DNA of 64,000 nt, from positions 33,541 through 97,540 of the forward strand of contig CAZGZD010000001.1 in assembly GCA_964530005.1 (NCBI GenBank), in the 5' to 3' direction. Positions 1-64,000 of this stretch are shown here, piece after piece. Both the position numbers and the translations under genes were made by a program. This DNA comes from an uncultured Gammaproteobacteria bacterium (lineage in GTDB: Bacteria; Patescibacteriota; Microgenomatia; UBA1406; GWC2-37-13). Positions within the stretch are counted from its first letter, which is position 1, and the number at the start of each line of letters is the position of its first letter. The notes beneath the pieces were generated by a model that was given only the letters and a program-made list of their open reading frames with translations, did not search any database and had not been told where the DNA came from.

Positions 1-744
1 TTCGTACTCTTGCTTTGTCGCGTACCCCCATGCCGTGTGATATTCGTTTTCATGTGATGCTGGATGTGTGATAAGTTCAGCAATTTCGCTTTTTTTTCGT
101 TTTTTCAACTCAGACTCAATGATCCCCTTATCCAGATGTCCTTGATGATCAACTCCATACACTGCGGCAGGATATGTAATCTCAAGTTTTCTGTCTTTTA
201 TTTTCTGAATAAGCCTTTTGCTTAGGACTTTATATATATATCCCTTAAGCTCCGATGCGTTGAGTATTACACGAATATATTTAATATTGTTTTCAACTGC
301 AAGATCAAGAATCACATCCTGAAGCTGAGGTAGAAGATGAATATGGCCATGGGAGTTGAGAAATGTAATTTTTAATCCTGCCCGCTTTGCCCTGTCAATC
401 TGGGCGCTCCACTCAGCTCGTATCTCGATAATACTCAGTGCCCCAAACATCACGCCTGTGGCAACTGCGATATGTCGCCCCCCTATAAATCCGCCTCTTT
501 TGTTTACGAGGCTTCTCACGTTGGAGGCGTGAAGTATTGGCCTCCCATCTGTCAGATTCAGATGCACTCCCACCTCAAGTCTCGGCGTCTTTTTTAAAGC
601 GCTCACTGACTCCTTAAAGTATTCGGTACCGACAATAATAGATACACGATTCACAACGCCCATATTATGCAGCTTCAAAATTCCCTCGTTGATTGCTGGG
701 TGAAGTCCAAAATCGTCAGCTGTGACGTACAGAGTAGATTTCAT
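1..744 (-). CDS. ChbG/HpnK (YdjC) family carbohydrate deacetylase; 3' end cut by the window edge
   Basis: My own minus-strand translation from the ATG at 744-742 gives MKSTLYVTADDFGLHPAINEGI...FLNSHGHIHLLPQ...ELITHPA. The ADDFG, HxH and HPA motifs are typical of the YdjC family. The frame stays open to position 1, so it is absent from the ORF track. Confidence 0.75.
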   Translation of the reverse strand, partial: MKSTLYVTADDFGLHPAINEGILKLHNMGVVNRVSIIVGTEYFKESVSALKKTPRLEVGVHLNLTDGRPILHASNVRSLVNKRGGFIGGRHIAVATGVMFGALSIIEIRAEWSAQIDRAKRAGLKITFLNSHGHIHLLPQLQDVILDLAVENNIKYIRVILNASELKGYIYKVLSKRLIQKIKDRKLEITYPAAVYGVDHQGHLDKGIIESELKKRKKSEIAELITHPASHENEYHTAWGYATKQEYE

Positions 745-769
745 GAGATTTATAAGTGTAGCAAAGATG

Positions 770-1570
770 TCAACGGCTTAGCAAGAGACCGATACGTCGG
801 AGATTGAAAGCCCGAAATATAGCGACTACATAAGGCTTTGGATTTAATTTGATGAGCCGGCTCGTAAGTGGCGCGAAGTAAAATACACCCATCTCACGAA
901 TGATTCCTAGTATGGTATTCATACCCGACAGTGTTGACTGTCCGTACTCACGCGGGTAATAGTCTGTTCCTATCTGATAAATCGGCATGCCTGCACGACT
1001 TGCTTTGATAATTATTTCGGCATCGATAAATGACCCACTGGAATTCAGCTTCAACCTTTTAAGTGCTGACTTTTTTATAAGCTTAAAGGAAAAATTGATA
1101 TCCTTCATCTTGACTCCAAAAAGAAGACGAATCATAAAATTGTAGGCAAAAGAATATATGATTCTTCGTACACCCTCACTTGTTCGATCAAGTCTAAATC
1201 CAGCGATAATATCTGCTTTACGATAGCTCATAACGCGGAGAGCCTTCGCAAGATCATAAAAATCAAAAGGCATATCGGCATCGACATAAAAAATTATGTC
1301 ACATTTTGCCCTTGCAAATCCAGCTCGAAGCGTGGCCCCCAGACCCATATTGCGTCTGTTGTTCACAATTGTGAGATATGGTCTTGATTTTTGGAGCTCT
1401 TGAAGTATTGAGGCTGTAGCATCGGTACTTTTGTCGTTTACGACTATAATCTCAAAGTCAGATACTATATTCGTAAGTACCTTTTCAAGCGACTGTACTG
1501 TGTGCGCTATGTACTCCTCTTCATTGTAAGCCGGTACCACCACAGAGACAGAGGGATTATTATATATCAT
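770..1570 (-). CDS. Glycosyltransferase family 2 (DPM1/GtrB-like polyprenol-phosphate glycosyltransferase)
   Basis: 266-aa ORF. Motifs VSVVVPAYNEEEYI, VVNDKSTDAT and YVDADMPF (DxD) fit the GT-A fold GT2 pattern. Confidence 0.85.
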   Translation of the reverse strand: MIYNNPSVSVVVPAYNEEEYIAHTVQSLEKVLTNIVSDFEIIVVNDKSTDATASILQELQKSRPYLTIVNNRRNMGLGATLRAGFARAKCDIIFYVDADMPFDFYDLAKALRVMSYRKADIIAGFRLDRTSEGVRRIIYSFAYNFMIRLLFGVKMKDINFSFKLIKKSALKRLKLNSSGSFIDAEIIIKASRAGMPIYQIGTDYYPREYGQSTLSGMNTILGIIREMGVFYFAPLTSRLIKLNPKPYVVAIFRAFNLRRIGLLLSR

Positions 1571-1654
1571 ATAGATTTATGCAATATATCCTCACAAAAG
1601 GAAATAATAGATTCTATAGTATACTATAGGGCTCAATATTATTCAAGAGAAGAA

Positions 1655-2200
1655 CTATGTCCTTTGGAGTTGGTCTGTCGCGTAGTAAGAGACGATCGAT
1701 GTCGCAACAATTACATTGAGCGATGTGTTAATGCCATACATCGGAATCTCAGCAATCTGGTCACACAGATCGAGTGTCTCTATTTTGACACCGTAGGTCT
1801 CATTGCCCACTACAAGGGCAAGTGGCGAGCTGTACTGTATCTCCCTATAATCTTTTGCCCGACTATCCTGCTCGACTCCTATAATCTGTATCGTATTTTT
1901 TGTCTTCAATCTCAATTCCGAAATCGCGTCACTTGCCATCTTCCGATATTCCCACGGCACTACCTTGTATGTGCCCACAGATGCTTTCTTGATTTTATGA
2001 TTTGGAGGTACTTCACAATCTCCACATAGGTATATTTCAGAGGCAGCCACAGCATCAGCCAACCGAAAAAGACCACCAATATTATACGTATCATACACAT
2101 CCTCAAGGATGATAAAGATTGGTGCTCGAGATATTGATTTGGACTTTTGTATCGCCACGTCTTTGTCAACATTCCGTAGTTCCTTCGCTGTCAACTTCAT
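1655..2200 (-). CDS. TrmH/SpoU family RNA 2'-O-methyltransferase
   Basis: 181-aa ORF. Motifs NIGGLFRLADAV, ALVVGNETYGV and IPMYGINTSLNVIVATSI match SpoU methylase motifs 1-3. Confidence 0.8.
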   Translation of the reverse strand: MKLTAKELRNVDKDVAIQKSKSISRAPIFIILEDVYDTYNIGGLFRLADAVAASEIYLCGDCEVPPNHKIKKASVGTYKVVPWEYRKMASDAISELRLKTKNTIQIIGVEQDSRAKDYREIQYSSPLALVVGNETYGVKIETLDLCDQIAEIPMYGINTSLNVIVATSIVSYYATDQLQRT

Positions 2201-2247
2201 AATATATTATACCTTATAGGAGAATATTGCACTATTGAGTCCTATAG

Positions 2248-2276
2248 TTGACATTTGATATACCCTGTAGTATAAT
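2248..2276 (+). promoter_or_regulatory. Sigma-70-type promoter: TTGACA, 17-nt spacer, TATAAT
   Basis: Consensus -35 at 2248-2253 and consensus -10 at 2271-2276. The ATG at 2286 lies 9 nt after the -10, so the leader is near zero. Confidence 0.55.
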
Positions 2277-2285
2277 ACCATCTAT

Positions 2286-2945
2286 ATGAGAAATGTCCTT
2301 GTGTATGCGTCGCTTGTCTTCTTGTTTCTTATTGCAGTTGTAAGTACTGCGTACGGATCTTATGGCCAATATGAACCCACTCCATCGAAAGCTATCCTGA
2401 TCGACAAACAGGTCGCCAAGCCATCTGACGAGAAAGGTGGAGGCAACAGCCAGGACTATGCTGATAATCTTAGTCCCTCTGATCCCCGATTTGTACCAGA
2501 TCAGCATGTATTCTTTAAGCTTATTGTCAAAAATACCTCAGATACTGAGCTTACAGACGTTGAAGTGACAGACTCTGTCCCCGACTTTTTGGTACCAGTC
2601 GCTCATCCTGGCAACTTTGACTCAGACAGCCGTGAGATCACTTTCAATGCTGGCGATTTTGCTATTGATGAGGAAAAGACATATATTCTTGAGATGAAGT
2701 TCGTAGGCGATGGCGATCTGCCAGATGACCACAGCATCACCTGTGTCGTAAACGAAGCTCGAGCCAAATCTGATGATGTTGAAGATGAAGATACAGCGCA
2801 GGCGTGCGTCGAAAAACAGGTCGATGAGGAATCAACAATCGAGACAATACCATCGACAGGTCCTGAGCTTATGGGGCTTGTGGTTGCGGCTGAGATGGCT
2901 ACACTTGGTGCCGGTATCTACCTTAATCGCAAAACTCGAAAATAA
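2286..2945 (+). CDS. Cell-surface protein with N-terminal signal/TM, DUF11-like beta domain and LPXTG-like C-terminal sorting signal
   Basis: 219 aa with a hydrophobic N-terminus (LVFLFLIAVVSTAYG). The C-terminus is IPSTGPE, then a hydrophobic stretch, then RKTRK, which is sortase-substrate architecture. Confidence 0.7.
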   Translation: MRNVLVYASLVFLFLIAVVSTAYGSYGQYEPTPSKAILIDKQVAKPSDEKGGGNSQDYADNLSPSDPRFVPDQHVFFKLIVKNTSDTELTDVEVTDSVPDFLVPVAHPGNFDSDSREITFNAGDFAIDEEKTYILEMKFVGDGDLPDDHSITCVVNEARAKSDDVEDEDTAQACVEKQVDEESTIETIPSTGPELMGLVVAAEMATLGAGIYLNRKTRK

Positions 2946-3112
2946 ACTGATTTAAGAGTACATCTCTCTCCTATATTCTCCATTCTTACGTTATTTTATT
3001 ACCCTCTTCCTAAGTCAACCTCAATCAACTTACAATGTGTAGTGTGTGTAAAAGGGCTTTTGTGCACGTCTTGTGTATAAACAAAAATATGTTGTTGCAG
3101 AAGGGACTATCA

Positions 3113-3141
3113 TTGACTTTAGCCTTAAAATATGCTACACT
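3113..3141 (+). promoter_or_regulatory. Promoter-like TTGACT, 17-nt spacer, TACACT with no ORF behind it
   Basis: -35 at 3113-3118 and -10 at 3136-3141. More than 500 nt of hairpin-rich sequence without a convincing ORF follows. Confidence 0.35.
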
Positions 3142-3539
3142 ATGGGTTAATATTGTGGGGGTAAGGGGGCACTATGCGCGCCACCTATTTATGCCTTTTG
3201 CAGTATTAAGTCAGTCGCTGGTATTGACCCCTTGTATTTGCATACAGGGTGGGAGCTGAAGATCTTAGATATTTATTGTCTAAGGTACGAAGCACTGCGA
3301 TATCGGCCGCACCTTTACATTAAGGGTAGAGATAGTATAGGAGTTGGAGCTTAGCATTTGCTTGCTAAGTGTACGGCCAATATATGAGTCTCAAACAGAA
3401 AAATCAAACCTATTTAGATAAAGTTGTATGGTAGTGAGGGTTGATATTGGGGAGATACTCCTTTCGAAGTACGCGGATGTTTCCATTTTGCAGATAAAGC
3501 TAAAAGCATTGTCTGTAGAGTGGAAACATTCGACAACTA

Positions 3540-4450
3540 AGAGAGGAAAGAGAGGTGACAAAGCAGATCAAGAAGACACGCCGTCGTGGAGGAAACCGAA
3601 CCGAGAAAAGGAACGGAAGAGTCCAAGATGGTCGACGAAGCAAGATCCGAAACACAACCAAGAAAGGCTAGGGTCATCATGACCAAGCGCACCCCCAAGA
3701 CCAGGTGGCTGATCGCCATCCTGGCAACCGCCATGCTGCTGCTCTCCGGCTGCAGCCTGATCGGTAACAACGACGACAGCCCGACGACGACGGCGACCAG
3801 CTCGGCGACCGAGGCCACCACGGCCACGGACGACGGCGGCGGGACGACCGACGTCAGCAGCGACGACCTCGCGCACTTCGTGCCGAGAGAACTCGCCGAG
3901 GGTGAGGAGCTGACCGCGATCGCTGGAACCTGTGTGGAGGGAGACGTCACTGTCATCCTCACTGCAGGAGCCCGACCGGTCTTCGACGATCTCAGCGACA
4001 CGGGGCACCTCACGTGCTTCAACTCGCCGACGAACGTCGTCAGCACATACGCCTCGCACATCAGCGCGGCAACCCGGGACGAGCACGTCAGCAACATGCT
4101 CCACCTTGCGGGCCAGTGCGGTATGCCTCACGGCTGCCCACGCTTGCACGTGTTGGTGTGTGAAGATGGCGCGATCGTCGAAGACTACTGGGCCAACCGG
4201 TAGCAAGTTCGCAAGTTCGCGAACTAACAACTAGAGTTTGTGCTCCAGCCTTCCAGTCTTGAGAGGGTACCATAGCACGTTCTCGTGGAGAGTAGGGATG
4301 ATATTCTGACCCTTGGGAGAATTTTTAGCACGCGTCTTCGGACAAATGCTTAGGATTCGGCTTTATGCCATGTATATGTTCGCTTGATCGCCCGGCTTAC
4401 CCCGCCCCGCGACCCCTCGATCCGTGACCCCCGTCACACATATACATTCC
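3540..4450. other. Compositionally foreign GC-rich segment
   Basis: Long ORFs open in several frames on both strands, a GC-rich signature. Nearly every codon of the 3679-4203 frame ends in G or C, unlike all neighbouring genes. Confidence 0.6.
3679..4203 (+). CDS. Lipoprotein of unknown function with high-GC (actinobacterial-style) codon usage
   Basis: The internal ATG at 3679 of ORF 3586..4203 gives MTKRTPKTRWLIAILATAMLLLSGCSLIG: a basic n-region, a hydrophobic core and an LSGC lipobox. A T/S/D-rich linker follows. GC3 is strikingly high. Confidence 0.65.
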   Translation: MTKRTPKTRWLIAILATAMLLLSGCSLIGNNDDSPTTTATSSATEATTATDDGGGTTDVSSDDLAHFVPRELAEGEELTAIAGTCVEGDVTVILTAGARPVFDDLSDTGHLTCFNSPTNVVSTYASHISAATRDEHVSNMLHLAGQCGMPHGCPRLHVLVCEDGAIVEDYWANR

Positions 4451-4493
4451 CCTCTCCTTAAGCAGTGAGTAATTTACTGGTTGTTTGAGGAGG

Positions 4494-4515
4494 CTGCTCA
4501 AAGTACTTTGAGCAG
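4494..4515. repeat. Perfect 22-bp palindrome ctgctcaaagtactttgagcag
   Basis: Read directly from the sequence. It sits at the right edge of the GC-rich segment, upstream of gene 4632. It could be a hairpin or a dimeric operator. Confidence 0.5.
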
Positions 4516-4631
4516 AATTTATAAAAATTAGTTCTCAATTTTCTGATACTAAGAAATTGTGTCAAGAAAAATATGTCGTATATAAAGTCCGTAGATGCTA
4601 CATTGACAAATTAACAATCATATAGTTCATA

Positions 4632-5357
4632 ATGAGAAAAATCACCAAAAGAAGACGTATATTGAATAGTGACGAAAGCATTATTGTCATCTCCCGCTAC
4701 AGGACCGACACAATCCTTGAATCACAAAAAGCCCTCAAAAAGCTTGCCAAAAAACAGCAAATCCTCGTATTTGCCCAGCGCGCCGGACGAAAAAGGCGCC
4801 ACAGTGAGCCGGACAATCTCACAATCTACCGTCTCTGGACGTGGAATAGGCCATTGTCATTATTTTCGATTATCAAACCTCTCATAAAATACAACAAAGT
4901 CAGAAATATCTTGATCCAGTTTGATTTTCGGACGTTTGGACGGAATTTCAACTCCAATCTTATCGTTCCACTTGTATTATTTCTCCTCAAGATGACCAAC
5001 AAGCGTATCTATTTTGAATTCCATAGCTTTGTGCCTACGCAGCGAATTCGCAAGAATACCCCACTTAAGAAAAAAATTCAAAGACGAATATTCAATATTA
5101 CACTTCAAATACTATATACATATATAAATAGTATGAGCACGAATATCATCGTATTCAAACCATCCCTACGCACATCTCTTGCGGCATTTGTGCCTGAAAG
5201 TCGGATTATCCAACTTCCATCTACTCTTGTTCAGATAAGACGAAGTAAAGCAACTCCAGCGTCCCGAAAAAAGCTCCAGAGGACAGTTGATGACTACAGC
5301 GCAATCATCACCACACCCTACGATATAAGCCAAAGATACTCACTTGGAATTAAATAA
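4632..5357 (+). CDS. Basic hypothetical protein, possibly a half-size (N-terminal Rossmann half) GT4-like glycosyltransferase
   Basis: 241-aa ORF in a codon style like its neighbours, immediately upstream of the large GT-C-like membrane protein. I saw no catalytic EX7E half. Confidence 0.45.
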   Translation: MRKITKRRRILNSDESIIVISRYRTDTILESQKALKKLAKKQQILVFAQRAGRKRRHSEPDNLTIYRLWTWNRPLSLFSIIKPLIKYNKVRNILIQFDFRTFGRNFNSNLIVPLVLFLLKMTNKRIYFEFHSFVPTQRIRKNTPLKKKIQRRIFNITLQILYTYINSMSTNIIVFKPSLRTSLAAFVPESRIIQLPSTLVQIRRSKATPASRKKLQRTVDDYSAIITTPYDISQRYSLGIK

Positions 5358-5384
5358 CCCTCCGCAACAAGTACAATAAATCTT

Positions 5385-8300
5385 ATGAGGCGATTTTTGA
5401 AAAATCACTGGCCACCAGTTGTACTGGTGCTTATCACAATACTACTTTCTGCCCTCAACTACACGCCTGGCACGTATTTGACTGGTTGGGATACGCTTCA
5501 CCCTGAGTTTGATTTTGGCATCAATTTCAAAAGACTTATAAATGGCGTCTGGAGACCAGAGCAAGGGCTAGGCGCAATCGCCGGACATAGCCATATGAGT
5601 GATCTGCCACGGATAATTTTTATGTATTTGATGTCAGCAGTCGCCCCACTATCTTTCTTAAGATATTCCTATGTATTCCTGTGTCTTATACTTGGTCCAC
5701 TTGGCATATATTACCTTATTCGCTATCTGCTTACGAGCTCCGCACACCACCCCCAAAATCTAAAAAAAGATCATATCTCGACAATAGTTGGCTTTCTGGC
5801 TGGGCTTTTGTATATCTTTAATCTGTCAACTGTCCAGATATTTGCGGTGCCTTTTGAGATGTTTCCGACACAATATGCAGCGCTACCTTGGATTATGCTT
5901 TTTTCATTAAAGTTCCTACGAGTCGGAGGCCGGAAGAACCTGCTAATTCTGGCATGCGTGACGCTTATATCCACTCCACAAGCATATGCTGCTCATTTGT
6001 GGATTGCATTCTTCCCGCTCTATGTACTTTTTCTGTGTATGTTCTGGGTCATGCAACCGAAAAAAGAAGTTGCCAAAAGAGGAATTCTACTTATCGTTGT
6101 GACGATTCTGGTCAACTCGTACTGGCTCCTTCCAAATCTCTATTATGATGCTTTCGATTATCAGATTCCTATAGACACAAAGCAAAATAGAATTTTTTCC
6201 CAAGAATACCGAATCAAAAATAGAGAATTTGGATATATCGCAGATGTTTCGATAGTGCGTGGATTTCTTTTTAATTGGGAAATACACGATTTTCAAAAAG
6301 ACAAGAGCGTGCAGCTACTTGAGCCATGGAGACAACACCTGGCGAATCCAATCATACTGATTTTTGAGTATATAGTGAGCATTTTTGCACTCGCCGGAAT
6401 CATCTTGGCAGTTTATAAAAAGAAAAAACTTTTCTTGATATTTATTCCATTTGTCATACTTCCGGTCATATTACTCACAAACAGCACACCGCCTTTTTCC
6501 AATTTTTTTGATTTTCTGATACTCAATCCTCTCCTTCGGGAGACTTTGAGATTTGTATTTACGAAGCTCGCTCATCTTTTATTATTTGCATTAGTAATAT
6601 ACTTCTCACTTGCGTTGAGCATAATGCTCCCCTATCTTACACAACTGAATCGGAGACTTCTAATCGGGCTACTTGTCGTTGGGTTTATTGCTTTTGGCTA
6701 TCCTGCCTATCAAGGCAATCTTATCTCACCAAAACTTCGTATAAATATCCCCCAGAAGTATTTTGACTTCTGGCAGTTTATGAAACATCAAGATGATGGT
6801 GTGGTTCTTTCACTACCCCTGCATGAATTTACAGGTTGGACATTTACTGACTGGGAGTATCAGGGATCAGGCTTTTTGTGGTTTGGACTCAAACAACCGC
6901 TTATCGATCGAGACAACGATCGCTGGAGTAAATCAAATGAGCGGGCGTACCGCGAATTCTGGTATGCGCTCTACTCGCAAAATCCCGCACTTTTTGCCTC
7001 AAATCTGGAGAAATTTAATATTCAATATATAGAAATAGACACAAGTGTGATATCCGAATCAAGAAAAAATGAAAACCAGATAATCTTTACTCGCGAGACA
7101 AATATGTTACTTGATCAACTCGTGAAAAATAAGATTCTGACTAAAATCTACGACACAAGTGGAATACGAGTATATAAAACTAGCAAAAAAAAGTTATATA
7201 TAAGCGCGGTGTCGACTCCTCCCAATGTAGGACCTCCCTACATATGGACATTTGAGGACGAAGCATTTAGGCAATATGGCACATATACCACAAGGCGTCA
7301 AGAAAAAGAGAATGAGGATATTATATATCCATTTCGGGCACATACCATAGTCTCTGATCGACTTTCAAGGGAAAATGTGCACATTGATGAGAGCTCAAAC
7401 AGTCTCTTTATTCCAATTGATAATACAAGCGCATTGAAGACGCTGCTTGTGCCAGAATTCAATCAGACTGAAAGCATAATATATGCAGACTTATATTATG
7501 ATACAAACGCAGTACAAAAAGATAGAATAATCCTCAAACTACTTGTGCCTAATTTATACGACAATATTCGCTATATAGCAGTCAATCCGATAGAGTCTGG
7601 ACAAAATAAGATCACGATAAACGGCAAAGATATATCTTATCCCGCTGGGCTGCATACTTCCTCAAAAACACCCATATATCTATCACATATCGCTCTACTT
7701 ACAAAAAAGCCGAATATGATAAATGGTAAAAAATTCAATCTCTCGCTTTCTTTGAAAAAAACACCAGACTCAATTTTGAGAATTCCTTTATCAAGGGAAA
7801 AAATAGACCTGAAAGCACGTGACATCTATAACCAAAATATAAATGACAAAAATATTTATCTATCTGATAATTCCACTCTGACCATATATGCTAAAAACTC
7901 ATCAACAGGAGTCTTAATCGATCTTAAAAACCTTCACCACTCTACAGGATATATTCTGGTGACTCAATCGGCAAATAAAGAAGGAATACCTTTCAGAGTT
8001 TGCCTCAGAAACCTCTATTCCAAAAACTGTGTGCTCTACGACGAGCTTTCAGCATCAAAATCACTATCGCAGGATGCTTTTCTTATCCCTCCGATGGATC
8101 AAAACTTGGGTTATACGCTTTCATTTGATAGTCTATCATATGGCAGTTACGCTTCAATAAACGAATTGTCGGACGTGACCCTCTATCCTATTCCCTATAA
8201 TTTTCTATCCCAACTTCAACTAATAAACACGCAGAGCCCACCAACCCGAGCCCAAAAAGTATCTTCTGAATTCAAAAAAATAAGCTCGTTTAAATATATA

Positions 8301-8633
8301 GCTCAAGTATCTGCCAAAACAAATAGCTATCTCATCTTTAAACAAAGTTCTCATCCCGGCTGGCTCGCTTTTCAACTCCCGATTTCAGAAAACAAACTTA
8401 CAGAATGGATCTCAAATAGCTTCCCATTCATATTGGGCAAAAGATTAGAACACGTTGAAGTAGATAACTGGGCCAATGGGTGGAAGCTGGAACCAAATAG
8501 TCAAAATCAACTCGTTGTGATTATATTCTGGCCACAATACCTTGAGTTTGCTGGCTTCGGCCTTCTTATCTTGGCAGTTCTCTCTACTCTTTATCTATCA
8601 AAAAAAGAGCTTGTCGTAACTCGTGAAAACTAG
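5385..8633 (+). CDS. Large polytopic membrane protein, GT-C-like (DUF3367/AftD-like) putative glycosyltransferase
   Basis: 1082 aa with more than 10 hydrophobic helices in the first ~480 aa. The first-loop motif is GWDTLHPEFDFGINFKRLINGVWRPEQGLG. A large soluble C-terminal part ends in a terminal TM helix. Confidence 0.6.
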   Translation: MRRFLKNHWPPVVLVLITILLSALNYTPGTYLTGWDTLHPEFDFGINFKRLINGVWRPEQGLGAIAGHSHMSDLPRIIFMYLMSAVAPLSFLRYSYVFLCLILGPLGIYYLIRYLLTSSAHHPQNLKKDHISTIVGFLAGLLYIFNLSTVQIFAVPFEMFPTQYAALPWIMLFSLKFLRVGGRKNLLILACVTLISTPQAYAAHLWIAFFPLYVLFLCMFWVMQPKKEVAKRGILLIVVTILVNSYWLLPNLYYDAFDYQIPIDTKQNRIFSQEYRIKNREFGYIADVSIVRGFLFNWEIHDFQKDKSVQLLEPWRQHLANPIILIFEYIVSIFALAGIILAVYKKKKLFLIFIPFVILPVILLTNSTPPFSNFFDFLILNPLLRETLRFVFTKLAHLLLFALVIYFSLALSIMLPYLTQLNRRLLIGLLVVGFIAFGYPAYQGNLISPKLRINIPQKYFDFWQFMKHQDDGVVLSLPLHEFTGWTFTDWEYQGSGFLWFGLKQPLIDRDNDRWSKSNERAYREFWYALYSQNPALFASNLEKFNIQYIEIDTSVISESRKNENQIIFTRETNMLLDQLVKNKILTKIYDTSGIRVYKTSKKKLYISAVSTPPNVGPPYIWTFEDEAFRQYGTYTTRRQEKENEDIIYPFRAHTIVSDRLSRENVHIDESSNSLFIPIDNTSALKTLLVPEFNQTESIIYADLYYDTNAVQKDRIILKLLVPNLYDNIRYIAVNPIESGQNKITINGKDISYPAGLHTSSKTPIYLSHIALLTKKPNMINGKKFNLSLSLKKTPDSILRIPLSREKIDLKARDIYNQNINDKNIYLSDNSTLTIYAKNSSTGVLIDLKNLHHSTGYILVTQSANKEGIPFRVCLRNLYSKNCVLYDELSASKSLSQDAFLIPPMDQNLGYTLSFDSLSYGSYASINELSDVTLYPIPYNFLSQLQLINTQSPPTRAQKVSSEFKKISSFKYIAQVSAKTNSYLIFKQSSHPGWLAFQLPISENKLTEWISNSFPFILGKRLEHVEVDNWANGWKLEPNSQNQLVVIIFWPQYLEFAGFGLLILAVLSTLYLSKKELVVTREN

Positions 8634-10818
8634 TACAAATTGGTATACTGAATTTATGTCTACACTTGTCCACCTTCACGTCAAAAATCCCAAAGATGAT
8701 GAGACGCCGATTGAGTCGGCTGTACAGATTTTTGCGTCCCTTTTGCCACGTGACTACTACCCCATTGCAAAACGCGCAATATTCCCCTACCCGATCTATG
8801 CTTTTGAGATATATCTTTTGCAACAAACTGTATATTTCTATATCACGTGTGAAGCGCGGCAGGAGACATTAGTTAAAAGCCTTGTGACGGCGGCATTTCC
8901 AACAGCAGTCGTGACAAAGACAACAGATCCAATGACACTTGTGACTAGTCAAAAAAATATTGTGCTCGGTGAAGAGGTGCTAAATGCCGCCTACATGTAC
9001 CCCGTAAAGACATATTTGGATTATGAGGATGTTGATCCACTCGCATCCCTTGTCGGTTTCTTGGGTCGACAACCGAGAGACATACAAGCTGCAGTGCAGA
9101 TTGCACTCAAACCAGCATCATTCCCATGGGCAGCGCGCGCGATGTCGAAAGCCAAGGCTATGTTCCATGATGTGCCAGCCGACAAATACACACATAACCC
9201 CGAGTATCGAACCATATCTCGCAAGGCTGCATTTCAGGGTGGTAAAGCATGTATACGCATCGTAGTATCGTCCAACACACACAGCTCACTTGGCTCCACG
9301 CTTCACAATCTTGGTGGTACATTCGGAAGCTTCTCACTTGGTGAAGGAAACCAATTCATATTCAGACGTCGCTACACGACACCTCAAATCCTCCTTTCTA
9401 GAATAAAGACACGCACAATTCGACCTCACGAACGACACAACCAAATTCTGAATGCTCAGGAGCTAGCAACTATTTGGCATCCCCCAGGATTTCTGCTAGC
9501 TGGTGTAAAAAATATCACATGGGGAAAAACTCTAAAGGGAGAGCCACCCGAAAGCCTACCTGTCGTGGACTCTGTCAAAAAGAAAGAAGATGTTAATTTT
9601 TTCGCAAAGTGTGAGTTCAGAAATAAAAATCAGATATTTGGCATAAAGACGGAGGATCGCCGCAAACATATTTATGTGATTGGTAAGACAGGTGCCGGTA
9701 AGTCTACACTTATTGCCAATATGGCAATTGATGATATACGACGCGGACGAGGTATCGGCATCATTGATCCACACGGAGATCTATCAAATATAATCCTTGA
9801 TTACATTCCACGCCGCCGAATGCGCGACGTCGTATACCTTGAGCCCTTTGATACTACGCGTCCCTTTTCACTCAATGTTTTAGAGGTCAAAAATAAGCAG
9901 CACCGCGACCTTGTAGCCTCTGGAATTGTCTCAATATTTAATAAGATTTATGGCGAAAGCTGGGGACCGCGACTTGAGTATATTTTACGAAACTGTATTC
10001 TCACACTCCTTGAAGTGGAGGGGTGCACGTTGCCAGATATCCTTAAGCTTTTGGCGGATAAGAACTTTCGTGACAAGACAGTGGCGAAGCTTACCGACCC
10101 AGTACTATCTGATTTTTGGACCAAAGAATTTGCCAAGATGCCCGACAACTTGCGAGCTGAAGCCATATCGCCAATTCAAAATAAGGTAGGCCAGTTCGTC
10201 TCCTCTCGTATGATCCGCAATATTATAGGTGAGCCAAAATCAAGTATTGACTTACAAAAAATTATGGATGAGGGAAAAATTCTCATTCTCAATCTTTCCC
10301 AAGGCAAGCTCGGCGAGGATAATGCGGCCCTTCTTGGTGCGATGATTATCACCCAAATTCAACTTGCCGCTATGAACCGGGCATATGTAGATGAGGACGC
10401 ACGGCGTGATTTTTTCTTATATGTTGATGAGTTTCAGAATTTTGCAACAACAAGCTTTATAAAGATTTTGTCTGAAGCTCGCAAATATCGCCTCTCACTT
10501 ACTCTTGCGAATCAGTACATCGAGCAGATCGAGGAAGATGTGACTAAAGCTATATTTGGCAATGTTGGAACTCTGATAACGTTTGTGATTGGAGCACGGG
10601 ATGCATATCCTTTGTCTAAAGAATACTCTGAGCTCTATACTGAGGGCGACCTTGTCTCACTTGGCAAGTATGAGATTGTGCTCAAGCTATCAGTTGATGG
10701 ACAGACATCAGCCCCATTCCCAGCTACAACAGTACCTTTGCCATCGCTTCGCAATGAAAACAGCAAAAATATAATCAAGCTCTCAAAAGAAAAATTCGGG
10801 AGAGCTGTAAAAAGTTGA
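8623..10818 (+). CDS. VirD4/TraG/TraD-like (type IV coupling protein-like) P-loop ATPase with a CPR-type N-terminal domain
   Basis: 731 aa with Walker A VIGKTGAGKST and Walker B/DEXX LYVDEFQNF, followed by ARKYRLSLTLANQY. An alternative ATG at 8656 would remove the 11-nt overlap with the upstream gene. Confidence 0.75.
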   Translation: MKTSTNWYTEFMSTLVHLHVKNPKDDETPIESAVQIFASLLPRDYYPIAKRAIFPYPIYAFEIYLLQQTVYFYITCEARQETLVKSLVTAAFPTAVVTKTTDPMTLVTSQKNIVLGEEVLNAAYMYPVKTYLDYEDVDPLASLVGFLGRQPRDIQAAVQIALKPASFPWAARAMSKAKAMFHDVPADKYTHNPEYRTISRKAAFQGGKACIRIVVSSNTHSSLGSTLHNLGGTFGSFSLGEGNQFIFRRRYTTPQILLSRIKTRTIRPHERHNQILNAQELATIWHPPGFLLAGVKNITWGKTLKGEPPESLPVVDSVKKKEDVNFFAKCEFRNKNQIFGIKTEDRRKHIYVIGKTGAGKSTLIANMAIDDIRRGRGIGIIDPHGDLSNIILDYIPRRRMRDVVYLEPFDTTRPFSLNVLEVKNKQHRDLVASGIVSIFNKIYGESWGPRLEYILRNCILTLLEVEGCTLPDILKLLADKNFRDKTVAKLTDPVLSDFWTKEFAKMPDNLRAEAISPIQNKVGQFVSSRMIRNIIGEPKSSIDLQKIMDEGKILILNLSQGKLGEDNAALLGAMIITQIQLAAMNRAYVDEDARRDFFLYVDEFQNFATTSFIKILSEARKYRLSLTLANQYIEQIEEDVTKAIFGNVGTLITFVIGARDAYPLSKEYSELYTEGDLVSLGKYEIVLKLSVDGQTSAPFPATTVPLPSLRNENSKNIIKLSKEKFGRAVKS

Positions 10819-10992
10819 TTCCACTTTTAAAATATCTTACCATCCAAATATTGGGATCTCAATAGCTTGAGCTTACTGGCCTCGGATTAATTCTTCTCCA
10901 TTCAGGGTATTTTCTAGCTACGAAACGTAGTACTTTTAAAAGAAAATAATATTTAGTTGACTTCTTCTTTTTATCTATTGTATATTTACAAT

Positions 10993-11706
10993 ATGTCTTT
11001 ACCACCAAAAGAGGGACCTAAAATACCTCCTATAGCCCCCGGCACTGTTGATCGTCCTATAAGTAAGCCTGCAGCACCACCTGATCTTGAAGCAGTAAGA
11101 CTTGCTGGTGGCATTAATCAAGCTCTTGATAGTCAATCTACAGTTGATCCAGATAGTCTTATTTCTGGTGTAGCAGACTCTACTGCAACGCGGGTAGATA
11201 CAGGAAGTACTAAAAGTCCGACTTCTGGTGACGAAGAATTTCTCAAAAACGGCGATATTCTAAATTACAACCCATTTAATCGATTAGATCGGGGTTTTCA
11301 AGACCTTCAACAGTTCGATAGAAAACACAGACAATTAATAGAGGAAATGACAAGTCGGGGTGAACCAATAGATCCCGCATTTGAGGAAAGACAGAATCTC
11401 ATCAGGGCCCAATTTGTAGCTGCGCTTGAAGTAGCAAGGAAAGAGGCGCCATCACCCCTTATTGAATCAGACCAAATTCCGTCTAGATTTGACTCAATAA
11501 GATTTGATCTTATTGGAGGAAATTGGTTCATAAAAGGAGATATGAGAGAGGTCGCAACCGCAATCTTAAGATATTCAGGAGATCAAATAAGATTTGAGCC
11601 AAACTCTGGTCCAGAAGGTGGAATTAAAGTCGTTGGTCAAAATCCAGGTGATGTAGCTGATATGGCTGGTGACCTTGCAAGACTAACTCTTCTATCTAAA
11701 GAGTAA
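10993..11706 (+). CDS. Hypothetical protein with a proline-rich N-terminus
   Basis: The ATG at 10993 lies inside TTG-initiated ORF 10957..11706. The protein begins MSLPPKEGPKIPPIAPGTVDRP and has no Sec signal. Confidence 0.6.
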   Translation: MSLPPKEGPKIPPIAPGTVDRPISKPAAPPDLEAVRLAGGINQALDSQSTVDPDSLISGVADSTATRVDTGSTKSPTSGDEEFLKNGDILNYNPFNRLDRGFQDLQQFDRKHRQLIEEMTSRGEPIDPAFEERQNLIRAQFVAALEVARKEAPSPLIESDQIPSRFDSIRFDLIGGNWFIKGDMREVATAILRYSGDQIRFEPNSGPEGGIKVVGQNPGDVADMAGDLARLTLLSKE

Positions 11707-11784
11707 GCAGCCTGTAGCTCCAGCAGAAACCCCTTGAGGATATTTATCTAAAAGATGTAGAGCTTTTTCCTTTATCTCACTTCA

Positions 11785-11814
11785 TTGACAACTCTACAAA
11801 ACTACACTTATAAT
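11785..11814 (+). promoter_or_regulatory. Consensus promoter TTGACA, 18-nt spacer, TATAAT, placed for a leaderless mRNA
   Basis: -35 at 11785-11790 and -10 at 11809-11814. ATG codons at 11820 and 11823 lie 6-9 nt after the -10. Confidence 0.6.
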
Positions 11815-11819
11815 GAATA

Positions 11820-12146
11820 ATGATGGCAATAACTGATGAATATATAAAGCAAATAAAGGTTGATTTTCTTCATCAGCTATCCGAACTTTTACGGACTGGG
11901 AATATGCCACTTGAGAATGCACGTGATATCTGCCGACAATTTAAGACATACAATCCATTCACGACATTTGAAGATCTCAAAACCAAAATCAAAGCATTCA
12001 CTCAAAAATATACTGAATTTGGCAAGATGTATACTAAGATTCTACGAGATGAGGAAAAGTATCGCACAAGTACTGTGCTTACTAAGATGCAGAGCCTCAT
12101 CGGCACTGGCAATATAGATCAAGCATTACAAGTAGCCAAAACATAA
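11820..12146 (+). CDS. Small helical hypothetical protein, first gene of a duplicated two-gene module
   Basis: 108 aa. Its stop is 3 nt before the next ATG. In size and position it parallels 44463..44906. Confidence 0.6.
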   Translation: MMAITDEYIKQIKVDFLHQLSELLRTGNMPLENARDICRQFKTYNPFTTFEDLKTKIKAFTQKYTEFGKMYTKILRDEEKYRTSTVLTKMQSLIGTGNIDQALQVAKT

Positions 12147-12149
12147 TTT

Positions 12150-13253
12150 ATGTCATCTATCATTGCGGCTCGACCAGGCATTGACACCCCTCCAGGAGCA
12201 GGTGTACCAAAGGAAGGAGCCCCCCCACCCCCAATTGGAGGTCCAAGGCCGGAGAGTACGCCTCCCACTGCGTCTGATTTTGGTGTTGAGACGACTCGAA
12301 CCCCTGCTGAACGGGCTAAAGACCAAGTAAAAGTAGCAGATGCAATTCTAGATGCTGTAAGAGATGACCCTAGTGGTGTGATTGATGTTTTGGCACATGG
12401 AGGAGCAACACCGATTAGTACTGAAGGTGTCAGTACAAAACCTGATACAAGAAAAGTGGCTGATCTTGAGACAGAACGTGCTGAAATTGCAAAAAGATAC
12501 AAAGATGGAAAACACACAGCTGATGACATATTTAGATTATCAGAAATTGATTCAGAGATTAAAGTTGCAAATAGTGCAGATGAATCTCGACCAGCTGCTA
12601 CAGACGAATCTACTCGATCAACACCTGCAGAAACCACAACGGCAGAACGAACCTCTCCATTATCGGAACTAAATAAAAGAATAGATGAGCTAACCGACAA
12701 AAAAAAGCTCACACCGGATGAAAAAACAGAACTAACTCAACTGGTTGCAGTCAAAGGAGAATATCAAAAAAGCATGTCGAATGAATTTATGGGTGCTTTA
12801 AAAAACTTAGGAGTAAATGGCTTAACCGAGCTCTCTATTGATCTTGTCAGATATTATATAACTCAGTATCCAGCAGGCTCAAAAGAACGCGTCGCTATGG
12901 AGCAAGCTCTCTCTACACTCAATCAAAAAAAAGCCATACAAGAAGCGGCCGGTACATATACCATATCAGATGAGGAAAAAGCCGCCTTACTCAAAGCAAA
13001 GGCTGACTATAACGAACTTGATGATAGCCAACGAGGTTCTTGGGCGGCATTTTTACTTGCTAATCAAGAAAAACAGTATAAAGATGGATCGAATGAACAA
13101 AAAACTCTGCACAGAGCCACCAGTATTCTTGAAAATAAAAAAAGTCACAGGATGGCTAAAGCTCTTGGAGTTTTGGGCCTTGCTGGTATTCTTGTAGCAC
13201 TAATTGCTCGAATGGCAAATAAAGCAAACTCTGGTGGTCAACAACAGGGTTAG
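12150..13253 (+). CDS. Pro-rich-N-terminus, coiled-coil, C-terminally tail-anchored membrane protein
   Basis: 367 aa. The N-terminus is ...TPPGAGVPKEGAPPPPIGGPRPESTPP and an internal motif reads DDPSGVIDVLAHGG. The C-terminus GVLGLAGILVALIARMANKANSGGQQQG is a single terminal TM plus a basic/Q-rich tail. Confidence 0.7.
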   Translation: MSSIIAARPGIDTPPGAGVPKEGAPPPPIGGPRPESTPPTASDFGVETTRTPAERAKDQVKVADAILDAVRDDPSGVIDVLAHGGATPISTEGVSTKPDTRKVADLETERAEIAKRYKDGKHTADDIFRLSEIDSEIKVANSADESRPAATDESTRSTPAETTTAERTSPLSELNKRIDELTDKKKLTPDEKTELTQLVAVKGEYQKSMSNEFMGALKNLGVNGLTELSIDLVRYYITQYPAGSKERVAMEQALSTLNQKKAIQEAAGTYTISDEEKAALLKAKADYNELDDSQRGSWAAFLLANQEKQYKDGSNEQKTLHRATSILENKKSHRMAKALGVLGLAGILVALIARMANKANSGGQQQG

Positions 13254-13271
13254 TGTGAGAAGACTTACACT
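13252..13271. terminator. Hairpin between convergent genes (possible bidirectional terminator)
   Basis: Stem agtgtga / ttacact (7 bp including one G:U pair) with a 6-nt loop. It overlaps both stop codons and has no U-tract. Confidence 0.3.
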
Positions 13272-13537
13272 CAAAGATCTTTCTTCCTCTTCCTATCCTT
13301 GATATTTTTAAGTGCGCTGGCGAGGATCGCGGAGACGAAAGTCACAAGCACTGGCGACTGCTTCCCTACCCACCCACTCGCGCGGGATACCGCGTCGAAT
13401 CCGTCCTTAAAACGATTTACCTGCCGCTTAAATCTTAGATAATACGCAATAAAGACCCACAAGATAGCAAACACAATGATGATTGATATCGTGAAGTAGA
13501 CAATGCCAAGTATGAGAAAGATATTCTGAACATCCAT
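13271..13537 (-). CDS. Small membrane protein
   Basis: 88 aa with a hydrophobic N-terminal helix (IFLILGIVYFTISIIIVFAILWVFIAYY), a second hydrophobic segment and a basic tail. Confidence 0.55.
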   Translation of the reverse strand: MDVQNIFLILGIVYFTISIIIVFAILWVFIAYYLRFKRQVNRFKDGFDAVSRASGWVGKQSPVLVTFVSAILASALKNIKDRKRKKDL

Positions 13538-13555
13538 AACGTATATTTTAGAAGT

Positions 13556-13996
13556 TTACTTCTTCTTTGTGGCTTTCTTCGCTACTGAGACTACTCGCTT
13601 AGCGTCAGATTGAAGTTGCTTTTTAAGTTTGATGAGCGCAGCTTGTGTGTATTTTGCGTCTTTCTTGAACGTGGAGACAACATCTGCCACTATTTTTTCA
13701 TAATTATCTCGTTTTATTGTGCCAGTACCTTTTTTAAACTCTTTGACCCGAGCGTCAACGTCACTTTTAGCCTTTTTATATAAATCTTTAGCATCGCCAG
13801 ATACTTTAGATGTGAGTTTTTTGATGTCGCGCTTTATCTCTCCGCTTTTTACCTTTTTCTCTATCGTTCGAGCCGCATTTTTTATATCCTCACGAGTCTT
13901 TTTGCCTGTTTTGGGAGCAAAAAGTATGCCAGCTATCGCGCCGGCTGCTGCACCCAATGCTACTCCAAGTCCCAATCCTGATTTTTTCTTTGCCAT
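13556..13996 (-). CDS. YtxH domain protein
   Basis: 146 aa. A Gly/Ala-rich N-terminal helix plus FAPKTGKKTREDIK is characteristic of YtxH. The remainder is a Lys-rich helical region. Confidence 0.7.
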   Translation of the reverse strand: MAKKKSGLGLGVALGAAAGAIAGILFAPKTGKKTREDIKNAARTIEKKVKSGEIKRDIKKLTSKVSGDAKDLYKKAKSDVDARVKEFKKGTGTIKRDNYEKIVADVVSTFKKDAKYTQAALIKLKKQLQSDAKRVVSVAKKATKKK

Positions 13997-14113
13997 AAGT
14001 TCTATGTTAACAGTAGCTACTGGGGTAAGTCAAGTTCAATTTAAAGCAACTTACTTTTCAACCAAACCTTTCTATAAACTTATAGACTACTATTACAAGC
14101 CATATACATCAAC

Positions 14114-15334
14114 CTATGCTTGTGTAAGTTGGCGCTCAACAACAGTCATCCCAAACTCTTTCGCTTTACTCCTAACTGTTTGCATTATATTGCCAATTGT
14201 TTCGTCTGATATTCCCAATTCTCGTCCACTTGAATAAGCCTCATTAAGCTGAAAATCTGGTTCTTCCGGATTCTCGTTGAGCGTTCTACGAAGTGCAGCT
14301 GTAAAACGATCTATATTAGCAGTTGCACTCTTCATTTTACCCTCATCTCTACTTTTAAGTGCACTTGACGCCGCCTCTCGCAACGCTTTCTTAAGAGGAT
14401 CCCCACCCAATACCATCGAACTTAAGTGATCATCTTGGATATCATGACCATAATATCCTATTTCGCCAACTGACACAGGATACTGACCCTCGGCAAAAGC
14501 CTGAAGGTAATCTGAATACTCCAACTTTCCTTTTTCCACCTCACCTCGTCGACCTGTAAGTAGCTTTATTTTTACTCCCAATTTTGCCGCAGCTTTTTTA
14601 ATTGTTTCAGGAGTGGGGACACCCACAATACGATATCCGTAATCAAATCCATCAATTACAACATGCTTTATTGCATACCCCAATTTTCCCATGAGAATAT
14701 GAGCATCGCCTGTGTGCAAATTTATAGATGCTCCATAAAATGCATCAATGTTTATTGACATTCCATCCGGTGTAGCGGTTGCGATTATTTTTCTCTCCGA
14801 ATTACTTCCACGATCTTTTATCACAAATTCTCCCTCTGGTATCTTGTCTAATGCTTGAGGGATCAGCATTGCCCGTTGTAAAAATACCTCAGCTTCTAAA
14901 CCCTGCGCATCAGGCGAACCAATCGGATCAATCCCTTCAGGCAAATCAGTTTCATATACCTTGTCGCCGATCATTATCTCTCGATTTATCTTCTCAGTCT
15001 GAGATTCTACTGTCGAAAAATCAGCGGGCTTCCTTGTTGTAGCTTCTTGTAACGCGACTTCTGCGGCCTCAGTATCTGGGGCTTTTGCCATATTAGACGG
15101 CGATGCTTCCAGACCCTCCTCGGGTGTGGGAGTCCGCACCTCAACTGGTTGACCTTCGCCTGCTAATATATCTATTACAGCATCTGGATCATGCTCTCCC
15201 CGCTTAAGTAGCCGATCTGCCAACATTCTCAAACGTCCTCGAATACCTGGAGATTGTTCAGTAGATGGTGGTGCTGGCTCGCGGGTAGGAAGTGGTGCAG
15301 TTTCTGATCGTGGAATTACAGGTACTTCTGGCAT
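14114..15334 (-). CDS. Hypothetical protein with an MPEVP Pro-rich N-terminus and a DPDAVIDILAGEG motif
   Basis: 406-aa ORF beginning MPEVPVIPRSETAPLPTREPAPP. It has no Sec signal and I recognise no catalytic family. Confidence 0.65.
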   Translation of the reverse strand: MPEVPVIPRSETAPLPTREPAPPSTEQSPGIRGRLRMLADRLLKRGEHDPDAVIDILAGEGQPVEVRTPTPEEGLEASPSNMAKAPDTEAAEVALQEATTRKPADFSTVESQTEKINREIMIGDKVYETDLPEGIDPIGSPDAQGLEAEVFLQRAMLIPQALDKIPEGEFVIKDRGSNSERKIIATATPDGMSINIDAFYGASINLHTGDAHILMGKLGYAIKHVVIDGFDYGYRIVGVPTPETIKKAAAKLGVKIKLLTGRRGEVEKGKLEYSDYLQAFAEGQYPVSVGEIGYYGHDIQDDHLSSMVLGGDPLKKALREAASSALKSRDEGKMKSATANIDRFTAALRRTLNENPEEPDFQLNEAYSSGRELGISDETIGNIMQTVRSKAKEFGMTVVERQLTQA

Positions 15335-15417
15335 GGGTTGATTTGGGGTAACTGAGGAACCTAGACTTAATTATGAAGAAGCTGGGAAGGTTAGTCAACC
15401 TGAATTTTATAATCCAG

Positions 15418-16323
15418 CTATACTGGTCCAACCAGTTGCGCTGGAGAATTGCGGTATTTGGTTTTGGTATTCGTCTCGAACATATGCCATGCAGAGTGAC
15501 CAGGCTTATTCTTTGCAGCTGACTTAAATACAAACACATCTCCCACTCCACCTGTTTCTTCATGCCAGGTTGGACTGATAAATCGGGTATCTACCTTTTC
15601 TTCAACAAGACCCTCTAAGATAGCTTTACCTAAATCTGTGTATTTTAGTGTAGTTAGAGATTCATCTTCGCCTGGATTTGCAAAGGTTGCTTTGAACTCA
15701 CCTTCAGTCGTCGTATGAATATTTACCAACCCCTCCCCATCTTGCAACAAAAATGCTAGAGACGAACTATCTCTATGCCAGCCTAAATCATTTTTCGTAC
15801 CCCGAACCCTCACATTTGCAGCCTCTTTATGGCTTTTAATTACCCGACTATCATCCTGAGCCTGTAGGTGCCTGATAATAAACTTTCGAACAGCCTCCAC
15901 CTTCTGCTCTGGAGTCATTGACGCATAATCTTCTCCTTCATCAAGTTGCAGCTTGGAACCATCAATCTTAAAACCAGGTATTTCATCAGCTTTCAATTTT
16001 AGCAATGCCTGATCAAGCTCTTCTCCATTGGTCACCACCTCCATATCTACTCGACGTGCCTCAACCAATCTGAGGTGCTCTGCACTCTTGTCTGATAGAT
16101 GTGACTTGTCAAAAGGCTGCGTGTCTGATGTCTTAGCACCTCCTCCTAGCGCTGAGATAGTAGCATCAGGGTCTTGAGAAGCTCTTAGTCTCAACTTATC
16201 TGCAAACTTTCTCCATATTCCTCTTCTTGCAATAGCTTGTTTACCTTGTGGTGATTGCTGAGTACGATCAACAGTTTTTCTCACAATCTCTTTTGAAGGG
16301 TGCGGATGTGGGGCTTCTGGCAT
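15418..16323 (-). CDS. Hypothetical protein with an MPEAP Pro-rich N-terminus and a DPDATISALGGG motif
   Basis: I prefer the ATG at 16323 to the TTG at 16341 used by the ORF track. That start gives MPEAPHPHPSKE, parallel to the neighbouring gene. Confidence 0.6.
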   Translation of the reverse strand: MPEAPHPHPSKEIVRKTVDRTQQSPQGKQAIARRGIWRKFADKLRLRASQDPDATISALGGGAKTSDTQPFDKSHLSDKSAEHLRLVEARRVDMEVVTNGEELDQALLKLKADEIPGFKIDGSKLQLDEGEDYASMTPEQKVEAVRKFIIRHLQAQDDSRVIKSHKEAANVRVRGTKNDLGWHRDSSSLAFLLQDGEGLVNIHTTTEGEFKATFANPGEDESLTTLKYTDLGKAILEGLVEEKVDTRFISPTWHEETGGVGDVFVFKSAAKNKPGHSAWHMFETNTKTKYRNSPAQLVGPV

Positions 16324-16354
16324 AGACTTAGTATGAAGCAAGCTAAACTAAGAA

Positions 16355-17131
16355 TCAAATCTTTATATCTTTATACTTAAGAACCCAGACCTTCACATAT
16401 ATCACCCAGAAACGGATGGCGGAAAAGAGTGCAAACACAAATCCAGGGAATCCATCCACATACCCCGAGTGGCGAAAATATGCCTTGAGGAACCAATGGA
16501 TAGGCTTAATCACGAAGTAAATGAAGCCATTGGGCTTTATGTCTTTTTTGACGAGAAGTGCGGCCTCACTGGTCGTGTACCGATCCCAACGAAGTAGATA
16601 TCTTGAGAAGTCTGGGTCCGCATAGTGAAGAATATCGCTTGTGAGATGACCGACTTCGCCCTTCACCTCTACATTCTCATGCACATCGCGACATGGGAAG
16701 TGCGCCACTCCGCGCCTGTAGAGCCGGATTGTATAGTCTGGATACTGCCCACCCTTGCTAAGAAATCTATTGAGGAATAAATTCCGTCGTGGAATCCAAT
16801 AGGCTACAGCATCTCCTTCTTTATACCCACCTATTATCTTCTGAATTTCAGCGCTTAGCTCATCGGTCAGCGCCTCGTCGGCATCAAGCTGCAAGATCCA
16901 CTCGCCGCGCGCTGCATCTATGGCTTTTTGCTTGTTAATATGGAACATCGCCGGATTATCTGTGCGGATGACCTTCACCTTTGACCCATAACCTTCAGCA
17001 ACTTTGATCGTATTATCCTCAGATTCCCCGTCAACAATAATTACCTCACTCACAATATCTATGGCCGAGTCAAGCGGATAATGCAAGTTTTTTTCTTCGT
17101 TGTGGACGGCAATACAGAGCGTAAGCTTCAT
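16355..17131 (-). CDS. Glycosyltransferase family 2
   Basis: 258 aa with LTLCIAVHNEEKNL, IIVDGESEDNT and LQLDADE (DxD). Confidence 0.85.
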   Translation of the reverse strand: MKLTLCIAVHNEEKNLHYPLDSAIDIVSEVIIVDGESEDNTIKVAEGYGSKVKVIRTDNPAMFHINKQKAIDAARGEWILQLDADEALTDELSAEIQKIIGGYKEGDAVAYWIPRRNLFLNRFLSKGGQYPDYTIRLYRRGVAHFPCRDVHENVEVKGEVGHLTSDILHYADPDFSRYLLRWDRYTTSEAALLVKKDIKPNGFIYFVIKPIHWFLKAYFRHSGYVDGFPGFVFALFSAIRFWVIYVKVWVLKYKDIKI

Positions 17132-17161
17132 GTGAATAGTATAGCAGCAATCGAGATAGTT

Positions 17162-18175
17162 CTAAAGATGTCCCTGCTGCTGAGTATTAGTACCGGTTGG
17201 AGATATAGAAGGTGTCCCTGTGCCAGCTGCTGGCGTTGCTTCGGAGACAGTGATATCGAGCTTATTTGAGTCAGGAGATGGCTTTGCGCAACTCATACCT
17301 TTGAGCCACACCTTGTAGTTGTGACCAGCTTCAAATCCTGCATATGTCGTTTGCTTCATTCCTGCTACCCCAACTTGCGCTTGAGTAATCCGGCTACCAT
17401 CTACAAGCCTGTTCAAGCCCTTACCATCTGGAACTAAGCACTTGTCACCAGCATTAAGATCATTACAGCTCCCGCTCCATGGATTGGCTTTGTCGTCTAT
17501 AAATATGATTGCTCCGTCCTGCTTTGGAGCCAACTGAAATTTGATTACGCGATTACCAGGGCGTACTACATCATCATCTCCACGAGTGGAACGCCAAGTA
17601 AGATTGGGAGCATGGCTTGCTGCATCATTGCACGCTTGTGCATATCCTGCTGCATCACGCCACTCTTGCTGTTTTTTAAGCTCTACCGCATACGCATATG
17701 CTCTCTGCCACTCTGCTCGAACTCGCGCTTCCTCTGCTGCTCGCGCGGCTGCGGCTGCGGCTGCTGAATTGTTGGAACTGTTGGAGCTGGCAGGTTGTCT
17801 GCCTGCTGCGCAAGCAGCAAAACAATTATTTAGAGCGCTTCCACAGGCTGCTCGCTCGGGAGCGTCTACAGAAGTTCTGTTATGAGTCCTTGCGTATTCA
17901 ATACATGCTTGCCAACCACTTAGACATCTATTTTGGCAGCCAGGCTCAAAAGCCTTCGATTTATTCGTCTGCACTTTCTGTGTGGCGACAAATCCAACAC
18001 CAACCATCAACAAGGCGAATACGGCTAGAAGTATTTTTGATCTTGGACTTTGATAAATGCGCACCAAAACATTCTTTTTCTTTGGTGATGCATCATCTGC
18101 AAGGGGTTGAGGTACAAAATCTGAAGCAATGTCATCTGCTTGTGGAGTTGAGGATTGGGATTGATCGTCACTCAT
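17162..18175 (-). CDS. N-terminally membrane-anchored, Cys-containing surface protein (paralog family A)
   Basis: 337 aa. A TM helix (ILLAVFALLMVGVGFVA) is followed by TQKVQTNKSKAFEPGC. The C-terminal beta domain IIFIDDKANPWSGSCNDLNAGDKCLVPDGKG is shared with 20921..21766. Confidence 0.65.
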   Translation of the reverse strand: MSDDQSQSSTPQADDIASDFVPQPLADDASPKKKNVLVRIYQSPRSKILLAVFALLMVGVGFVATQKVQTNKSKAFEPGCQNRCLSGWQACIEYARTHNRTSVDAPERAACGSALNNCFAACAAGRQPASSNSSNNSAAAAAAARAAEEARVRAEWQRAYAYAVELKKQQEWRDAAGYAQACNDAASHAPNLTWRSTRGDDDVVRPGNRVIKFQLAPKQDGAIIFIDDKANPWSGSCNDLNAGDKCLVPDGKGLNRLVDGSRITQAQVGVAGMKQTTYAGFEAGHNYKVWLKGMSCAKPSPDSNKLDITVSEATPAAGTGTPSISPTGTNTQQQGHL

Positions 18176-18206
18176 ATTTAATTAATGTAAATATACAACG
18201 CGTAAA

Positions 18207-18800
18207 ATGTTAATGTCAAACGCAAATAATATGCCCTTGCCCTCGCAGTTTAGGTATAATATCCCCATGGTCCATACGATGAGTATTATATTCGCAATTC
18301 TTGCGATTCTAAGCTTCGCATTTGTCGCGACGACTATTGCCAGTGCCCTGAGCCAGAGATTCCTCAAATGCAAATGCTATACAAAATTAAAAGCACGCAT
18401 TCAACCATTTGCATACGAATTCGCATTCATAGTCGCGCTTGTCGCCACGCTTGGTAGCCTATTTTACTCGGATATTGCGCATTTCACCCCATGCAAGCTG
18501 TGCTGGTATCAACGAATCCTCATGTACCCACAGTCTCTGCTTCTGTACATAGCACTCATACGCCGCGAGCGATTCCTCAGTCCATACCTAAAGATCATAT
18601 CGGCCATCGGATTTGTGATCGCGAGCTACCACACGATCATCCAGTGGATTCCCCAATCGCCTTTCTTACCATGCTCTAAAGTAGCTGAATGCGGTAAGAT
18701 ATATTCCGCCACATTCGGATTCATCACGATTCCCTTTATGTCGATGTGCGCATTTGCACTCATCTTCACAATACTCACACTTTCGAAAAAAGATAAATAA
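18207..18800 (+). CDS. DsbB/BdbC family disulfide bond formation protein
   Basis: Four TM segments, with CKLCWYQRILMYP (CxxC in the first periplasmic loop) and a second Cys pair (PCSKVAECG). The true start may be an internal Met (MVHTMS). Confidence 0.7.
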   Translation: MLMSNANNMPLPSQFRYNIPMVHTMSIIFAILAILSFAFVATTIASALSQRFLKCKCYTKLKARIQPFAYEFAFIVALVATLGSLFYSDIAHFTPCKLCWYQRILMYPQSLLLYIALIRRERFLSPYLKIISAIGFVIASYHTIIQWIPQSPFLPCSKVAECGKIYSATFGFITIPFMSMCAFALIFTILTLSKKDK

Positions 18801-18828
18801 ACTCTTTTGCAACTTTCATCTTAAAAAA

Positions 18829-18955
18829 TCTCTTTTGCTACTTTTGAAGTAGTCTTGCGACTTGTGAAAGTAATATAGAGTCTGTTGCCGATAATATTGA
18901 AGGGTGTCCCGCGAGCTTCTTTGGGCAATGCGGGAGGGTGGCCCTCAAAATTGAG
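18829..18955 (+). repeat. Divergent copy A of a 4-copy structured intergenic element
   Basis: It shares the 5' arm ctcttttgctacttttg...cttgcgacttg and a 3' gggagggtggccctcaaaa with copies at 20128, 47935 and 54598. Its central insert is larger. Confidence 0.35.
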
Positions 18956-19079
18956 GCATTACAGATTCATATTACGAAACTCGGAGCAAGAACTTTAAAA
19001 GTAGGAAGTAAGCTATTAAAATTAAAATCATAATAATTCAATGATTTATCCCCATCCACCAGTATAATATCTACATATT

Positions 19080-19631
19080 ATGCTCAAAGTCGTACATGTC
19101 CCCAATGCTGTGCTTATAAAAAAAGCGGAGCCCGTGGGAAGAATCACAAAAAAAATACGAAAGATCGTGGCCGACATGGAGGTCGCGCTCGTCAACTATA
19201 GCGATCCGCCTGGTGTAGGCCTTGCTGCGCCCCAAGTGGGAATAGCACTTCGGATATTCTTGGTCAAGCCCACTCCAGATGATCCCACCGAAGTATTCAT
19301 AAATCCAATAATCCTAAAAAGCGAAGGTGACAAAATGCCCCTCAAAAGACCAAAAAAATCAAAAAATAAAAAAAAGCGTGGCGAGCTCGAAGGCTGCCTC
19401 TCGGTACCCCGAGTCTGGTCGCCGCTTAAACGCCCTCAGAAAGTACAAGTCCAATGGACTGACCTTGAAGGTCAAATACACACTGAGTGGTTCACCGGAT
19501 TCCGAGCCGTGATCGTGCAACACGAGACTGATCATATCGACGGGATTCTTTTTACGAGGCGCGCGCTTGAGCAAGGATCACAACTGTATCGGGAGAAAGA
19601 CGGAGAGCTTGAGAAGATTGATACTTTATAG
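19080..19631 (+). CDS. def: Peptide deformylase
   Basis: GVGLAAPQVG, EGCLSVP and HETDHIDG are the three PDF motifs. A Lys-rich insertion (KRPKKSKNKKKRG) sits before motif 2. Confidence 0.9.
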   Translation: MLKVVHVPNAVLIKKAEPVGRITKKIRKIVADMEVALVNYSDPPGVGLAAPQVGIALRIFLVKPTPDDPTEVFINPIILKSEGDKMPLKRPKKSKNKKKRGELEGCLSVPRVWSPLKRPQKVQVQWTDLEGQIHTEWFTGFRAVIVQHETDHIDGILFTRRALEQGSQLYREKDGELEKIDTL

Positions 19632-19639
19632 AATAGGAG

Positions 19640-19993
19640 TTAGTTTATTACTTTTGTGGGCGCAGCTTCTTCACTTAGCTGATCAATAATCTCTTCTGCA
19701 TTTTCCTCATCATTTTCAAGATCTGCAGGCTTGAAATGATAGTGGATGACATGCAAAAATGGCTTTTTGCCCTTGTCCATATCGTATTTGACACGCTTTA
19801 GGCACTTGGAGCAGACTTTGACTCGGAGCTCAACACCTGCTTCCATAATAGTTACTTTATGGAGATTGGGCTTGAAGACGCGCTTGGTCTTCTGAGCTCT
19901 TTTTTTCCAGCGACCTCCCGCTACTCCTCGATGATGAGTATGTGAAGTACCGTACATCGCGGTCTTGCCGCAGTGATAACATGCTACTGCCAT
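19640..19993 (-). CDS. rpmB: Ribosomal protein bL28 with an acidic C-terminal extension
   Basis: The ATG at 19993 gives MAVACYHCGKTAMYGTSHTH...FKPNLHKVTI...VCSKCLKR, an L28 pattern. The ORF-track start at 20017 is a TTG. Confidence 0.7.
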   Translation of the reverse strand: MAVACYHCGKTAMYGTSHTHHRGVAGGRWKKRAQKTKRVFKPNLHKVTIMEAGVELRVKVCSKCLKRVKYDMDKGKKPFLHVIHYHFKPADLENDEENAEEIIDQLSEEAAPTKVIN

Positions 19994-20127
19994 ATGATTT
20001 GATTGAGAATAAACCAAATCAGATTAATAGTTCTGACTCGATTAAGGTATAATAATATCAGAAGATTGCCTCAAAAACAATTCTAAATAGCTGGATTTAA
20101 GAAATTAGATTTACGATTTAAGAAAAA

Positions 20128-20236
20128 AACTCTTTTGTTATTTTTGTTTGTTTTTGCGACTTGGGAGGCCCGTCCTGAGCTAAGTCGAAGGATTGGAGGG
20201 AACCCACTGGAGTCAAAAATAAACAAAAGTAAAATC
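20128..20236 (+). repeat. Copy B of the structured intergenic element
   Basis: Sequence ctcttttgttatttttg...ttgcgacttgggaggcccg[tcctgagctaa]gtcgaaggattggagggaacccactggagtcaaaaataaacaaaagtaaaa. The T-rich 5' arm pairs with the A-rich 3' arm. Confidence 0.5.
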
Positions 20237-20263
20237 AGTATTTAAATACTATCTAAAATAAAT

Positions 20264-20911
20264 ATGCTTATTTTCCTCATCCTTCTCATCTTTTCAGTTA
20301 TATTGCATGAGATTGCTCACGGATTCGTGGCAGACCGCATGGGCGACCCGACAGCTCGCTTAGCCGGCCGCCTCACACTCAACCCAATCCCCCACATCGA
20401 TCCCATAGGTACTATCCTCCTTCCCCTTTTCCTCATTCTCACTAATGCTGGAATCCTTTTTGGCTGGGCAAAACCTGTGCCATTTGACCCTTTCAATCTG
20501 AAAAATCCCCGCCGCGACGCAGCGATCATATCACTTGCCGGACCTGCAACAAATCTAATAATTGCTATTATATCCTCGCTAATCATAAGGCTTATTCTGG
20601 GTACTCACGCGTCCGGAATCTCATTTTTAGTACCTATTTTGGCTGGACTACTTCAGATCAATATCGTACTCGGCATCTTCAACCTCCTCCCAGTATCCCC
20701 ACTAGATGGATTCAAAGTCGTAGGTGGCCTCTTATCTGATGAACAGGCTCGCAACTGGTATGGGCTCGAGCGATACGGGATGATATTTTTGCTTGCGCTT
20801 ATCTTCCCACTCCTGCCCGGTGGTGGCAGTATGCTGAGTGCGATCTTGGGACCAGCTGTAAACTTCATCTCTGGCCTTCTTCTCCCCAGCGGAATGATTG
20901 GTACAATCTAA
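20264..20911 (+). CDS. Site-2 protease family (peptidase M50) membrane metalloprotease
   Basis: HEIAHGFVA (HExxH) in TM1 and FNLLPVSPLDG (NxxPxxxLDG); polytopic. Confidence 0.85.
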   Translation: MLIFLILLIFSVILHEIAHGFVADRMGDPTARLAGRLTLNPIPHIDPIGTILLPLFLILTNAGILFGWAKPVPFDPFNLKNPRRDAAIISLAGPATNLIIAIISSLIIRLILGTHASGISFLVPILAGLLQINIVLGIFNLLPVSPLDGFKVVGGLLSDEQARNWYGLERYGMIFLLALIFPLLPGGGSMLSAILGPAVNFISGLLLPSGMIGTI

Positions 20912-20920
20912 TTGCTTCGC

Positions 20921-21766
20921 TTATGGAGTAGGTGTCGGACTTGCAGTTGCCTGCTGCCCGACTACTATCTTCAATCTACTGCTTAGATTCGACACCACGC
21001 CACAATTGACTGTGGCGACACGAATATTGTACTTCCTGCCTCGCTTGAAGTTGTAGCTCACTGTATTCGTACGCCCCTTTGATTCAGGCACACGACAGGC
21101 ATCACCGGTATTTAGCTGATTGCAATTTTTAAATGGATTGGAGACATCATCAATCACCGCCACACCTCCCTTTTGTCCAGCGGCAACTCGCCACTTTATG
21201 GAATGTGTACCAGGCGTCATATTGATCGTGCCTGATGAATTCGGACCTGCTGGGCTTGTAATTACCGGGGCTGTGCGAATAGGAGTGCAGTGGCCGGTAG
21301 GCCGTGGGATGGTGGTTGATGGGCCGACAGCATCGCCTCCAATGGGCAAATTAGTATTGGTTCTAGTAGGTGCAACCTGCGCATTTGTGGGGAAAAAACT
21401 TTGTGTAGGGCGAGGACGAGATATATCTACCAAATTAGTGTTGGCCCCAGATGAACAAATACGATTCACCTGATTTTTCAACTGCTCACAATATCCCTCA
21501 ACGTTTATGTGAGCTATATTGGCGCCATACCCTATACAGTCGTCATAAGCCCTTGCGGCCTGCTCAGCACATGTGCCTGTCGCCTCTGACTTAAATATCT
21601 GAGCTTTTTGTACTGCGATTACTGCTACTACGACGAGTATTGTAAGTATTGCGATAAATCCAAGACTTATTTGTCGCCGAGCTGAATAAGCAGTAGATGC
21701 TTGGCTCGTCTTTCTGGCCTTTCTATACCCTCTTGCCTTTTTTAAGCTTTTTTTTATACTTGCCAT
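20921..21766 (-). CDS. N-terminally membrane-anchored, Cys-containing surface protein (paralog family A)
   Basis: 281 aa. A basic N-terminus and TM helix are followed by QKAQIFKSEATGTC. The C-terminal domain VAVIDDVSNPFKNCNQLNTGDACRVPESKG is homologous to 17162..18175. Confidence 0.65.
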   Translation of the reverse strand: MASIKKSLKKARGYRKARKTSQASTAYSARRQISLGFIAILTILVVVAVIAVQKAQIFKSEATGTCAEQAARAYDDCIGYGANIAHINVEGYCEQLKNQVNRICSSGANTNLVDISRPRPTQSFFPTNAQVAPTRTNTNLPIGGDAVGPSTTIPRPTGHCTPIRTAPVITSPAGPNSSGTINMTPGTHSIKWRVAAGQKGGVAVIDDVSNPFKNCNQLNTGDACRVPESKGRTNTVSYNFKRGRKYNIRVATVNCGVVSNLSSRLKIVVGQQATASPTPTP

Positions 21767-21798
21767 TTAATAAAAAAATTGAATATAGAATCTATTCC

Positions 21799-22401
21799 TT
21801 ACGGAGTCGGGGTTACTTTATGCAAGCAGCGGCTGTAATCGGCTGTGGTACAACCTTTGCCAATAAGTGGCTTGATCGCTGTACAGTCGCTCTCCGTACA
21901 TACGGCTGGCTTCTCGCGAGTCACAGTCGATGTGGGGCTTGGCGAAGCAGAAGCTGAAGCTGGTGTGGCTGATGGAATCGGGAGAGTAGGATTGGTTGAT
22001 GTGGGCGAATCCACGCTTGTACTCTTTGTCGTAAACTGCCAGGGCACTCCGCCATTGTCATACTTGGTGTCTCCGATATACAGGTTGAAGTAGTAGGTCG
22101 TAGCCGATGACAAGAGAGTAAGGCTCACTGTGTGATCGCGCGTTGCTGACACCTCGGGCACTGTAAGACCAGTTGAAGTAGGAGACGTGCCATACTCGAT
22201 CCTGCCTTGAGAAGCTTCTTCTGTCGTCCACTTTATTGTCGCTGAATTCTGAGTCGTATCAGTCACGGTCACATCTGATGGATTAGTCGAAGCATGAGTA
22301 AGGTACTTTTGCACCAGCCCGAATCCAACAATGAGTACAAGGACTGACAATATGATCCCGACGACGATGGAGACTACTTTGAGGCTTTTTTGTTTGTCCA
22401 T
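21799..22401 (-). CDS. Membrane-anchored fibronectin type III domain protein with a Cys-rich C-terminus
   Basis: 200 aa with an N-terminal TM helix. The FN3-like stretch is DVTVTDTTQNSATIKWTTEEASQGRIEYGTS...YYFNLY, and the C-terminus is CTESDCTAIKPLIGKGCTTADYSRC. Confidence 0.6.
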   Translation of the reverse strand: MDKQKSLKVVSIVVGIILSVLVLIVGFGLVQKYLTHASTNPSDVTVTDTTQNSATIKWTTEEASQGRIEYGTSPTSTGLTVPEVSATRDHTVSLTLLSSATTYYFNLYIGDTKYDNGGVPWQFTTKSTSVDSPTSTNPTLPIPSATPASASASPSPTSTVTREKPAVCTESDCTAIKPLIGKGCTTADYSRCLHKVTPTP

Positions 22402-22417
22402 ATATGTGATGGTTACT

Positions 22418-23170
22418 TTACAATACGAATAATTTTAATGCAACTCCGATTCCAATGAATAATATTCCTGGCAGAGCAAACTTGGCTATATTATCAAGCG
22501 CCCCAGTACGAGGAAGTGCTGAGACTGTAGATTCTGGTCCACCAAGACCGCCCGATGCTGTACTATCTGTGATTCCATCCCCATTTGCATCAGTGTCTGT
22601 GGTGTCTGGAATTCCATCTCCATCGGTATCTGTCGTGTCGTCGTCTGTCGCGGCACCAATCGTGACACTGGCTGTGCCATTCTGGCCGCAGCTTATGATG
22701 TTGGTGGCATCGATATCATCTTTCTCGATTGTAGATGTATCTGACGAATTGCTTGAGTCACAGATAAATTCAAGCTTGGATGTGCCTTCTTTGACCCCTT
22801 TAAAGGTGATTGTAGCGACTGTGCCTTTTCCTGACTTGGCTGCTTCAGGGTCGTTGTTGAATCCAAAAAAGCTCACCCGACCAGACGTATCCTCATCGTC
22901 TGTGCTATCAGCGAAAAACGTACCATTCGCCGCGGATACGGGCTCAATAACCTCGCTATCGTAGCTTACGATCACAGTCGAGCTTGGCGATTTCTCGCTT
23001 CCTGTGTCAATCGTCACCTTTACGCTAAATGTCCCATCTACATTGGCGGTGACAGAGGTGGGATCAAAGTCTAAAAAAGCAGCATGCGCAGACTGCGCCA
23101 AAGCCCCAAATGCAAAAATAGCAAAGAAGATGAATAGTACGTGTATGTATACTTTCTGCATTGCTCTCAT
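22418..23170 (-). CDS. Cohesin-domain surface protein with TSP3-like Ca-binding repeats and an LPXTG sorting signal
   Basis: A signal peptide ends AQSAHA. A cohesin-like beta sandwich follows (FSVKVTIDTG...VSYDSEVIEPVS...ATITFKGVKEGTSKLEF). Then come DTDGDGIPDTTDTDANGDGITD and LPRTG plus a hydrophobic tail. Confidence 0.65.
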   Translation of the reverse strand: MRAMQKVYIHVLFIFFAIFAFGALAQSAHAAFLDFDPTSVTANVDGTFSVKVTIDTGSEKSPSSTVIVSYDSEVIEPVSAANGTFFADSTDDEDTSGRVSFFGFNNDPEAAKSGKGTVATITFKGVKEGTSKLEFICDSSNSSDTSTIEKDDIDATNIISCGQNGTASVTIGAATDDDTTDTDGDGIPDTTDTDANGDGITDSTASGGLGGPESTVSALPRTGALDNIAKFALPGILFIGIGVALKLFVL

Positions 23171-23183
23171 TCTCTATTATTTA

Positions 23184-23822
23184 TCAATAAATTTCAACTT
23201 CAATACTTGCAGATTTAGGTCGGACTACTGATTTATTGATATCTATCAACTTGGTTGTCTCGAGCCCCTGCTTGGGTAAGATACGCACCTTATATTTACC
23301 TTTTTTACGGGCTGCAAATGTAATGGCAAAGAGCTGATCTCCACCAAATATAGATTGTGTCTTGCTACTAATTTCTTTATAGCCTGTCACCGTGGCATAT
23401 CCCTTTGCATCACGAGGCAGAATTCTAAAATCCGCAATTGACGATGTCGCACCCACATAGGATAGCCCAGTCCCATCATAGCCAAATAGCACATCATACG
23501 CCACGATATCAAACTCAGCCGAATTCACACTCACCAAAAAGCTCACCTGGCGACCTACTGGGACCCGACTTGCACCACTTCCAAATACGATAGTAAATGC
23601 GCCTTTGTCGATCTTTTTAATAGCTGCCGCGACTTTTTTAAGAGGTGGAGGGGTCGAGGCTGTATCAGTCGGTACTGGTTTGTATGCAGATTTCTCCGTG
23701 GCGAGCTTAGCGCGATATACATATACCCCAAATCCCAGTATCACGATAAGCACAGATATGAAGGCGTAGAGCCCTATACGGCTACCTGTCTGTCGCGATA
23801 TGTGTGTGTCTGAATTATTCAT
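23184..23822 (-). CDS. Membrane-anchored cohesin-like domain protein
   Basis: 212 aa with an N-terminal TM helix. The pattern VSFLVSVNSAEFDIVAYDVLFGYDGTGLSYVG...LFAITFAARKKGKYKVRI is cohesin-like. Confidence 0.5.
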   Translation of the reverse strand: MNNSDTHISRQTGSRIGLYAFISVLIVILGFGVYVYRAKLATEKSAYKPVPTDTASTPPPLKKVAAAIKKIDKGAFTIVFGSGASRVPVGRQVSFLVSVNSAEFDIVAYDVLFGYDGTGLSYVGATSSIADFRILPRDAKGYATVTGYKEISSKTQSIFGGDQLFAITFAARKKGKYKVRILPKQGLETTKLIDINKSVVRPKSASIEVEIY

Positions 23823-23838
23823 ATTGAAATTTGAATTA

Positions 23839-25857
23839 TCACTCTTCTTCTAATTGTACTCCAGTGTAATTCTCATCCGCACGATACCTCTCAAGCCCTT
23901 GTATGACGAGGGAGAAATCCGCTGTATTCACCACTCCATCGAGGTTCAGATCAGCTACTTCAAGAGCATCAGACTCAGTCGAGCCAAGCGACTGGCGGAC
24001 ATTGGCCAGATCAAGCGAGTCTATCACGCCATCCTGGTCAGGTAGATCACCAGCGAACTGAGTAATTCCGTCAAAATCAAGTATATTTGCACCTCGCCCA
24101 AGCGTGATCCCACCAATTTGATGATCATCTTCGTCACGCTCACATATATAGAGATCATTTGTCGACGAACCCAGCGAATCAGCAGGCTGAGCATCACAGA
24201 TAAGCCGCTGCACGTGTTGTGGGCCTTTGATCGCGACTAAGTAGCCGCTACCTGATGCGACGCCTGCGAAGCGGGCTTCTCCCTCCCACCGCAGTGCATT
24301 CACTATACGAAAATCGACAGTCTTTGGCTCAAATACAGTATTTGATGGCGTATGAACAAGGGTGACTCGTGTCTTCTCGCTTAAGAACTTTTTGGAAGAT
24401 GTGGAATTGAGACCTTGGAACCTGAGGCTGATCTTGAGCGATGCTTCAATTGATGCGATGGGCTCTTCTGTGGGCTCTTCTGTAGGAGTACCTACTGCCG
24501 CGCACTTATTATCAATACACACCTTGGAACAGCACTGAGAGCCTGGATTTGACCCGCCATGCAGTCCACATTGTGTACCTTCTGCTTTACAGGCTCCACC
24601 AGTCGGCGTACCGCCTTTGTTCACGTCGCCTTTTATGGTGGCGGTCTTCGCATTCCCTTCCTTGCCACAGATATAGGCCTGTACTTTGATATTGTATGTC
24701 TTTTTATCTTTTACAGTAAGGGGCATTGATGTACCGGTGACATCGCGGGCTGTGCTATTTACTGTCACCTTGTACTTGGTCACCTTAGATACAGCGCTCC
24801 ATCTGAGCGTCTTCTCGCCTGGCTTGACAGTGCCTGATGGAGTGATTGAGCTTGGCTTCTGAGATACTGAGCAGTTGGCTGAAGATTTACCAGCAGGTGA
24901 TCCACTGGATCCGCCACCGTTATTCGCAGTCACACCAGTCCCCATCTGATTGTTGCCACCAAGCCCACCATCGTCAAATTGTGAAGGTGTGCTCGGGTCT
25001 GTACTTGCACCCCCACCTCCAGAACTCTTGCCTTTTGGAAAACCAGCAGCTACAGCTGCTTTACTGCAGCACTTCTTGCCATTCTTGCATGTTTTGGTTG
25101 AATTTCTTTGACCTGGATCACTTGCAGGTCCACATCTTTGCTCGGCAGGATTATAGCACTTTCCACCAGCTGGAGTGCATGTGTCAGTTCCACCTCCACC
25201 ACTACTTACGCAGTGACCGAGACTGGTATTACTAAAGCCACTACAACTTTGCCCTTGTGGGCAATCAGCTGACCTTCTACATTCAGCTCCCCCGCTCGGT
25301 CCGTTACTACTTGATCCACTTCCACTTGATTTTCGCACTACTTGAGCATGACCACTACCTGATCCATGCAAATAACAGCATTTTGAGGGTTCATTAGAGC
25401 TAGTTCTAGGACACCCCGCAGGGCCACTTGACAAAATTCTCCCAGGAGAAACACATCTATATGTATCTGGGTTAAAGCAGTTTCCTCTGAGTTCTTTATA
25501 GCAAGTGGAATTATGTGCGAGTGAAGTATAAGTCGGAGGGTTATTATTAGAACTACTACCTCCTCCGCCACCGCCTCCTCCGCCACTTGTAAGGCAGTCT
25601 GCAATACACCCTGCGACAGTACATGACGTCAGTGGAAGACCACACCTGGCGCAAAGCGCAGCACAAGCCGCTCTAGATGGAGCGCTTGCCTCAGACTTAT
25701 ATACCTGCCTCTGTTGAGTTGCAAAAATACCAATCCCTGTAAGCAGAATGAATAAAACTACAAAAAGCCCTTTGACACGATTATCAGATGCGAGACGGCG
25801 GAGAATAGACTGCCTCTTGGGTTTGGATTTGGCCTTATGCTTATGTGGATGTGCCAT
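23839..25857 (-). CDS. Large membrane-anchored Cys/Gly-rich surface protein with an FN3-like domain and a C-terminal dockerin
   Basis: 672 aa. A TM helix is followed by QQRQVYKSEASAPSRAAC. Poly-G tracts and many Cys residues are present. The C-terminal duplicated Ca-loop repeats GDLPDQDGVIDSLDLANV and ADLNLDGVVNTADFSLVIQGL are of dockerin type. Confidence 0.7.
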   Translation of the reverse strand: MAHPHKHKAKSKPKRQSILRRLASDNRVKGLFVVLFILLTGIGIFATQQRQVYKSEASAPSRAACAALCARCGLPLTSCTVAGCIADCLTSGGGGGGGGGSSSNNNPPTYTSLAHNSTCYKELRGNCFNPDTYRCVSPGRILSSGPAGCPRTSSNEPSKCCYLHGSGSGHAQVVRKSSGSGSSSNGPSGGAECRRSADCPQGQSCSGFSNTSLGHCVSSGGGGTDTCTPAGGKCYNPAEQRCGPASDPGQRNSTKTCKNGKKCCSKAAVAAGFPKGKSSGGGGASTDPSTPSQFDDGGLGGNNQMGTGVTANNGGGSSGSPAGKSSANCSVSQKPSSITPSGTVKPGEKTLRWSAVSKVTKYKVTVNSTARDVTGTSMPLTVKDKKTYNIKVQAYICGKEGNAKTATIKGDVNKGGTPTGGACKAEGTQCGLHGGSNPGSQCCSKVCIDNKCAAVGTPTEEPTEEPIASIEASLKISLRFQGLNSTSSKKFLSEKTRVTLVHTPSNTVFEPKTVDFRIVNALRWEGEARFAGVASGSGYLVAIKGPQHVQRLICDAQPADSLGSSTNDLYICERDEDDHQIGGITLGRGANILDFDGITQFAGDLPDQDGVIDSLDLANVRQSLGSTESDALEVADLNLDGVVNTADFSLVIQGLERYRADENYTGVQLEEE

Positions 25858-26077
25858 GGGATTATTTTGGATTTACACTCAGATTAGCACAGGCTTTTTA
25901 TACAGTCAACTCTAATATATACATATAGTATAAATGTAAAAATTAAAGATCAAAAATCAAAATGACAGATTAAAAATTAAAATATCAAAGCGTATTTCAT
26001 TTTTTTATATTGTTATGTTATTTAACATTTTGCAGTTTGCATTTTGATATACCATAAATTAGCTTGTTGTATTCTGC

Positions 26078-26106
26078 TTGACACATAGAAAGTAGTGGTA
26101 TATACT
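26078..26106 (+). promoter_or_regulatory. Promoter TTGACA, 17-nt spacer, TATACT, placed for a leaderless HTH gene
   Basis: -35 at 26078-26083 and -10 at 26101-26106. The ATG at 26114 lies 7 nt after the -10. Confidence 0.6.
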
Positions 26107-26113
26107 TCAGACC

Positions 26114-26332
26114 ATGTCGGACTCACTCAAAAGAAGCGCAAAAGTATCACTCTCCGATCTTCCAGATCTGATGACGATTCGAGAGGTAGCAGATCTCCTG
26201 CGTGTATCCCCACTTACCATAAAGCGCTGGGGCAAGCGCGGCAAGCTTCCGGCAATTCGTATCAACTCCCGTGGCGACCGTCGCTACAAAAAAGAGGTCG
26301 TCGAACGACTCCTAGGTGTAGAGCAAGAATAA
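26114..26332 (+). CDS. Excisionase/MerR-like helix-turn-helix DNA-binding protein
   Basis: 72 aa. MTIREVADLLRVSPLTIKRWGKRGKLPAIRI fits the HTH_17/excisionase-type motif. Confidence 0.8.
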   Translation: MSDSLKRSAKVSLSDLPDLMTIREVADLLRVSPLTIKRWGKRGKLPAIRINSRGDRRYKKEVVERLLGVEQE

Positions 26333-26373
26333 AGCCTCCATACTCAATTCTGCTTTAAATTAATCCTATAATA

Positions 26374-26382
26374 TGCTATAAT
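26374..26382 (+). promoter_or_regulatory. Extended -10 promoter TGcTATAAT
   Basis: TG at 26374-26375 and TATAAT at 26377-26382. The ATG at 26388 lies 5 nt after the -10, so the mRNA is probably leaderless. Confidence 0.5.
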
Positions 26383-26387
26383 TCCGC

Positions 26388-27872
26388 ATGGCAGAAAGAA
26401 TATTGCGAGAAGTGCGATTTGCAGCTGAGCCTCTCGCCTATCAACAACCTTCCCATGGATTCCAGGCTAGACTACTTCTGGGCAAACGCACGCTTGATCC
26501 ACAGCATCAGGTTGAGGGTGAGATGAAATCTGAGCATTTTGCGACCATTGCGCAGCATGATTACTCACCATTTGAGCGCACATCTCAGGCTGAGCGCAGC
26601 GAATACTGGAACAGTCAGCGCGTTGAGTCAAATGCGCAGGTTGATGCGTGGACTAGCCAACTTGTAAATATTTTTGCGCATCATCAGGATTTTTTCACGA
26701 CCACTGAGGAAGGCCAACGAAGGACACAGTTTCTTGCACAAATAGGAATTGACGCGGCAAACTTCGATTCAGATACTGCACAAAGTATCTACCAAACCTT
26801 TTTTGGAGAAGGCGTTGATGATTCTCTCAAACTATATACCAACATAGTGCTCAGTCTTCATATAGATGAAGGGTCTGGGATGATAGATCAAGCAAGACTC
26901 ACAGATAGCCTTCCAGAAATACTGTGGTTTGCTAGTATATTCGGTGAGAACTCATCCCATATAGTGACTCAGCTCATTGAAGCCGAAACAGCGCTTCAGA
27001 CTGATCGAGATATTTTTATAGAAAGAGGTAACGCTGAAATAAATAATCTCTCAGATTACGAAACGAGTCTGCTTAATTTTGTTATGCAACATGGGTATCG
27101 AGAAGAAGAAGCAAGTCAGGATGATAATCCAAATAGTGTCGCACGTGCAGAAGATTTAGAGCCACAGGAGGTTGCTGAAAGACTTATAGACTACACAACG
27201 GGCAGGCCAACCGGTGAGAAGGTAGATATGTCACAGTCTTTTCCCCAGTTTGTCGAGCTTATTGAAGAACTGGCAGAGCACGAACCTTTGGTCCAGGAAA
27301 AAGCACTCTTGCTTATTACTGACGATACAGCTGCAATGATAGACCGTATAGCACAAGAGGCCAATGATCGCGATCGAGAACTCGGATTTGTTATACGAGG
27401 AGTACATCTTATGCAGGACCCTGGTGATAAAAGATATCTCATCGGAGGATATGTTGCCCCTGCTATGGACTTTGCCACAGCCAAACGAGGTACTACTACC
27501 ACCGATCCTGAATTTGAGCTCGCAAACGCTACTGCTCTCACGCAGAATACGCAACTAACAGAATACCTTGAGGGCAAAGCTGGAATAGATGTGGGCAAAC
27601 TTGTCCTTGTCGGACACATACACCAGGAGGGACTGGGCAAGCACTGGCACACAGAACCGTCTCAGCAAGACTACGAGCAAGTAGAACAGACATTACGCGA
27701 GCGTGGTGGGTCATACCCCTGGGCTGTAGTGACCAAAGCGGATGGCCAGCTTGGAATGCGTGTTTTCTATAGCTATCTGAGAGATGGTGAAGTTCAACAT
27801 GACGAGATTCCATTCACCACCGAATCGGGTATATATCAGATGCTCCAACAAGGCCAGAGAGATGCTGCGTAA
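26388..27872 (+). CDS. Hypothetical protein with a C-terminal JAB/MPN (JAMM)-like metalloprotease domain
   Basis: 494 aa. The C-terminal region reads ELGFVIRG...LVLVGHIHQEGLGKHWHTEPSQQD, which fits E...HxH...SxxD. I do not recognise the N-terminal ~330 aa. Confidence 0.55.
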   Translation: MAERILREVRFAAEPLAYQQPSHGFQARLLLGKRTLDPQHQVEGEMKSEHFATIAQHDYSPFERTSQAERSEYWNSQRVESNAQVDAWTSQLVNIFAHHQDFFTTTEEGQRRTQFLAQIGIDAANFDSDTAQSIYQTFFGEGVDDSLKLYTNIVLSLHIDEGSGMIDQARLTDSLPEILWFASIFGENSSHIVTQLIEAETALQTDRDIFIERGNAEINNLSDYETSLLNFVMQHGYREEEASQDDNPNSVARAEDLEPQEVAERLIDYTTGRPTGEKVDMSQSFPQFVELIEELAEHEPLVQEKALLLITDDTAAMIDRIAQEANDRDRELGFVIRGVHLMQDPGDKRYLIGGYVAPAMDFATAKRGTTTTDPEFELANATALTQNTQLTEYLEGKAGIDVGKLVLVGHIHQEGLGKHWHTEPSQQDYEQVEQTLRERGGSYPWAVVTKADGQLGMRVFYSYLRDGEVQHDEIPFTTESGIYQMLQQGQRDAA

Positions 27873-27944
27873 AAATGACCTTCGTTGACATTACTTCTAC
27901 TCTCGTGCTATCTTTAGACTAAAGTATAGATTTTTATTGTTAAA

Positions 27945-29387
27945 ATGGCAGGACCCACAATACCAGATATCCCCACCTATCGCCCGCCAGAGGCTGCTCC
28001 ACCAACCGAAAATCCATTTCTTGAGGGTATAGCGCGAGTAGGATATAAGGCTAGTCGACATATTCAGGAAGGATTTGGTCAGACTTCAACAAACGATAGA
28101 AAGACAGATAGACAGATAGTGACTGAGGTTGATACAAAAGTCGAGGCAGAGTTGAAAGAAGAACTCGGTAGAATCAGCCCACAAGTGAAATTTTTCGGTG
28201 AAGAAGGAGGGGGTGCGGTGGAGCGAGCTGGAGATCAATGGGTAGTAGATCCGCTGGACGGCACAGAGAATATGCGTGGCTGGCCACACGAGGTCGCAGT
28301 CTCAATCGGACTGCTTCGCAATGGCGAACCTATAGCTGGAGTAATTGTCGATCCTTTGCACAAAAAGGCATATGTTGCCGAAAAAGGGAAAGGAGCATAT
28401 GAGATTACCCTGAACGACGATGGCACTGTAAAAGAAAGAAAAGCGATTAAAGTAAGCGACTGCCCCCAGATTGAAAATACGGCGATGGTCGGGGTGGATA
28501 TATCATCCAATGAAGTGAGTCGAACCAGAGCACTTAAACAACAAAAACTTATCCTAGATGCGAAGGCTCAAAGTGTGAAAATCACGGGCTCACCTGTCGC
28601 TGCACTTGCGGCTGTTGCGGAAGGCTCACTTGATGTCTATATTCGAGAGGCGACAAAAGCTCCAGATCTGATTGCCGGAGTCGCTATTGTTCGCGAAGCA
28701 GGTGGCAAAGTCCTCAACTATGAAGGACGGGAATGGACAGTAGATGATCTGGGAGTCGGGAAAGGAATTATAGCCGGTGGCGAAAAAATTGCCTCAGAGC
28801 TCGCCGTGCTTTTGCAAAAACCAGAAGTCGCTGTAAAAATGGACGAAAAACCAATCGCAGAACAAATCGCAGATGAACATGCTTTTGATCTTGACAAACT
28901 TATACCTGAACTTCAGGTCGCCAAAGCACAAGGCAAAACACTCGTAATTACCAATGGGCATTTCGTACTCCTACACCCAGGTCATGTCGAGAGCTTCCAA
29001 CTAGCACAAGAGGTTCCTGGCGGTAATCCAGAAGACGTTGCTCTTTTAGTTATTGTGAATAATGATAAACAAACAGCTGCAAAAGACCCAGAAAAAGCTA
29101 AATTGCAAGCTGCACAAGATAGAGCAGCTATGGTAGCCAATCAACGCCAAGTGAGCTTTGTGGCAATATCAGGATCCGAAGATGCTTCTGTTGTAGCCGA
29201 CATCCAAACTCTTATTGATAATGGATTGGTTGACGGAGATACAATGTATGTAAAGGGCGGAGACTATAATATGGGTGACAATATTCCTCCTGAGGCCGAA
29301 CTTATACAAAAAGCCGGGGGGAGATTTTTGCTTCAAAGCAGAAGTGGGAAGTGGTCAACAACAGAACTTATGCACAAGTTGGGATAG
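27945..29387 (+). CDS. Fusion of an inositol-monophosphatase-family phosphatase with an HldC/RfaE-domain-II-like (HIGH-motif) nucleotidyltransferase
   Basis: The N-terminal half has FFGEEGGG, WVVDPLDGTENM and DLIAGVAIVREAGG (IMPase motifs). The C-terminal half has LVITNGHFVLLHPGHV (HxGH) and ends VKGGDYNMGDNIPPEAELIQKAGGRFLLQSRSGKWSTTELMHKL, very like heptose-1-P adenylyltransferase. Confidence 0.75.
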   Translation: MAGPTIPDIPTYRPPEAAPPTENPFLEGIARVGYKASRHIQEGFGQTSTNDRKTDRQIVTEVDTKVEAELKEELGRISPQVKFFGEEGGGAVERAGDQWVVDPLDGTENMRGWPHEVAVSIGLLRNGEPIAGVIVDPLHKKAYVAEKGKGAYEITLNDDGTVKERKAIKVSDCPQIENTAMVGVDISSNEVSRTRALKQQKLILDAKAQSVKITGSPVAALAAVAEGSLDVYIREATKAPDLIAGVAIVREAGGKVLNYEGREWTVDDLGVGKGIIAGGEKIASELAVLLQKPEVAVKMDEKPIAEQIADEHAFDLDKLIPELQVAKAQGKTLVITNGHFVLLHPGHVESFQLAQEVPGGNPEDVALLVIVNNDKQTAAKDPEKAKLQAAQDRAAMVANQRQVSFVAISGSEDASVVADIQTLIDNGLVDGDTMYVKGGDYNMGDNIPPEAELIQKAGGRFLLQSRSGKWSTTELMHKLG

Positions 29388-29391
29388 TTCC

Positions 29392-31083
29392 TTAGGAAAA
29401 TTCTCGAGTAAAATATCTCACAATGCTATCCCGTCGAGAAATAAGGGTTTGTGCTACAAAATCACTCAGTGAATCAACCTCTCCATCTTGAAGTTTTTGC
29501 TGCAAAGCCTCAAACTGTCGCTGAGCACCGCTCGTCCACTCCACGTCCCGTGCATATTTTGCATTACCCTTAGCTGTAGGATCATCGGCTACTTTTGTTG
29601 CAAGTTTTTGTTGTTGAGCCTTAATCATCTCCAGGTATAGCTGAACCTGTGCGATTGATCCGTCCTTATCCTGTGGATATTCGGCAGCCGCGACAGCCTC
29701 TCTAATCTCGCCATCTCCCACCCGCCTCAAGCGCTCAACTTGCTGCGATATAAGACCCTTATCTTTTACCACTATTTGCCCAGAGTCGCGACCACCTTCA
29801 ACGGTCAATACTTGTGCGTATGCTTCATTTACCGGCACATCTCCATTGGGATCTGCATCTGGTATAGTGCGCACAATATCCCACAGATTCTGTGTTGTTA
29901 ATTCAGCAGGGAACTCTTTTACTCCCCCAGTTGCACGGGCATATAAAGCACCACCATGGTCGATAAAAGCAACCTTATCACCCTTCATCATTACATTGTG
30001 CGGGCGCCTATTGTACTGATTGTGCCAGATATCAACCAAAAGTCCTTCCTTAAGGATCGGGCTATCATGATACGCCTCAGATAATACAAAAGGATCAACC
30101 TCCTCAGTGTATGCTTCCAGAAAACCAACAACAAGGACTTTCTCTCCATCTACTTCCTGAATTGTCGTCTCTGGTACTGGTATGCCCATAGAGCGCATAA
30201 GTCTGTTCTCCACTACCTCAGCCTGAAGGGTATGGATCGGTGCTCGTTTGACTATAAATCGCCTACCTTCTGCAGTCTTCCATATCTCAACGCCGTGAGA
30301 TGCCTGCTGCATGTCCTTACCCTCAACTAATCGTCTGTCAAGTTTTGCGTGAGCAATATCAATAAAATCAGGATTAAGCTGTGCTCTGTCTTTTATGATT
30401 CCGCGACTTACAGCCTGCTGCAGTACCCATTCTCGAAGTTTTGTATTGTCGGCTAGAAGTTTATCGGCAAAAACACCAGAATTTGCTGCCCCTTGAGGAT
30501 CTACACTTTGAAGTAGAAGATTGAGCTTTTGTTGTAAAGCTTCGGTCGACAGTCCTGTATTTATGGTCTGAATTTTGACCTGGCCATTTATCACACGAAT
30601 TCTATTTTTGACAGGATTCTGATCGGCGCTCTTGGCTCCTTCTGTATGAGTCCATTCCAACTTTGGCGACTGCCCCCATTGATCAGCACGCACAGCATAT
30701 GCCAGGACGCTCAATTCTGGTGAGACAGTCAGATCTGTCGCAATACCAAGTTTTTTAAGCTCAATCAACACCTCTTCCAGCTGCGGCACTACCTGTCTGT
30801 CAACTTTTTGATAAAGCAATTTTGCCTCAAGTGTCTGGTGCATTTGATCAATCGCATCTTCATCTATAGCTCCTTCTTGTTGACCTCTTACTCTTTTACC
30901 TAAAAGGTCTTCAAAAGGCTTGATGTATCGAGTCTCTCCTTGACGGGCTATATGCATAGTAATTTTGTCTGCAGACGTAGGAAGGCGCATATTCTCCCCC
31001 TCAGGAGCTTGAGCAACTGCTTTGGGCGGAGGCCGATTATCTGGTCTTGGAGGCATTGAAATTTCTGTTCTAATATCTGTCAT
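29392..31083 (-). CDS. Atypical kinase-like protein (PI3/PI4-kinase-type or AFK-type catalytic loop)
   Basis: 563 aa. Candidate motifs are RFIVKRAP (beta3 Lys), LQAEVVENRL (alphaC Glu), LLVDIWHNQYNRRPHNVMM (catalytic D...N) and VAFIDHGGAL (DFG-equivalent). An alternative ATG at 31056 gives MPPRPDNRPPP. Confidence 0.5.
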   Translation of the reverse strand: MTDIRTEISMPPRPDNRPPPKAVAQAPEGENMRLPTSADKITMHIARQGETRYIKPFEDLLGKRVRGQQEGAIDEDAIDQMHQTLEAKLLYQKVDRQVVPQLEEVLIELKKLGIATDLTVSPELSVLAYAVRADQWGQSPKLEWTHTEGAKSADQNPVKNRIRVINGQVKIQTINTGLSTEALQQKLNLLLQSVDPQGAANSGVFADKLLADNTKLREWVLQQAVSRGIIKDRAQLNPDFIDIAHAKLDRRLVEGKDMQQASHGVEIWKTAEGRRFIVKRAPIHTLQAEVVENRLMRSMGIPVPETTIQEVDGEKVLVVGFLEAYTEEVDPFVLSEAYHDSPILKEGLLVDIWHNQYNRRPHNVMMKGDKVAFIDHGGALYARATGGVKEFPAELTTQNLWDIVRTIPDADPNGDVPVNEAYAQVLTVEGGRDSGQIVVKDKGLISQQVERLRRVGDGEIREAVAAAEYPQDKDGSIAQVQLYLEMIKAQQQKLATKVADDPTAKGNAKYARDVEWTSGAQRQFEALQQKLQDGEVDSLSDFVAQTLISRRDSIVRYFTREFS

Positions 31084-31103
31084 GTGAATTAGAGATGCTT
31101 AAT

Positions 31104-34100
31104 TTATATTTGTGGCTCAAATCGTTCACCTGTCCCATACGGCCCGTGCTGGTAGTCATAATGTTCCAGACCGGCGAAGAATTCCCGAATCTTAGCATCT
31201 CGATCATCTAGATCCTTCCATGTATATCGAGGAGCTTCTGTTCCCTCGGGAATAATGTAGAATCCGCGTGCTGGAGTACGCCTCATTCCCATGCGCTCAC
31301 CTGGTTTATAATCAAGCGTGGGGAATGCTGCTTGATAAAGCTCCTCAAGTGCATCCGGATTCTCCCGCACCGCCCCCAGCAGCTTATTCAGCTCTACCTC
31401 CGACATCTCATACTCCACATAAGCCGGAGTGAAAGTCCCCTCAGCACGACTATCAGGGGCTTTATCATCCTGGAAAAACTCCATCCTCAGGATCTTATTA
31501 CCCTCAACCGTTGAGGGCATAATTCGCACATACTGTTGATCAACCAACTCAGACAAACGTTTTCTTGCTTTATATACATCATTCAGAACTTCATTTACCG
31601 TATCAACTCGTCCATCTCGTACATAATTCAGCCAGTCTGGCCCATGATCAGAAAAATGACCTTCACTTCGAGCGGTTACTTCTTTTGGTACCTTACCTCC
31701 ACTTGTCTCACCTACATACGTGCCAGCCGGGAGCTTACCGTGGACGTTTTTCCCCGGTATCTTGATCTCTACCTCTTCACCCAGGTCGACTGTAGCTTCG
31801 GCGGCTGTGGGCGCACCTTCGGCAGATGCTGGCTGAGGCGTGACGATTTCTTTCTTGTCAGCCTTTGGTAAATTCAGGGACTTAAAATGCTCTCTTAGTC
31901 CATAAGATCTTTCTAAGACTGATTCAGAAATTGTTTGGATATTCGGATATTCCGGATCGATTTGTAAAGGTCGATTTACGTGACCATCTCTTCTTCTCTC
32001 GCTTCTATCATATTCAGGATATTTCGCTTTAAAAACATCCAATAGAATAGATGGATCTTTTGCCAAAATTGGGTTAAGCCGACTAGAATCTTCAGCTGGC
32101 AAAACTATGGCATAATCTGTATGTGAATGACCTCGAGAATCACCCTGTCTATCGTTAAAAGTAACTACAAATACAGACTCACCTTTTTTAGTACTGAGAC
32201 CAATTATCCGGGCATTAAATTCAGGTCCATTTTTCTCCTCATCAACAAAAGCTATTGACCATACTTGTTCACCCGTCAATGCACTCTCAATTATGCCCGC
32301 AGCTTGGCCATCTGTAAAAACTACCCCATGCCCCATAGGTCCTCCAGCAAATCTACCAAGAATGCCATGGGAATATTTGTGATCTGGATCCGTGACTAAC
32401 TCATTGACAGTGGCTGTGCGATCCTCAACAGTAAGAGGACTTTCTGGAATTGAGATAGTAGACTCAGCGGGTACGACTGGTTCGGCTACAAGTGGAGATA
32501 CTGGCATTTCTTCATCTGGACTTGCTGGCATGTGTGTAGCGACAGGTGCTGTGGCCTCAACAGCTATTGTATCCTCAGTGCGAGGAGCTATATATTTGGC
32601 TGCAACAGCCGACATATTTGCTATTCCCTCCTTGGAAAGAACGCTATATCCGATCAGTCGACTCACGACATCTCGGGGAGCAATATCTCGAGTGACAAGT
32701 TCTTGTATTACCTCATGGTAGGGCTTCTCAATTCCATCCCACAGTCCATCGGTCGTCAATACAATCTGCTCAATGTCATCGAGCTTGCCATTGAAAAATT
32801 CGGGGTTGGTGTCTGGCGACTTGAAGCCAAGGCACTTGCTTAGAAGAGCCACACCATCAACATCCACCTCGTGTGCGTCAGTCGTGAGCTGCTCGGCAGA
32901 TCCAGCGGATACCTTATATGCACGCGAATCGCCTAGATTGGCTCCTATATAACTACCATCATCGTTGAGCACGACGACGACGAGAGTGCTGGCTCCATCT
33001 ATGCCTTCATCACGATTGGCTAATTCAATGTGCTTTTGTGTTGTCCGAACTGCCTCGCGAAGAGCCTCTTCTGAACTCAGCCCCGCATCTTTTGCTGCGC
33101 TATAGTGCTCACTTATTGTATCCACAGTGATCTGACTGGCACGCTCACCTCCACTGTGACGACCTACGCCATCAGCTGCAATAAGCACTGTCTGACCATA
33201 AGTATCAAGTCGCAGGACTTTCACCCTATCTTGATTAGCTTGCTGCTCACCTTGCTCAGTACCGCTTACTACAATATATGGTCCTTGCCATCCCCAATCG
33301 ATTTCTTCTGCATTAGGCCGATCATTCAACTTAAAGGCTTTTATTCTGTCTGTCAAAATAAATTCATCTACCGTCGATGCGGCTTCTGTTGGCCTGTGAA
33401 TTACATCATCCCCTACCCGACCAAGGTTGCGCACGCTACGAGTTACTTTTCCTGCTACCCCCTTTGCCATACTTACTCCAGTCCTGAGTCGCGATTTTTT
33501 ACCTTTTTTTTCTAACTTTCTCAGAATTTTTTTTAATTCTTTGTCACTTGTTCGTCTATCACTTACTTCAGCCGTATCTTGGTCGAAAAACGTAGCTCCG
33601 TCGCCAGCTGGCTCTCGATCTGTTCGTATGGTAGCTGGCGTTTCGGTGACGGATGCCGGGGTAACACCGGGTTCTGTATGAAATCTGTTTATATCAGCAT
33701 CAGCCTCGGCGGATGAGGTATCGGCTGGCGTACCGGTAGTGCCTGTATCTCCCTCAATAAGATCATCTCCTCCTAGATCTTCTACATTAAACTCAGTCGA
33801 GCGACGAGATGCGGCTTCGCTGGTTTGATCCACCGTTGCGGCGCTTGACTCGCGCGGATTTTCGGTACGCACTATTACTGCCTCCTCAAGATCGGGATCT
33901 AAGACAACATCTGCCTCCAGATTCACGCCTTGTCCACGAAAACTCTCAAGCGATTCCTGACTATCTTTAATAAATTGATTTACCGCATTGATTTCATCTG
34001 CGAATTCTTTGGGATTCTTGGGCACCTCCAACTCGCCTCTATAGTCGGCTACTGTACCGGCGACCTCGGCTATAATCTGCTCCCATCGATACAACTCGTA

Positions 34101-37100
34101 TACTCTCTCTGGCACCATCACTGCGGCTTTGCTGCTTCCTGCTGTGATTTTGCGAATCTCGTTGGATTTGGGATCACTGTTTGGGTATATATATACTTCT
34201 GAAGAATTTACATTTGTCATATTTATACCTTCTGCCTCCTCAACCACAGATTGAAATACAGACCATAGCGGTTCATTGGCCGCAAACACCATATGAAGAT
34301 TGCGTGCCTGTGCTACAAATCGGTCGAGCTGTGCGAGTTCGGCATCTGTAAGATGTACTGTATCTTTGAATCGCGCTACACTATCCCCCTCGGGCTTGTG
34401 AATAGACTTTTGCCATATCTGTGTCAACAGATCTGAATCCCAGTCTTGTGTAAGTACTCGATCGACCGGAAGCACACGCTCTTTGGCTAGTTCTGGTGAC
34501 TGCTCAGACCCCGTATGGGAGGATTCGGGTTGAGTACCATCGGATGCTATGCGCATCGTGGCAACAGCCAGATCATCATCTGGGGCAGATCGCAGTGCGT
34601 TTTTGCCAGCTACTTCCCTGGCTTCACGAATAATCATATCCGCCAGATATGCCGGATCATCCCCATATCCTTCACCAACTCCTGCGCCGCTGAGACGTTT
34701 GACTGTATCTTGAGTGAGATTAAGTTTTATACCACGAGACATTATCAAAATCTCACTATCTTGAGGAGTAAGGTCAACATTGTGTATGCTGGGACTAAGC
34801 TCTGCACCAAAGAACATACCCAATAGTCTTCGCTGAGTAAAGTAATCACGAGCATTCTCTGTTCTACTTGGTAGGTAGGATCGAAGCTGGCCTTGTCGTG
34901 TATTTGTATCCAACTGCTTACGATAATACTCGTATTGCTTGCGCGTGATCTTGCCTTGCATAAGATCCAAGCGCAGCTGATCATCGTCCTGTGTAATCTG
35001 TCGAAGCTCGCCTTGACCTGTACGAGCATATGCCGCACCGGTGCCAAGGTGCATGATCACGGCAGAGGGAACCTCTTCACCATTTACGACTCGTGTATAA
35101 AGCTGTACTACAGTCCCACCTATGGACATGCGTGGCTCTTGATCTGCACCTATTATATTGGGTATAAGCGCAAGCTCGCGACCGATTTCTGCTTGAATCT
35201 GCAGATATGCCCGTTCAATCTGTGCTTCCGAGGGATTCGCTGGAAGCTGGGTAAGGATCCGGGTGGTGACATCAGCTGCTTTGGTAGCAATCTCTTGTTG
35301 ACGCGGTAGGTCTGGATTGCGCTCCCCAGAATCAAACATTGCGGTGAATCCTCGAACGGAATCTTGTGCCACAACTACTTCTTGTCTGTCTGGATGATTC
35401 TTGGCAGACTCTATTTTGTACACAGAAGCATGACCTTCATGACTCTTTTCTGATGTAACACGCAAAGCTCGAGCATCCTCAGGCTGGCCTTTTAGTTCAG
35501 GAAATCCATCATTCAACGTGACTGTCTCATGACCTGGCGACGTCTCCCCATACGAGCCAACTCGAGATCTTTCTATCTCCACGAGTACTTCCTTGGCATC
35601 GGGAGTAAGTGTGGGCGCTGCAAGCTCGCCTCGAGGCAGAACGTGAACAATGGCCTTTGACGCTTCAGGAGATGGTTGCGCCTCGGGTTCGAGCTCGACA
35701 ACAGTCGCCCCATCCGCACCTGAAACTGTTGATTCAGCAGGTGCAACTGATCCTGCTTCATCTGTTGATGGTGTTGCGCCTGTGCGGATTGTTACTGGGG
35801 TTTCGACTATGGGGGCTGCGACTGCTGGAGGAGGAGGCACTACTATGGCATCGGCATCCCCGGCTGTCGTGGACGGAGTGACGGGAACTACTGGTGGTAC
35901 AGTTGACTCAGGGATTGCAGTTTCAGTTTGTTCAACCGGCTCACTTAGTGGAGTTGCTGGTACTGTATCTCTGGGAGTTTCTCCAGTTGTTGCTGTTGCT
36001 TCGTGTGATGTTTGCGAAGGCGGTGTTGTTATCGTAGGAGTCGATGACAACTTCTTGACAATCACGATCGTCGTGTTGTCTGCGCCACCTGCCTCATTGG
36101 CTGCCATAATCGCGCTACGAACCATATCTTTTGGAGTATCCGACATCACGGCAAATCTCCAGATTTCTGTTGTGGGATCATGCCTTGTACTAGCCCACAG
36201 TCCATCTGAGGTAAGAAGTAAGTGCGCTTCGTCATTAAGCTTTCCTGGGAATATATCCACATCTACAGTCGGCTTATGCCCTATTGCTCTTGTGAGGGTG
36301 CTGCTTCGCTCATGAGTATATGCTTCCTCTTGAGTAATGCGACCCATATCTGCAAGCTCTTGAGCAACAGAATGGTCTTTGGTGATCTGAGATACTGCAG
36401 TCATCTCACCGATGGTATATCCACGGGAGTCACCAACGTTGGCAAGTAAATAGGATCCATCGTCTTTTAGAACCGCAGCAACTACTGTGGTACCCATTCC
36501 GCGAAGGTCTGGATTGCTTTGTCCCTCTTGGTAGACTGCTTCATTTGCTCGCTCGATCGCCACACGCAAAGCCTCCTCTTCGGCCATGCCGCTTATTCGA
36601 AGAGCCGTATATTCCTCCCGCACCTTTTTTGTGGCAATTCCACTCGCTTCAGCTCCTCCTCTGTGGCCACCCATACCGTCGGCAAGGATAAAAAGGCTCT
36701 CACCTAAATCATTTAGTCTGGTTTGAGTGAATTGGTCCTGATTATTTTTTCTCACTCGCCCCTTATCTGTTCCGGCAGCCCATAGATAAGGTCCCATCTC
36801 ACCCGACTCAACTCTGTCTCTTGCGTCTTTTGCCCCTTCAGTCGTCTCAACTGTAGCAGGTGCTTCCGTTGAAGACGATGGCGCTTCTTCTCGAGCCCCT
36901 GGTTTTCTTCTGGCTTTCTCCTCTCTCCTCACCCTTATTCTCTCTCTTCGAGTAGTAGGCGTGATGTCTGTCACTGAAGCATCTCCCGTATCTATCACTG
37001 ACGGCTCACTGGGTGGAGTTGATGGTTCTGTTGGAGCTGTGGGCTCGGGCACTACAGTTTCAGTTGGTTCAGGTGGCGGAGGAGGCGCTACTGTGACATC

Positions 37101-40100
37101 GGCATCAGCGGCTGCCGGTGTAGGAGTTGGTTCAGGCGCCGCGGGAGGCTCTACGGGAGTAGGAACCAGGGGCTCAGCTGGTGTTGGTTCTGCCGGTGGA
37201 GCTGGTGGCTCCGAAGGGGCTGGTGTGGGCGGTTCAGGGGTTGGCGGTACGGCTGGCTCCGGTGCAGGAGAAGATTCAGATGCTGCTGGTTCAGGTGGCG
37301 CAGCTGGCTCGGGGGCTGCAGTTTCAGTTGGTTCAGGAATTGGCGGAGGAGGTGTAGTCGGCGCAGGAGTTGGTGTGGGAGGGATTGGTGTGGGAGGGAT
37401 TGTTGAATTTCTAAACATAACACTTGCACGACCATCTTTGACGATAAACCCCTCGACAACCCACCCTCCGGATATTTTGCCATTAATATATGTAGCTAGT
37501 CCACTATGAACACTATCTAGTTGGGCACTGATCTGATCTTTGACTAAAGAATGCCTTCCTTTAAAAGTTAGCTCTTTTTTAGTCGGTACAAGCATATTAT
37601 GATCATCTGTCTTATACTGCACATCAACCAAAGTCGTCTTGCCGCCCCTTATCAATCCATGGCCTTCTATACTACCTTCGATAATCAATCTGTCTCCATC
37701 GATTCTAACCTTGCCGTCTTTCATCTCATCTAGACCTTTTTCTTTCAGTTTTTCATCTATGGGCTTTTTGGCAAATTCATTTAGATTTTCTTCAGTAAAT
37801 TCGATCCTAGCCTCAGCTCCTACAACATCGGCAAGCGTTTTTTCGATACTTACAAAAATGTCTCTCCCCGGCTCTGTCTCAAGTGGAATCGATGCTGGAG
37901 CTTCTGTTGGTGTGCCAGGAGTGGGTTCTGGAGGGGTTCTGGTTAGAGGGGTTGAGGGAGTTGTAGGTCGAACTGGGGCTGGGGGAATCTCACCTGTGTC
38001 GATTCGCCTCAAGATATCAAGAGCTGCTTGAGATACCACTTCTGACCGGATCTTATTTATCCATTTTTTAGCCTCATCTTTTTCATCATAATCAAATTTG
38101 CCCGTTGTGTCTTTGGGATCTGGCAATAATCCCTGATGGCGGCTGGCGCTGGATATCCAGACATTTGGAGTAAATTCTGGTATGTGCAAACTTATGACCT
38201 GTGGGCCACCCTCGACAACAGCCGCAATATGCGCAAATCCTGTGTCATTGCTAAGCACCAGATCTTGATGCTTAAGCAGCACACTGTTTTGCGCCATATC
38301 TCCTGTTATAAATCTAGCATTCTCAATACCCCCAAACACTCGCTCCAATTCCTCCTTCGAATAACTACCCTTGGTATTGATGAATATGTTTACTTCAGTA
38401 TCCGGCTGATCTGCCCGTATTTTCTCAATTACCTGCTTCCATTGATCTAGTGAATATCTTTTTGCAGTCAAGCTTGCCTCAATGACTATACCAACTTGTT
38501 TTTTGGACGAATCGATCTTATATTTATCGACAAGCTCTTGATACATCTCATCTGCATTAGCTGGAAGATCTATTCGTGGACGTGCGTGTACCAGACTCGG
38601 CGGAGATATGCTCAACAACTCTGCCAGGTATTGACTGAATCGATCATCCCCTGCTCTATCATAATCATACAGACCAACTGATGATGAGAATAAGTCTGAG
38701 GCTATAATAGTGTTATTGTCAGATCGTGCAACTCTGGGCTGCGCCGAATGATGGTCGAACTCAAAAACTACAGCATTTTGGATACCCTTGCTGCGAATGA
38801 GTTCCATCGACCTTTCCACTCCTTCGTATCGTTTCGTCGTTTCTAATTGAATATCTAAGTTCTGTACAAAAGGTTCAAGTAGCTTGTGGACATTGGATGG
38901 AGCAACTATGGTAACGTTTTTATCGGCGCCGCGGCTTCTTAAAAGTTTGGTAATACCATCTACATATGCTGTTGATAAGACTGTATCGCCTATTGCTCCT
39001 GATAATACGATATATACATCATCAGTCGCCATAAATGCGGAGTGCAGCTCTGCCAGAAGTCTTTCGCCGTCTGCAGATTCAAGAGCACCTCCGCCCTCCA
39101 CAAAATCAGCTATTCTTTTGGGTTTGCCTTCGGGACCGCGATATCTATCTACACTAAAGTCTCCATAGTTAAAGTATGTAATTTGCTCTTGTGCCTCCTG
39201 AAGTGGTTCAAGCGCAAACCGTGGGTAAAATGGCACAGGAATGATTGGGATATATGGTATGCCAGCCGGTGCTTCAGCCCCAGGTGGAATAAGCTCCATC
39301 GGAGGAGTCGGACGAAGGTTCAGGATAGTCTCATGACGAGGTTCGTGAAAGTGGATAGAGTTGTCCCCCCAATGGTAGTGAGGATCCTGGATCTGAAACG
39401 CAGACCCACCCAGCGATCTATGATCCCATTGAGTGATTACCCCGTCCTTAATCCGTATATCTCTAAGGATGACGCGGTCATGGTCTGAGGCATTGACCCA
39501 ATCCCATTTGTCACCATGTTGCACAAGTTCTGTCCCCTTGAGCATATGTACCTTGTGACCATCTATCAGTTGGGTCACCATGTGTCCTCGCTCTATACCA
39601 TTTCCAAAATACTCAGGTATAAGTTGGTCACCGTGGCGTATTGTCCAGCCTTCTCGCAACAGCTCGTCTCTCACTTCACGACCAAGTTGGGTATTTTCAT
39701 GAAATCCACGTCCAGCCAGCAAGTGTCCGTTGTGCATCAGCTTAAAATACGGCACCTCCTCATGTGCTGGCATACCGGGTAGCCCTGTGTTGGGACCGAG
39801 CTTCTCACCTGTTATACGATTATAGAATCCGATCTCGTTGGATGCCCAGTTATGCCTACCTTCGATATTTGAGGTGAGCCTCACAGTATTGTTTTCTCCT
39901 TTATGCCCCATAAAAAGCTCGTTTAGTCGCTGTTGTAGCAGTGTGTCTCTTGGGGGTCCCGCTTGATGTAAAGCCTCCACCACATGTTGTGCTGCCTGCT
40001 GCATACCGACTCCTACACCAAGTCCCGCTATTCCACCCACAGCACCGGCAAGGGCCACACTACCGCGGCGATAGCGACGAAACGCTCTATCTGCCTGAGT

Positions 40101-42308
40101 TCTCTCTTGCGTGTATTGCTCATTAAATTGATTTACCCTGTCGGTGAAAACCCTCGTCTGATCTGGTGTCAAGGAACCTCGCACTTGATCTACAAACTGT
40201 TCAAGCCGCAGTTGCTCTTGCTCAAGTACCGTAGATCCACCATATTGAATAAGCCCAATACCTTGTTCGTGTCCGAAATTGAGTCGGGATTCAATCTCAG
40301 CCGCCCGATCAAGTATCTGTTCTGCCGTAAGACCATCGAGTGTCAAAAGATCCTCTACTGAGCGCAGAGGAATCTGAAATCTCTCCATACGCTCTCGACG
40401 ATGAGAATTGGGTGCTACTTCGCCTCCCATCTGTCGCTGTGCTCCGTGCATCCATCTATCTCCTGATACTTCGCGGCCGCGACGAACAGCCGCAATAAGT
40501 GCACCAGATATTGTCCCCACGCCTGGAGCTGCCATACTTGCTGCACGAAGTGCCGTGCCGGGTAGCCGAAGTACACCCGCTGTCACAATTGCAAGCCCTG
40601 CGCCAACAAGCGCGGGATTGGCGGCATTCTGCCCACCTCGTGTGCGACGAATACGAATCACTTGTCGATCTACCCAACTCAATCTGGCTTGAGAATCATA
40701 TGCCCAATCGGCATTGGCAAGATTTATCGTGATCTGGTCTCGCCTATGATCAAGATAATCAAGGGCTGCTTGATGCTCTGATGCTGTAGCACGTATCTGT
40801 TGTCCCATCTCATATATATCAGTTGCAAAAAGGCTCGCCATACTTGCAAACTCATTGGCATCTCTACCAAAAAGAGCAGCAATATCTGCATTATCCTGAT
40901 TGTTGGCAACAAAATCGCGAATACGTTCCTGTACTTGGGCTGGCTCGGTGATCGTCCCATCTACAATAGGTCGTAGAATTTGCTCAATGAGCGCATCTTT
41001 TAGCGGGCCTTGGGCTTGTCTGAGGTCTTCACCTGTTCGAAGCCTTCCTCCTGTAAGATGCCCTATCTTAGCTGCGCTGGCTGCCTCAAAGTCTCCTCGC
41101 TGCGCGTCGACCTCTGCAACCTCTAAATTACTTCTTACTCCCCGATTGACCATCTGCATGGTGAGATACGAGGTATTGTTCTCAATCATAGCTCCACGTA
41201 CCTGAAAGTAAAATTTATTTTCATAGTAATCTTCGCCCAGGCGGAATTTGATACGACGGAAAAATCGTCGAGTGCGACCACGACTGCCTAGTATAGGGGT
41301 GGTGAGTTCATCCTGTACGGCTTCCTTTGCCATGAGACGAGATCTTTTTTCAACATCGATCTCGCGACTTGCAAGCGTACCCTCAACTCGAAGGTCTTCA
41401 ATAGAAGGAGGCACTGGTTCCAGATCAATGGGCTCAATGGGTGGCGATCCAGGCTCATGCGGGGGAGGAATCCCAGGACTTGGGGTTGGAGTAGGAGCTG
41501 GAGGAGCTGGTGGAATTTCCGGGGGCTCAATTGGCATTGGAACTCCCGGACTCCCGGGTGGAAGTGGTGCAACAGGCGGGGCTCCGGGCACATCAGGCGG
41601 CGGCGGTCCAGCTGGTGGTGGAACTGGAACCCCAGGCCCACCAGGAACTACTGGTCGGACAGGAGGTGCGGGCGGTGGTGGAACATCGGGTGGGGGCGGG
41701 GGCGCTATTTTTTTCTCTGGAGGAAGAAAAAGCTCTTTTCTTTTATTTATCATACCAGCCGCGATAACCTGGAGTTCATCATCTGTAAGTGGATGGCCAT
41801 ATTCTTCTTCAAGTCGGGCCATAACCGCATCATTTGCACGGATATCAGCCATCTCAACATAGATACGGGAAGTGTACTTATTGGGATCTTTTAGACGTCT
41901 GCGCTCATACTCTTTTCTATTTTGAATAAGTACATCTTTATAGTGCTCATACTTATCAAGCTCTAAAGCGTCCAATTCTTCAGAATTAATCCTCTCGTCA
42001 AGATACGTCACAATATCATCAACAGGCGCTCTCTCATCTATGCTGTAGACCAAATCACTGTCTTCTCGATGATCGACAAATCGGCGTCTTGTACGTCCTC
42101 TATTCTTGTCGATGGTTTTCTCTTTGAGTCTTTTGAGTGTCTCCTGACCATGAAGTTCACGAGCACTTAATGTGGCAGGATCTGCTGCCAAAAATATTTG
42201 AGCTCCCTCGTTAAATGCGCGAAGGACTTCTGCCCGCTCATAAGCAGGTGCGGCTTCTGGCCGGCGTAATGGTGGAGTTCCTTCAACTGGTGAGGGCCCG
42301 TCTGGCAT
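31104..42308 (-). CDS. Giant multidomain protein (3734 aa). It has a Pro-rich N-terminus, a polyproline tract, possible membrane hairpins, a GT9 heptosyltransferase-like domain, three PP2C-type modules (the middle one degenerate) and a duplicated C-terminal domain.
   Basis: A single uninterrupted 11.2-kb ORF with recognisable domain motifs along its whole length (see the sub-features below). Opposite-strand ORFs are low-complexity shadows. Confidence 0.9.
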   Translation of the reverse strand: MPDGPSPVEGTPPLRRPEAAPAYERAEVLRAFNEGAQIFLAADPATLSARELHGQETLKRLKEKTIDKNRGRTRRRFVDHREDSDLVYSIDERAPVDDIVTYLDERINSEELDALELDKYEHYKDVLIQNRKEYERRRLKDPNKYTSRIYVEMADIRANDAVMARLEEEYGHPLTDDELQVIAAGMINKRKELFLPPEKKIAPPPPPDVPPPPAPPVRPVVPGGPGVPVPPPAGPPPPDVPGAPPVAPLPPGSPGVPMPIEPPEIPPAPPAPTPTPSPGIPPPHEPGSPPIEPIDLEPVPPSIEDLRVEGTLASREIDVEKRSRLMAKEAVQDELTTPILGSRGRTRRFFRRIKFRLGEDYYENKFYFQVRGAMIENNTSYLTMQMVNRGVRSNLEVAEVDAQRGDFEAASAAKIGHLTGGRLRTGEDLRQAQGPLKDALIEQILRPIVDGTITEPAQVQERIRDFVANNQDNADIAALFGRDANEFASMASLFATDIYEMGQQIRATASEHQAALDYLDHRRDQITINLANADWAYDSQARLSWVDRQVIRIRRTRGGQNAANPALVGAGLAIVTAGVLRLPGTALRAASMAAPGVGTISGALIAAVRRGREVSGDRWMHGAQRQMGGEVAPNSHRRERMERFQIPLRSVEDLLTLDGLTAEQILDRAAEIESRLNFGHEQGIGLIQYGGSTVLEQEQLRLEQFVDQVRGSLTPDQTRVFTDRVNQFNEQYTQERTQADRAFRRYRRGSVALAGAVGGIAGLGVGVGMQQAAQHVVEALHQAGPPRDTLLQQRLNELFMGHKGENNTVRLTSNIEGRHNWASNEIGFYNRITGEKLGPNTGLPGMPAHEEVPYFKLMHNGHLLAGRGFHENTQLGREVRDELLREGWTIRHGDQLIPEYFGNGIERGHMVTQLIDGHKVHMLKGTELVQHGDKWDWVNASDHDRVILRDIRIKDGVITQWDHRSLGGSAFQIQDPHYHWGDNSIHFHEPRHETILNLRPTPPMELIPPGAEAPAGIPYIPIIPVPFYPRFALEPLQEAQEQITYFNYGDFSVDRYRGPEGKPKRIADFVEGGGALESADGERLLAELHSAFMATDDVYIVLSGAIGDTVLSTAYVDGITKLLRSRGADKNVTIVAPSNVHKLLEPFVQNLDIQLETTKRYEGVERSMELIRSKGIQNAVVFEFDHHSAQPRVARSDNNTIIASDLFSSSVGLYDYDRAGDDRFSQYLAELLSISPPSLVHARPRIDLPANADEMYQELVDKYKIDSSKKQVGIVIEASLTAKRYSLDQWKQVIEKIRADQPDTEVNIFINTKGSYSKEELERVFGGIENARFITGDMAQNSVLLKHQDLVLSNDTGFAHIAAVVEGGPQVISLHIPEFTPNVWISSASRHQGLLPDPKDTTGKFDYDEKDEAKKWINKIRSEVVSQAALDILRRIDTGEIPPAPVRPTTPSTPLTRTPPEPTPGTPTEAPASIPLETEPGRDIFVSIEKTLADVVGAEARIEFTEENLNEFAKKPIDEKLKEKGLDEMKDGKVRIDGDRLIIEGSIEGHGLIRGGKTTLVDVQYKTDDHNMLVPTKKELTFKGRHSLVKDQISAQLDSVHSGLATYINGKISGGWVVEGFIVKDGRASVMFRNSTIPPTPIPPTPTPAPTTPPPPIPEPTETAAPEPAAPPEPAASESSPAPEPAVPPTPEPPTPAPSEPPAPPAEPTPAEPLVPTPVEPPAAPEPTPTPAAADADVTVAPPPPPEPTETVVPEPTAPTEPSTPPSEPSVIDTGDASVTDITPTTRRERIRVRREEKARRKPGAREEAPSSSTEAPATVETTEGAKDARDRVESGEMGPYLWAAGTDKGRVRKNNQDQFTQTRLNDLGESLFILADGMGGHRGGAEASGIATKKVREEYTALRISGMAEEEALRVAIERANEAVYQEGQSNPDLRGMGTTVVAAVLKDDGSYLLANVGDSRGYTIGEMTAVSQITKDHSVAQELADMGRITQEEAYTHERSSTLTRAIGHKPTVDVDIFPGKLNDEAHLLLTSDGLWASTRHDPTTEIWRFAVMSDTPKDMVRSAIMAANEAGGADNTTIVIVKKLSSTPTITTPPSQTSHEATATTGETPRDTVPATPLSEPVEQTETAIPESTVPPVVPVTPSTTAGDADAIVVPPPPAVAAPIVETPVTIRTGATPSTDEAGSVAPAESTVSGADGATVVELEPEAQPSPEASKAIVHVLPRGELAAPTLTPDAKEVLVEIERSRVGSYGETSPGHETVTLNDGFPELKGQPEDARALRVTSEKSHEGHASVYKIESAKNHPDRQEVVVAQDSVRGFTAMFDSGERNPDLPRQQEIATKAADVTTRILTQLPANPSEAQIERAYLQIQAEIGRELALIPNIIGADQEPRMSIGGTVVQLYTRVVNGEEVPSAVIMHLGTGAAYARTGQGELRQITQDDDQLRLDLMQGKITRKQYEYYRKQLDTNTRQGQLRSYLPSRTENARDYFTQRRLLGMFFGAELSPSIHNVDLTPQDSEILIMSRGIKLNLTQDTVKRLSGAGVGEGYGDDPAYLADMIIREAREVAGKNALRSAPDDDLAVATMRIASDGTQPESSHTGSEQSPELAKERVLPVDRVLTQDWDSDLLTQIWQKSIHKPEGDSVARFKDTVHLTDAELAQLDRFVAQARNLHMVFAANEPLWSVFQSVVEEAEGINMTNVNSSEVYIYPNSDPKSNEIRKITAGSSKAAVMVPERVYELYRWEQIIAEVAGTVADYRGELEVPKNPKEFADEINAVNQFIKDSQESLESFRGQGVNLEADVVLDPDLEEAVIVRTENPRESSAATVDQTSEAASRRSTEFNVEDLGGDDLIEGDTGTTGTPADTSSAEADADINRFHTEPGVTPASVTETPATIRTDREPAGDGATFFDQDTAEVSDRRTSDKELKKILRKLEKKGKKSRLRTGVSMAKGVAGKVTRSVRNLGRVGDDVIHRPTEAASTVDEFILTDRIKAFKLNDRPNAEEIDWGWQGPYIVVSGTEQGEQQANQDRVKVLRLDTYGQTVLIAADGVGRHSGGERASQITVDTISEHYSAAKDAGLSSEEALREAVRTTQKHIELANRDEGIDGASTLVVVVLNDDGSYIGANLGDSRAYKVSAGSAEQLTTDAHEVDVDGVALLSKCLGFKSPDTNPEFFNGKLDDIEQIVLTTDGLWDGIEKPYHEVIQELVTRDIAPRDVVSRLIGYSVLSKEGIANMSAVAAKYIAPRTEDTIAVEATAPVATHMPASPDEEMPVSPLVAEPVVPAESTISIPESPLTVEDRTATVNELVTDPDHKYSHGILGRFAGGPMGHGVVFTDGQAAGIIESALTGEQVWSIAFVDEEKNGPEFNARIIGLSTKKGESVFVVTFNDRQGDSRGHSHTDYAIVLPAEDSSRLNPILAKDPSILLDVFKAKYPEYDRSERRRDGHVNRPLQIDPEYPNIQTISESVLERSYGLREHFKSLNLPKADKKEIVTPQPASAEGAPTAAEATVDLGEEVEIKIPGKNVHGKLPAGTYVGETSGGKVPKEVTARSEGHFSDHGPDWLNYVRDGRVDTVNEVLNDVYKARKRLSELVDQQYVRIMPSTVEGNKILRMEFFQDDKAPDSRAEGTFTPAYVEYEMSEVELNKLLGAVRENPDALEELYQAAFPTLDYKPGERMGMRRTPARGFYIIPEGTEAPRYTWKDLDDRDAKIREFFAGLEHYDYQHGPYGTGERFEPQI
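32590..33285 (-). other. PP2C-type module 3
   Basis: QQANQDRV, LIAADGVGRHSGGERAS, GASTLVVVVL, NLGDSRAY and IVLTTDGLWD. The final DN motif reads GIANMSAV (Asp to Ala). Confidence 0.7.
34545..35385 (-). other. PP2C-like module 2 with degenerate catalytic motifs (probable pseudophosphatase)
   Basis: It is colinear with PP2C but reads AMFDSGERN, GGTVVQLY, HLGTGAAYA (in place of GDSR), ILIMSRGI (in place of SDG) and DDDLAVATMRI. Confidence 0.5.
36050..36797 (-). other. PP2C-type Ser/Thr phosphatase module 1 (motifs intact)
   Basis: RKNNQDQF, ILADGMGGHRGGAEAS, GMGTTVVAAVL, NVGDSRGY, ITKDHS, LLLTSDGLW and GGADNTTIVIV. Confidence 0.85.
36985..37410 (-). repeat. P/T/E/A-rich linker containing a ~45-nt imperfect direct repeat
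   Basis: The DNA gtttcagttggttcagg...ggcggaggagg occurs at about 37041-37088 and again at 37306-37352. These encode APPPPPEPTETVVPEP and TPPPPIPEPTETAAPEP. Confidence 0.7.
38125..39025 (-). other. Glycosyltransferase family 9 (ADP-heptose-type heptosyltransferase-like) domain of the giant protein
   Basis: VYIVLSGAIGDTVLSTAYVDGITKLL...VGIVIEASLTAKRYSLDQWKQVIEKI...LVLSNDTGFAHIAAVVEGGPQVISL. The N-terminal xGD motif, the central K/R-x-W motif and the DTGxxH motif fit GT9. Confidence 0.7.
41410..41725 (-). other. Polyproline (FH1-like) tract of the giant protein
   Basis: IAPPPPPDVPPPPAPPVRPVVPGGPGVPVPPPAGPPPPDVPGAPPVAPLPPGSPGVP...PPIEP. Coordinates were located through the reverse complement around 41701-41740. 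Confidence 0.8.
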
Positions 42309-42323
42309 TTTAAATAATTTTTT

Positions 42324-42755
42324 TTAATTTACAATCTTCTGATTCTTCGCAATATATTTATCCACAGTCATTCCGGTATTACTTGGCTTATTTCTTTCTA
42401 ATACTACACCGCGAAGATATGTATCGCGAAAATCTCCGAAAAGATCTGTAAAGACTTGCTGAGCGTCAGGCAATTTATCCTGAAGAAACTTCTCAACTTC
42501 AGCCTGCGGCTTACCATCTTCATTCATCTTTACGAACTCTTCGACATATTCATCTGGTAATCTATCTACAATAACGGAAATGATATAGCTATCAAGGCGC
42601 ACAAATAGCTCCTTTATCATCTCCTCATGACTCGCCTCATCAAGAGTCACCGCACCGGCGTCGACGAGGATGCTCTCAAGATACGCACGAACATCTGGGG
42701 TAATCTCCAGAGGTTTTTTCTCTGCAGCTTGGGCTGCTTGTTGTACATCTGCCAT
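42324..42755 (-). CDS. DUF5663-like small helical protein
   Basis: 143 aa. The pattern EEMIKELFVRLDSYIISVIVDRLPDEYVEEFVKMNEDGKPQAEVEKFLQDKLPDAQQVF resembles the Patescibacteria DUF5663 family. This is recalled, not searched. Confidence 0.5.
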   Translation of the reverse strand: MADVQQAAQAAEKKPLEITPDVRAYLESILVDAGAVTLDEASHEEMIKELFVRLDSYIISVIVDRLPDEYVEEFVKMNEDGKPQAEVEKFLQDKLPDAQQVFTDLFGDFRDTYLRGVVLERNKPSNTGMTVDKYIAKNQKIVN

Positions 42756-42783
42756 AGACTTTTAAATAATTAATAATAAATAA

Positions 42784-44460
42784 TTACTGTCCTGTGCCTT
42801 GCTGACCTTTATTCCTTTTCCCTGCTGAGCGTGCCAGCATAATAAGACCAACAGATCCCATACTAAAAATGATAAGTAGCATCTTTCCTATTTTTTTGCC
42901 CTTCTCAAAATATGCAGCTCGCTTAAGTTGGCGTTTGATTAATTTGACTAAGTCAGGATGCATCAGCTCCTTCTCATCCACTTGCTTGAAAAAAGATTTT
43001 CGAGCTTTCTTATCATTTGCAAGCTCTGTAAACGAGTCTATTAGGTTGCCAAGCGAATTTTTTCCACCGCTGACTCCAAAAATTGCAGCAAGTGCATCTA
43101 GGTCATTATCCGTAATATGTGGCATTCCCTCAATATTTTGAGGTTCTGCCTTGTCATCCATCTTTACCTTACCAGTCTTTCTTTGCTCGACAAGATTTTC
43201 CTCTTCACTAGATAGATCTTCAAGCTTTTTCTGTTTATTCTTAAACTGGTCTATCTCTTGCTGGATTCTCTTATTCTCTGCTATATTGGCAGCAGAATCT
43301 GCAGGAAGCAATTCTGGTTCGCTATGCGGCGCTTGCTTACCAATTTGGGTAATATTCCACCTTATATATCCAATCTCAAGCTCCAAAGCACTAGCAATAA
43401 GACGCGGGTTATTCTCAGCAATCCCTCTTTTCTTCATTTCCCTCGCTTGCTCTTTGATAAAGGTTGCAGGTTTTCTCTCCGCTGCAACTTTGGCAATAAT
43501 CATAAGCTCATCTCGAGCAAAGTCCGGCTTATATCCCTCCTCAAGTATTTTTTTCTTAAACTCTATCCCTAACCTTTTCAAATCATCTTCTTCTTGCCGC
43601 TCACGATCCGCCACTTCTTTGGACTTGTAAGACAGTGGAGTTGCGCGGCTTATTGCATGATTCAAGTCGTCAAGATCTTGCTGCTCTACGTCACTAAGCT
43701 TCTCACCCGCATCCCACTTATTCATAAGAGTATTCCATAGCGCACGATCTTCATCGGATAGGCCTGATACGATCAGCTTTGCGAAGCCTTCGGCGTCATT
43801 GATATCAGTCGGCTGAGTCTCCTGCTTATATTCTCCCTCAACTACTTCAAATAATTTTGGATCCTCACGATCTATAAATTCTTCGCGCGGATTGACATTT
43901 TCGATACCGCTTTTGTGTAATTTGGCCAAATGCTCTCGATATACTTGAGTACCCATGTATTTCCCGAGAGCTTGATCTTTGCGTCTGCTTCTCAACTCTG
44001 CGGCATATTCGCGCTCTTCTTGATCTGATTTGAACTGCCCCGTCTGTTTTCGCCTCAACTGGCTTCTAAGATCCTCGCGTATCTGTTGACTATATGCATT
44101 CTTAAACTCGCTTGAGAACTCAATATTTACAATCACATCACCTGTGTTGACTACATCTGGGATTGCGTGTGGAGGTGGTGCTGGGGAGTCGGGAGAGTCA
44201 TACCAAAGCCCTCCATCCACAGGCACAATATTTGGAGCATCACCATGGTCTGTGGCATCTTTGGTTTTAGTTCTCCTGAGTACTTCGTCAAGCTCCGGGA
44301 ATTTTTCCCTACTTGGATCGATTCCTAATTCATGCACAGGCTGCTCCACGATACCAACAGTTATCTGATCATCCACTGCGAGTTGACTTGGTTCCTGAGG
44401 AGTAATATCCGCTGGCTTTGGGCGTGGTCTGTCGACTTCTAAGGTATCCATATTTTTCAT
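42784..44460 (-). CDS. Pro-rich-N-terminus, coiled-coil, C-terminally tail-anchored membrane protein (paralog of 12150..13253)
   Basis: I prefer the ATG at 44460 (MKNMDTLEVDRPRPKPADITPQEP) to the TTG at 44466. The C-terminus is MLLIIFSMGSVGLIMLARSAGKRNKGQQGTGQ. Confidence 0.7.
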   Translation of the reverse strand: MKNMDTLEVDRPRPKPADITPQEPSQLAVDDQITVGIVEQPVHELGIDPSREKFPELDEVLRRTKTKDATDHGDAPNIVPVDGGLWYDSPDSPAPPPHAIPDVVNTGDVIVNIEFSSEFKNAYSQQIREDLRSQLRRKQTGQFKSDQEEREYAAELRSRRKDQALGKYMGTQVYREHLAKLHKSGIENVNPREEFIDREDPKLFEVVEGEYKQETQPTDINDAEGFAKLIVSGLSDEDRALWNTLMNKWDAGEKLSDVEQQDLDDLNHAISRATPLSYKSKEVADRERQEEDDLKRLGIEFKKKILEEGYKPDFARDELMIIAKVAAERKPATFIKEQAREMKKRGIAENNPRLIASALELEIGYIRWNITQIGKQAPHSEPELLPADSAANIAENKRIQQEIDQFKNKQKKLEDLSSEEENLVEQRKTGKVKMDDKAEPQNIEGMPHITDNDLDALAAIFGVSGGKNSLGNLIDSFTELANDKKARKSFFKQVDEKELMHPDLVKLIKRQLKRAAYFEKGKKIGKMLLIIFSMGSVGLIMLARSAGKRNKGQQGTGQ

Positions 44461-44462
44461 AC

Positions 44463-44906
44463 TCAATTTTTTCTTGATTTGGCTTTTAGAATATGTTTGA
44501 TTACTTCCTCTGCCTTACCATACTCTCCTTTTTTAACTAGTTGAGAGGCATGTGCCACAGTCGGTTCGCCAAACACTTTTTCATATATCTCCCGCACTTT
44601 TTCGACTGCTGGAGCAATTTCGGCAAAATCATCTTTGAGTTTTTGTGCTTTGAGATACAGCTCATCCACACTTGCGCCTAATTTTATGTCCTCAAGAGTC
44701 TGTGTGGCAATATCGCCTGCTTTCTCCGGATCAAGAGAATTATCTTCCAAAAGCCTGTCAATCTGCTGAAGAATCTCAGTCTCAATAAGCATTCGAAACA
44801 TGTCCTCGATTGAGTGAGATTGTGTGGAGCTTTTCGAAGGGTCAGAAAGTGGCATTTTTATAGAATCCAGTTTTGTATAGGTGGGAAGCGTAGTGTGTGT
44901 TTGCAT
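44463..44906 (-). CDS. Small helical hypothetical protein (module partner; counterpart of 11820..12146)
   Basis: 147 aa. Its stop lies 2 nt before the next ATG, and it is the first gene of the long minus-strand operon. Confidence 0.6.
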   Translation of the reverse strand: MQTHTTLPTYTKLDSIKMPLSDPSKSSTQSHSIEDMFRMLIETEILQQIDRLLEDNSLDPEKAGDIATQTLEDIKLGASVDELYLKAQKLKDDFAEIAPAVEKVREIYEKVFGEPTVAHASQLVKKGEYGKAEEVIKHILKAKSRKN

Positions 44907-44916
44907 CTATATATAC

Positions 44917-44946
44917 AATATAGCTATCTTTTTACGATAAAATCAA
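44917..44946 (-). promoter_or_regulatory. Candidate promoter of the giant-gene operon: TTGATT, 18-nt spacer, TATATT
   Basis: On the minus strand the -35 is at 44946-44941 and the -10 at 44922-44917. The ATG at 44906 lies 10 nt downstream. Confidence 0.4.
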
Positions 44947-44960
44947 GTGCAATTTGCACT
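44946..44960. promoter_or_regulatory. 15-bp palindrome agtgca-att-tgcact abutting the -35 (candidate operator)
   Basis: Two 6-bp perfect inverted arms, located in the divergent intergenic region between 44906 and 45048. Confidence 0.3.
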
Positions 44961-45047
44961 ATTTTTATCCGCTAAAAAGAATGCTGTCGTGACAATCTAT
45001 CCAGAAGCTGAAAAACATATTTTTGGCCGTGCTATACTTGACATCAT

Positions 45048-45797
45048 ATGCTCTGCCCCAACTGCCGACAACCATTGCAACAGACTACCCTTGATAAGCA
45101 GTCTGTCTTGCATTGTACCAACTGCGGCTGCAGCTTCTTTGAAGAGAATGGAATAAATAGAATTCGAAGTGCGACGGCTACTCTACTTGCTGCCAACAAG
45201 CGAGTTGATGAGGCATCAGGCAGTGAAAAGCTCTGCCCCAAGGATAATATCGTGCTTGAGGCTATAACCAATGATAAAGCAATCCCAGATGGAGTCACCC
45301 TTCTTCGTTGTCCTCGCTGTTTTGGAATTCTCGCTTTTCCTGAAGATCTGGCGATGTTCAAAAATGCACAGGACACTAAGCTTCGATCATTTAAAAAAGC
45401 CCACAGACCACTTCCTGCACTCTCGGCCATCATTGTCCTTGCCTTTTTGGCAGCGGCTTCTTTCTCAGTCGTCACTTCACTGGATAAGAAGCAAGCAAGC
45501 CAGGTAAAGGCAACAAGTATTGTAAAGCGAGTAGATGTCCTACAAAGCGGCTCAACGACAATAATTACATTTACCACGTCTCAACCAGTTCAATCTATGG
45601 TGCAGGTCACTGATTCTGAACTCAATAAAAAGCTTACAAGATCCGTATCGTCGGGCCTAGCTACGACTCACATCTTCACAACTGGCCTTATAAATACCGA
45701 CCACACCATACGATTTAAGATTATGTTTTTTGACAGATTTGGTAAAAAAATAAGCGAGACAGAGATGTATAGTCTCAACTCTTTTATTAAAAAATAA
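45048..45797 (+). CDS. Double zinc-ribbon membrane protein
   Basis: CPNCRQPL...CTNCGCSF and CPKDN...RCPRCFGIL are two CxxC pairs each. A TM helix ALSAIIVLAFLAAASFSVV and a beta-rich C-terminal domain follow. Confidence 0.6.
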   Translation: MLCPNCRQPLQQTTLDKQSVLHCTNCGCSFFEENGINRIRSATATLLAANKRVDEASGSEKLCPKDNIVLEAITNDKAIPDGVTLLRCPRCFGILAFPEDLAMFKNAQDTKLRSFKKAHRPLPALSAIIVLAFLAAASFSVVTSLDKKQASQVKATSIVKRVDVLQSGSTTIITFTTSQPVQSMVQVTDSELNKKLTRSVSSGLATTHIFTTGLINTDHTIRFKIMFFDRFGKKISETEMYSLNSFIKK

Positions 45798-45802
45798 TTT
45801 TT

Positions 45803-46327
45803 ATGAAGCATCTTCTTGTGGGTCTTGGCAATCCTGGCGATAAATACCGCAACAACCGGCACAACGCTGGGTTTATGTTCATCGATTATCTAGTAAAGAG
45901 ATCAGATAGCGAAGAACTAAAAAATGAGAAAAAATTTGAAGCAGAGATTGGTGAGATCTCACTTAAGGGACGTAAATCTCTTGTTGCTAAGCCCCAAAGC
46001 TTTATGAATAGATCAGGAGACGTAGTACGCCAGATTGCGGATTTTTATAAAATAAATGTCGAAAATATCATCATCATCCACGACGATCTAGATATCCCCA
46101 TTGGCAAATATAAAGTCCAATCTGGTACAAGCCCCCAGCTTCACAATGGCATCACGTCCATTGACAAAAGCCTTGGTACGCGTGAATACACGCGAGTGAG
46201 GATTGGTATTGAGAATCGGGGTACGGAAAATCGCCCATCTGGCGAGGATTATGTCCTCAGCGACTTCACACTCGAGGAGAGACAAGTAATCGAAGATCTT
46301 TTCCCTCAAATATTTGACAAAATCTGA
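45803..46327 (+). CDS. pth: Peptidyl-tRNA hydrolase
   Basis: LLVGLGNPGDKYRNNRHNAGF and IIIHDDLDIP are Pth signatures. Confidence 0.9.
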   Translation: MKHLLVGLGNPGDKYRNNRHNAGFMFIDYLVKRSDSEELKNEKKFEAEIGEISLKGRKSLVAKPQSFMNRSGDVVRQIADFYKINVENIIIIHDDLDIPIGKYKVQSGTSPQLHNGITSIDKSLGTREYTRVRIGIENRGTENRPSGEDYVLSDFTLEERQVIEDLFPQIFDKI

Positions 46328-46420
46328 TTTAAATCTCCCAACACAATCTGCCGTACTTTGGCTCAAAATGAAAAATAAATAGAGATTTTTGAGAATTAAA
46401 CTATAATAACCGTAAGTAAT

Positions 46421-46723
46421 ATGAAATCGCTATCTGATATTTTAGATAATTTTGACCCGCTTGAGGATCGCTATATCAGCCGCGAGTATCAATCGTATGG
46501 AGTATATCTGGCGACCAAGCTTGAAGATGACAAACACAAATCCCTCTATATCAAGTTCGCACGCACCATGCCACGGCCAATGCTTGCCGAAGCTCTACGA
46601 TTTGTGGTGGACTCAAGCGCGAGGCGCAAATCAGCACTTTTTATGTGGAAGCTGAAGGAGATGGGGGCATTCAAAACTAAGGAAAAAGTAAAAGTGAAAA
46701 AAGCAAAAGAGAAGGCTGAATAA
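46421..46723 (+). CDS. Small hypothetical protein with a Lys-rich tail
   Basis: 100-aa ORF with codon usage like its neighbours. I recognise no family. Confidence 0.5.
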   Translation: MKSLSDILDNFDPLEDRYISREYQSYGVYLATKLEDDKHKSLYIKFARTMPRPMLAEALRFVVDSSARRKSALFMWKLKEMGAFKTKEKVKVKKAKEKAE

Positions 46724-46754
46724 CTCAATTCTTTTTACCTTTTCGTTTTCAGCT

Positions 46755-47855
46755 CTAAAAGTAGCCGTACGCCCAGTAGCCAATCTTGTCTATCCCTGCT
46801 TTTTCAAGCAAGCTTTTCTTCGCGGCGACCGACTGTTCATCCTCAAACCACACGATATGTAGTACGTACGCTGCGCTTTCGACGTAATTCACTTCAGTCT
46901 CAGTCGACTGCTGATCACGACGCACAAGGCAATTTTTGAACGTGCAATTATCCAAGAATTTGCTACGTACGTCATTGAGACTCAGTGATTTCGCTGCCGT
47001 ATATGGCCTTTTATGCTCATCCACCTCCCAGTCATAGCCATACATCCCAAATATCACTCGAAGCTTGTTGGCTGGCACAAATTTTTTGAAGTCTTTAGTC
47101 ATCTGGGTAAAATCATAGCCATAGGTCGCATTCCCCGTGAGTGGGAAATTCGGACCTGGCTCGCCCCTTGACTTGTGGTAATCATATGCCATCACCATAA
47201 TCTCATCTGCATTTGCCGCAATACGCGCAACATCATATGGACGACTACGATATATAGTATCTCCATAAAGCAGTACTGTGAAGTGCAGATTTTGACCTTT
47301 AGTCTTTGAGTAAAAATATTGAACAAAGTCTAATACCTGAGCTTTCAGATCAGAGAAAGCTAATGCGGATATTTCGAGATCAAGCACTACTCCATCAAAC
47401 TTATATTTATTTGCTATAGATATGGATTCATCAGCAATAGAGTCCCAATTCTGTCTATTTTTGAGAATAGAAAAATTCTGCTCAGTGTCCACCATGCGGA
47501 GAGTAAGCTGTGTCTTTTTTCCATCTGGTACAGCACTCACAAACTTTTCAATATTAGCGTATCCTGGCTCTGAAGTATTGATTCCTGGGTAAGATGGGGT
47601 GATGCCAAAGTAAATGACTGAATCGTATTTGGATACATCAAATGTATCGTCAAATGTGGCCCAATAGGGTACAAATATTGATGTAGACTGTACAGTGACT
47701 TGATTACTTTTATTTTGCTTTGGGGCTCTGGGGCTTTCTTTTTTTACTATTTTTTTATTACTAATAAGGCCAGCTTTAAAGTATGAAATCAGCCCCCCAA
47801 TAAATACCCCGACCGAAAAAAGCAGGATAAAAAAAAATACAATCTTCTTGCTCAT
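46755..47855 (-). CDS. Membrane-anchored glycoside hydrolase family 18-like protein
   Basis: An N-terminal TM helix, and FDGVVLDLE, which resembles the GH18 DGxxxDxE catalytic strand (YaaH-like). Confidence 0.6.
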   Translation of the reverse strand: MSKKIVFFFILLFSVGVFIGGLISYFKAGLISNKKIVKKESPRAPKQNKSNQVTVQSTSIFVPYWATFDDTFDVSKYDSVIYFGITPSYPGINTSEPGYANIEKFVSAVPDGKKTQLTLRMVDTEQNFSILKNRQNWDSIADESISIANKYKFDGVVLDLEISALAFSDLKAQVLDFVQYFYSKTKGQNLHFTVLLYGDTIYRSRPYDVARIAANADEIMVMAYDYHKSRGEPGPNFPLTGNATYGYDFTQMTKDFKKFVPANKLRVIFGMYGYDWEVDEHKRPYTAAKSLSLNDVRSKFLDNCTFKNCLVRRDQQSTETEVNYVESAAYVLHIVWFEDEQSVAAKKSLLEKAGIDKIGYWAYGYF

Positions 47856-47934
47856 CCTTTTATTATAAATAAATACTTTTTCCTCAGTGGTTGAGTTGTC
47901 TATTTAACTTAGTTTTTGTATTGCAAAATTCTCA

Positions 47935-48008
47935 TTTTTCTTTTACTTTCTTCTGCGACACTTGGGAGAGAACCCACTGGAGTCAAAACAAGGAAAAGTA
48001 AAGTGAGT
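47935..48008 (+). repeat. Copy C (minimal form) of the structured intergenic element
   Basis: cttttactttcttctgcgacacttgggagagaacccactggagtcaaaacaaggaaaagtaaag. The arms cttttac and gtaaaag are complementary. Confidence 0.5.
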
Positions 48009-48021
48009 TTACTTCCTTTAA

Positions 48022-48030
48022 TGTTATACT
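48022..48030 (+). promoter_or_regulatory. Extended -10 promoter TGtTATACT
   Basis: It lies 11 nt upstream of the transaldolase ATG at 48042. Confidence 0.45.
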
Positions 48031-48041
48031 ATAAATAACGT

Positions 48042-48956
48042 ATGTCATCCTCAATTAAATTGCCGAAGATATTCCTCGATGCGGGAGATCCAGATGAGAC
48101 CAAAAAGGCCAAAGGACTTGTCGGCCACATAGATGGCCAGACTACTAATCCGACACTCGTCGCACGCCATCCAGAGGCACAGAAATACATTGATTCTGGT
48201 AAAAAATTCACACATAGTGAGCTTTTGAAATTTTACAAAGAAGTAATTGTGGAGATAGAACGTGAAATTGCAGGTCCAATATCAATCGAGGTCGAGGCCA
48301 ATTGGGATACAAAGGCCGCAGACATGCTCAAACAGGCAACTGAGATGGCAACGTGGGCAAGAAATGCGTATATCAAGTTCCCCACAATCCCAGAAGGTAT
48401 AAAGGCGGCACACGAATTCGTAGCAACAGGCGGACGAGTGAATATGACGCTTGTCTTTGATCAAGTCCAGTCAGCTGCTGTATATGTAGCACTTCGCGCG
48501 GCAAATGCCAAACGAGAAGACAAAGAGAATCTACCGCCACACTTCCTCTCCCCCTTTTTAGGTCGCTATGATGATCGTGGAGTCATGGGGCTGGATATTA
48601 TCAAAAATATTATCAAGATGTACAAGGGATTCAATGGCACGCTACACACCAATGATCACCCTGTACAAATCCTAGCATCCTCAATCCGCACACTTGACCA
48701 TTTTTATGGTGCGATATTTTTGGGGGCGGATGCGATCACGACCCCGCTCTCTGTCATCCGCGCATGGGTACAGGATGAAAGCTGGATCCCCGACGGCACA
48801 TATCGAATAGAAAATAACGGGCTCAAATCTATCGTATACGACGAGGTAAAACTTAGGAATAATTTTGAAGATTACCCGATTGAGCGAGTTGAAGGCTCAC
48901 TTCTTGACGACGGAGTCACACGATTTGCAAAGGACTGGCAATCGCTTCTTAAATAA
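48042..48956 (+). CDS. tal: Transaldolase family protein
   Basis: FLDAGDPDETKKA...GQTTNPTLV and IKFPTIPEGIKA (Schiff-base Lys region). Confidence 0.8.
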   Translation: MSSSIKLPKIFLDAGDPDETKKAKGLVGHIDGQTTNPTLVARHPEAQKYIDSGKKFTHSELLKFYKEVIVEIEREIAGPISIEVEANWDTKAADMLKQATEMATWARNAYIKFPTIPEGIKAAHEFVATGGRVNMTLVFDQVQSAAVYVALRAANAKREDKENLPPHFLSPFLGRYDDRGVMGLDIIKNIIKMYKGFNGTLHTNDHPVQILASSIRTLDHFYGAIFLGADAITTPLSVIRAWVQDESWIPDGTYRIENNGLKSIVYDEVKLRNNFEDYPIERVEGSLLDDGVTRFAKDWQSLLK

Positions 48957-49019
48957 TTTGTTTTATAGCTTTATAAAAGGCTAAATAGAACTATTTATTA
49001 GACCCCTAATAATTCGGTG

Positions 49020-49048
49020 TTGACAAATATCTCGCCATTCTCCATAAT
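49020..49048 (+). promoter_or_regulatory. Promoter TTGACA, 17-nt spacer, CATAAT
   Basis: -35 at 49020-49025 and -10 at 49043-49048. The ATG at 49058 lies 9 nt downstream. Confidence 0.55.
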
Positions 49049-49057
49049 GTTTATATC

Positions 49058-49936
49058 ATGAAAGTCACCATCTACACGACAGCCGAATGCCCCTTCAGCA
49101 AACAAGAAAAAGAATACCTCCAAGGCCACAATATCGCCTTTGAGGAGCGCAATGTCGAGACAAATCGAGAATATCTCACTGAGATGCTTGCAGTCTCCAA
49201 TAATTTCGCAGGTACACCAGTCACTAAGATCGAAAAAGACGATGGCGCAATCAGTGTGCTCAAAGGATTTACCCAAGCAGAGTTTGATACAGCCCTTGGA
49301 ATTGTGCAAACTGCTGCACCGCAATCTGCAGATGGAGCTGTCGCATCCGCTCCCACTACACCTCAGCCTGATTCCACCGCTATCCCCGCACCACTCGATG
49401 TACCAGCAGCGCCATCTGAACCAATAAGTCCGACTGCCGAACCAGCAGCTCCGACTGAATCGGAAGCAGCCGAATCAACTATTGATACAGGATCCCCTAC
49501 CGCGCCTACCGAACCAATTGCCACACAAGCAGCAGATGATCAACAAATAAGCGATTCGAGTTCTACGCCTCCAGCACCAGCACAGGTTGATACAACTTTA
49601 CCTCCAGCACCAGTTGTTGAGACACCAACGCCTTTTGAATCTACTCCAGTTGGAGAAGCCGCACAGCCAACGAACGAACAGAAACCAGAAGATGCACAAG
49701 CTTCTGAAGCTACAAATGTGAACACCCAACCTCCTGTAGATGAAGTAAATTCTACGGCAAGCAACCCACAAGACAGCCTCAATGCGATCCTTGAAAATTT
49801 GGAGAACAAAAGCACAGCGCAATCCCTGGCAGATCCAGCGGGTACTCAGCCTGTAGCACCTTCTGCACCATCCGATACACAAACTCAAGTAGTTTCACCA
49901 ACTGAGCCGCCCGCAATCCCCGATCCTAAATTCTAA
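49058..49936 (+). CDS. Glutaredoxin/NrdH-like domain fused to a ~210-aa P/T/A/E/Q-rich disordered tail
   Basis: MKVTIYTTAECPFSKQEKEYL...GTPVTKI has a CPFS active site and a cis-Pro region. The remainder is low complexity. Confidence 0.65.
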   Translation: MKVTIYTTAECPFSKQEKEYLQGHNIAFEERNVETNREYLTEMLAVSNNFAGTPVTKIEKDDGAISVLKGFTQAEFDTALGIVQTAAPQSADGAVASAPTTPQPDSTAIPAPLDVPAAPSEPISPTAEPAAPTESEAAESTIDTGSPTAPTEPIATQAADDQQISDSSSTPPAPAQVDTTLPPAPVVETPTPFESTPVGEAAQPTNEQKPEDAQASEATNVNTQPPVDEVNSTASNPQDSLNAILENLENKSTAQSLADPAGTQPVAPSAPSDTQTQVVSPTEPPAIPDPKF

Positions 49937-49943
49937 ATCAGAA

Positions 49944-50645
49944 TCACTTCTCGATTATTTTTTTGATTTCATCCGCTACCTCATCTTGTCGATTTATCAA
50001 TGTGTGACCCTCACCTTTTATCACAATCGACTTGAAGTCTTTTAAAAGAGATAAATCCACATATGGATCATATTGACCCGTGATAAATACGATTTTGTCG
50101 CGAATACTCGCCATAGTTCGCCAATCATCTCGGAGTATCACGCCAACAAATGCCTCATGCACAGTATCAGCTCGATGTCTGAACCAGTCGCGATATGTAG
50201 GGTAATCTCTATATCGAAAGATTATCGCATACAGTAGAATCGGAATCATGATAAGCCAGTGTAGGCGAACTAAAAGTAATCCAAGAAAAGTAGGTCGAAC
50301 ATAAAGCCGTCCTAATGGTCGCAAACTCAACATATATCGCATCATCTTCGCGTCGCGCTGCATCGGATATCCAATAAGTATGAGTTTTTCGATCAGCTCG
50401 GGGTGAGCCAGTGCAAACTCCTTGGCAAGTATCGCTCCCATTGAGTGTCCGACGAGAATACATTTCTGCCTTATCTTACTCTCCAAAAATGCTACGTATC
50501 GCTCTGTCGTAAAAGGCCCCAGCTCGTGCTCAAGCTCGCCATAACCTGGAAGATCAAATGCATCAGTATCTGGAAAATGTTTGCGGATATTGCGGAAGTT
50601 GTTCTTGGACCCACATAGACCGTGGATAAAAACAATTTTAGTCAT
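49944..50645 (-). CDS. Alpha/beta hydrolase
   Basis: KIVFIHGL and the nucleophile elbow GHSMGA. Confidence 0.75.
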   Translation of the reverse strand: MTKIVFIHGLCGSKNNFRNIRKHFPDTDAFDLPGYGELEHELGPFTTERYVAFLESKIRQKCILVGHSMGAILAKEFALAHPELIEKLILIGYPMQRDAKMMRYMLSLRPLGRLYVRPTFLGLLLVRLHWLIMIPILLYAIIFRYRDYPTYRDWFRHRADTVHEAFVGVILRDDWRTMASIRDKIVFITGQYDPYVDLSLLKDFKSIVIKGEGHTLINRQDEVADEIKKIIEK

Positions 50646-50689
50646 GTTTATAATTGTATATTACAACCCGTATGTAATGCCGCCTTAGG

Positions 50690-50703
50690 TTTTGTATAAT
50701 TAG
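50690..50703 (+). promoter_or_regulatory. -10 TATAAT within the 14-mer ttttgtataattag, shared with 53258-53271
   Basis: TATAAT at 50695-50700. The ATG at 50707 lies 6 nt downstream, so the mRNA is probably leaderless. Confidence 0.45.
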
Positions 50704-50706
50704 ATT

Positions 50707-51408
50707 ATGCCAGAAGGCCAACCACCATCATTAGTAGAACACCGGATCCAGCCACGACAAGTTCTGCTTGATTTTGGCCAGGAATTAGTTAGGGAGATTT
50801 CAGCTTTTTATCACACAGAAATGGGTCATGTGCCATTATCGGTGGGACTTGAAGATAAACCTCAGCTCGTAGAACTCCTTTTCGCCGCAAATCTTCCTCA
50901 TATTGTTTCGCACAGCGATGTTCCTATGCCCCCTTCAGATGCTAGCGCAAAAGCAATAGTCCAACATCATCTGCAATCTCATGATGGTTATCGTCTTGAC
51001 TCATTAGTTAGTGATTTTTCAGGAATTAGCGGAGCGCAATTGCTGCTGCAGCGACCAGGTAGAGGTACCATATATGAAAGTGTTCAGGTCCAAGTAGCTG
51101 CACTTCAAGGGCAAGTTACTTTCCGTCGAGCAATTCCAAAAATAGGAGTTGAGACAGTAATCTTATCAGAAGTGGATGATTTGATAGAAATGAGAAGAGA
51201 AAAAAGAAAAGTTGATGAACGTGTAAGAGAAACTGCAAGATGGGGTGAAGCTCAGTCTGGCTCCTTCCCATTACATATTCAGTATCTTCTCGAGGGTAAG
51301 GGCTTGCAAGTTGAGTCTTTTCCCCCTTTAACGGTAGATCCCCACGACAAGGAATTTTATCGTAAGATCTTTGAATATCTTGATCATGCAACAAAAATCA
51401 AATCTTAA
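50707..51408 (+). CDS. Hypothetical protein beginning MPEGQPPS
   Basis: 233-aa ORF. I recognise no family, but the N-terminus matches the MP[ED]xP pattern seen in the accessory loci. Confidence 0.55.
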   Translation: MPEGQPPSLVEHRIQPRQVLLDFGQELVREISAFYHTEMGHVPLSVGLEDKPQLVELLFAANLPHIVSHSDVPMPPSDASAKAIVQHHLQSHDGYRLDSLVSDFSGISGAQLLLQRPGRGTIYESVQVQVAALQGQVTFRRAIPKIGVETVILSEVDDLIEMRREKRKVDERVRETARWGEAQSGSFPLHIQYLLEGKGLQVESFPPLTVDPHDKEFYRKIFEYLDHATKIKS

Positions 51409-51422
51409 AAATAACCCTCATT

Positions 51423-51806
51423 ATGGATCTCCTCTATCAAATTAAAGGTATTGTCAAAAAATTCAGAGGTAATGGACGGCGCCTTGGATATCCAACAGCT
51501 AATATTGAGATTGATAAGGATGCGCCTGAGGGTCTATACTTCGGCTACACTCATCTTGAAGAGAATAAGCTTGCATCAATCATATTCATCGGAGCGCCGA
51601 TTACACTCGGCGTCACGAGTAAGCGGGCCGAAAGCTATATTCTAGACTTTGAGGATCGCGACCTATATGGCCAAGAAATCAAGATAGAAATCATCAAAAA
51701 ATTGCGAGATAATCACAAGTTTGAATCAGTTGAGAAGCTCATTGAACAGATGAAGGTAGATGTGCAAGACGCAAAGGATTTTTTTAAAAAACATTACAAG
51801 CGCTGA
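51423..51806 (+). CDS. Stand-alone riboflavin kinase domain
   Basis: GNGRRLGYPTANI and DLYGQEIKIEIIKKLRDNHKFESVEKLIEQMKVD match the RibF C-terminal domain pattern. Confidence 0.75.
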   Translation: MDLLYQIKGIVKKFRGNGRRLGYPTANIEIDKDAPEGLYFGYTHLEENKLASIIFIGAPITLGVTSKRAESYILDFEDRDLYGQEIKIEIIKKLRDNHKFESVEKLIEQMKVDVQDAKDFFKKHYKR

Positions 51807-53122
51807 GCCTGAATAAGTCGCTCGATACCTATCTCAAATGAGGCTTGCTTGAGGGTGATTTTCTTCTCTTCGGATCTGGCCCAGATATTCTCAAATGCAG
51901 CCACCATAAACTCATCCAGTCGGCGGTTGACCTTCTCCTCAGACCACCAATCACCGCGCCTCGACTGTACCCACTCAAGGTATGAGACCACGACTCCTCC
52001 AGCATTGGCAAGCACATCGGGAAGGATAATCACCCCTTTGTCGGTCAAATATTCATATGCTTCCTCGGTAATTGGCCCATTCGCAAGCTCAATGATGATC
52101 TTGGCCTTGATCTTATGCATATTATCAGCATTAACCACATTCTCAAGTGCAGCAAGTACCAGTACATCGACTTGAAGCTCAATAAGATCATCATTGGTAA
52201 AAGTCTTGCCCCCAGGTTGAACAACACAGGTACCATTTGTGCAGTAACACTCAGTTATCTGCTTGCCCGTGACTTTGCACTCCCAGATCTTGGGTAGATT
52301 GAACTGATCTATCTCATCGTATTTTTTACCCTTACCTTGATACGGCTTGATTATTGCCCCACGAGAGTCAGAAAGTGCAATGATATTGAACTTCTCCTTC
52401 TCCAGAAGGTGGCCAAAATAGTATCCCACATTCCCAAATCCCTGAATAGCCACTGTACGTGGACGGGAGAAGTCAATCTTATTATCGGGGTGATTCTTGA
52501 GCTTCTCAACAAGTGCATCCAGGACTATCACACCTCCTCTGCCCGTTGCCTCCTGTCTCCCCAAACTACCACCAAGCCATACTGGCTTGCCAGTGAATGT
52601 CGCCGGACTTTTGCGCCTCGTAATCCTCTCATACTCATTGATCATCCACGCCATAATCTGTGAGTTGGTATTCACATCGGGCGCCGGTATATCTACATCC
52701 TCTCCGATAAATGGAGCGATTTTGGCAGCATACGCGCGAGAGAGCTTTTCAAGATCATCTCGATTGAGCTTCTTAGGGTCCACGATGATTCCACCCTTTG
52801 CCCCACCATATGGCAAGCCAGCCACTGCACACTTTATACTCATAAGAGTCGCCAAAGCTTGCACTTCCTCCTCAGTCACATCCGTATGAAAACGTGTGCC
52901 ACCTTTGTAGGGGCCAAGAAGATTATTGTGCTGTACTCGATATCCTTTGAATACTTCAAGTCGGCTATTTGAGAGCTTGACTGGGATTGAGAAGCTGTAG
53001 ATCATATCAGGCTCAATAAGCCGCTTGATAAGATCATCTTTGAGGCCTAAGCCTTGGGCTGTCTTGATGATAATTTGCTGGGCAGTCTTCAGCATTACCT
53101 TACCAGATCCAGTGCTTGACAT
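51794..53122 (-). CDS. gdhA: Glutamate dehydrogenase (Glu/Leu/Phe/Val dehydrogenase family)
   Basis: GPYKGGTRFH, KCAVAGLPYGGAKGG and GFGNVG (Rossmann). Confidence 0.9.
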   Translation of the reverse strand: MSSTGSGKVMLKTAQQIIIKTAQGLGLKDDLIKRLIEPDMIYSFSIPVKLSNSRLEVFKGYRVQHNNLLGPYKGGTRFHTDVTEEEVQALATLMSIKCAVAGLPYGGAKGGIIVDPKKLNRDDLEKLSRAYAAKIAPFIGEDVDIPAPDVNTNSQIMAWMINEYERITRRKSPATFTGKPVWLGGSLGRQEATGRGGVIVLDALVEKLKNHPDNKIDFSRPRTVAIQGFGNVGYYFGHLLEKEKFNIIALSDSRGAIIKPYQGKGKKYDEIDQFNLPKIWECKVTGKQITECYCTNGTCVVQPGGKTFTNDDLIELQVDVLVLAALENVVNADNMHKIKAKIIIELANGPITEEAYEYLTDKGVIILPDVLANAGGVVVSYLEWVQSRRGDWWSEEKVNRRLDEFMVAAFENIWARSEEKKITLKQASFEIGIERLIQAQRL

Positions 53123-53257
53123 AGTAATTTAAGGCTAATTTGTGTGAAACACTATAAGTGTAGACCTCTTTTTTTTGGAGTGCAACCCCTATTTTCAATA
53201 ATCAGACTGAAATTATTGGCAAATAGTAATTATTCTGCCTATGGACTTCATATCTTA

Positions 53258-53271
53258 TTTTGTATAATTAG
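53258..53271 (+). promoter_or_regulatory. Second copy of ttttgtataattag (-10 TATAAT)
   Basis: TATAAT at 53263-53268. The ATG at 53283 lies 14 nt downstream. Confidence 0.4.
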
Positions 53272-53282
53272 GCTCTAAACCC

Positions 53283-53810
53283 ATGACATTTGTTGAGCTC
53301 CGACCCAAACTACCCCCGACGGATATTACTGTTGAGGTAATACACAATATTCAAAGAAATCTTATGGAATTTCAATTCAAAAGATTCGAATTATTTGATC
53401 CAGTAGGTGAGGGAAGCTTTCAAGGTCATGATCATATCGTAGTTTTTCCAAGCGTAGCTCCTGATGCTCTTCATCGACAATATGATACCCAGACAATAAG
53501 TGGAGTTTCCTTTGACCAAAGGATAGATCAGCGGTTAAAAGCAAGTCTAAGTCTTCTTGATATGCTTCACATTCCCTCAGATATCGCCAGAAATATTCCC
53601 AACGATCAGGAACAAGAGCTTGATGTTCTTGATCAAATTGCGCAAGTAGGTGGTATTCCAGCTGCATTTGTAGCTTTTGAAGACGTATTAAAAGAGAATG
53701 GAAGAATACACTTGTGGGTTGCAGATGGCTGGCATCCTACCCAAGCTCTTGGAATAATGAAAGCTCAACTACTTAACCCCAATCACCCGCCAACAAACCT
53801 GTATCAATAA
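53283..53810 (+). CDS. Hypothetical protein
   Basis: 175-aa ORF beginning MTFVELRPKLPPTD. I recognise no family. Confidence 0.5.
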   Translation: MTFVELRPKLPPTDITVEVIHNIQRNLMEFQFKRFELFDPVGEGSFQGHDHIVVFPSVAPDALHRQYDTQTISGVSFDQRIDQRLKASLSLLDMLHIPSDIARNIPNDQEQELDVLDQIAQVGGIPAAFVAFEDVLKENGRIHLWVADGWHPTQALGIMKAQLLNPNHPPTNLYQ

Positions 53811-53811
53811 C

Positions 53812-54594
53812 TTATTTTCTGAATAGATCTTTTATGATAAACCGTGTGAGTGTGCGGGGAAATAGCTTCACCACTATCGCCCCTATCTTATTGCTAATAC
53901 CAGGTACAACTGTAGCATCTCCTCTTTTTAATCCATAAAGCGCTGCACGTGCAACGTATTCAGGAGTCATTGCATTGCGGAATCGAGAAGGTTTGGCGTG
54001 AGCGCGCTTAGCAAATCCAGTCGCCACAGGCCCAGGACAAAGAGTTGTCACAATAATACCTTGGTCTTTATATTCTGAGCGAATTCCTTCCGAAAAATTC
54101 AAGACAAAAGATTTGGTCGCCGAATATACACTCATCCATGGCACTGGCTGAAAAGCTGCAGTCGATGCAACATTGAGAATCGCACCACTTCCCTGCTTTA
54201 CCATATCAGCAATAAAAAGATGAGTAAGCTCAACAAGCGAGGCAATATTCAATTGGATCATCTTGATCTGCTCATCTTTTGAAATTTCAGAAAATCGACC
54301 GGATAACCCATACCCTGCATTATTTATCAAAATATTGACCGTGAGCTTTGTTTTTTTGATCTCTCTATAGAGTTTTTCAGCTGAATCTGAACTACTAAGA
54401 TCAGTCGCCAATACAGTTACTTTTACATAATTATTTTTTAATTCTTGTGCGATCTTTTTAAGCTTGCCTTCTGACCTCGCAACAAGAATGAGATTGCAGT
54501 TTTGGGCCGCCAAGTGCTTTGCAATCTCGTAGCCGATCCCGCCTGAGGCGCCAGTCACAAGCGCTGTTTTGCCTTGAAAGTAGTAGTTTTTCAT
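53812..54594 (-). CDS. Short-chain dehydrogenase/reductase (SDR)
   Basis: ALVTGASGGIGYEIA (TGxxxGxG), NNAG, and the catalytic tetrad YSATK. Confidence 0.85.
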   Translation of the reverse strand: MKNYYFQGKTALVTGASGGIGYEIAKHLAAQNCNLILVARSEGKLKKIAQELKNNYVKVTVLATDLSSSDSAEKLYREIKKTKLTVNILINNAGYGLSGRFSEISKDEQIKMIQLNIASLVELTHLFIADMVKQGSGAILNVASTAAFQPVPWMSVYSATKSFVLNFSEGIRSEYKDQGIIVTTLCPGPVATGFAKRAHAKPSRFRNAMTPEYVARAALYGLKRGDATVVPGISNKIGAIVVKLFPRTLTRFIIKDLFRK

Positions 54595-54597
54595 ACA

Positions 54598-54690
54598 TTT
54601 TGTTACTTTTGCTTATTTTTGCGACTTGGGAGGCCCGGTCGAAAGACTGGGAGGGAACCCACTGGAGTCAAAAAGAAGTAAAAGTAAAGC
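54598..54690 (+). repeat. Copy D of the structured intergenic element, with a GAAA-capped inner hairpin
   Basis: ttacttttgctt...gcgacttgggagg cccggtc gaaa gactggg agggaacccactggagtcaaaaagaagtaaaagtaa. G:U pairs are compatible only with plus-strand RNA. Confidence 0.5.
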
Positions 54691-54695
54691 TATTT

Positions 54696-55382
54696 CTATA
54701 AATCAATTTTTCTCTCCCCGTACTTCTCAAAATATTCCTCAATCAATTTTTTAAGCTCAGAATCTGCGTTTTGTTTTTCCACAACTTCAGGCAAGAGATC
54801 AAGAAGATTGCTCATTGCGAAGTACGCAATTCCCTTATTTCGACAATACTCCCCCACTGTCTGCCCGTCATCACGTCGCTCATTTCGATCGGTCAGGATC
54901 ACAACAGTGATTTCTCTGATGCCAACTTCTTTTAGTTTATCTATGCCAGAAAAAAGTGATCCCCCGGTTGTCACGATGTCCTCAACTATTACAGTCTTTC
55001 CACGAGGTACACCCAAAAAGTATCGGTCAGCCGGATCCCCATGTTCTTTCGGCTCTTTTCTACCTTGGGCCAGTGCATACTTGCCTTTTGCCAAATCTGG
55101 CCTCGATTTGGCCCATTTGTACTGCATGATTGTTGCGAGCTTTGTCCCACCATCTGGTATGCCATAAATACTTTCGTGCTCGATATTATTATCTGCAAGA
55201 TATGCGAGTACGAAGTCTGATAATTTGTCGGTCAGATATACATCATCTGCGATACGCCTCCAATTCACATATGTCGGCGATTTGCGGCCGTGCTTGAAGG
55301 TAATAAGATCGCGCGTTAAACCTACAATATTATTTTCAATAATGAGATTATTAAAAGCTTGCTGATCGAAGTTTTTTGCCAT
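54696..55382 (-). CDS. pyrE: Type I phosphoribosyltransferase, probably orotate phosphoribosyltransferase
   Basis: VIVEDIVTTGGS is a PRPP-binding loop. Length and layout are OPRT-like. Confidence 0.6.
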   Translation of the reverse strand: MAKNFDQQAFNNLIIENNIVGLTRDLITFKHGRKSPTYVNWRRIADDVYLTDKLSDFVLAYLADNNIEHESIYGIPDGGTKLATIMQYKWAKSRPDLAKGKYALAQGRKEPKEHGDPADRYFLGVPRGKTVIVEDIVTTGGSLFSGIDKLKEVGIREITVVILTDRNERRDDGQTVGEYCRNKGIAYFAMSNLLDLLPEVVEKQNADSELKKLIEEYFEKYGERKIDL

Positions 55383-55408
55383 AGACGTACCTGAAGTGTA
55401 GCAAAAAA

Positions 55409-55417
55409 TGGTAGAAT
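55409..55417 (+). promoter_or_regulatory. Extended -10 promoter TGgTAGAAT for the tRNA
   Basis: It lies 21 nt upstream of the tRNA 5' end. Confidence 0.4.
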
Positions 55418-55437
55418 ATGAAACTGAGAATTTAATT

Positions 55438-55510
55438 GTCCTCGTAGCTTAATGGATAGAGCATCGGATTGCGGATCCGAAGGTTGGGCGTTCGAGTCGC
55501 CCCGAGGACG
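55438..55510 (+). tRNA. tRNA-Arg (anticodon GCG), CCA not encoded
   Basis: Hand-folded 73-nt cloverleaf. The acceptor stem is GTCCTCG/CGAGGAC and the D stem GCTT/GAGC, with A20. The anticodon stem is TCGGA/TCCGA with loop TTGCGGA. The T arm is GGGCG-TTCGAGT-CGCCC. The discriminator is G, followed by CA, not CCA. Confidence 0.85.
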
Positions 55511-55527
55511 CACATTTTTTGTTTAAG

Positions 55528-56886
55528 CTATATAAAAATAAGTCCTACGAAACTTGAGGTAATTATAAACAGAATAGAGATGAAAAATTTATTAGCAAAT
55601 TCACGCTTCCCCTGCACAAAACTATAAAATGCCTTGCTGAGTAGATTCACAGCATTTATCACAATTAAAGCAAGTACCGCAGTCTCAATCGTGACAACCC
55701 GCCCTACAAGGTCAGATACATTGATTATTGCGGCATCTATACCCGCAAATCCCGCGAGCGCGGATGATAATACAAATCCCCGACTGCCAAACGCTACAAG
55801 TGATACTTTGGTCAGAATGCGCACAATCAGAAATAGTGCAGCAAACTTTAGGGCAAGATCAATTGAGAGTATCTTATCCTGTGGATATTCCCCATCTGTC
55901 TTTTTTACTTGGGAACCCAAGCCATTTTTTGTTTCATGATGTATCAGAAAATATACACCGATAAGTCCTGAGCTTATCATTAACGCTATGAGTGTAGGAG
56001 TGCTTTTTACCAGAAAGTCCCAGTTCACAAATCCAATAATTGCGGCAATCTGTATAAAGCTTACGAAATTTGCAAGCAGTGCCGCAGCAACTAGTCCATC
56101 TACTCTGTCTGAGTTTTTGCTTTCATGAGCAAGCGCAACCGTCGTTGCTGTTGATGATACAAATCCCCCCATCACACTTGATATAAGTCGACCACGTCGC
56201 CTACCCACAAAGCGCTCAAGCACATACCCCAAAAGATCAATTCCTGTTATGATCACGACGATCGTCCAAAGCTTAAATGGATTGACAAATTCCGCACCGC
56301 CCAGACTTGACCACATACTCCCTGTTTGCTCAATTATTTGTTTGACAAACGGAATTTGATCAAATGTATACGATACATTGGGCAAAAATGGAAATATCAC
56401 AAGGGCAATAAGTGCATATCCGACAAATGCATTGATTTCACGACGAGCAATCCCTCCCACAAAATTCTGTATATCTCGCTTTCTGGAAAGAATTAGAATT
56501 ACAACCACAGTAAGCGCGACAGTAACCTGAAGAGGTAACGCTTCCATAGCGACAATCACCCCAAAAAGATACGAGTACAAAAGTGCGCTCTCTGTCGTAA
56601 TCCCAATATCTTTCGTCTGCACTGAATGAAGAATATAATAAAGAATCAATAGGGCAAATACAGAAGCACTAATGAATATAAAGAGAGGGAAAAAGCTTCC
56701 AGCAAGCAGTCCTGCAATTCCCCCAATTAGTGAGAGGAGAGAAAATGTACGGACACCGACACCATGAGTGGATTCATCTTTTCCTTTGGCCTCAATATCA
56801 GTATCATACGACTCACGTTCTAGACCAATAATTGATCCAATTATTAAGGCCAACCCAAGCTTTATAAGAATGTTGAGGCTTTCCAT
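55528..56886 (-). CDS. MgtC/SapB plus DUF4010 family membrane protein
   Basis: The ATG at 56886 gives MESLNILIKLGLALIIGSIIGLERE, the MgtC signature. The protein is polytopic throughout. The ORF-track start at 56967 would overlap the upstream gene. Confidence 0.7.
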   Translation of the reverse strand: MESLNILIKLGLALIIGSIIGLERESYDTDIEAKGKDESTHGVGVRTFSLLSLIGGIAGLLAGSFFPLFIFISASVFALLILYYILHSVQTKDIGITTESALLYSYLFGVIVAMEALPLQVTVALTVVVILILSRKRDIQNFVGGIARREINAFVGYALIALVIFPFLPNVSYTFDQIPFVKQIIEQTGSMWSSLGGAEFVNPFKLWTIVVIITGIDLLGYVLERFVGRRRGRLISSVMGGFVSSTATTVALAHESKNSDRVDGLVAAALLANFVSFIQIAAIIGFVNWDFLVKSTPTLIALMISSGLIGVYFLIHHETKNGLGSQVKKTDGEYPQDKILSIDLALKFAALFLIVRILTKVSLVAFGSRGFVLSSALAGFAGIDAAIINVSDLVGRVVTIETAVLALIVINAVNLLSKAFYSFVQGKREFANKFFISILFIITSSFVGLIFI

Positions 56887-56893
56887 TTTATTA

Positions 56894-57643
56894 TTAAATG
56901 CGGAAGAATGTGCCCACCACGTAGGCAATGCTAGCCGCAATTCCGCCGACAAGTACAGTCTCGCCAATTGAACGAAGCACAGATTCGCGCGTTACTTTCC
57001 ATCTCAAGAATCCAACCACAATAAGCGCGATAGCAACAAGCGCTGATGACGAAAGAAAGATCTTGTCTGGCGAGACATTAAAGACATAGGGAATGAGAGG
57101 AATAAATCCAAATGTAACAAATGCGATAAGAGTAGCACCTGCCGTAAGCCATGGATTCTCTCCCTCGGGATTAGGGAGCTCAAGCTCATATCGCATCATA
57201 AAATCCAGCCAATAAGGTTCATTCTTCATATAGATTTTTGTAAGTGAATTAGCGTCTTCTTCAGAAAATCCTTTTTGTTGTAAAAGATGCATTGTCTCTT
57301 CTTTCTCCATGCTTGTCGAGTTTTTAATTTCATACATCTCTTTTCGTTTCTCCTGCGCATATGCATCCTTAGCTGATCGCGCAGATACAAAGTTGCCAAG
57401 CCCCATCGATGCCGCATCGGCAAATAGATTCGCAAATCCAAAAAGTAGTACGAGAAAGTACGGCTTACCTGCCATGGGAGATGCAATCTGTGCGCCAGTA
57501 AATCCAGCAACGACTGCAAATGTCGTAACAATTCCATCATTTGCACCATATACGATCTCACGAAGATATGTCGAAAGTGGCGATTGCTTATGCTCCTCTT
57601 CTAAATGCTTTTTGAATGTTTCCTCTGTGTACTTCTCACTCAT
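56894..57643 (-). CDS. VIT1/CCC1 family iron/manganese transporter
   Basis: YGANDGIVTTFAVVAGF, with an acidic cytoplasmic helical insert and C-terminal TM helices. Confidence 0.8.
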   Translation of the reverse strand: MSEKYTEETFKKHLEEEHKQSPLSTYLREIVYGANDGIVTTFAVVAGFTGAQIASPMAGKPYFLVLLFGFANLFADAASMGLGNFVSARSAKDAYAQEKRKEMYEIKNSTSMEKEETMHLLQQKGFSEEDANSLTKIYMKNEPYWLDFMMRYELELPNPEGENPWLTAGATLIAFVTFGFIPLIPYVFNVSPDKIFLSSSALVAIALIVVGFLRWKVTRESVLRSIGETVLVGGIAASIAYVVGTFFRI

Positions 57644-57663
57644 ATAATTATTATACTCGCACC

Positions 57664-57882
57664 TTATGATTTGACGACAGCTTTATAGCCAGTTGCCTTT
57701 ACCTGCTGGATGATCTTGTCTATCTCGATTTTCTCTACATCGTACTCGATCTCTACCTCTTGCTTAGCATAGCTTGTCTGTACTTTTTTTACTCCATCAA
57801 GATCCTCAAGGTCAAAATCAATATTCATCGCACACGAGGTGCAGTGCATTCCTTCAATTTGTAGCTTTACTTTTTTTACCAT
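57664..57882 (-). CDS. copZ: Copper chaperone CopZ (HMA domain)
   Basis: The ATG at 57882 gives MVKKVKLQIEGMHCTSCAMNI. It overlaps the upstream TGA by 1 nt (TGATG). Confidence 0.85.
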   Translation of the reverse strand: MVKKVKLQIEGMHCTSCAMNIDFDLEDLDGVKKVQTSYAKQEVEIEYDVEKIEIDKIIQQVKATGYKAVVKS

Positions 57883-58907
57883 CACATTACATCAATCACA
57901 CCTCTGTACATGCCCATCGAGCAGTTGAAGGCTATCTGGCCTGTATTTGTCGGTGTAAACTGCACTGACTCAGATCCATTCGGCTGGAGATTGCGCTCTA
58001 TACCAAGTGCAGGTATGCGAAATGCAGATGCGCACGAATATACCCCAGTTGACTTGAGATTTAGTTTAACTGGCATATCTTTTTTCACCTTTATATTTGT
58101 TGGGCTGTAGCCACTTGAGGTAACTGTAATATCTACATTTTGCACTCCATTCACTACTTTAGCCGCGGCTCCACTGCTATTTGATGATTGGCTTATCTGC
58201 ACTATATTTTGTGCCAAAGACTGCAGAGTAAAATCAGACCCTGTAGCCACGAGTGCTGAATTGACCGACACAATCCCAAGGTACAGTACTGCAAATGCAG
58301 CGATTTTGAGAAACCTTTGCTTGAAGTTGTCACCCAGTAGCGTCGTGACAAATCCAACACCAAAAAATAATGGTGTCGTACCAAGTACAAAGATACCCAG
58401 GATCAAAGCTCCAGTCAGTCCACTTGCACTGCTTATTGCGAGAGCCTCCATAGCAAGCGTCGTGCCACATGGAATAAAAATAGTCATGGCTCCCAATATG
58501 GCTGGCGCAAAAATATCGCGGCTTTTGGATTGATTTCTGATTTTACGCGTCAAAAATCGAGGTGGCTGAATCACCACGTAGCGAAAGATTGGATGGACAT
58601 TGAGCAAGTTGAGAGAGATTGCGATCATATACAAACCCGCAATAAACTGCACAACAATCTGAGTCGTTTGATTTATCCCAATCGCTCCCCCAAATGCCCC
58701 AAGCACAAATCCCAAAGCAGTATAAGCAATCAGTTTACTGATCAGAAAAGATACTGTCGGAAATATTGTGTGCTTCGGATTCTTACTACTTTCGAGATCT
58801 GCGTCTTCACGAGCCGCGATAATTGAAGCAAGAAGTCCTCCTTGAACTGCAAGACAGGTAAGCCCGCCAACTGTCAGCCCTGTAATAAATACAACCCAGA
58901 GATTCAT
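57882..58907 (-). CDS. DsbD_2/TauE-like membrane protein fused to a C-terminal cupredoxin-like domain
   Basis: N-terminus GLTVGGLTCLAVQGGLL, polytopic. The C-terminus VDITVTSSGYSPTNIKVKKDMPVKLNL...FNCSMGMYRGVIDV is similar to 61138..61518. Confidence 0.6.
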   Translation of the reverse strand: MNLWVVFITGLTVGGLTCLAVQGGLLASIIAAREDADLESSKNPKHTIFPTVSFLISKLIAYTALGFVLGAFGGAIGINQTTQIVVQFIAGLYMIAISLNLLNVHPIFRYVVIQPPRFLTRKIRNQSKSRDIFAPAILGAMTIFIPCGTTLAMEALAISSASGLTGALILGIFVLGTTPLFFGVGFVTTLLGDNFKQRFLKIAAFAVLYLGIVSVNSALVATGSDFTLQSLAQNIVQISQSSNSSGAAAKVVNGVQNVDITVTSSGYSPTNIKVKKDMPVKLNLKSTGVYSCASAFRIPALGIERNLQPNGSESVQFTPTNTGQIAFNCSMGMYRGVIDVM

Positions 58908-58912
58908 AAGTC

Positions 58913-61135
58913 TTATATTTTAACTCTTTTTAAAAGTAATGAATTGGTCACGACTGATATCGAGCTTGTTGCCATAGCTACAGATGCAAATATAGGATTT
59001 AATAATATATGAAAAAATGGATACAATAGGCCCATCGCAACAGGAATCAAGATAATATTGTACCCAAATGCCCACACAAGATTCATCCTTATTGTCCGCA
59101 TGGTCTTTTTGGAAAGATCGATAGCCACAACTACAGACTTAAGATCTTTATTTATAAGTGTAATATCTGCGGCTTCTATTGCCACATCAGTGCCTGAGCC
59201 AATCGCAATACCGATGTCGGCTGCAGCAAGTGCAGGCGCATCGTTTATCCCGTCCCCTACCATTGCCACACGAATACCTTTTTCTTGGATTTTTCTTATT
59301 TCAGCCTCTTTTTTATCAGGCAATACCTCAGACAATACATTTTTTATTCCGAGTTTGCTCGCGATTGCATCTGCTGCACGCTTATTGTCGCCTGTCATCA
59401 TGATCACATCAATTCCTCGCTTCTGAAGAGCGGAAACTGTTGAAATTGCAGATTCCTTGACCGTATCAGCAACTGCAATGAGCCCGACTAAGTGCCCATC
59501 AACAGCCAAAAGTATCACTGTCTTTCCCGCACGCTCAAGAGTGCTAATCTGTCCCTCCGCATGCTCATATTCAATCTTTTCTTTTTCCATAAGTCGACGA
59601 TTTCCTAAGAAAGTTTTGTTTTTTCCGATTATCCCTTCAACTCCGTGTCCTGCAATTGCTTGAAACTTCGAAACAGTCCCAAGTTTTATTTTTCTTTTCT
59701 CAGAATAATTTACAATAGATTCGGCCAGTGAGTGCTCAGACCCTTTTTCAACAGATGCAGCAAGACGCAATACTTCATCCTCTGACGTCTTACTTATAGA
59801 GACCACATCTGTCACCTCAGGTCGTCCATTTGTGAGCGTTCCTGTCTTGTCAAATACCACCGCTCTAATCTTATTCGCAATCTCCAGGCTCTCAGCATCT
59901 CGAATCAATATTCCACGCTGCGCCCCAATGCCAGTCCCGACCATGATCGCTGTCGGTGTAGCAAGCCCCATGGCACAGGGACAGGCAATGATAAGAACAG
60001 CGACCGTATTGAGCATTGCCAGAAGAAAAGCAGGGCTTGGACCAAATACATACCATACGCCAAAAGTCAGCCACGCAAGCATAATCACAATTGGCACGAA
60101 ATAGGATGAAACTGTATCAGCCAGTCTCTGAATTGGCGCTTTGCTCCCCTGCGCTTCTTCAACGAGAGTAATAATCTGGGAAAGCATAGTATCTGCACCG
60201 ACTTTTGTTGCGCGATACGTAAAAGAACCCGATTTATTCATCGTTGCCCCAACGACTGTGTCTCCCGACGCCTTATCGACCGGAATACTCTCACCCGTAA
60301 TCATAGACTCATCCACGCTTGATTCGCCCTCAATAACTTCGCCGTCAACTGGTATTTTCTCACCAGATCTGACTCGAATAATATCACCGATCTGCACATC
60401 CTCAATCGGAATATCTATGTCGTGTCCATCTCTTACGACCCGCGCAGTCTTGGCCTGAAGCCCGATAAGTTTGCGGATTGCGCTGGACGTCCCTATCTTT
60501 GCTTTTGCTTCAAAATACCGACCTAGGAGTATGAGTGCAATCACAATTGTTGCCACATCAAAGTACGGCATCGGCTCCATACCGAGATTCATCAAAATAC
60601 GTGGAAAAAGTATTATAAAAACAGAATAAAGGTAAGCAACAGTGGTGCCGAGGGCAACCAAAGTATCCATGTTGGCTGTTCGATGTCGAAGCGCTGGAAT
60701 TGTGGCAAGATAAAATTCACGTCCAGCCCAAAACTGAATTGGCGTCGCAAGTAAAAGCTGGACATAAAAGTTTTTAAGAAGCTCCGGCGCAGTATTCATC
60801 AGGCCTGGAAAGCTACCCCACAAGATAAGTCCACCCGCTATAAGACTCGCGACTACTTTGTTTTTTAAGACCTTAAGCTCTTTTCTCTTTTCAGCCGCTT
60901 GGACATCATCACTTTTCTCCGTGAGCTCAAGCTTGTATCCTATTTTTTCTATTGAATCCGCAAGCTGTGCAGGTGTGCAAATAGTATCATCGTACGTAAC
61001 CGTTGCTTTCTCAGTTGCAAGATTCACTACGGCATCATGCACGCCCTGAGTCTTCTTAAGAGCCCGCTCCGTTAGCCGTATGCATGATGCGCAGTGCATG
61101 CCCTTCACTGAAAATGTTTTTCTTATCTTACTCAT
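58913..61135 (-). CDS. copA: Copper-translocating P1B-type ATPase
   Basis: HMA GMHCASC, the CPC TM motif, DKTGTLT, and GDGINDAP. I prefer the ATG at 61135 (MSKIRKTF). Confidence 0.9.
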
Positions 61136-61137
61136 AT

Positions 61138-61518
61138 CTACTTTACAATTATTTTCCCGTGAAACATATTCATGCCGCAAGCATAGTCATACTCGCCACT
61201 TTTTTGTGGAGTGAGGATAATGGGCACCATTTTATTTAATGGCAGATATTTTCTTATTCGAAAATCAGGGAGTACCACTTCTTCCAGACATGATGATGGA
61301 TCACGTCGCGTGAAGTTAATGGTTGTTAGACGACCTTTGGGAATTGAGATTACTTGTGGGGAATACCCACCCTCAACTGTAATATCTACACTACCAGTAT
61401 CCACAACTACCGACACTCCCTCTTTTTTCATAAGGAAGAACCAATAGGTTAAGGCAATACCGCAAATACTCGCAACTACGACTAATATTTTGTCCATACT
61501 CATACTCAGTACCCCCAA
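61138..61518 (-). CDS. Membrane-anchored cupredoxin-like domain protein
   Basis: An N-terminal TM helix, then [26 protein letters not shown]...[14 protein letters not shown]. Confidence 0.6.
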
Positions 61519-62156
61519 TTTTTATACCACTGCCTCATCTCATTTATCTCTTTGGTCTGAGCATCAATAATGTTTTGAGCAAGCTGCCTCATCTCTTCTC
61601 TATTTGTTCCCCGCTTAAGCATCGTGGCCATCATGACCGCCATCTGGTGATGCGGGATCATCTCTTCAATAAATGCCTTGTCGAAATTATCAGCATTTTT
61701 CAGTGTCGCAATATCAGACTCATCTCCCATCATTCCGCCATGCATGCGCCCACCCATCATACCTGCTCCAGAATTAGCATCATCACTCGTGTCTTCTGGT
61801 ACATCTTGCCCATACCAACTTTTGTACCAATTCTTCATTTGGGTAATCTCCTCAGATTGTGTTTTTTTGATATTTTCAGATAGCTTTTTAATTTCAGAAT
61901 GTTGAGCTTTTGTCTGTGCAATATCTGCCATGGTTATTGCATCTTCATGATGAGGTATCATCTGCTCTATAAAATGCTCATCAATATTCTCCATCATGCT
62001 TCCTCGATAGTTTTGAGTGCCTATACCCATCATGCGCATCATTCCGATATTTTGAGTATTTACCGAACTTGAAGCTATTATCACAGTAATTAAGCTTCCG
62101 GCTAGTAGACCAATGATTCCATATAATATTGCTTTATTATTTTCCATACGTATCAC
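61506..62156 (-). CDS. DUF305 family (copper-resistance-associated) protein
   Basis: Duplicated MIPHHEDAITMA and MIPHHQMAVMMA motifs, with an N-terminal TM/signal. Confidence 0.75.
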   Translation of the reverse strand: MIRMENNKAILYGIIGLLAGSLITVIIASSSVNTQNIGMMRMMGIGTQNYRGSMMENIDEHFIEQMIPHHEDAITMADIAQTKAQHSEIKKLSENIKKTQSEEITQMKNWYKSWYGQDVPEDTSDDANSGAGMMGGRMHGGMMGDESDIATLKNADNFDKAFIEEMIPHHQMAVMMATMLKRGTNREEMRQLAQNIIDAQTKEINEMRQWYKNWGY

Positions 62157-62194
62157 CTTCTTTCTGTTATTTGTTAAAAATAAATTTATTCATG

Positions 62195-62599
62195 CTATTT
62201 ACCTCTATTTTCGACTACAGCAAAGGCGAAAATAGCAATCATAATTAATTGGCAGGCTATACAAATTGGGCAGATTACTTTCAGTTGAATAAGCTCTATG
62301 TATCCAATTGACAGGCAGAACAGCAGCCCAAATGTTGCCATCGAAAGAAGCAATTTTTTCCTGTGCCATAGTGCCGAAAAAAATATAACAATATAGCCTA
62401 TTAGCCCATACAGCGGGGTCGGTATGCCAAATGTCTTAGCTACAGGTCCTGATATGACAGCATTGCAGTTTACTATGCTGTTTACGTAGCATGGCTGAAA
62501 AGCGGGGCGATAAAATTGCTGCCACAGTAGATAAAGCGCCAATAAGATGCCAATACTTGATAAGACTTTAATGAGTGAATATATCTGTGCTCGTTTCAT
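62195..62599 (-). CDS. Vitamin K epoxide reductase (VKOR) family membrane protein
   Basis: 134 aa with four hydrophobic helices, loop cysteines CYVNSIVNC, and CPICIAC in the last helix. Confidence 0.55.
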   Translation of the reverse strand: MKRAQIYSLIKVLSSIGILLALYLLWQQFYRPAFQPCYVNSIVNCNAVISGPVAKTFGIPTPLYGLIGYIVIFFSALWHRKKLLLSMATFGLLFCLSIGYIELIQLKVICPICIACQLIMIAIFAFAVVENRGK

Positions 62600-62659
62600 T
62601 TTTTTAAAATTTAAACTCTTCTCTCATGAGCTAGAAAATTACAATTAATTTCAAATTCA

Positions 62660-62929
62660 TCATCCTCTTTTCTTAAAAACAGTCATAACTTCAGAAATCG
62701 CTTCTTCTCCTCGGCCCTCTCGGACAGCGTTAATTGCGCATGTTTTGAGATGCTTCTCAAGAATCAGTGAGTCGACCTCTTTTAGAGCTTGTTGCACGGC
62801 CTGTGATTGGTGTAAAACATCAATGCAATACTCGTCATTCTCCACCATCTCAAGCACTTTCTTAAGGTGACCGGCCGCAATCTTGAGTCTGTGATGAATT
62901 CTCTCTTTTGTGCTTTTAGGCTTAAACAT
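62660..62929 (-). CDS. csoR: CsoR/RcnR family metal-sensing repressor
   Basis: RLKIAAGHLKKVLEMVENDEYCIDVLHQSQAV, with the conserved C-H-C ligand layout. Confidence 0.85.
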   Translation of the reverse strand: MFKPKSTKERIHHRLKIAAGHLKKVLEMVENDEYCIDVLHQSQAVQQALKEVDSLILEKHLKTCAINAVREGRGEEAISEVMTVFKKRG

Positions 62930-62952
62930 ACTTGTCCTGAGTAAATCGAAGG

Positions 62953-62974
62953 ATATCCCCCCCTATGGGGATAT
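62953..62974. promoter_or_regulatory. CsoR-type operator atatcccc-N6-ggggatat
   Basis: A G/C-tract inverted repeat 24 nt upstream of the csoR start. It resembles known CsoR operators (TACCCC...GGGGTA type). Confidence 0.6.
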
Positions 62975-63021
62975 AGTACTCTACTATATGAGACGTTGTC
63001 AAGGGTTAAGAACACACTACC

Positions 63022-63030
63022 TGATATACT
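63022..63030 (+). promoter_or_regulatory. Extended -10 promoter TGaTATACT
   Basis: The ATG at 63038 lies 7 nt downstream, so the mRNA is probably leaderless. Confidence 0.45.
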
Positions 63031-63037
63031 GAGAACA

Positions 63038-63604
63038 ATGAAGCTCACTATAGCGATAGTCGCAGCATGCCTTGCAGTTGTCGGCAATGTGCCATACCTT
63101 CGAGATATTGTCCAAGGTCGGGTCAAGCCGCATGCTTATTCTTGGCTTGTATGGACAGTAGTCTCAGGTATCACTTTTTTTGGGCAACTCGCCAAAGGCG
63201 CAGGTGTTGGGGCGATATCAACTGCAGCATCGGAGATATTTACCGTCATCATTTTCTTATTCTCACTGCGGTACGGATTCAAGCCTGTCAAAAAAATAGA
63301 TACTCTTTTCCTACTCATCGCTCTTCTCGGAATCATTCCTTGGATCATAACACGCGATCCCACAGTATCTGTCATAATCGCTGTCTCGATTGATCTTATT
63401 GCCTTCACACCCACTATTCGAAAGACGTGGAAGCACCCAACAACCGAGACCCCGATGCTTTATAGCATGAATGTACTTCGACATATCCTCGCGCTTTTTT
63501 CCCTACAGGCATACAATATCGCAACCACACTCCACTCTATCGCTATGATTACTGTGAATTCGTGTATGACTCTGCTTCTGACTGTAAAAAGGAAGAATAG
63601 ATAG
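63038..63604 (+). CDS. Polytopic membrane protein (possibly PQ-loop-like)
   Basis: The ATG at 63038 gives MKLTIAIVAACLAVVGNVPYL. About six hydrophobic helices. The ORF-track start at 62996 is a TTG. Confidence 0.5.
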   Translation: MKLTIAIVAACLAVVGNVPYLRDIVQGRVKPHAYSWLVWTVVSGITFFGQLAKGAGVGAISTAASEIFTVIIFLFSLRYGFKPVKKIDTLFLLIALLGIIPWIITRDPTVSVIIAVSIDLIAFTPTIRKTWKHPTTETPMLYSMNVLRHILALFSLQAYNIATTLHSIAMITVNSCMTLLLTVKRKNR

Positions 63605-63645
63605 GGGATTTTTTTGCTTTACAATATAGCACTTGTTATTGAGGG

Positions 63646-64000
63646 CTAGAAATACTGTTCATACTGCACATTATTATTCCACTTATTAAAATCAATCCAT
63701 CGTATTGAAGTTGGCGTAATCTTGAAAAAAGCAAAAGCGCCTCTTTTAATCTTGGTTATCGGAAGAGCCTCCCATGATCTGCTGCTTTTTTCAGATATCT
63801 CAATCAGCTTCTCTGAGATTGCAATAATCTCATCGGCATGATCTACCTCTTTCGCCGCGCCTTCTACTTGGACTGTCTGAAGAGAAGTCTGATCCGACAC
63901 CACCAGTGCGACTCTATTATTTTTTTGAATATTTTTATACTTCATAGTTGAGTCTTTTGTCATAAAGTAAAAATTAAGACTTTCATCTGTGAAGTAAAAT
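63646..64000 (-). CDS. Pyridoxamine 5'-phosphate oxidase-like FMN-binding protein; 5' end beyond the window
   Basis: The frame stays open upstream of the ATG at 63963 (...FYFTDESLNFYFMTKDSTMKYKNIQKNNRVALVV), matching the split-barrel family pattern. The gene probably starts outside the window. Confidence 0.55.
   Translation of the reverse strand, partial: FYFTDESLNFYFMTKDSTMKYKNIQKNNRVALVVSDQTSLQTVQVEGAAKEVDHADEIIAISEKLIEISEKSSRSWEALPITKIKRGAFAFFKITPTSIRWIDFNKWNNNVQYEQYF

What the first reader, a model, noticed from the sequence alone, without database searches (positions are those of the whole stretch)
10993..51408. Shared proline-rich N-termini, four starting MP[ED]xP, on about ten signal-less proteins
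The starts read from the sequence are:
- MPEVPVIPRSETAPLP (start at 15334).
- MPEAPHPHPSKE (start at 16323).
- MPDGPSPVEGTPPLRRPEAAP (start at 42308).
- MPEGQPPSLVEH (start at 50707).
- MSLPPKEGPKIPPIAP (start at 10993).
- MSSIIAARPGIDTPPGAGVPKEGAPPPP (start at 12150).
- MAGPTIPDIPTYRPPEAAPP (start at 27945).
- MPPRPDNRPPP (alternative start at 31056).
- ...DRPRPKPADITPQEP (gene starting at 44460).

Housekeeping proteins in the window do not start this way. A common unstructured Pro-rich leader on otherwise unrelated proteins looks like a targeting or secretion signal, or a shared docking peptide. An orphan VirD4-like coupling ATPase sits next to the first group.
Basis: seen in the sequence. 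Interest (0 to 1): 0.7.

Follow-up and report, generated by a model that had tools for sequence, protein, structure and literature searches.

The report
Proline-rich N-terminal tails, CPR accessory proteins
A small uncultured bacterium of the Candidate Phyla Radiation puts short, floppy, proline-rich tails on the front of about nine non-essential proteins; the pattern is real and restricted to this lineage, but the tails have several separate origins and nothing links them to the neighbouring secretion-type ATPase.

Summary
Six of 56 genes have at least 7 prolines in their first 30 residues, against 0.05 expected (P about 1e-11). No housekeeping gene does, nor do 20 flanking genes of the same genome or 167 ORFs from ten other Roizmanbacteria loci.

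Most of the starts are sound:
- The organism lacks Shine-Dalgarno sites and has -10 boxes 5-9 nt before the ATG, so its mRNAs look leaderless.
- A, B, E and G have no alternative start before the tail ends.
- E orthologues at 81% and 55% identity keep a proline-rich but divergent tail.

Corrections to the finding:
- Only three proteins match MP[ED]xP; the fourth reads MPEGQPP.
- H and I are weak cases, and the start of F is ambiguous.
- The proteins are not all unrelated. A-D weakly share an N-terminal module.
- The MPD start of G is inherited from a large CPR family of giant proteins; 18% of its representatives start MP[ED].

The leader is therefore a convergent feature with at least four origins.

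The VirD4 link is not supported. That ATPase is a conserved core gene, and its neighbours elsewhere lack such tails. Several carriers look cytoplasmic or membrane-anchored.

My best guess, at low confidence, is a disordered polyproline tag read by a lineage-specific partner. A non-classical export signal is not excluded.

The parts
10993..11706 (+). Protein A (237 aa). The tail is aa 1-31 (nt 10993-11085) with 10 Pro in the first 30 aa. A helix and a 'DPDSLISGVAD' motif follow.
   Evidence: Translation. TATATT -10 box 6 nt before the ATG. No alternative start before codon 119. No Pfam, NCBIfam, PHROG or PADLOC hit.
11820..12146 (+). Protein M (108 aa). A small helical protein encoded immediately upstream of B. 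The M-B pair is kept in the related contig L019.
   Evidence: M is 37% identical to its L019 counterpart M19, and B follows 3 nt after the stop of M. TATAAT box 5 nt before the ATG.
12150..13253 (+). Protein B (367 aa). The tail is aa 1-41 (nt 12150-12272) with 8 Pro in the first 30 aa, including PPPP. Then a helix, 'DPSGVIDVLAHGG', a coiled-coil-like body, a C-terminal TM at aa 334-359 and a GQQ tail.
   Evidence: The L019 counterpart starts MPEAPVAPPPRPDAGPPPPPPGKPPG (14 Pro in 30 aa) and is 40% identical only over aa 72-139.
14114..15334 (-). Protein C (406 aa). Starts MPEVPVIPRSETAPLPTREPAPPS. The tail is aa 1-30 (nt 15245-15334) with 9 Pro. Then an Arg-rich amphipathic helix and 'DPDAVIDILAGEG'.
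   Evidence: The exact protein is on 14 public contigs, with the same start called. No homologue found by the word-based search. In the single-sequence AF2 model aa 1-30 are coil, with helices at 31-45 and 50-57; the whole model is low-confidence (pLDDT 43).
15418..16323 (-). Protein D (301 aa). Starts MPEAPHPHPSKE. The tail is aa 1-26 (nt 16246-16323) with 5 Pro. Then a basic helix and 'DPDATISALGGG'.
   Evidence: CATACT box 6 nt before the ATG. C-D blastp 6e-5.
27945..29387 (+). Protein E (480 aa). The tail is aa 1-25 (nt 27945-28019) with 8 Pro. Then an inositol-monophosphatase-family domain (aa 26-287) and an RfaE-II/cytidylyltransferase-like nucleotidyltransferase (aa 325-479).
   Evidence: Pfam and NCBIfam. 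No alternative start before codon 59, which lies inside the domain. Full-length orthologues have 9 and 8 Pro at 81% and 55% identity, and 5, 5 and 2 Pro at about 41%. The 114 other, mostly single-domain, IMPase hits average 0.86.
29392..31083 (-). Protein F (563 aa). The tail is aa 1-33 (nt 30985-31083) and contains MPPRPDNRPPPK. The body has kinase-like motifs (GRRFIVKR, VGFLE, YNRRPHNxMM, IDHGGA). The start is ambiguous.
   Evidence: Alignment with the L021 and L023 homologues. No PDB sequence hit. Alternative ATGs at codons 10 and 32, with an SD-like element before codon 32. The kinase-like reading comes from motif inspection only.
31104..42308 (-). Protein G (3734 aa).
- Leader: aa 1-22, MPDGPSPVEGTPPLRRPEAAPA (nt 42243-42308).
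- Helical N-domain: aa 23-195.
- Poly-Pro stretch: aa 197-300 (nt 41409-41720).
- Hydrophobic segments: aa 562-584 and 749-769.
- Junction motif: about aa 1016-1036.
- GT9: aa 1264-1366.
- PP2C: aa 1883-2043 and 3021-3200.
   Evidence: Pfam, sequence, hydrophobicity. The family has 320 representatives. Its consensus starts M-P-E, and 25 of 139 representatives start MP[ED].
42784..44460 (-). Protein H (558 aa). The tail is aa 1-26 (nt 44383-44460), ...DRPRPKPADITPQEP, with 5 Pro; a weak case. C-terminal TM at aa 523-547 and a GQQ tail like that of B.
   Evidence: The start lies 2 nt after the stop of upstream gene L (44463-44906), so the two form an operon.
50707..51408 (+). Protein I (233 aa). 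Starts MPEGQPPSLVEH, with 4 Pro in the first 30 aa. It is the weakest case and stands alone between housekeeping genes.
   Evidence: Perfect TGTATAAT box 6 nt before the ATG. No family hit.
8656..10818 (+). VirD4/TrwB-like coupling-type ATPase (720 aa, with an N-terminal DUF8128). It is a conserved core gene and is not part of the feature.
   Evidence: Pfam. 7,893 homologues, 66-70% identical in Roizmanbacteria. Its downstream neighbours differ in relatives.
26114..27872 (+). HTH_17/excisionase-type small regulator (26114-26332) and protein J (26388-27872, 494 aa, no Pro tail). They open the conserved HTH-J-E-F gene block.
   Evidence: NCBIfam. The same synteny is found in L021/L022.
42324..42755 (-). 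Protein K (143 aa, near-threshold DUF5663 match) between G and H.
   Evidence: Pfam E 1.6e-4, 22.6 bits against a cut-off of 23.7.

Best explanation
The segments are genuine, translated, intrinsically disordered N-terminal tails. They are about 20-45 aa long, 25-35% proline and acidic, and they often begin Met-Pro-Glu/Asp. They sit on lineage-specific accessory proteins of a Roizmanbacteria-like CPR bacterium whose mRNAs are mostly leaderless.

They are not one homologous leader. They arose, or became proline-enriched, at least four times: in the A-D module family, in the tail of the E enzyme family, in the MPE leader of the G giant-protein family, and in F/H/I.

Proline content rises in several unrelated families in this one lineage only. 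I therefore infer that the tails are polyproline-II 'arms' carrying short linear motifs (MPExP, RP[PDE], PxxP) that a lineage-specific partner recognises.

Several carriers are predicted to act at the cytoplasmic face of the membrane:
- E is a nucleotide-sugar-type enzyme.
- G carries GT9 and PP2C domains and has two clear TM segments.
- B and H are tail-anchored.

The most likely outcome of recognition is therefore docking or co-assembly of these proteins, not Sec, Tat or T4SS export.

Shown: the tails exist, are translated, are enriched, are lineage-restricted and have several origins. Inferred: that a common reader exists and that the result is docking.
For: - Enrichment and N-terminal position specificity.
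- Absence from 47 other window genes, 20 flanking genes and 167 ORFs of other Roizmanbacteria.
- Recurrence in the related contig L019 on proteins that are otherwise unalignable or barely alignable: MPEAP... with 14 Pro in 30 aa, and MPEEP... on a 1507-aa protein.
- E orthologues keep the composition while the sequence diverges, and Pro content rises with relatedness to the window: 8, 9 and 8 Pro against 5, 5 and 2.
- The starts are supported by -10 boxes 5-6 nt upstream for A, D and I, and by the lack of alternative starts for A, B, E and G.
- Independent origins.
- Cytoplasm-type domains and C-terminal anchors.
- 5' mRNA folding does not differ from other genes, which argues against a purely RNA-level cause.
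Against: - No candidate reader domain (SH3, WW, GYF or EVH1-like) was found in the window.
- Outside the A-D group no sequence motif beyond composition is statistically established, and even there the support is weak.
- The G-family leader is only mildly Pro-rich in most members (median 3 Pro), so Pro-richness as such may not be its conserved feature.
- The topology of G is uncertain: two clear hydrophobic segments, possibly a third.
- Fast-evolving proteins commonly have disordered tails with no specific function.
- Only about 84 kb of the genome was examined.
Confidence: 0.35

Rival explanations
1. The tails are a non-classical N-terminal export or translocation leader. They would mark substrates, including the giant polymorphic G protein, for a CPR-specific secretion route to the cell surface or into the host.
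For: - The carriers lack Sec/Tat signals and are fast-evolving accessory proteins in variable genome slots: VirD4-like 98% identical against M 37% and B 40% over 70 aa.
- The G family has the layout of polymorphic toxins or effectors: a conserved N-terminal region of about 1000 aa, a conserved junction motif, then variable GT9, PP2C or kinase modules.
- Phosphatase, kinase-like and poly-Pro FH1-like content resembles effector repertoires (general knowledge).
- The MP[ED] start is conserved in 18% of G-family representatives.
Against: - E, with its IMPase-type phosphatase and nucleotidyltransferase domains, together with the GT9 domain of G, suggests a cytoplasmic nucleotide-sugar pathway. This is inference from the domains.
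- B and H are tail-anchored, with the N-terminus predicted inside the cell.
- No secretion apparatus is encoded nearby, and VirD4 synteny with such proteins is not conserved.
- Known T4SS signals are C-terminal (general knowledge).
- The leaders are not homologous to each other.
Confidence: 0.2
2. There is no shared function. These are ordinary disordered N-terminal extensions of rapidly evolving or recently acquired genes, and their proline richness is a by-product of lineage history such as paralogy, gene origin or relaxed constraint.
For: - A-D are probably paralogues, so four of the nine cases are not independent.
- The carrier genes share an unusual codon profile: GC3 0.22-0.39 against 0.40-0.53 for housekeeping genes, with high GC1. 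This fits a common foreign or young origin.
- G uses Pro-rich linkers throughout.
- Distant orthologues of E and F have variable tails with less proline.
Against: - Proline richness is kept in E orthologues at 81% and 55% identity while the residues change. That indicates selection on composition.
- Enrichment is strictly N-terminal in 6 of 9 proteins.
- The MP[ED] start recurs in two unrelated families, far above the 1 of 167 seen in background ORFs.
Confidence: 0.25
3. The tails act as a translational throttle. Consecutive prolines close to the start of SD-less, leaderless mRNAs would make output depend on EF-P, co-regulating this gene set.
For: - Seven of nine tails contain at least one PP or PPP motif within the first 40 aa (sequences).
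- The genome lacks SD sites: 2 of 56 genes have an SD-like 4-mer. RBS-based control is therefore unavailable.
- Polyproline stalling is known to be strongest near the start of an ORF (general knowledge).
Against: - D and H have no PP motif.
- PP pairs are expected by chance in any segment that is 30% proline.
- This does not explain the MPE start or the acidic composition.
- No efp gene or expression data were examined.
Confidence: 0.07
4. The tails are acceptor sites for modification, either glycosylation by the GT9 domain of G using a sugar nucleotide made by J-E-F, or phosphorylation and dephosphorylation by F and the PP2C domains.
For: - The island encodes GT9, two PP2C domains, a kinase-like protein and a phosphatase plus nucleotidyltransferase enzyme.
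- The tails are rich in Ser, Thr, Pro and Glu.
- Pro-rich Ser/Thr segments are typical O-glycosylation sites in other bacteria (general knowledge).
Against: This rests on circumstantial co-location only. A-D and I lie outside that island. No protein-heptosyltransferase signature was tested.
Confidence: 0.08
5. The tails are an annotation artefact, and the true starts lie downstream of the Pro-rich stretches.
For: C has ATG/TTG codons at positions 35-38. F has ATGs at codons 10 and 32, with an SD-like element before codon 32. I has an ATG at codon 39.
Against: - A, B, E and G have no usable downstream start before codons 119, 77, 59 and 40.
- The IMPase domain of E begins at about aa 26.
- G-family alignments extend to residues 4-17 of the query.
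- -10 boxes sit 5-6 nt before the ATGs of A, D and I.
- Independent gene callers chose the same starts for A, B, C and D.
Confidence: 0.05

Closest known systems
Proline-rich intrinsically disordered regions carrying short linear motifs (PxxP / polyproline-II ligands)
   Same: The composition is 25-35% Pro with flanking charged residues. No structure is predicted, although that comes from a low-confidence model. The sequence turns over fast while the composition is conserved.
   Different: The tails are strictly N-terminal and begin at residue 2 with Pro-Glu/Asp. They are concentrated on about 9 accessory proteins of one CPR lineage. No SH3- or WW-type reader domain was identified.
N-terminal trafficking domains of polymorphic toxins or effectors (LXG, PE/PPE and similar substrates of specialised secretion)
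   Same: A shared N-terminal element sits on proteins with unrelated C-terminal parts. The G family combines a conserved N-terminal region with variable enzymatic C-terminal modules behind a conserved junction motif. The genes are hypervariable and sit in variable slots.
   Different: No WXG, LXG or YxxxD/E helical hairpin family was detected; only non-significant Pfam hits at E 0.09-0.12. No EssC/EccC-type apparatus is present. The leaders are not homologous across carriers. No immunity gene was identified.
Type IV secretion substrates recognised by a VirD4 coupling protein
   Same: A VirD4/TrwB-family ATPase is encoded 175 nt upstream of the first carrier gene.
   Different: Known T4SS signals are C-terminal or internal (general knowledge). 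The ATPase is a conserved core gene whose neighbours in relatives lack such tails. Most patescibacterial VirD4 homologues lie away from virB4, and the gene was not essential in the one cultivated epibiont tested (PMC12102498).
Fpg/Nei DNA glycosylases and other enzymes with a catalytic N-terminal proline (start MPELPEVE)
   Same: The same first five residues, M-P-E-x-P. A genuine Fpg-like ORF starting MPELPEVETLKL is in L007.
   Different: In Fpg the N-terminus is part of a folded domain. Here it is followed by 20-40 aa of low-complexity sequence, and no Fpg homology was detected.

Membership tests
Sec or Tat signal peptide | An N-terminal hydrophobic h-region, with a twin-arginine motif before it for Tat | tested here: not met
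   The maximum Kyte-Doolittle mean over 12-mers in the first 40-50 aa is 1.3 or less in all nine proteins. D has 'ARRGIWRKF' but no h-region after it.
T4SS (VirB/VirD4) substrate | A C-terminal or internal translocation signal (charged C-terminus, BID, XVIPCD) | tested here: not met
   The shared feature is N-terminal. No such domain was found by Pfam or NCBIfam.
T4SS (VirB/VirD4) substrate | Genetic linkage to a T4SS apparatus and its coupling protein | tested here: not met
   Only a VirD4-like gene is present, with no VirB4, B6, B8 or pilin in the window. In nine relatives the VirD4-like gene has different neighbours without Pro tails. See also PMC12102498.
T4SS (VirB/VirD4) substrate | Coupling-protein-dependent translocation | not testable with these tools
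   This needs secretion assays.
T7SS substrates (WXG100 / LXG / PE-PPE) | A helix-turn-helix N-domain with a WXG or YxxxD/E motif, and an FtsK-type EssC/EccC ATPase | tested here: not met
   There is no significant Pfam match. The only hits are TPR_23 (EspA-like) at E 0.09 and EccA1_N at E 0.12. No EssC-like gene is in the window.
Polymorphic toxin/effector architecture (applies to G only) | A conserved N-terminal region with variable C-terminal enzymatic modules after a conserved junction | tested here: met
   The family has 320 representatives. GT9 is found in 8 of 25 scanned members, PP2C in 4 of 25 and Pkinase in 2 of 25. The junction P-I-I-P-I-P-F-A-P-R-H-P-L-E matches a strict pattern in 31 of 150 members.
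Polymorphic toxin/effector architecture (applies to G only) | A cognate immunity gene downstream, and toxicity of the C-terminal module | not tested
   Downstream of G lie F and E, which are conserved enzymes. No immunity candidate was examined.
Proline-rich linear-motif docking tail | A disordered Pro-rich segment with its composition conserved across orthologues | tested here: met
   E orthologues have 8, 9 and 8 Pro in the first 30 aa at 100, 81 and 55% identity, with divergent sequence. The AF2 model of C has aa 1-30 as coil, but the model is low-confidence.
Proline-rich linear-motif docking tail | An identifiable reader domain or partner | tested here: not met
   No SH3, WW, GYF or EVH1-type domain was found in any window protein scanned. 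Much of G and of proteins A-D, H, I and J is unannotated, so a novel reader cannot be excluded.
Leaderless-mRNA genes (bears on start-codon validity) | A -10 box a few nt upstream of the ATG and no Shine-Dalgarno site | tested here: met
   2 of 56 genes have an SD-like 4-mer. TATAAT-like boxes lie 5-9 nt before many ATGs, including those of A, D, I, J and M. Transcription start sites were not mapped.

The most novel reading that the evidence does not exclude
The MP[ED]-initiated, proline-rich acidic tail is the recognition element of a so-far undescribed, Sec-independent export or host-translocation route in Microgenomates-type CPR bacteria. Its cargo would include a large family of giant polymorphic multi-enzyme proteins (GT9, PP2C or kinase modules behind a conserved PIIPIPFAPRHPLE junction), together with small lineage-specific effectors (A-D) and tail-anchored partners (B, H).
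Probability: 0.15. Interest if true: 0.85.

Novelty: new variant of a known kind. Interest (0 to 1): 0.5.

Why it matters
CPR/Patescibacteria make up a large share of bacterial diversity and live attached to other cells. The patescibacterial T4SS survey I read (PMC12102498) names no substrates or secretion signals, and my paper searches found none described.

A compact N-terminal tag shared by the fast-evolving accessory proteins of one lineage would give a handle for finding their interaction proteins. This holds whether the tag acts as a docking peptide or as an export signal. Candidates could be picked out by motif, and the giant G family, with 320 representative clusters, could be tested directly.

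If the tails turn out to be plain disordered extensions, two results still stand. The 'orphan VirD4' is an ordinary conserved gene. This genome uses leaderless, SD-less initiation, which matters for calling starts in such genomes.

Tried and rejected
- Homologues of C: the word-based search found only C itself.
- Metagenome scan with the M/M19 alignment: one spurious 2-kb locus.
- DNA-level repeats among the 5' regions: nothing beyond the 10-mer ATGCCAGAAG. The tails are therefore not a duplicated cassette.
- HMM of the helix plus DP motif against all six-frame ORFs of the window and nine loci: only its training members scored. G, H, K, L and M did not.
- Leave-one-out HMMs: weak support only.
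- My visual impression that M, L, K and the G N-domain share the 'helix-DP-helix' motif with A-D: not supported.
- PHROGs, PADLOC and phage tblastn: no phage or defence link.
- PDB sequence searches with F alone and with its family profile: nothing. The kinase-like reading of F rests on motifs only.
- Single-sequence AF2 model of C: pLDDT 43, too poor for a fold search.
- RNA-level explanation, that the tails give an unstructured 5' end to leaderless mRNAs: rejected. Folding energies of the first 60 nt do not differ (P = 0.35).
- tRNA and Rfam scans: no integration-site evidence for the 26-45 kb island.
- Literature searches for a proline-rich signal in Patescibacteria: nothing relevant.

Full report
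**Organism and context**

The window is 42-48% GC. Its VirD4-like protein (8656-10818) has 7,893 homologues. The best are 66-70% identical and several are named Candidatus Roizmanbacteria or Patescibacteria. The window therefore comes from a Roizmanbacteria-like member of the Candidate Phyla Radiation. Proteins identical to those in the window occur on many public metagenome contigs.

Only 2 of 56 genes have a Shine-Dalgarno-like 4-mer upstream. Many genes have a TATAAT-like box 5-9 nt before the ATG. Most mRNAs are thus probably leaderless, although transcription start sites were not mapped.

**The observation**

All nine quoted N-termini are in the sequence as stated. The proline frequency is 0.053 over 56 genes.

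| Threshold in first 30 aa | Genes observed | Expected | P |
|---|---|---|---|
| 7 or more Pro | 6 | 0.046 | about 1e-11 |
| 5 or more Pro | 8 | 1.1 | about 1.5e-5 |

- In A, B, C, D, E and F the N-terminus is the most Pro-rich 30-aa window of the whole protein.
- In G, H and I it is not. G has a poly-Pro stretch at aa 197-300 and long Pro/Thr linkers.
- No other window gene exceeds 3 Pro.
- None of 20 further genes of the same genome, just outside the window, is Pro-rich.
- 0 of 167 ORFs in ten loci from other Roizmanbacteria-like genomes reach 7 Pro.
- None of the nine has an N-terminal hydrophobic segment.

Details that need correction:
- Only C, D and G match MP[ED]xP. I reads MPEGQPP.
- H and I are marginal cases.
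- All four window genes with Pro at position 2 have Glu or Asp at position 3.

**Are the tails translated?**

- For A, B, E and G the next possible start lies at codon 119, 77, 59 and 40 respectively.
- In E, codon 59 is inside the inositol-monophosphatase domain, which starts at about aa 26.
- A, D and I have a -10 box exactly 6 nt before the ATG.
- Independent gene callers chose the same starts for A, B, C and D.
- Full-length E orthologues at 81% and 55% identity have 9 and 8 prolines in their first 30 aa but different residues. Orthologues at about 41% identity have 5, 5 and 2.
- The 114 other, mostly single-domain, IMPase hits average 0.86 Pro. Several of them are named Nitrosospira or Nitrosovibrio, at about 44% identity.
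- G-family alignments reach residues 4-17 of the query.
- F is the exception. It has ATGs at codons 1, 10 and 32, an SD-like GGGGGAG before codon 32, and family conservation starting at aa 34.
- C and I also have a possible downstream start, at codons 35-38 and 39.

**One leader or several?**

There is no DNA repeat among the 5' regions beyond ATGCCAGAAG.

A-D show weak protein similarity over the first 60-90 aa. The pattern is a Pro-rich stretch, then a basic amphipathic helix, then 'DPxxhIxxLxGG'. The blastp values are 1e-4 for B-C and 6e-5 for C-D. Leave-one-out HMMs recover D (0.0034) and C (0.028). A is recovered only at a non-significant 0.22, and B is not recovered.

A related contig, L019, has a VirD4-like protein 98% identical to the window's. 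It carries:
- an M-B pair in which B' starts MPEAPVAPPPRPDAGPPPPPPGKPPG;
- a 1507-aa protein starting MPEEPAAIDRPPKKAPEVP in place of C and D.

On that contig M is only 37% identical, and B is 40% identical over 70 aa.

The first 1200 aa of G hit 320 representative clusters at E of 1e-3 or better, 91 of them at 1e-30 or better. The listed hits are mostly 1200-2900 aa long.
- The family consensus begins M-P-E.
- 25 of 139 representatives that start with Met and exceed 900 aa begin MP[ED].
- Their leaders are only mildly Pro-rich, with a median of 3 Pro.

A profile of the G-family N-domain finds G (5e-28) but none of A-D, and hhalign gives nothing. F and its homologues in L021 and L023 each have a variable, Pro-containing N-tail.

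The 'shared leader' is therefore a convergent compositional feature with at least four origins, and it is intensified in this lineage.

**What the carriers are**

| Protein | Content |
|---|---|
| E | IMPase-family phosphatase fused to an RfaE-II/cytidylyltransferase-like nucleotidyltransferase |
| G | GT9 domain, two PP2C domains, two clear hydrophobic segments |
| F | Kinase-like motifs, no database match |
| B, H | C-terminal TM anchor with a similar GQQ tail |
| A, C, D, I, J | No match in Pfam, NCBIfam, PHROGs or PADLOC |

The block HTH-J-E-F is conserved in another genome, L021/L022. In L023, E and F lie next to GT9 proteins. I infer that this island is a nucleotide-sugar and glycosyltransfer module.

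The carrier genes have low GC3 (0.22-0.39) and high GC1 compared with housekeeping genes.

**The VirD4 idea**

The VirD4-like gene and the roughly 1000-aa polytopic membrane protein upstream of it form a conserved pair in relatives. Downstream of the pair, other genomes have YtxH, a tRNA-synthetase fragment, kinases and other genes, none with Pro-rich starts. A-B and C-D occupy variable slots between conserved genes. No other T4SS gene is in the window.

A published survey found 5,713 VirD4-like proteins in 2,918 Patescibacteria genomes. Only 148 lay near virB4. The gene was not essential in the cultivated epibiont, and the authors raise exaptation (PMC12102498).

**Mechanism**

RNA structure at the 5' end does not distinguish these genes (P = 0.35).

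The lineage-restricted rise of proline in several unrelated families, the conservation of composition in E, and the recurrent MP[ED] start together argue for selection on the peptide. Several carriers look cytoplasmic or anchored with the N-terminus inside the cell.

| Explanation | Confidence |
|---|---|
| Polyproline-II tag read by a lineage-specific partner, leading to docking | 0.35 |
| No common function | 0.25 |
| Non-classical export leader | 0.20 |
| Acceptor site for modification | 0.08 |
| EF-P-dependent translational throttle | 0.07 |
| Mis-called starts | 0.05 |

None of these can be settled with sequence alone. The decisive tests are listed under next steps.

**Verdict**

The feature is real and statistically robust, and it is heterogeneous in origin. 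It is a new variant of a familiar kind, the proline-rich disordered tail, and it is not a demonstrated signal. Interest is moderate. It would be high if the export reading proved right.

Noticed in passing
window 3628-4203 (+): A 64% GC ORF sits in a genome region of about 40-46% GC. It encodes a 191-aa protein with a lipobox (LLLSGC) and a Thr/Asp-rich linker. It looks like a lipoprotein gene acquired from a high-GC organism, possibly an actinobacterium. The related contig L019 also has a high-GC stretch at the equivalent place (2241-3215).
   Followed up: partly
whole window: Shine-Dalgarno sites are nearly absent (2 of 56 genes). TATAAT-like -10 boxes lie 5-9 nt upstream of many ATGs. This implies widespread leaderless or very short-leader mRNAs in this Roizmanbacteria-like genome.
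   Followed up: partly
window 31104-42308 (-), and proteins P0242-P0391: G belongs to a large family (320 representative clusters) of mostly 1200-2900-aa proteins. From the N-terminus they have an MPE-type leader, a helical domain, a Pro-rich linker, a conserved region of about 480 aa with hydrophobic segments, and a conserved junction (PIIPIPFAPRHPLEPL; aa about 1016-1036 in G). Variable C-terminal modules follow: GT9, PP2C, Ser/Thr kinase and others. The layout resembles polymorphic toxins or effectors.
   Followed up: partly
window 26114-31083; L021 7765-13092; L023 6130-13345: A conserved gene block runs HTH_17 regulator, J, E (IMPase-like plus nucleotidyltransferase), then F (kinase-like motifs). 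It is adjacent to GT9 proteins in L023 and to G here. It may be an undescribed nucleotide-sugar pathway feeding GT9 transferases.
   Followed up: partly
window 12150-13253 and 42784-44460; L019 11912-13048: B, H and the L019 counterpart of B are signal-less proteins. Each has a single C-terminal TM helix followed by a short basic tail rich in Gly, Gln and Asn (NKANSGGQQQG, GKRNKGQQGTGQ, AGNKTQG). Each is preceded by a small helical protein (M or L). They may be tail-anchored proteins or carry an unrecognised C-terminal sorting signal.
   Followed up: no
window 5385-19631 compared with L019: Divergence between the two genomes is mosaic.
- VirD4-like: 98% aa identity.
- GT2: 93%.
- The 88-aa protein: 86%.
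- YtxH: 71%.
- The upstream 1082-aa membrane protein: about 30%.
- M: 37%.
- B: 40% over 70 aa.
This suggests recombination or very uneven evolutionary rates.
   Followed up: no
window 21799-25857 (-): A cluster of N-terminally anchored surface proteins carries FN3/Pur_ac_phosph_N, two cohesin domains and a dockerin domain. It is syntenic in other Roizmanbacteria (L017, L021) and looks like a cellulosome-like surface assembly.
   Followed up: no
window 27945-29387 (+): Several of the closest single-domain relatives of E's IMPase domain that carry a name are from Nitrosospira or Nitrosovibrio (Nitrosomonadales), at about 44% identity. They score higher than most CPR proteins, hinting at inter-phylum transfer.
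   Followed up: no
window 15334, 16323, 42308, 50707; L019 11912, 18354: All six MP[ED] starts use ATG CCA GA[A/G/C]. Five of the six read ATGCCAGA[AG]. Genome-wide, CCA is 41% of Pro codons and GAA 48% of Glu codons. This is a mild nucleotide-level bias at the 5' end of these probably leaderless genes.
   Followed up: partly
window 49058-49936 (+): A glutaredoxin domain (aa 3-55) is followed by a long Pro-rich C-terminal region; Pro makes up 15% of the protein beyond aa 30. Pro-rich segments in this genome are therefore not confined to N-termini.
   Followed up: no

Follow-up and report, generated by a model that had tools for sequence, protein, structure and literature searches.

The XVIPCD (Xanthomonas VirD4-interacting protein conserved domain) of the X-Tfe type IV effectors is a C-terminal segment of about 120 residues that is widespread in Xanthomonadales, and known T4CP signals generally are C-terminal or internal. 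PKS/NRPS docking (dimerisation) domains and RII-alpha D/D-type handles fold on binding, and serve only to join neighbouring gene products. The XVIPCD was the model behind an original prediction, made for a 64,000-nucleotide stretch of Patescibacteria DNA (the window), that three neighbouring proteins share a portable N-terminal module of about 60 residues whose partner might be a small helical protein or a VirD4-like ATPase. Here we analyse this locus (Table 1) and find a genuine but shorter shared element, confined to one species, in genes of which one belongs to a conserved two-gene cassette.

Table 1 Features of the locus, in positions of the window (aa, residues of the protein; nt, nucleotides)
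Feature	Position	Strand	Description
T4CP (VirD4/TrwB)-like ATPase	8623..10818	+	TrsD/VirB4-N-like N-domain; Pfam TrwB_AAD_bind, DUF87, TraG-D_C
p249	10993..11706	+	Pro-rich leader; core aa 29-62 (nt 11077-11178) with LAGGINQAL...DPDSLISGVAD; probable fourth, weakest member
p108	11820..12146	+	small helical protein just upstream of p367; candidate module partner
p367	12150..13253	+	Pro-rich leader aa 1-47; core aa 48-86 (nt 12291-12407); helical middle; C-terminal tail-anchor TM aa 335-353
p88 (TM protein) and YtxH-like protein	13271..13996	-	Pfam YtxH; conserved core between two species-specific blocks
p406	14114..15334	-	Pro-rich leader; core aa 27-61 (nt 15152-15256); disordered linker; orphan alpha/beta part; C-terminal helical bundle
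p307	15418..16323	-	core aa 25-62 (nt 16138-16251); orphan C-terminal part
Second cassette	42784..44906	-	p147 (44463-44906, p108 family), then p560 (42784-44466, Pro-rich start, tail-anchored)

The shared N-terminal core

The motif strings first quoted for p367, p406 and p307 are all present in long open reading frames at the places given for them, and shuffle tests, BLASTP and leave-one-out HMMs agree that the motif common to the three proteins is genuine. What they share is a core of 35-40 residues, lying N-terminally between residues of about 25 and 86, that comprises an amphipathic helix, an invariant Asp-Pro, a short hydrophobic element and a Gly-rich turn. Smith-Waterman alignment of the 35-39-residue core alone against 500 composition-preserving shuffles gives z = 11.3 for p406-p307 and z = 7.2 for p367-p406, with no shuffle (0/500) scoring as high in either case, and z = 3.5 for p367-p307, where 3/500 do; p406 (z 7-11) is the hub of the similarity. 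BLASTP detects the same two pairs (p367-p406, E = 7e-6; p406-p307, E = 2e-6), the p367-p307 pair not being significant, and leave-one-out HMMs run against the 10,349 six-frame ORFs of the genome always return the left-out protein as the top non-training match (E = 3e-4, 0.018 and 0.22).

The similarity has clear limits. The Pro-rich leaders reach only z < 1.5 in the shuffle test and are therefore alike in composition only, and past residue 100 z falls below 1, which bears out the claim that the remainder of these proteins is dissimilar; in two pairs, p406-p307 and p367-p406, a weaker similarity continues to about residue 110-145. The proposed module thus stands as a discrete N-terminal unit followed by unrelated remainders, but at a core length of 35-40 rather than about 60 residues. 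AlphaFold single-sequence models of p406 and p307 depict the core, at low confidence (mean pLDDT 43 and 37, respectively), as helix-DP-helix with coil on both sides. A Foldseek search of the PDB with the p406 model gives nothing below E = 0.68, and PDB sequence searches with p406 and p307 come back empty.

A fourth protein, p249, probably belongs to this set as a weaker member. It carries STVDPDSLISGVAD at the same distance behind its Pro-rich leader as in the other members, and a loosened form of the motif pattern picks out no further sequence in the genome besides it and the first three; genome-wide, about 4 chance matches are expected, and the chance of one in the N-terminus of an adjacent gene is ~0.003. 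Every genomic match to the motif thus lies in one of these neighbouring genes, equally far from the start. By alignment p249 is marginal (z about 2-3), and leave-one-out failed to recover it. The "weaker version" originally seen in the giant protein, IFLAADPATLSAREL, is there, but its profile score is 0.3 bits and the alignment misses the DP, so that we reject this protein as a member. Other Pro-rich-leader or MPE-start proteins of the genome are similar over their first residues only. A p367 match in another genome (G206) covers a helical stretch of a 483-residue protein, whose C-terminus we take from its sequence to be PEP-utilising-enzyme-like, and is judged compositional.

Gene starts and promoters were assigned as follows. 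Promoter-like sites lie right at the starts of three of the four transcription units: p249 (TTGACT-18-TATATT at 10957-10986, with the ATG 6 nt downstream), p406 (TTGACT-17-CATAAT at 15398-15370) and p108, for the p108-p367 unit (a perfect TTGACA-18-TATAAT at 11785-11814). For p307 a weak -35/-10 is discernible by eye only and none was listed by the promoter scan. In all four genes the annotated frame shows the codon usage typical of the genome. What looks like a "TTG start" of p249 at 10957 is in fact the promoter's -35 box, the protein having 237 residues in public gene calls, and p307 starts with the ATG at 16323 (MPEAPHPH), not the TTG at 16341, again as in public gene calls (301 residues). 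The NCBI and ENA records hold the 406-residue form of p406; some Logan gene calls begin at M37, a start that would truncate the conserved helix.

Occurrence and genomic setting

An HMM scan of the genome and of public proteomes had been suggested as the check on portability, and its outcome is divided: profile similarity among the segments exists, but further occurrences are absent both from the genome and from the other sets searched. We find no copy in the genome beyond the four proteins, none in 223 genomes of the order and none in viral contigs. An exhaustive profile search of 1.84 billion representative proteins finds no module either, the other matches being NHL-type repeats only, which fail the reciprocal test, while a word-indexed set of 5.8 billion clusters returns just the four proteins themselves. 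No curated model (Pfam, NCBIfam, PHROG, PADLOC) matches the core of any of the four at E <= 0.1; p249, p406 and p307 have zero curated-family matches over their whole lengths, and p367 has two far-sub-threshold ones, both to its helical middle. "Portable" in the sense of recurring elsewhere is therefore not upheld for the order and public protein sets searched, and the motif is, on the available sequences, private to one Patescibacteria species, which points to a private paralogous "handle" and not to a widespread portable domain.

The module genes occupy two indel islands, one on either side of the conserved p88/YtxH pair. The sister species G001, with 86-95% nucleotide identity, is without both gene blocks; its flanks are 91-95% identical, its p88/YtxH region is 91.6% identical, and the T4CP-like ATPase is missing from this site as well. 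As paralogues the module proteins are 30-37% identical, and hence old relative to the divergence from the sister species. Comparison of the 5' ends of the genes for DNA repeats or recent recombination shows nothing beyond one 19-nt match of chance size. The species is represented by one strain-level population: the 6 contigs compared carry 100% identical DNA, and only 8 single-residue protein variants are on record.

p108 and the two-gene cassette

The small helical candidate of the original prediction, p108, is a member of a conserved family and is translationally coupled to p367, whose ATG lies 3 nt past the p108 stop. Homologues of p108 occur in 62 of the 223 genomes of the order and in 16 of 400 other genomes sampled across the phylum. 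Among 49 p108-family loci read from other genomes, the next gene encodes a hypervariable protein with a low-complexity N-terminus in 43, and in 39 of those 43 it starts no more than about 25 nt from the stop of the p108 homologue; 12 of 32 complete partners are tail-anchored, like p367. The two genes thus make up a cassette of a small helical p108-family protein and a hypervariable, often tail-anchored protein that is patchily distributed across the phylum. The family has no relative in Pfam or the PDB and is undescribed as far as Pfam, NCBIfam and the PDB show; a relationship of p108 to DUF5663 was considered and rejected (hhalign probability 0.2%).

With its start within a few nt of a p108-family stop, p367 occupies the partner slot of the cassette. 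None of the other module genes (p249, p406 and p307) is accompanied by its own p108 gene or lies in that slot; one p108-type gene adjoins the module genes, and p147, which has diverged, is the sole further member of the family in the genome. The second cassette that p147 forms with p560 is matched by profile A5 (E = 4.5e-9). What ties p367 to the partner family is gene position, architecture and weak matches only, of its tail to that of p560 (E = 0.002) and of p367 to the partner L069 (E = 0.0076 in a 47-sequence set). A tail-anchor HMM built from 12 partners does not retrieve p367, hhalign finds no module in p560, the module profile matches partners of p108 homologues elsewhere no better than their reversed sequences, and the profile made from such partners finds none of the four module proteins. 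Strings resembling the module can be picked out of those partners by eye (e.g., STDPKSALEGLAAG), but we discount them, since pattern count, module HMM and partner-block HMM all stay at the level of reversed sequences.

Interpretation and comparison with known systems

We tentatively favour an explanation in which the four genes are species-restricted paralogues, products of a local duplication that copied a 5' gene segment (at least the first 60 codons and in places about 110-145) encoding a flexible interaction handle that folds on binding. The part retained would be the amphipathic helix, the Asp-Pro acting as a helix cap, the short hydrophobic helix or strand and the Gly-rich turn, suspended by flexible stretches on both sides, the Pro-rich leader and a linker, with four unrelated C-terminal parts after it. 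This element is too small for independent folding. The four proteins have no Sec, Tat or lipoprotein signal and no hydrophobic N-terminal segment (19-residue hydropathy maximum < 0.9 outside the p367 tail anchor), they contain zero Cys residues, and p367, with its C-terminal TM, is tail-anchored and keeps its bulk in the cytoplasm. The small size, the missing hydrophobic export signal and the tail anchor together suggest a fold-on-binding handle that may bring four different cargo domains to one partner at the cytoplasmic membrane face. The most plausible candidate for that partner is p108, because co-transcription and translational coupling link it to p367 and one close copy of it is present for four module proteins; the ATPase is a weaker candidate.

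Among the alternatives, the one that survives best is a neutral relic, in which the genes are fast-diverging local duplicates and the core is merely the part that has not yet decayed, with no modular function. The four orphans are found in one species only and are absent from its sister species, their GC3 is 0.22-0.33 compared with 0.35-0.51 in conserved neighbours, and the weak alignment of p406-p307 and p367-p406 to residues 110-145 is what decayed whole-segment duplicates would leave. However, the similarity peaks sharply in the 35-40-residue core (z 7-11), with leaders and C-terminal parts at noise, a pattern that uniform decay would not yield; the C-terminal parts are of unequal length and are predicted to differ in architecture (coiled coil plus TM vs alpha/beta); and paralogues of this age (30-37% identity) nonetheless remain four intact ORFs. 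We regard a neutral relic as somewhat unlikely.

A more specific form of the handle explanation, that the core is the client-side recognition peptide of the p108 family and was copied onto three further proteins in this species, we consider unlikely. If true, the p108 family would supply an undescribed small helical adaptor or chaperone whose translation always goes together with that of a hypervariable, often tail-anchored partner, and this locus would be a natural "one adaptor, four clients" case that offers a route to the function of the cassette, e.g., the membrane delivery of tail-anchored or envelope-associated proteins.

It is distinctly unlikely that the core is an XVIPCD-like recruitment signal marking four substrates or effectors for the T4CP-like ATPase and Patescibacteria type IV secretion, a reading drawn by analogy. 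The ATPase lies directly upstream, the genome also carries a VirB4 of the CD1110 family (391 bits) and a TrsD-like ORF on contig C23, a Sec-type signal is absent from all four proteins, and the sister species is without an orthologue of the ATPase and without all module genes. That co-presence and co-absence is confined to the G000 vs G001 comparison; many relatives have the ATPase without the module. A general link to the VirD4-like ATPase is not supported in these relatives, as orthologous ATPases (58-68% identity) stand beside unrelated neighbours in more than 10 related genomes, with the module nowhere in those genomes, and in G008, G009, G039 and G043 the p108 cassette and the ATPase are on different contigs. 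The slot beside the ATPase is a variable region, and the adjacency may thus be accidental; an N-terminal position is at odds with that of known T4CP signals, and the tail anchor of p367 is ill-suited to an exported substrate. On the supporting side, most T4CP homologues of Patescibacteria are encoded at a distance from virB4, with roles yet to be settled; on the other side, in Southlakia the distant t4cp is non-essential for epibiotic growth while T4SS genes are essential (PMC12102498).

Very improbable, and largely refuted, is the view that the likeness is due to chance or composition, or that the core is the degenerate remnant of an NHL-type beta-propeller blade or of the M17 leucyl-aminopeptidase motif GRLxLADAL...DPDAVID. 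In its favour, the leaders are of low complexity, NHL-type repeat proteins (RIRRVDPSGxIxTxAGxG) come up in the exhaustive profile search through 4-12 weak stretches apiece, and M17 peptidases from two Actinomycetota MAGs come up in a pattern scan of species genomes (67% identity over 24 residues, a local likeness only). Against it, composition-preserving shuffles do not reach the observed core scores (save the 3/500 for p367-p307), the motif matches in the genome keep to adjacent genes at equal distance from the start, an NHL-type repeat-unit HMM misses the four proteins (best p367, E = 9.7, rank 15), each of which has one copy and no tandem blades, and Pfam NHL and Peptidase_M17 give no match at E < 0.1.

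The motif alone is a private feature of one uncultured species and of small reach. It illustrates how the hypervariable islands of ultra-small bacteria may gain orphan genes, through a 5' segment that is copied while the remainder is exchanged, and it points to the conserved, unannotated p108 cassette of more than a quarter of the order's genomes; were it a p108-binding peptide, it would be the first functional handle on that cassette. The analysis also removes the tempting but unsupported idea of signal-tagged substrates of a Patescibacteria T4CP.

Set against known systems, the locus recalls the p108-family cassette itself, with p367 in the partner slot, translationally coupled, with a low-complexity N-terminus and a tail anchor, and with a second cassette in the window; it differs in that the module is undetectable in p560 and in the partners of other genomes and that three of the four module proteins lie outside the slot. 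As with the XVIPCD, one conserved segment recurs among neighbours whose functional parts are otherwise unrelated, and the genome has both a T4CP-like ATPase and a T4SS, but here the segment is N-terminal, 35-40 residues long and found in one species, and the ATPase link fails in relatives. The locus shares with the LXG and PE-PPE type VII substrates, which have small helical partners (Lap, EspG), an N-terminal helical region that is conserved while the C-terminal parts are polymorphic, genes for small helical proteins immediately upstream, and an ATPase of the FtsK/HerA superfamily in the vicinity; the LXG and PE-PPE domains of 100-200 residues are far longer than the core, and Pfam LXG, PE, PPE and WXG100 give no match at E <= 0.1 in the module proteins. 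To the PKS/NRPS docking domains and RII-alpha D/D-type handles there is no sequence relation, the proteins here are orphans and not megasynthase subunits, and binding is inferred; what the core would have in common with them is the form of a very short helical hairpin, carried on flexible tethers at protein termini.

The N-terminal core of adjacent orphan genes

The locus lies in a 959-kb, 41-contig genome of Patescibacteria type (G000; the window is G000:C1:33541-97540) and comprises seven genes between a T4CP-like ATPase gene and a GT2 glycosyltransferase gene. For three of the encoded proteins, p367, p406 and p307, the original prediction proposed a shared module of about 60 residues behind a Pro-rich leader. 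The three strings that it quoted match the sequence exactly, and we find that the N-terminal likeness is beyond chance by BLASTP, shuffling and leave-one-out HMMs. BLASTP connects p406 with p307 (E = 2e-6) and p367 with p406 (E = 7e-6), and gives no significant match between p367 and p307; p406 is therefore the hub. Leader, core and linker were cut from each protein and each tested against 500 composition-preserving shuffles, with z-scores for the core (35-39 residues) of 11.3 for p406-p307, 7.2 for p367-p406 and 3.5 for p367-p307, while the Pro-rich leaders are at noise (z < 1.5) and the 90 residues behind the core are weakly alike in two pairs (z ≈ 3). Past residue 100 no similarity rises above noise, as expected from the proposal that the remaining parts are dissimilar; the shared unit thus stands, with its length revised to 35-40 residues. 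When HMMs were built with one protein left out, the omitted protein tops the non-training matches each time among the 10,349 six-frame ORFs of the genome (E = 3e-4, 0.018 and 0.22).

In the unit, an amphipathic helix leads to an invariant Asp-Pro, followed by a short hydrophobic element (VIDxL, TISAL or LISGV) and a Gly-rich turn. Low-confidence single-sequence AlphaFold models give helix-DP-helix for the core of p406 and p307, with coil on either side; the structure models are poor, and a Foldseek search returned nothing. The sequence comparisons establish a genuine, sharply bounded N-terminal core of 35-40 residues in three, and probably four, adjacent orphan genes.

The probable fourth member is p249, judged from its sequence. 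Relaxing the motif pattern gives four matches across the six-frame translation of the whole genome, all of them in this locus, and the fourth falls in p249, likewise behind a Pro-rich leader. Since shuffling predicts about four matches genome-wide by chance, it is position and not match count that carries weight for p249, the chance of a match in the N-terminus of an adjacent gene being about 0.003; the alignment itself is marginal (z 2-3; E = 0.014 to p367 in BLASTP without composition correction). The giant protein encoded elsewhere in the window, put forward as the carrier of a weaker version, is rejected as a member, as its stretch IFLAADPATLSAREL scores 0.3 bits against the module profile, with the DP left unaligned.

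Genes of the locus and of the second p108-type cassette (window coordinates)
Feature	Position	Strand	Pfam
T4CP-like ATPase	8623-10818		TrwB_AAD_bind, DUF87, TraG-D_C
p249	10993-11706	+	
p108	11820-12146	+	
p367	12150-13253	+	
p88	13271-13537	-	
YtxH-like	13556-13996	-	
p406	14114-15334	-	
p307	15418-16323	-	
GT2 glycosyltransferase	16355-17131		
p560	42784-44466	-	
p147	44463-44906	-	

A promoter-like site, TTGACT-18-TATATT (10957-10986), precedes p249, with an ATG 6 nt further on; the -35 hexamer begins with the TTG at 10957 that opens the 249-aa ORF of a mechanical ORF list, and the protein is therefore 237 aa. A perfect TTGACA-18-TATAAT ends 5 nt ahead of the p108 ATG, p367 starts 3 nt past the p108 stop, p406 has TTGACT-17-CATAAT ~35 nt upstream of its ATG, and the likeliest start of p307 is the ATG at 16323 (MPEAPHPH). 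Public gene calls concur on 237, 367 and 301 aa but are divided on p406 (406 aa in NCBI/ENA versus 370 aa in Logan), for which we prefer the long form because the 370-aa start cuts the helix conserved with p307 and p367. By the genome's own codon usage, the annotated frame scores best for all four module genes. Genome-wide, a Shine-Dalgarno-like site is present in only ~5% of genes and a TAnnnT hexamer 4-9 nt before the ATG in ~40%, giving a leaderless look. The start ATGCCAGAAG (Met-Pro-Glu) is found five times in the genome, p406 and p307 among them. Two otherwise unrelated proteins (G000:C1:7821, -; G000:C7:26793, +), one with a GGDEF motif (RLGGDEF), both open MPEGxGExxPRV(L/I)...DP, perhaps a further short string shared at the N-terminus.

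A core confined to one species and located in indel islands

The expectation that the module would recur elsewhere was not borne out, as scans of the genome and public data reveal no copies beyond the four proteins. The module profile has no further match in its own genome, nor any in 60 relatives (the same-genus genome included) or across 223 genomes of the order. Among 5.8 billion clusters searched by word index, the only matches are the module proteins themselves. Exhaustive searching of 1.84 billion representatives with the profile yields the four proteins and 14 long repeat proteins, whose listed matches comprise 4-12 weak stretches each. Five of these 14 were read and are NHL-type beta-propellers with the repeat RIRRVDPSGxIxTxAGxG; an HMM of the repeat unit built from the repeat proteins fails to recover the four proteins, and the NHL-type repeat is therefore a look-alike and not a relative. 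In species genomes, scanning with the motif pattern brings up solely an M17 leucyl-aminopeptidase motif in two Actinomycetota MAGs; viral contigs yielded no match. The module is confined to one species, in which the public contigs of the locus that we compared are identical at the DNA level, with only 8 amino-acid variants on record.

The genome of a same-genus sister species, G001, is colinear with the window at 86-95% nucleotide identity and has a peptide deformylase 99% identical to that of the window; three blocks are absent or replaced there (window ~2914-13284, 13997-16383 and 26328-45047). Two different orphans, one of 112 and one of 266 aa (L031 6856-8004, G001:C2), take the place of the ATPase, p249, p108 and p367, the larger overlapping the end of a GT-C-like membrane protein gene. 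Also missing are p406 and p307, with 65 bp instead, and the giant-protein cassette, whose HldC-IMPase gene was not found in 60 relatives; p88 and YtxH, between the first two blocks, are kept (91.6%). Few genes (10 of 914) encode a Pro-rich leader, defined as at least 7 Pro among residues 1-40. Contig C1 carries seven of these, and six of the seven belong to blocks missing from G001 (p249, p367, p406, p480, p563 and the giant protein). The module genes are thus located in indel islands.

p367 as cassette partner of the conserved small protein p108

The small helical protein p108 is not an orphan, with homologues of ~105-130 aa in 62 of 223 genomes of the order and in 16 of 400 other genomes sampled across the phylum. 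The family (loci L040-L088) consists of unannotated small helical proteins of ~108 aa, patchy in the phylum and with no relative in Pfam or PDB; DUF5663 proved unrelated on comparison. Of the 49 loci that we read, 43 have a hypervariable protein, Ala/Pro/Glu-rich at its N-terminus, encoded directly behind the p108-family gene, and in 39 of those 43 its start is at most ~25 nt past the p108-family stop. Twelve of 32 complete partners have a tail-anchor TM at the C-terminal end, like p367, and phmmer interlinks 26 partners and joins p367 to the set weakly (L069, E = 0.0076). By position, p367 is the partner of p108 in such a two-gene cassette.

The window holds a second cassette of this kind, in which p147, a p108-family member by profile (E = 4.5e-9), overlaps the beginning of p560, a tail-anchored protein with a Pro-rich start and a C-terminal tail that matches that of p367 (E = 0.002); the module was not found in p560. 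The DUF5663 gene and the giant gene follow just downstream of this cassette. Several partner N-termini of other genomes resemble the module by eye, but neither the module HMM, nor an HMM derived from the partners, nor a count of pattern matches does better on them than on reversed sequences, and we therefore make no claim of conservation outside this species.

Possible origin and role of the core

We tentatively favor a reading in which the module genes would stem from a 5' segment that was copied locally. The core would serve as a fold-on-binding handle for one common partner on the cytoplasmic side of the membrane, a role for which p108 ranks ahead of the ATPase as candidate. That the core is a functionless relic of duplication seems rather unlikely. 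A T4CP/T4SS signal is less probable again, its sole backing being adjacency to the ATPase and one joint presence/absence (G000 versus G001); orthologues of the ATPase, at 58-68% identity, occur in many relatives, with YtxH adjoining in two, and their neighbors bear no relation to the module genes. Chance likeness, or a fragment of a known repeat, is hardly credible in view of the shuffles and the failed reciprocal retrieval.

The ATPase orthologue group is patchy among relatives, and the protein itself matches phrog_5156 (E = 1e-69). Patescibacteria have thousands of T4CP homologues, mostly distant from virB4 and of open function (PMC12102498). Contig C23 of the source genome encodes VirB4 (CD1110 family) and a TrsD-like ORF, and a T4SS is therefore present in this genome. 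Near the VirB4 gene (G000:C23:11214-16688), a 371-aa ORF shares 26% identity with the N-domain of the ATPase (aa 13-303) and is probably the TrsD-type protein described for the Patescibacteria T4SS.

Follow-up and report, generated by a model that had tools for sequence, protein, structure and literature searches.

Gene content and layout of the locus

The locus lies within a 64-kb stretch of DNA (the window) and consists of eight ORFs in two convergent units (Table 1), the stop codons of which, at positions 29387 (plus strand) and 29392 (minus strand), are 4 nt apart. Together with the gaps of 2, 28, 15 and 20 nt between successive minus-strand genes, this arrangement was recovered from the ORF coordinates exactly as originally predicted. 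That these genes constitute a real functional locus is supported. Identical copies of the 563-aa kinase-like protein and the 480-aa IMPase-HldC protein were present on 8 and 17 contigs, respectively, each from many sequencing runs, and the 3734-aa ORF was found in two independent assemblies and is therefore no assembly artefact. Proline-rich N-termini, which had been attributed to most of the proteins, were observed in four of the eight. Cohesin/dockerin proteins adjoin the locus, and a VirD4-like coupling protein is encoded within the window at 15 kb from the cassette.

Table 1. Features of the locus and domains of its products, ordered by position in the window
Feature	Position (nt)	Strand	Details
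Sigma-70-like promoter match TTGACA-17-TATACT	26078..26106	+	11/12 matches, the region's best; 7 nt before HTH ATG (26114)
72-aa MerR/excisionase/BldC-type HTH protein	26114..26332	+	Pfam MerR_1 6e-11, HTH_17 1.1e-10
Promoter-like site TTTAAA-17-TATAAT	26354-26382	+	5 nt before ATG at 26388
494-aa protein	26388..27872	+	N-terminal domain aa 1-250; putative C-terminal JAB/MPN-like metalloprotease domain aa ~300-494
480-aa fusion	27945..29387	+	IMPase-family phosphatase, then HldC/RfaE-domain-II-like nucleotidyltransferase
IMPase domain (aa 31-278)	28035-28778	+	PF00459 4.6e-46, 157.9 bits vs cut-off 27
HldC-like domain (aa 325-479)	28917-29381	+	TIGR02199 4.6e-18
563-aa atypical kinase-like protein	29392..31083	-	Kinase-like core aa ~250-545, nt 29449-30336
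Giant protein, 3734 aa	31104-42308	-	
Lineage-specific C-terminal extension (aa 1441-3734)	31104..37988	-	Pro/Thr/Ala/Glu-rich linkers, two PP2C domains, further segments
PP2C domain 2 (aa 3021-3240)	32589-33248	-	Profile above cut-off; last metal-binding Asp replaced by Ala
PP2C domain 1 (aa 1847-2085)	36054-36770	-	Profile above cut-off; every catalytic motif present
Conserved core of giant (aa 1-1440)	37989..42308	-	N-terminal domain, helical region, variable middle, GT9 domain
GT9 domain (aa ~1060-1440)	37989-39131	-	PF01075 8.9e-9, 35.5 bits vs cut-off 22, aa 1264-1366
143-aa DUF5663-like protein	42324..42755	-	PF18908 1.6e-4, 22.6 bits vs cut-off 23.7
560-aa charged, probably helical protein	42784..44466	-	First ATG 44460; C-terminal hydrophobic anchor
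147-aa small protein	44463..44906	-	First gene of minus-strand unit
Promoter-like site TTGATT-18-TATATT	44946-44917	-	10 nt before ATG at 44906
Perfect 15-nt palindrome AGTGCAATTTGCACT	44946-44960		Just upstream of TTGATT-18-TATATT site; overlaps its -35 end by 1 nt

The promoter-like sites were found at the positions that had been predicted for them. Neither the TTGATT-18-TATATT site nor the palindrome next to it exceeds chance by itself, and because promoter-like sites across the region were no commoner than in shuffled controls (32 versus 28.2 ± 5), the genes may be called leaderless only tentatively.

The first plus-strand gene encodes the expected HTH protein, as borne out by its Pfam matches; its match to the NCBIfam BldC model (2.6e-12) falls under cut-off. 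An ortholog in locus L011 is 85% identical and has the same neighbours. The 494-aa product of the second gene had no match in Pfam, NCBIfam or PDB sequences. Its AF2 model is poor (pLDDT 50), and all 50 PDB matches listed by Foldseek (of 57 at E ≤ 1e-3; best 3e-6) were MPN/JAMM structures, by which the prediction of a JAB-like protein is supported at the level of the modelled fold, with the JAB/MPN-like domain at the C-terminal end. The corresponding motif comprises E331, H411-x-H413 and S425-x-x-D428, with 11 residues from HxH to S versus the canonical 7, and is kept in P0104, the only close homolog. The homolog in L011 has the N-terminal 250 aa in common and carries HEYTH where the JAB motif stands. 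The HTH and JAB genes were each found again in a single relative.

At the opposite end, the 147-aa protein has an ortholog (35% identical) that is also the first gene of the Roizmanbacteria locus L010, its only recurrence, and the 560-aa coiled-coil protein, without homolog among the relatives, displays a hydrophobic stretch at aa 525-549 that agrees with the predicted tail anchor. The DUF5663-like assignment of the third gene is borderline by its own score, and its ortholog in L003 (56% identical over 102 aligned residues) has a PF18908 match on record at E ≤ 1e-5. Orthologs of this protein in L001, L003, L010 and L013 are 38-56% identical, and each directly precedes a large GT9 gene. Among the remaining predicted domains, the HTH, IMPase, HldC-like and GT9 domains and two PP2C domains were supported by profile searches.

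Catalytic domains and the conserved core

The GT9 domain predicted in the giant protein is borne out by a PF01075 score above the gathering threshold. Large proteins of the relatives (1444-1870 aa) also carry PF01075, match aa 28-195, 297-747 and 1045-1433 of the giant, and end after GT9. Nine diverged homologs share the motifs IGD, K-x-Y and NDT..H without variation, and IGD and NDT..H presumably correspond to the N-terminal GD and the C-terminal D(S/T)G..H..AA signature residues of WaaC-type enzymes. Within the helical region, weakly hydrophobic Gly/Ala-rich stretches occur at aa 562-608 and 749-770, and no secretion signal was recognisable on the giant. Of the three PP2C modules that had been proposed, two were detectable (PP2C_2 1.1e-30, PP2C 1.4e-15, and an Stp1-type PP2C model at 2e-87 over two stretches), while the third, at aa ~2300-2600, did not hold up (Pfam E = 0.19, hhalign probability 1.4%, no PDB match). 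The other segments of the extension had no Pfam or PDB sequence match, and the PP2C-bearing extension of ~2300 aa is without counterpart in any relative, being confined to this organism.

In the 480-aa fusion, whose two predicted domains were both recovered, the IMPase part contains the metal-binding motif DPxDGT (DPLDGT at aa 102-107) and scores under cut-off for the HisN, CysQ and SuhB equivalog subfamilies. TIGR02199 (HldC/RfaE domain II) was the best-matching nucleotidyltransferase family of the second part, despite a score of 65.4 bits that lies far under the equivalog cut-off of 181.5; the HldE model (1.4e-13) was also under cut-off, and the generic cytidylyltransferase model reached 4.6e-4. 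The 480-aa protein matched the HldC structure 5x9q at 3e-5, and a profile of the L001/L002 proteins matched this Burkholderia HldC at 1.4e-15 versus 0.015 for TagD. The motifs TNGHFxLxHPGH (HxGH) and (W/Y/F)STT are kept in all nine aligned homologs, with LHPGH and WSTT in the window.

Because the score is so far below the equivalog cut-off, the substrate of the HldC-like domain could be another phospho-alcohol or sugar. An unlikely reading is that the kinase-like and HldC-like proteins activate a non-heptose phospho-alcohol (CDP- or ADP-glycerol, -inositol, -ethanolamine or -choline), with the GT-B domain building an envelope polymer by phosphotransfer or glycosyl transfer. This would follow Kennedy-pathway and teichoic-acid logic, in which a kinase-fold choline/ethanolamine kinase is combined with a HIGH-motif cytidylyltransferase; TagD, ECT and CCT belong to the same nucleotidyltransferase superfamily and gave weak PDB matches, an IMPase domain would suit inositol-phosphate chemistry, and Patescibacteria are not known to have LPS. 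However, HldC outscored TagD, ECT and the generic model by 10-13 orders of magnitude, and the transferase matches GT9 specifically, signature motifs included.

The DUF5663 protein, a large protein that terminates in GT9, the kinase-like protein of Asn type and the HldC-like domain form a core that is conserved in about ten relatives, all rare Patescibacteria. The HldC-like domain adjoins, or is fused to, the Asn-type kinase-like gene in 10/10 loci (the window, L001, L002, L003/L009, L010, L011, L012, L013, L024 and L025), a GT9 protein is present in all eight loci with enough upstream DNA, and in the five loci where the place directly before the GT9 gene is visible, it is always taken by DUF5663. 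With so few genomes known to carry the family, these numbers are low, and the loci are in part not phylogenetically independent. The predicted link between HldC and GT9 was seen in all relatives for which sufficient flanking DNA is available, and the expected co-conservation of all eight genes was realised for this core and not for the coiled-coil, small-protein, HTH and JAB genes. An IMPase domain occurs in just three of the ~10 loci; elsewhere, a standalone HldC or another N-terminal domain takes its place.

Core genes are convergent, co-directional with overlapping stop and start codons (L010) or fused, and adjacency is always kept. Four representatives have the kinase-like domain fused to HldC or to IMPase and HldC: P0007 (1029 aa) consists of kinase-like, IMPase and HldC parts and is 41% identical to the 480-aa protein over 460 aa, P0008 is a kinase-like/HldC fusion, P0013 is a fragment with the same arrangement, and P0017 has the kinase-like domain with HldC further on. 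The notion that the genes are mere neighbours without shared function might draw on the coiled-coil gene without homolog and on the HTH and JAB genes found in a single relative, but it is hardly credible, and for the core cassette it is effectively refuted by four independent fusion architectures and by adjacency in ~10 loci despite only about 25-56% identity of the shared proteins and changes in orientation.

The kinase-like protein

The 563-aa protein had no match in Pfam, NCBIfam or PDB sequences; HipA_C, HipA_2 and APH matches were all sub-threshold. All Foldseek matches of its AF2 model (pLDDT 72) were kinase folds, with E-values of ~1e-3 and probabilities of 0.8-1.0 among the best and 0.35-1.0 over the whole list, so that the predicted kinase-like character is confirmed as a modelled, protein-kinase-like fold. 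The top viral matches were phage ART/portal fusion proteins. K279, E289, N363 and D375 are retained. Across the alignment, D375 is invariant (80/80), N363 occurs in 78/80 sequences, and K279 in 71 of the 72 that have a residue in its column. At the catalytic (HRD-type) Asp position, 66 of 80 wider-family members have Asp, and Asn358 stands there in all 14 members of the HldC/GT9-linked subfamily. Asp-type relatives sit in unrelated contexts (an mreB-mreCD operon, arrays of giant ORFs), so that it is the Asn variant that is specifically linked with HldC and GT9. Since Asn358, judged from other kinases, should cripple ordinary phosphotransfer, this protein may serve its partners by binding nucleotides or as a scaffold, or may perform different chemistry.

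The original prediction combined glycosylation with phospho-signalling, the kinase-like protein phosphorylating targets that the PP2C domains of the giant would dephosphorylate. Two PP2C domains, the first with every catalytic motif, match the Stp1-type model, the kinase-fold gene lies 20 nt downstream of the giant in the same operon, and protein kinases are the closest relatives of the wider kinase family (PMC5512222). Nevertheless, PP2C was absent from all related loci examined, where the kinase-like gene is kept without such a partner, Asn occupies the catalytic position, the fusion partners are HldC and IMPase rather than signalling domains or a protein phosphatase, and PADLOC gave no match to a known kinase/phosphatase system, flagging only the HTH protein, as mad1, and PP2C in a generic way. 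The proposed interlock between kinase and PP2C therefore fails, and the combined system appears very unlikely; its glycosylation half is supported by HldC/GT9 co-conservation.

The kinase-like domain family occurs mostly in multidomain proteins of 1000-6600 aa, with phage MuF/portal-ART fusions at its weak end that fit the polyvalent-protein kinase clade (PMC5512222). This might indicate that the giant, with its enzymatic domains strung on long Pro-rich linkers, is a polyvalent multi-effector that is exported or injected into the epibiont's host, where GT9 and PP2C would modify host targets and the neighbours would serve as accessory or loading factors. T4SS-like genes abut the cassette in L001-L003, and the VirD4-like and cohesin/dockerin proteins of the window would also fit. 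Yet adjacent T4SS-like genes are missing in the window, L010 and L013, the giant lacks a recognisable secretion signal, the kinase-like domain has a gene of its own in this organism and is not part of the giant, phage and plasmid collections gave no matches, and a dedicated donor-synthesis enzyme favours activity in the producer's own cytoplasm, making this role improbable.

Proposed function and comparison with known systems

ADP-heptose is made by a kinase and a phosphatase together with HldC, and it serves GT9 enzymes as donor. The most likely function of the locus, to which we give an about even chance, is that of a self-contained unit for the activation of a sugar and its GT9-mediated transfer. 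The kinase-like protein, the HldC-like domain and, in some lineages, the IMPase-family phosphatase would act jointly on a sugar phosphate to yield a nucleotide-activated, ADP-heptose-like sugar, following the logic of HldE (kinase and adenylyltransferase) plus GmhB (phosphatase) although the kinase and phosphatase folds are unrelated. The large protein would then use its GT9 domain to transfer this sugar to an acceptor; as these bacteria lack LPS, proteins and envelope polymers are candidates. The 2300-aa two-PP2C extension, the HTH regulator and the JAB-type metalloprotease gene would be additions of this organism or its near relatives outside the core mechanism.

A bolder, joint reading, which we advance only as a doubtful possibility, is that the Asn kinase-like protein, derived from the polyvalent-protein kinase clade, is a new enzyme that with IMPase and the HldC-like domain forms a third, non-orthologous nucleotide-heptose route (after HldE/HldA and HddA) in a bacterium that lacks LPS. 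Its product would then serve a giant and perhaps membrane-associated GT9 scaffold in glycosylating proteins or envelope at the epibiont-host interface, with the PP2C extension as a lineage-specific effector add-on.

With the Stk1/Stp1 and PknB/PstP pairs, the locus shares Stp1-like PP2C domains encoded beside a kinase-fold gene, but its kinase-like protein is not a Hanks kinase, lacks the catalytic Asp and has been kept in all relatives without a PP2C partner. The polyvalent-protein kinases of phages and conjugative elements (Iyer et al. 2017, PMC5512222) and HipA-like kinases resemble it at fold level and weakly in sequence, and the domain is frequent in giant multidomain proteins. Moreover, the Glu before strand 2 and the Gln in the last N-lobe strand of the polyvalent-protein kinases fit E266 and Q309. 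In contrast to those kinases, the cassette subfamily has Asn for the catalytic Asp, the loop YNRRPHN and its own N-terminal domain of ~250 aa, and is chromosomal and tied to HldC and GT9 instead of ART or MuF.

Closer in logic is the route from HldE and GmhB to WaaC/WaaF. Kinase, phosphatase and HldC-type nucleotidyltransferase activities are all implied in the cassette, some genomes fuse kinase and nucleotidyltransferase as HldE does, and the genetically linked consumer is a GT9 enzyme. However, HldE consists of a PfkB/ribokinase-fold kinase fused to HldC, whereas the fused partner in the relatives is a protein-kinase-fold domain without the catalytic Asp. The phosphatase is of the IMPase family instead of HAD, no GmhA/SIS isomerase was found anywhere in the 64-kb window, the similarity to HldC is far below the equivalog level, and, unlike WaaC/WaaF, the GT9 domain ends the core of a 1400-3700-aa protein in an organism without LPS.

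The autotransporter heptosyltransferases TibC and Aah are GT9-related, use ADP-heptose as donor and glycosylate proteins instead of LPS (eLife 2014, PMC4358343). Residues 300-1640 of the giant had no PDB sequence match at E ≤ 10 to TibC or any solved GT9 structure, and no autotransporter substrate is present in the locus. While the cassette differs from TibC/Aah in taxon and domain architecture, these enzymes offer a precedent for a protein acceptor of its GT9 domain.

Organisation and surroundings of the locus

The ORF map of the window matched the original prediction exactly in its ORFs, in the gaps between the minus-strand genes (2, 28, 15, and 20 nt), and in the convergent junction, at which the plus- and minus-strand units meet stop-to-stop, 4 nt apart. 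An assembly artefact is ruled out by the recovery of identical proteins across many independent sequencing runs (the 563-aa kinase-like protein on 8 contigs, the 480-aa IMPase-HldC protein on 17) and by the presence of the 3734-aa giant ORF in two independent assemblies. A mobile-element origin was likewise rejected, as tblastn returned no match in phage or plasmid collections and the flanks consist of ordinary chromosomal genes (pth and those for transaldolase, glutamate dehydrogenase (GDH), GH18, and cohesin/dockerin proteins). Neither did a reading as a defence system hold, the only PADLOC matches being to PP2C and, generically, to HTH. Proteins with cohesin, dockerin, and fn3 domains are encoded in a row immediately upstream of the plus-strand unit (window 21799-25857, minus strand), a hint that this Patescibacterium has a scaffold system at its cell surface.

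Genes of the locus (window positions, from the ORF map) and T4SS-like stretches beside the corresponding genes in three relatives' loci
Feature	Position	Strand	Length
HTH protein	26114-26332	+	72 aa
JAB-gene product	26388-27872	+	494 aa
IMPase-HldC protein	27945-29387	+	480 aa
Small first-gene protein	44463-44906	-	147 aa
Coiled-coil protein	42784-44466, first ATG 44460	-	560 aa
DUF5663 protein	42324-42755	-	143 aa
Giant GT9/PP2C protein	31104-42308	-	3734 aa
Kinase-like protein	29392-31083	-	563 aa
T4SS-like stretch, L001	12810-20805		
T4SS-like stretch, L002	11835-21498		
T4SS-like stretches, L003	1075-3905, 12834-19525		

Promoter-like hexamers do lie where they had been predicted, 5-10 nt ahead of the start codons at 26114, 26388, and 44906. 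Across the region, however, such matches are not in excess (32 versus 28.2 ± 5 in shuffled sequence), so that leaderless transcription of these units is plausible but unproven. A perfect 15-nt palindrome, AGTGCAATTTGCACT (window 44946-44960), borders the minus-strand promoter-like site at its -35 end, overlapping it by 1 nt at 44946 and otherwise lying just upstream; its best near-copy is found at 9093-9107. The palindrome was discarded as an operator, its number of near-copies being reached by 4 of 100 shuffles and not above chance.

Synteny in relatives and domain content

Neighbourhoods were reconstructed for ten loci carrying the kinase-like gene, and the window and its relatives have four parts in common: a DUF5663 protein, a large protein ending in GT9, the kinase-like protein, and an HldC-like nucleotidyltransferase domain (together referred to as the cassette). 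The HldC-like domain adjoins or is fused in all ten loci, GT9 is present in all eight with enough flanking DNA, and DUF5663 immediately precedes the GT9 gene wherever that position is visible (5/5). In relatives, the large protein measures 1444-1870 aa, matches giant aa 28-195, 297-747, and 1045-1433, and stops right after GT9. The small first gene recurs in locus L010, and the HTH/JAB-gene/IMPase-HldC unit in locus L011, where the HTH protein is 85 % identical. Co-conservation is seen for the four-part core, but not for the coiled-coil gene or for the giant's C-terminal 2300 aa with every PP2C, neither of which has a counterpart in any relative locus.

Within the giant, the GT9 assignment is borne out by a match at aa 1264-1366 that exceeds the Pfam threshold (35.5 versus 22 bits), and nine diverged GT9 domains drawn from these loci all keep the IGD, K-x-Y, and NDT..H motifs unchanged. 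We take these motifs to be catalytic and donor-binding signatures of WaaC-type enzymes and, judged from sequence, the GT9 domain is probably under selection as an enzyme. Two of the three predicted PP2C modules were recovered as Stp1-like domains (aa 1847-2085 and aa 3021-3240, the second without the last metal-binding Asp), but the third, at aa ~2300-2600, was not (Pfam E 0.19, hhalign probability 1.4 %, no PDB match). Just after GT9 lies a weak match to an LmeA-like phospholipid-binding domain (window 37389-37991, giant aa 1440-1640), which is sub-threshold (E 0.0015, 19 bits versus a cut-off of 27). PDB sequence search gave no usable match for giant aa 300-1640, 2230-2830, and 3290-3734, and for ~1500 aa of folded-looking sequence no relatives were detected by profile and PDB sequence searches. 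An internal duplication of the C-terminal ~450 aa was not significant, and transmembrane anchoring was dropped, as the hydrophobic stretches are weak (1.5-1.85) and inconsistent among relatives.

On the plus strand, profile search matched the HTH protein to MerR_1 (6e-11), with BldC and excisionase types also matching. The 494-aa protein had no profile match and no usable match in PDB sequence search, and the structure model of its C-terminal half, built from two sequences, is of low confidence (pLDDT 50). This model nevertheless gave 57 structural matches at E<=1e-3 (best 3e-6), and all 50 listed are MPN/JAMM proteins, among them BRCC36, Rpn11, CSN5, and bacterial BubCD, while E331, H411-x-H413, and S425-x-x-D428 fall on the expected secondary-structure elements; the label JAB-like thus appears reasonable. 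In L011, the homolog (3287-5230, minus strand) keeps the N-terminal 250 aa and carries HExxH (HEYTH) where the window protein has the JAB motif, as if one metalloprotease-type module had been exchanged for a different one.

The predicted IMPase/HldC-like fusion was upheld as well. The N-terminal part of the 480-aa protein belongs to the IMPase family (PF00459, 4.6e-46, DPLDGT present), and the best nucleotidyltransferase matches of the C-terminal part are to RfaE domain II/HldC, with scores well under the equivalog cut-offs (TIGR02199 4.6e-18, HldE 1.4e-13, PDB 5x9q 3e-5) and with HxGH and STT motifs that are intact and invariant across the HldC-like homologs. IMPase is found in just three loci. 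In three others (L001 8406-9917, L002 8382-9659, and L024 1910-3448, each on the minus strand), the fusion partner of the HldC-like domain is instead an N-terminal region of ~260-340 aa with a HAD-motif-I-like CD(F/V)DGV(V/I)TDN, and a glutaredoxin gene adjoins. Beyond the DxDGxxTD-like motif, neither Pfam nor PDB backed a HAD phosphatase in these N-termini, which was retained as a lead only. Among all window ORFs of at least 60 aa, the peptide R(R/P)PEAAP turns up just twice, in each case close to the N-terminus of a cassette protein (aa 13-19 of the 480-aa protein, window 27981-28001; giant aa 15-21, window 42246-42266). The GT9 protein of L001 begins with a similar RRPEAP-bearing N-terminus, and in other loci RPEK/RPxK lies ahead of the HldC-like domain; the peptide may act as a docking or targeting motif common to these proteins.

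The kinase-like protein and its partners

For the kinase-like protein, neither a sequence-level family nor a usable PDB sequence match was found. Its AF2 model (pLDDT 72) matches kinase folds only, namely the LanM kinase domain, GRKs, PknB, VPS34, and CtkA (probability 0.8-1.0 among the best matches, E ~1e-3), and sub-threshold HipA_C, HipA_2, and APH matches were obtained. The kinase-like assignment therefore stands for the fold, but Asn358 replaces the catalytic Asp. Four full-length relatives were found among 5.8 billion clustered proteins, and among 185,579 species-representative genomes the protein occurs in two, both MAGs (one of Patescibacteria, one of Candidatus Roizmanbacteria); it is also encoded on one JGI metagenome contig. 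The core of the kinase-like protein (profile positions ~250-545) was found in 98 representatives by exhaustive profile search, and many of those are 1000-6600 aa long.

In an alignment of 80 family members, conservation extends to the Glu/Asp, the Mg-binding Asn (78/80), the DFG-type Asp (80/80), and the ATP-binding Lys, which 71 of the 72 sequences covering that column retain. At the catalytic position, 66 of the 80 have Asp, within a Y-D-R-x-P-W-N loop, and the other 14, precisely those of the HldC- and GT9-linked subfamily, have Asn (loop Y-N-R-R-P-H-N). Asp-type members occur in contexts unrelated to the cassette: the gene for P0018 (1069 aa; L027 4297-7506) separates mreB from mreC/mreD/PBP2, and that for P0028, a 3325-aa protein that includes an adenylate-kinase domain, falls within an array of giant ORFs (L028).

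At its weak end, the family extends to phage MuF/portal fusions with ADP-ribosyltransferases. The kinase clade of "polyvalent proteins" described by Iyer et al. (2017, PMC5512222) has as its hallmarks Glu ahead of strand 2 and Gln in the final strand of the N-lobe, which E266 and Q309 of the kinase-like protein fit. Because of these fusions and hallmarks, the window protein is most probably a neofunctionalised offshoot of this clade. The same background could speak for a polyvalent, possibly exported effector protein, as could the T4SS-like genes (PrgI, TraC-like, VirB4-type ATPase, T4SS pilins) that, with dnaN/dnaA, abut the cassette in L001-L003, and a gene in the window for a 731-aa TrwB/VirD4-like T4SS coupling protein (8623-10818), ~15 kb from the locus and preceded by a 1082-aa ORF (the pair spans 5385-10818). 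The T4SS-like adjacency is absent in the window, L010, and L013, and we consider an effector unlikely.

Four representative proteins join the kinase-like domain to the nucleotidyltransferase. P0007 (1029 aa) combines kinase-like, IMPase, and HldC domains, shares 41 % identity with the window's 480-aa protein across 460 residues, and is encoded right after a GT9 protein in L012; P0008 combines kinase-like and HldC domains, an architecture shared by the fragment P0013; and P0017, with HldC further along, is encoded beside the GT9 protein in L025. These fusions provide the strongest functional evidence and, because of them, the partner of the kinase-like protein is probably a sugar-nucleotide enzyme (HldC/IMPase) rather than PP2C. 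Together with the HldC/GT9 synteny, they favour the glycosylation half of the original prediction, whereas its signalling half, a kinase/PP2C pair, is disfavoured by this choice of partner, by the Asn, and by the location of every PP2C in an extension without counterpart in relatives; such a pair now seems quite improbable. That the genes are merely neighbours is very hard to believe.

A candidate sugar-transfer cassette and known systems

We give about an even chance to the reading that the locus forms a self-contained cassette for activating a sugar and passing it on via the GT9 domain. An ADP-heptose-like donor would come from the kinase-like protein acting with the HldC-like domain and, where present, the IMPase, the GT9 domain ending the conserved large protein would move the donor sugar onto an acceptor, and the PP2C extension, coiled-coil protein, and HTH/JAB pair would be lineage-specific additions. 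The observed basis of this model is domain identity, motif conservation, synteny, and fusions, from which we infer the pathway, the sugar identity, what the Asn-type kinase-like protein does, and the acceptor. Its weak points are the missing catalytic Asp, the sub-threshold HldC score, the failure to find GmhA in the window, the occurrence of IMPase in only three loci, and the small number of genomes. Activation of another phospho-alcohol, following Kennedy-pathway or teichoic-acid logic, has a small chance of being the correct reading. No GmhA/SIS isomerase was found among the window ORFs of at least 150 aa scanned (64 kb). A transaldolase gene (48042-48956) lies 3 kb from the locus; transaldolase belongs to sedoheptulose-7-P metabolism.

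Patescibacteria represent a large share of bacterial diversity with a minimal metabolism and, to our knowledge, lack LPS. Their surface chemistry and host-interaction machinery are poorly known, and it is against that gap that the cassette matters. If the sugar-transfer reading is true, a cassette for nucleotide-sugar synthesis and transfer from non-canonical parts would offer a testable handle on Patescibacterial glycobiology and a clean case of non-orthologous displacement within the heptose pathway. HldC and GT9 also form a defined genomic partner for the uncharacterised, catalytic-Asp-less branch of the polyvalent-protein kinase family, which could reveal new pseudokinase chemistry.

The component families are known, and their combination is absent from the searchable literature: in full-text searches, no paper names DUF5663 and nothing connects CPR with such a cassette. 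One paper notes the canonical ADP-heptose pathway, and for Paceibacteria only (PMC9166423).

In that pathway, HldE (kinase and adenylyltransferase) and GmhB (phosphatase) present an architecture parallel to that of the fusions, but the kinase and phosphatase folds of the cassette differ, with no PfkB kinase, no HAD phosphatase, and an HldC match under the equivalog cut-off. The cassette can also be likened to the protein-heptosylating TibC/Aah (PMC4358343), although the giant's GT9 has no sequence match to solved GT9 structures. The cassette thus stands outside the HldE/GmhB and TibC/Aah families, while by analogy it would work like HldE/GmhB coupled to a heptosyltransferase.
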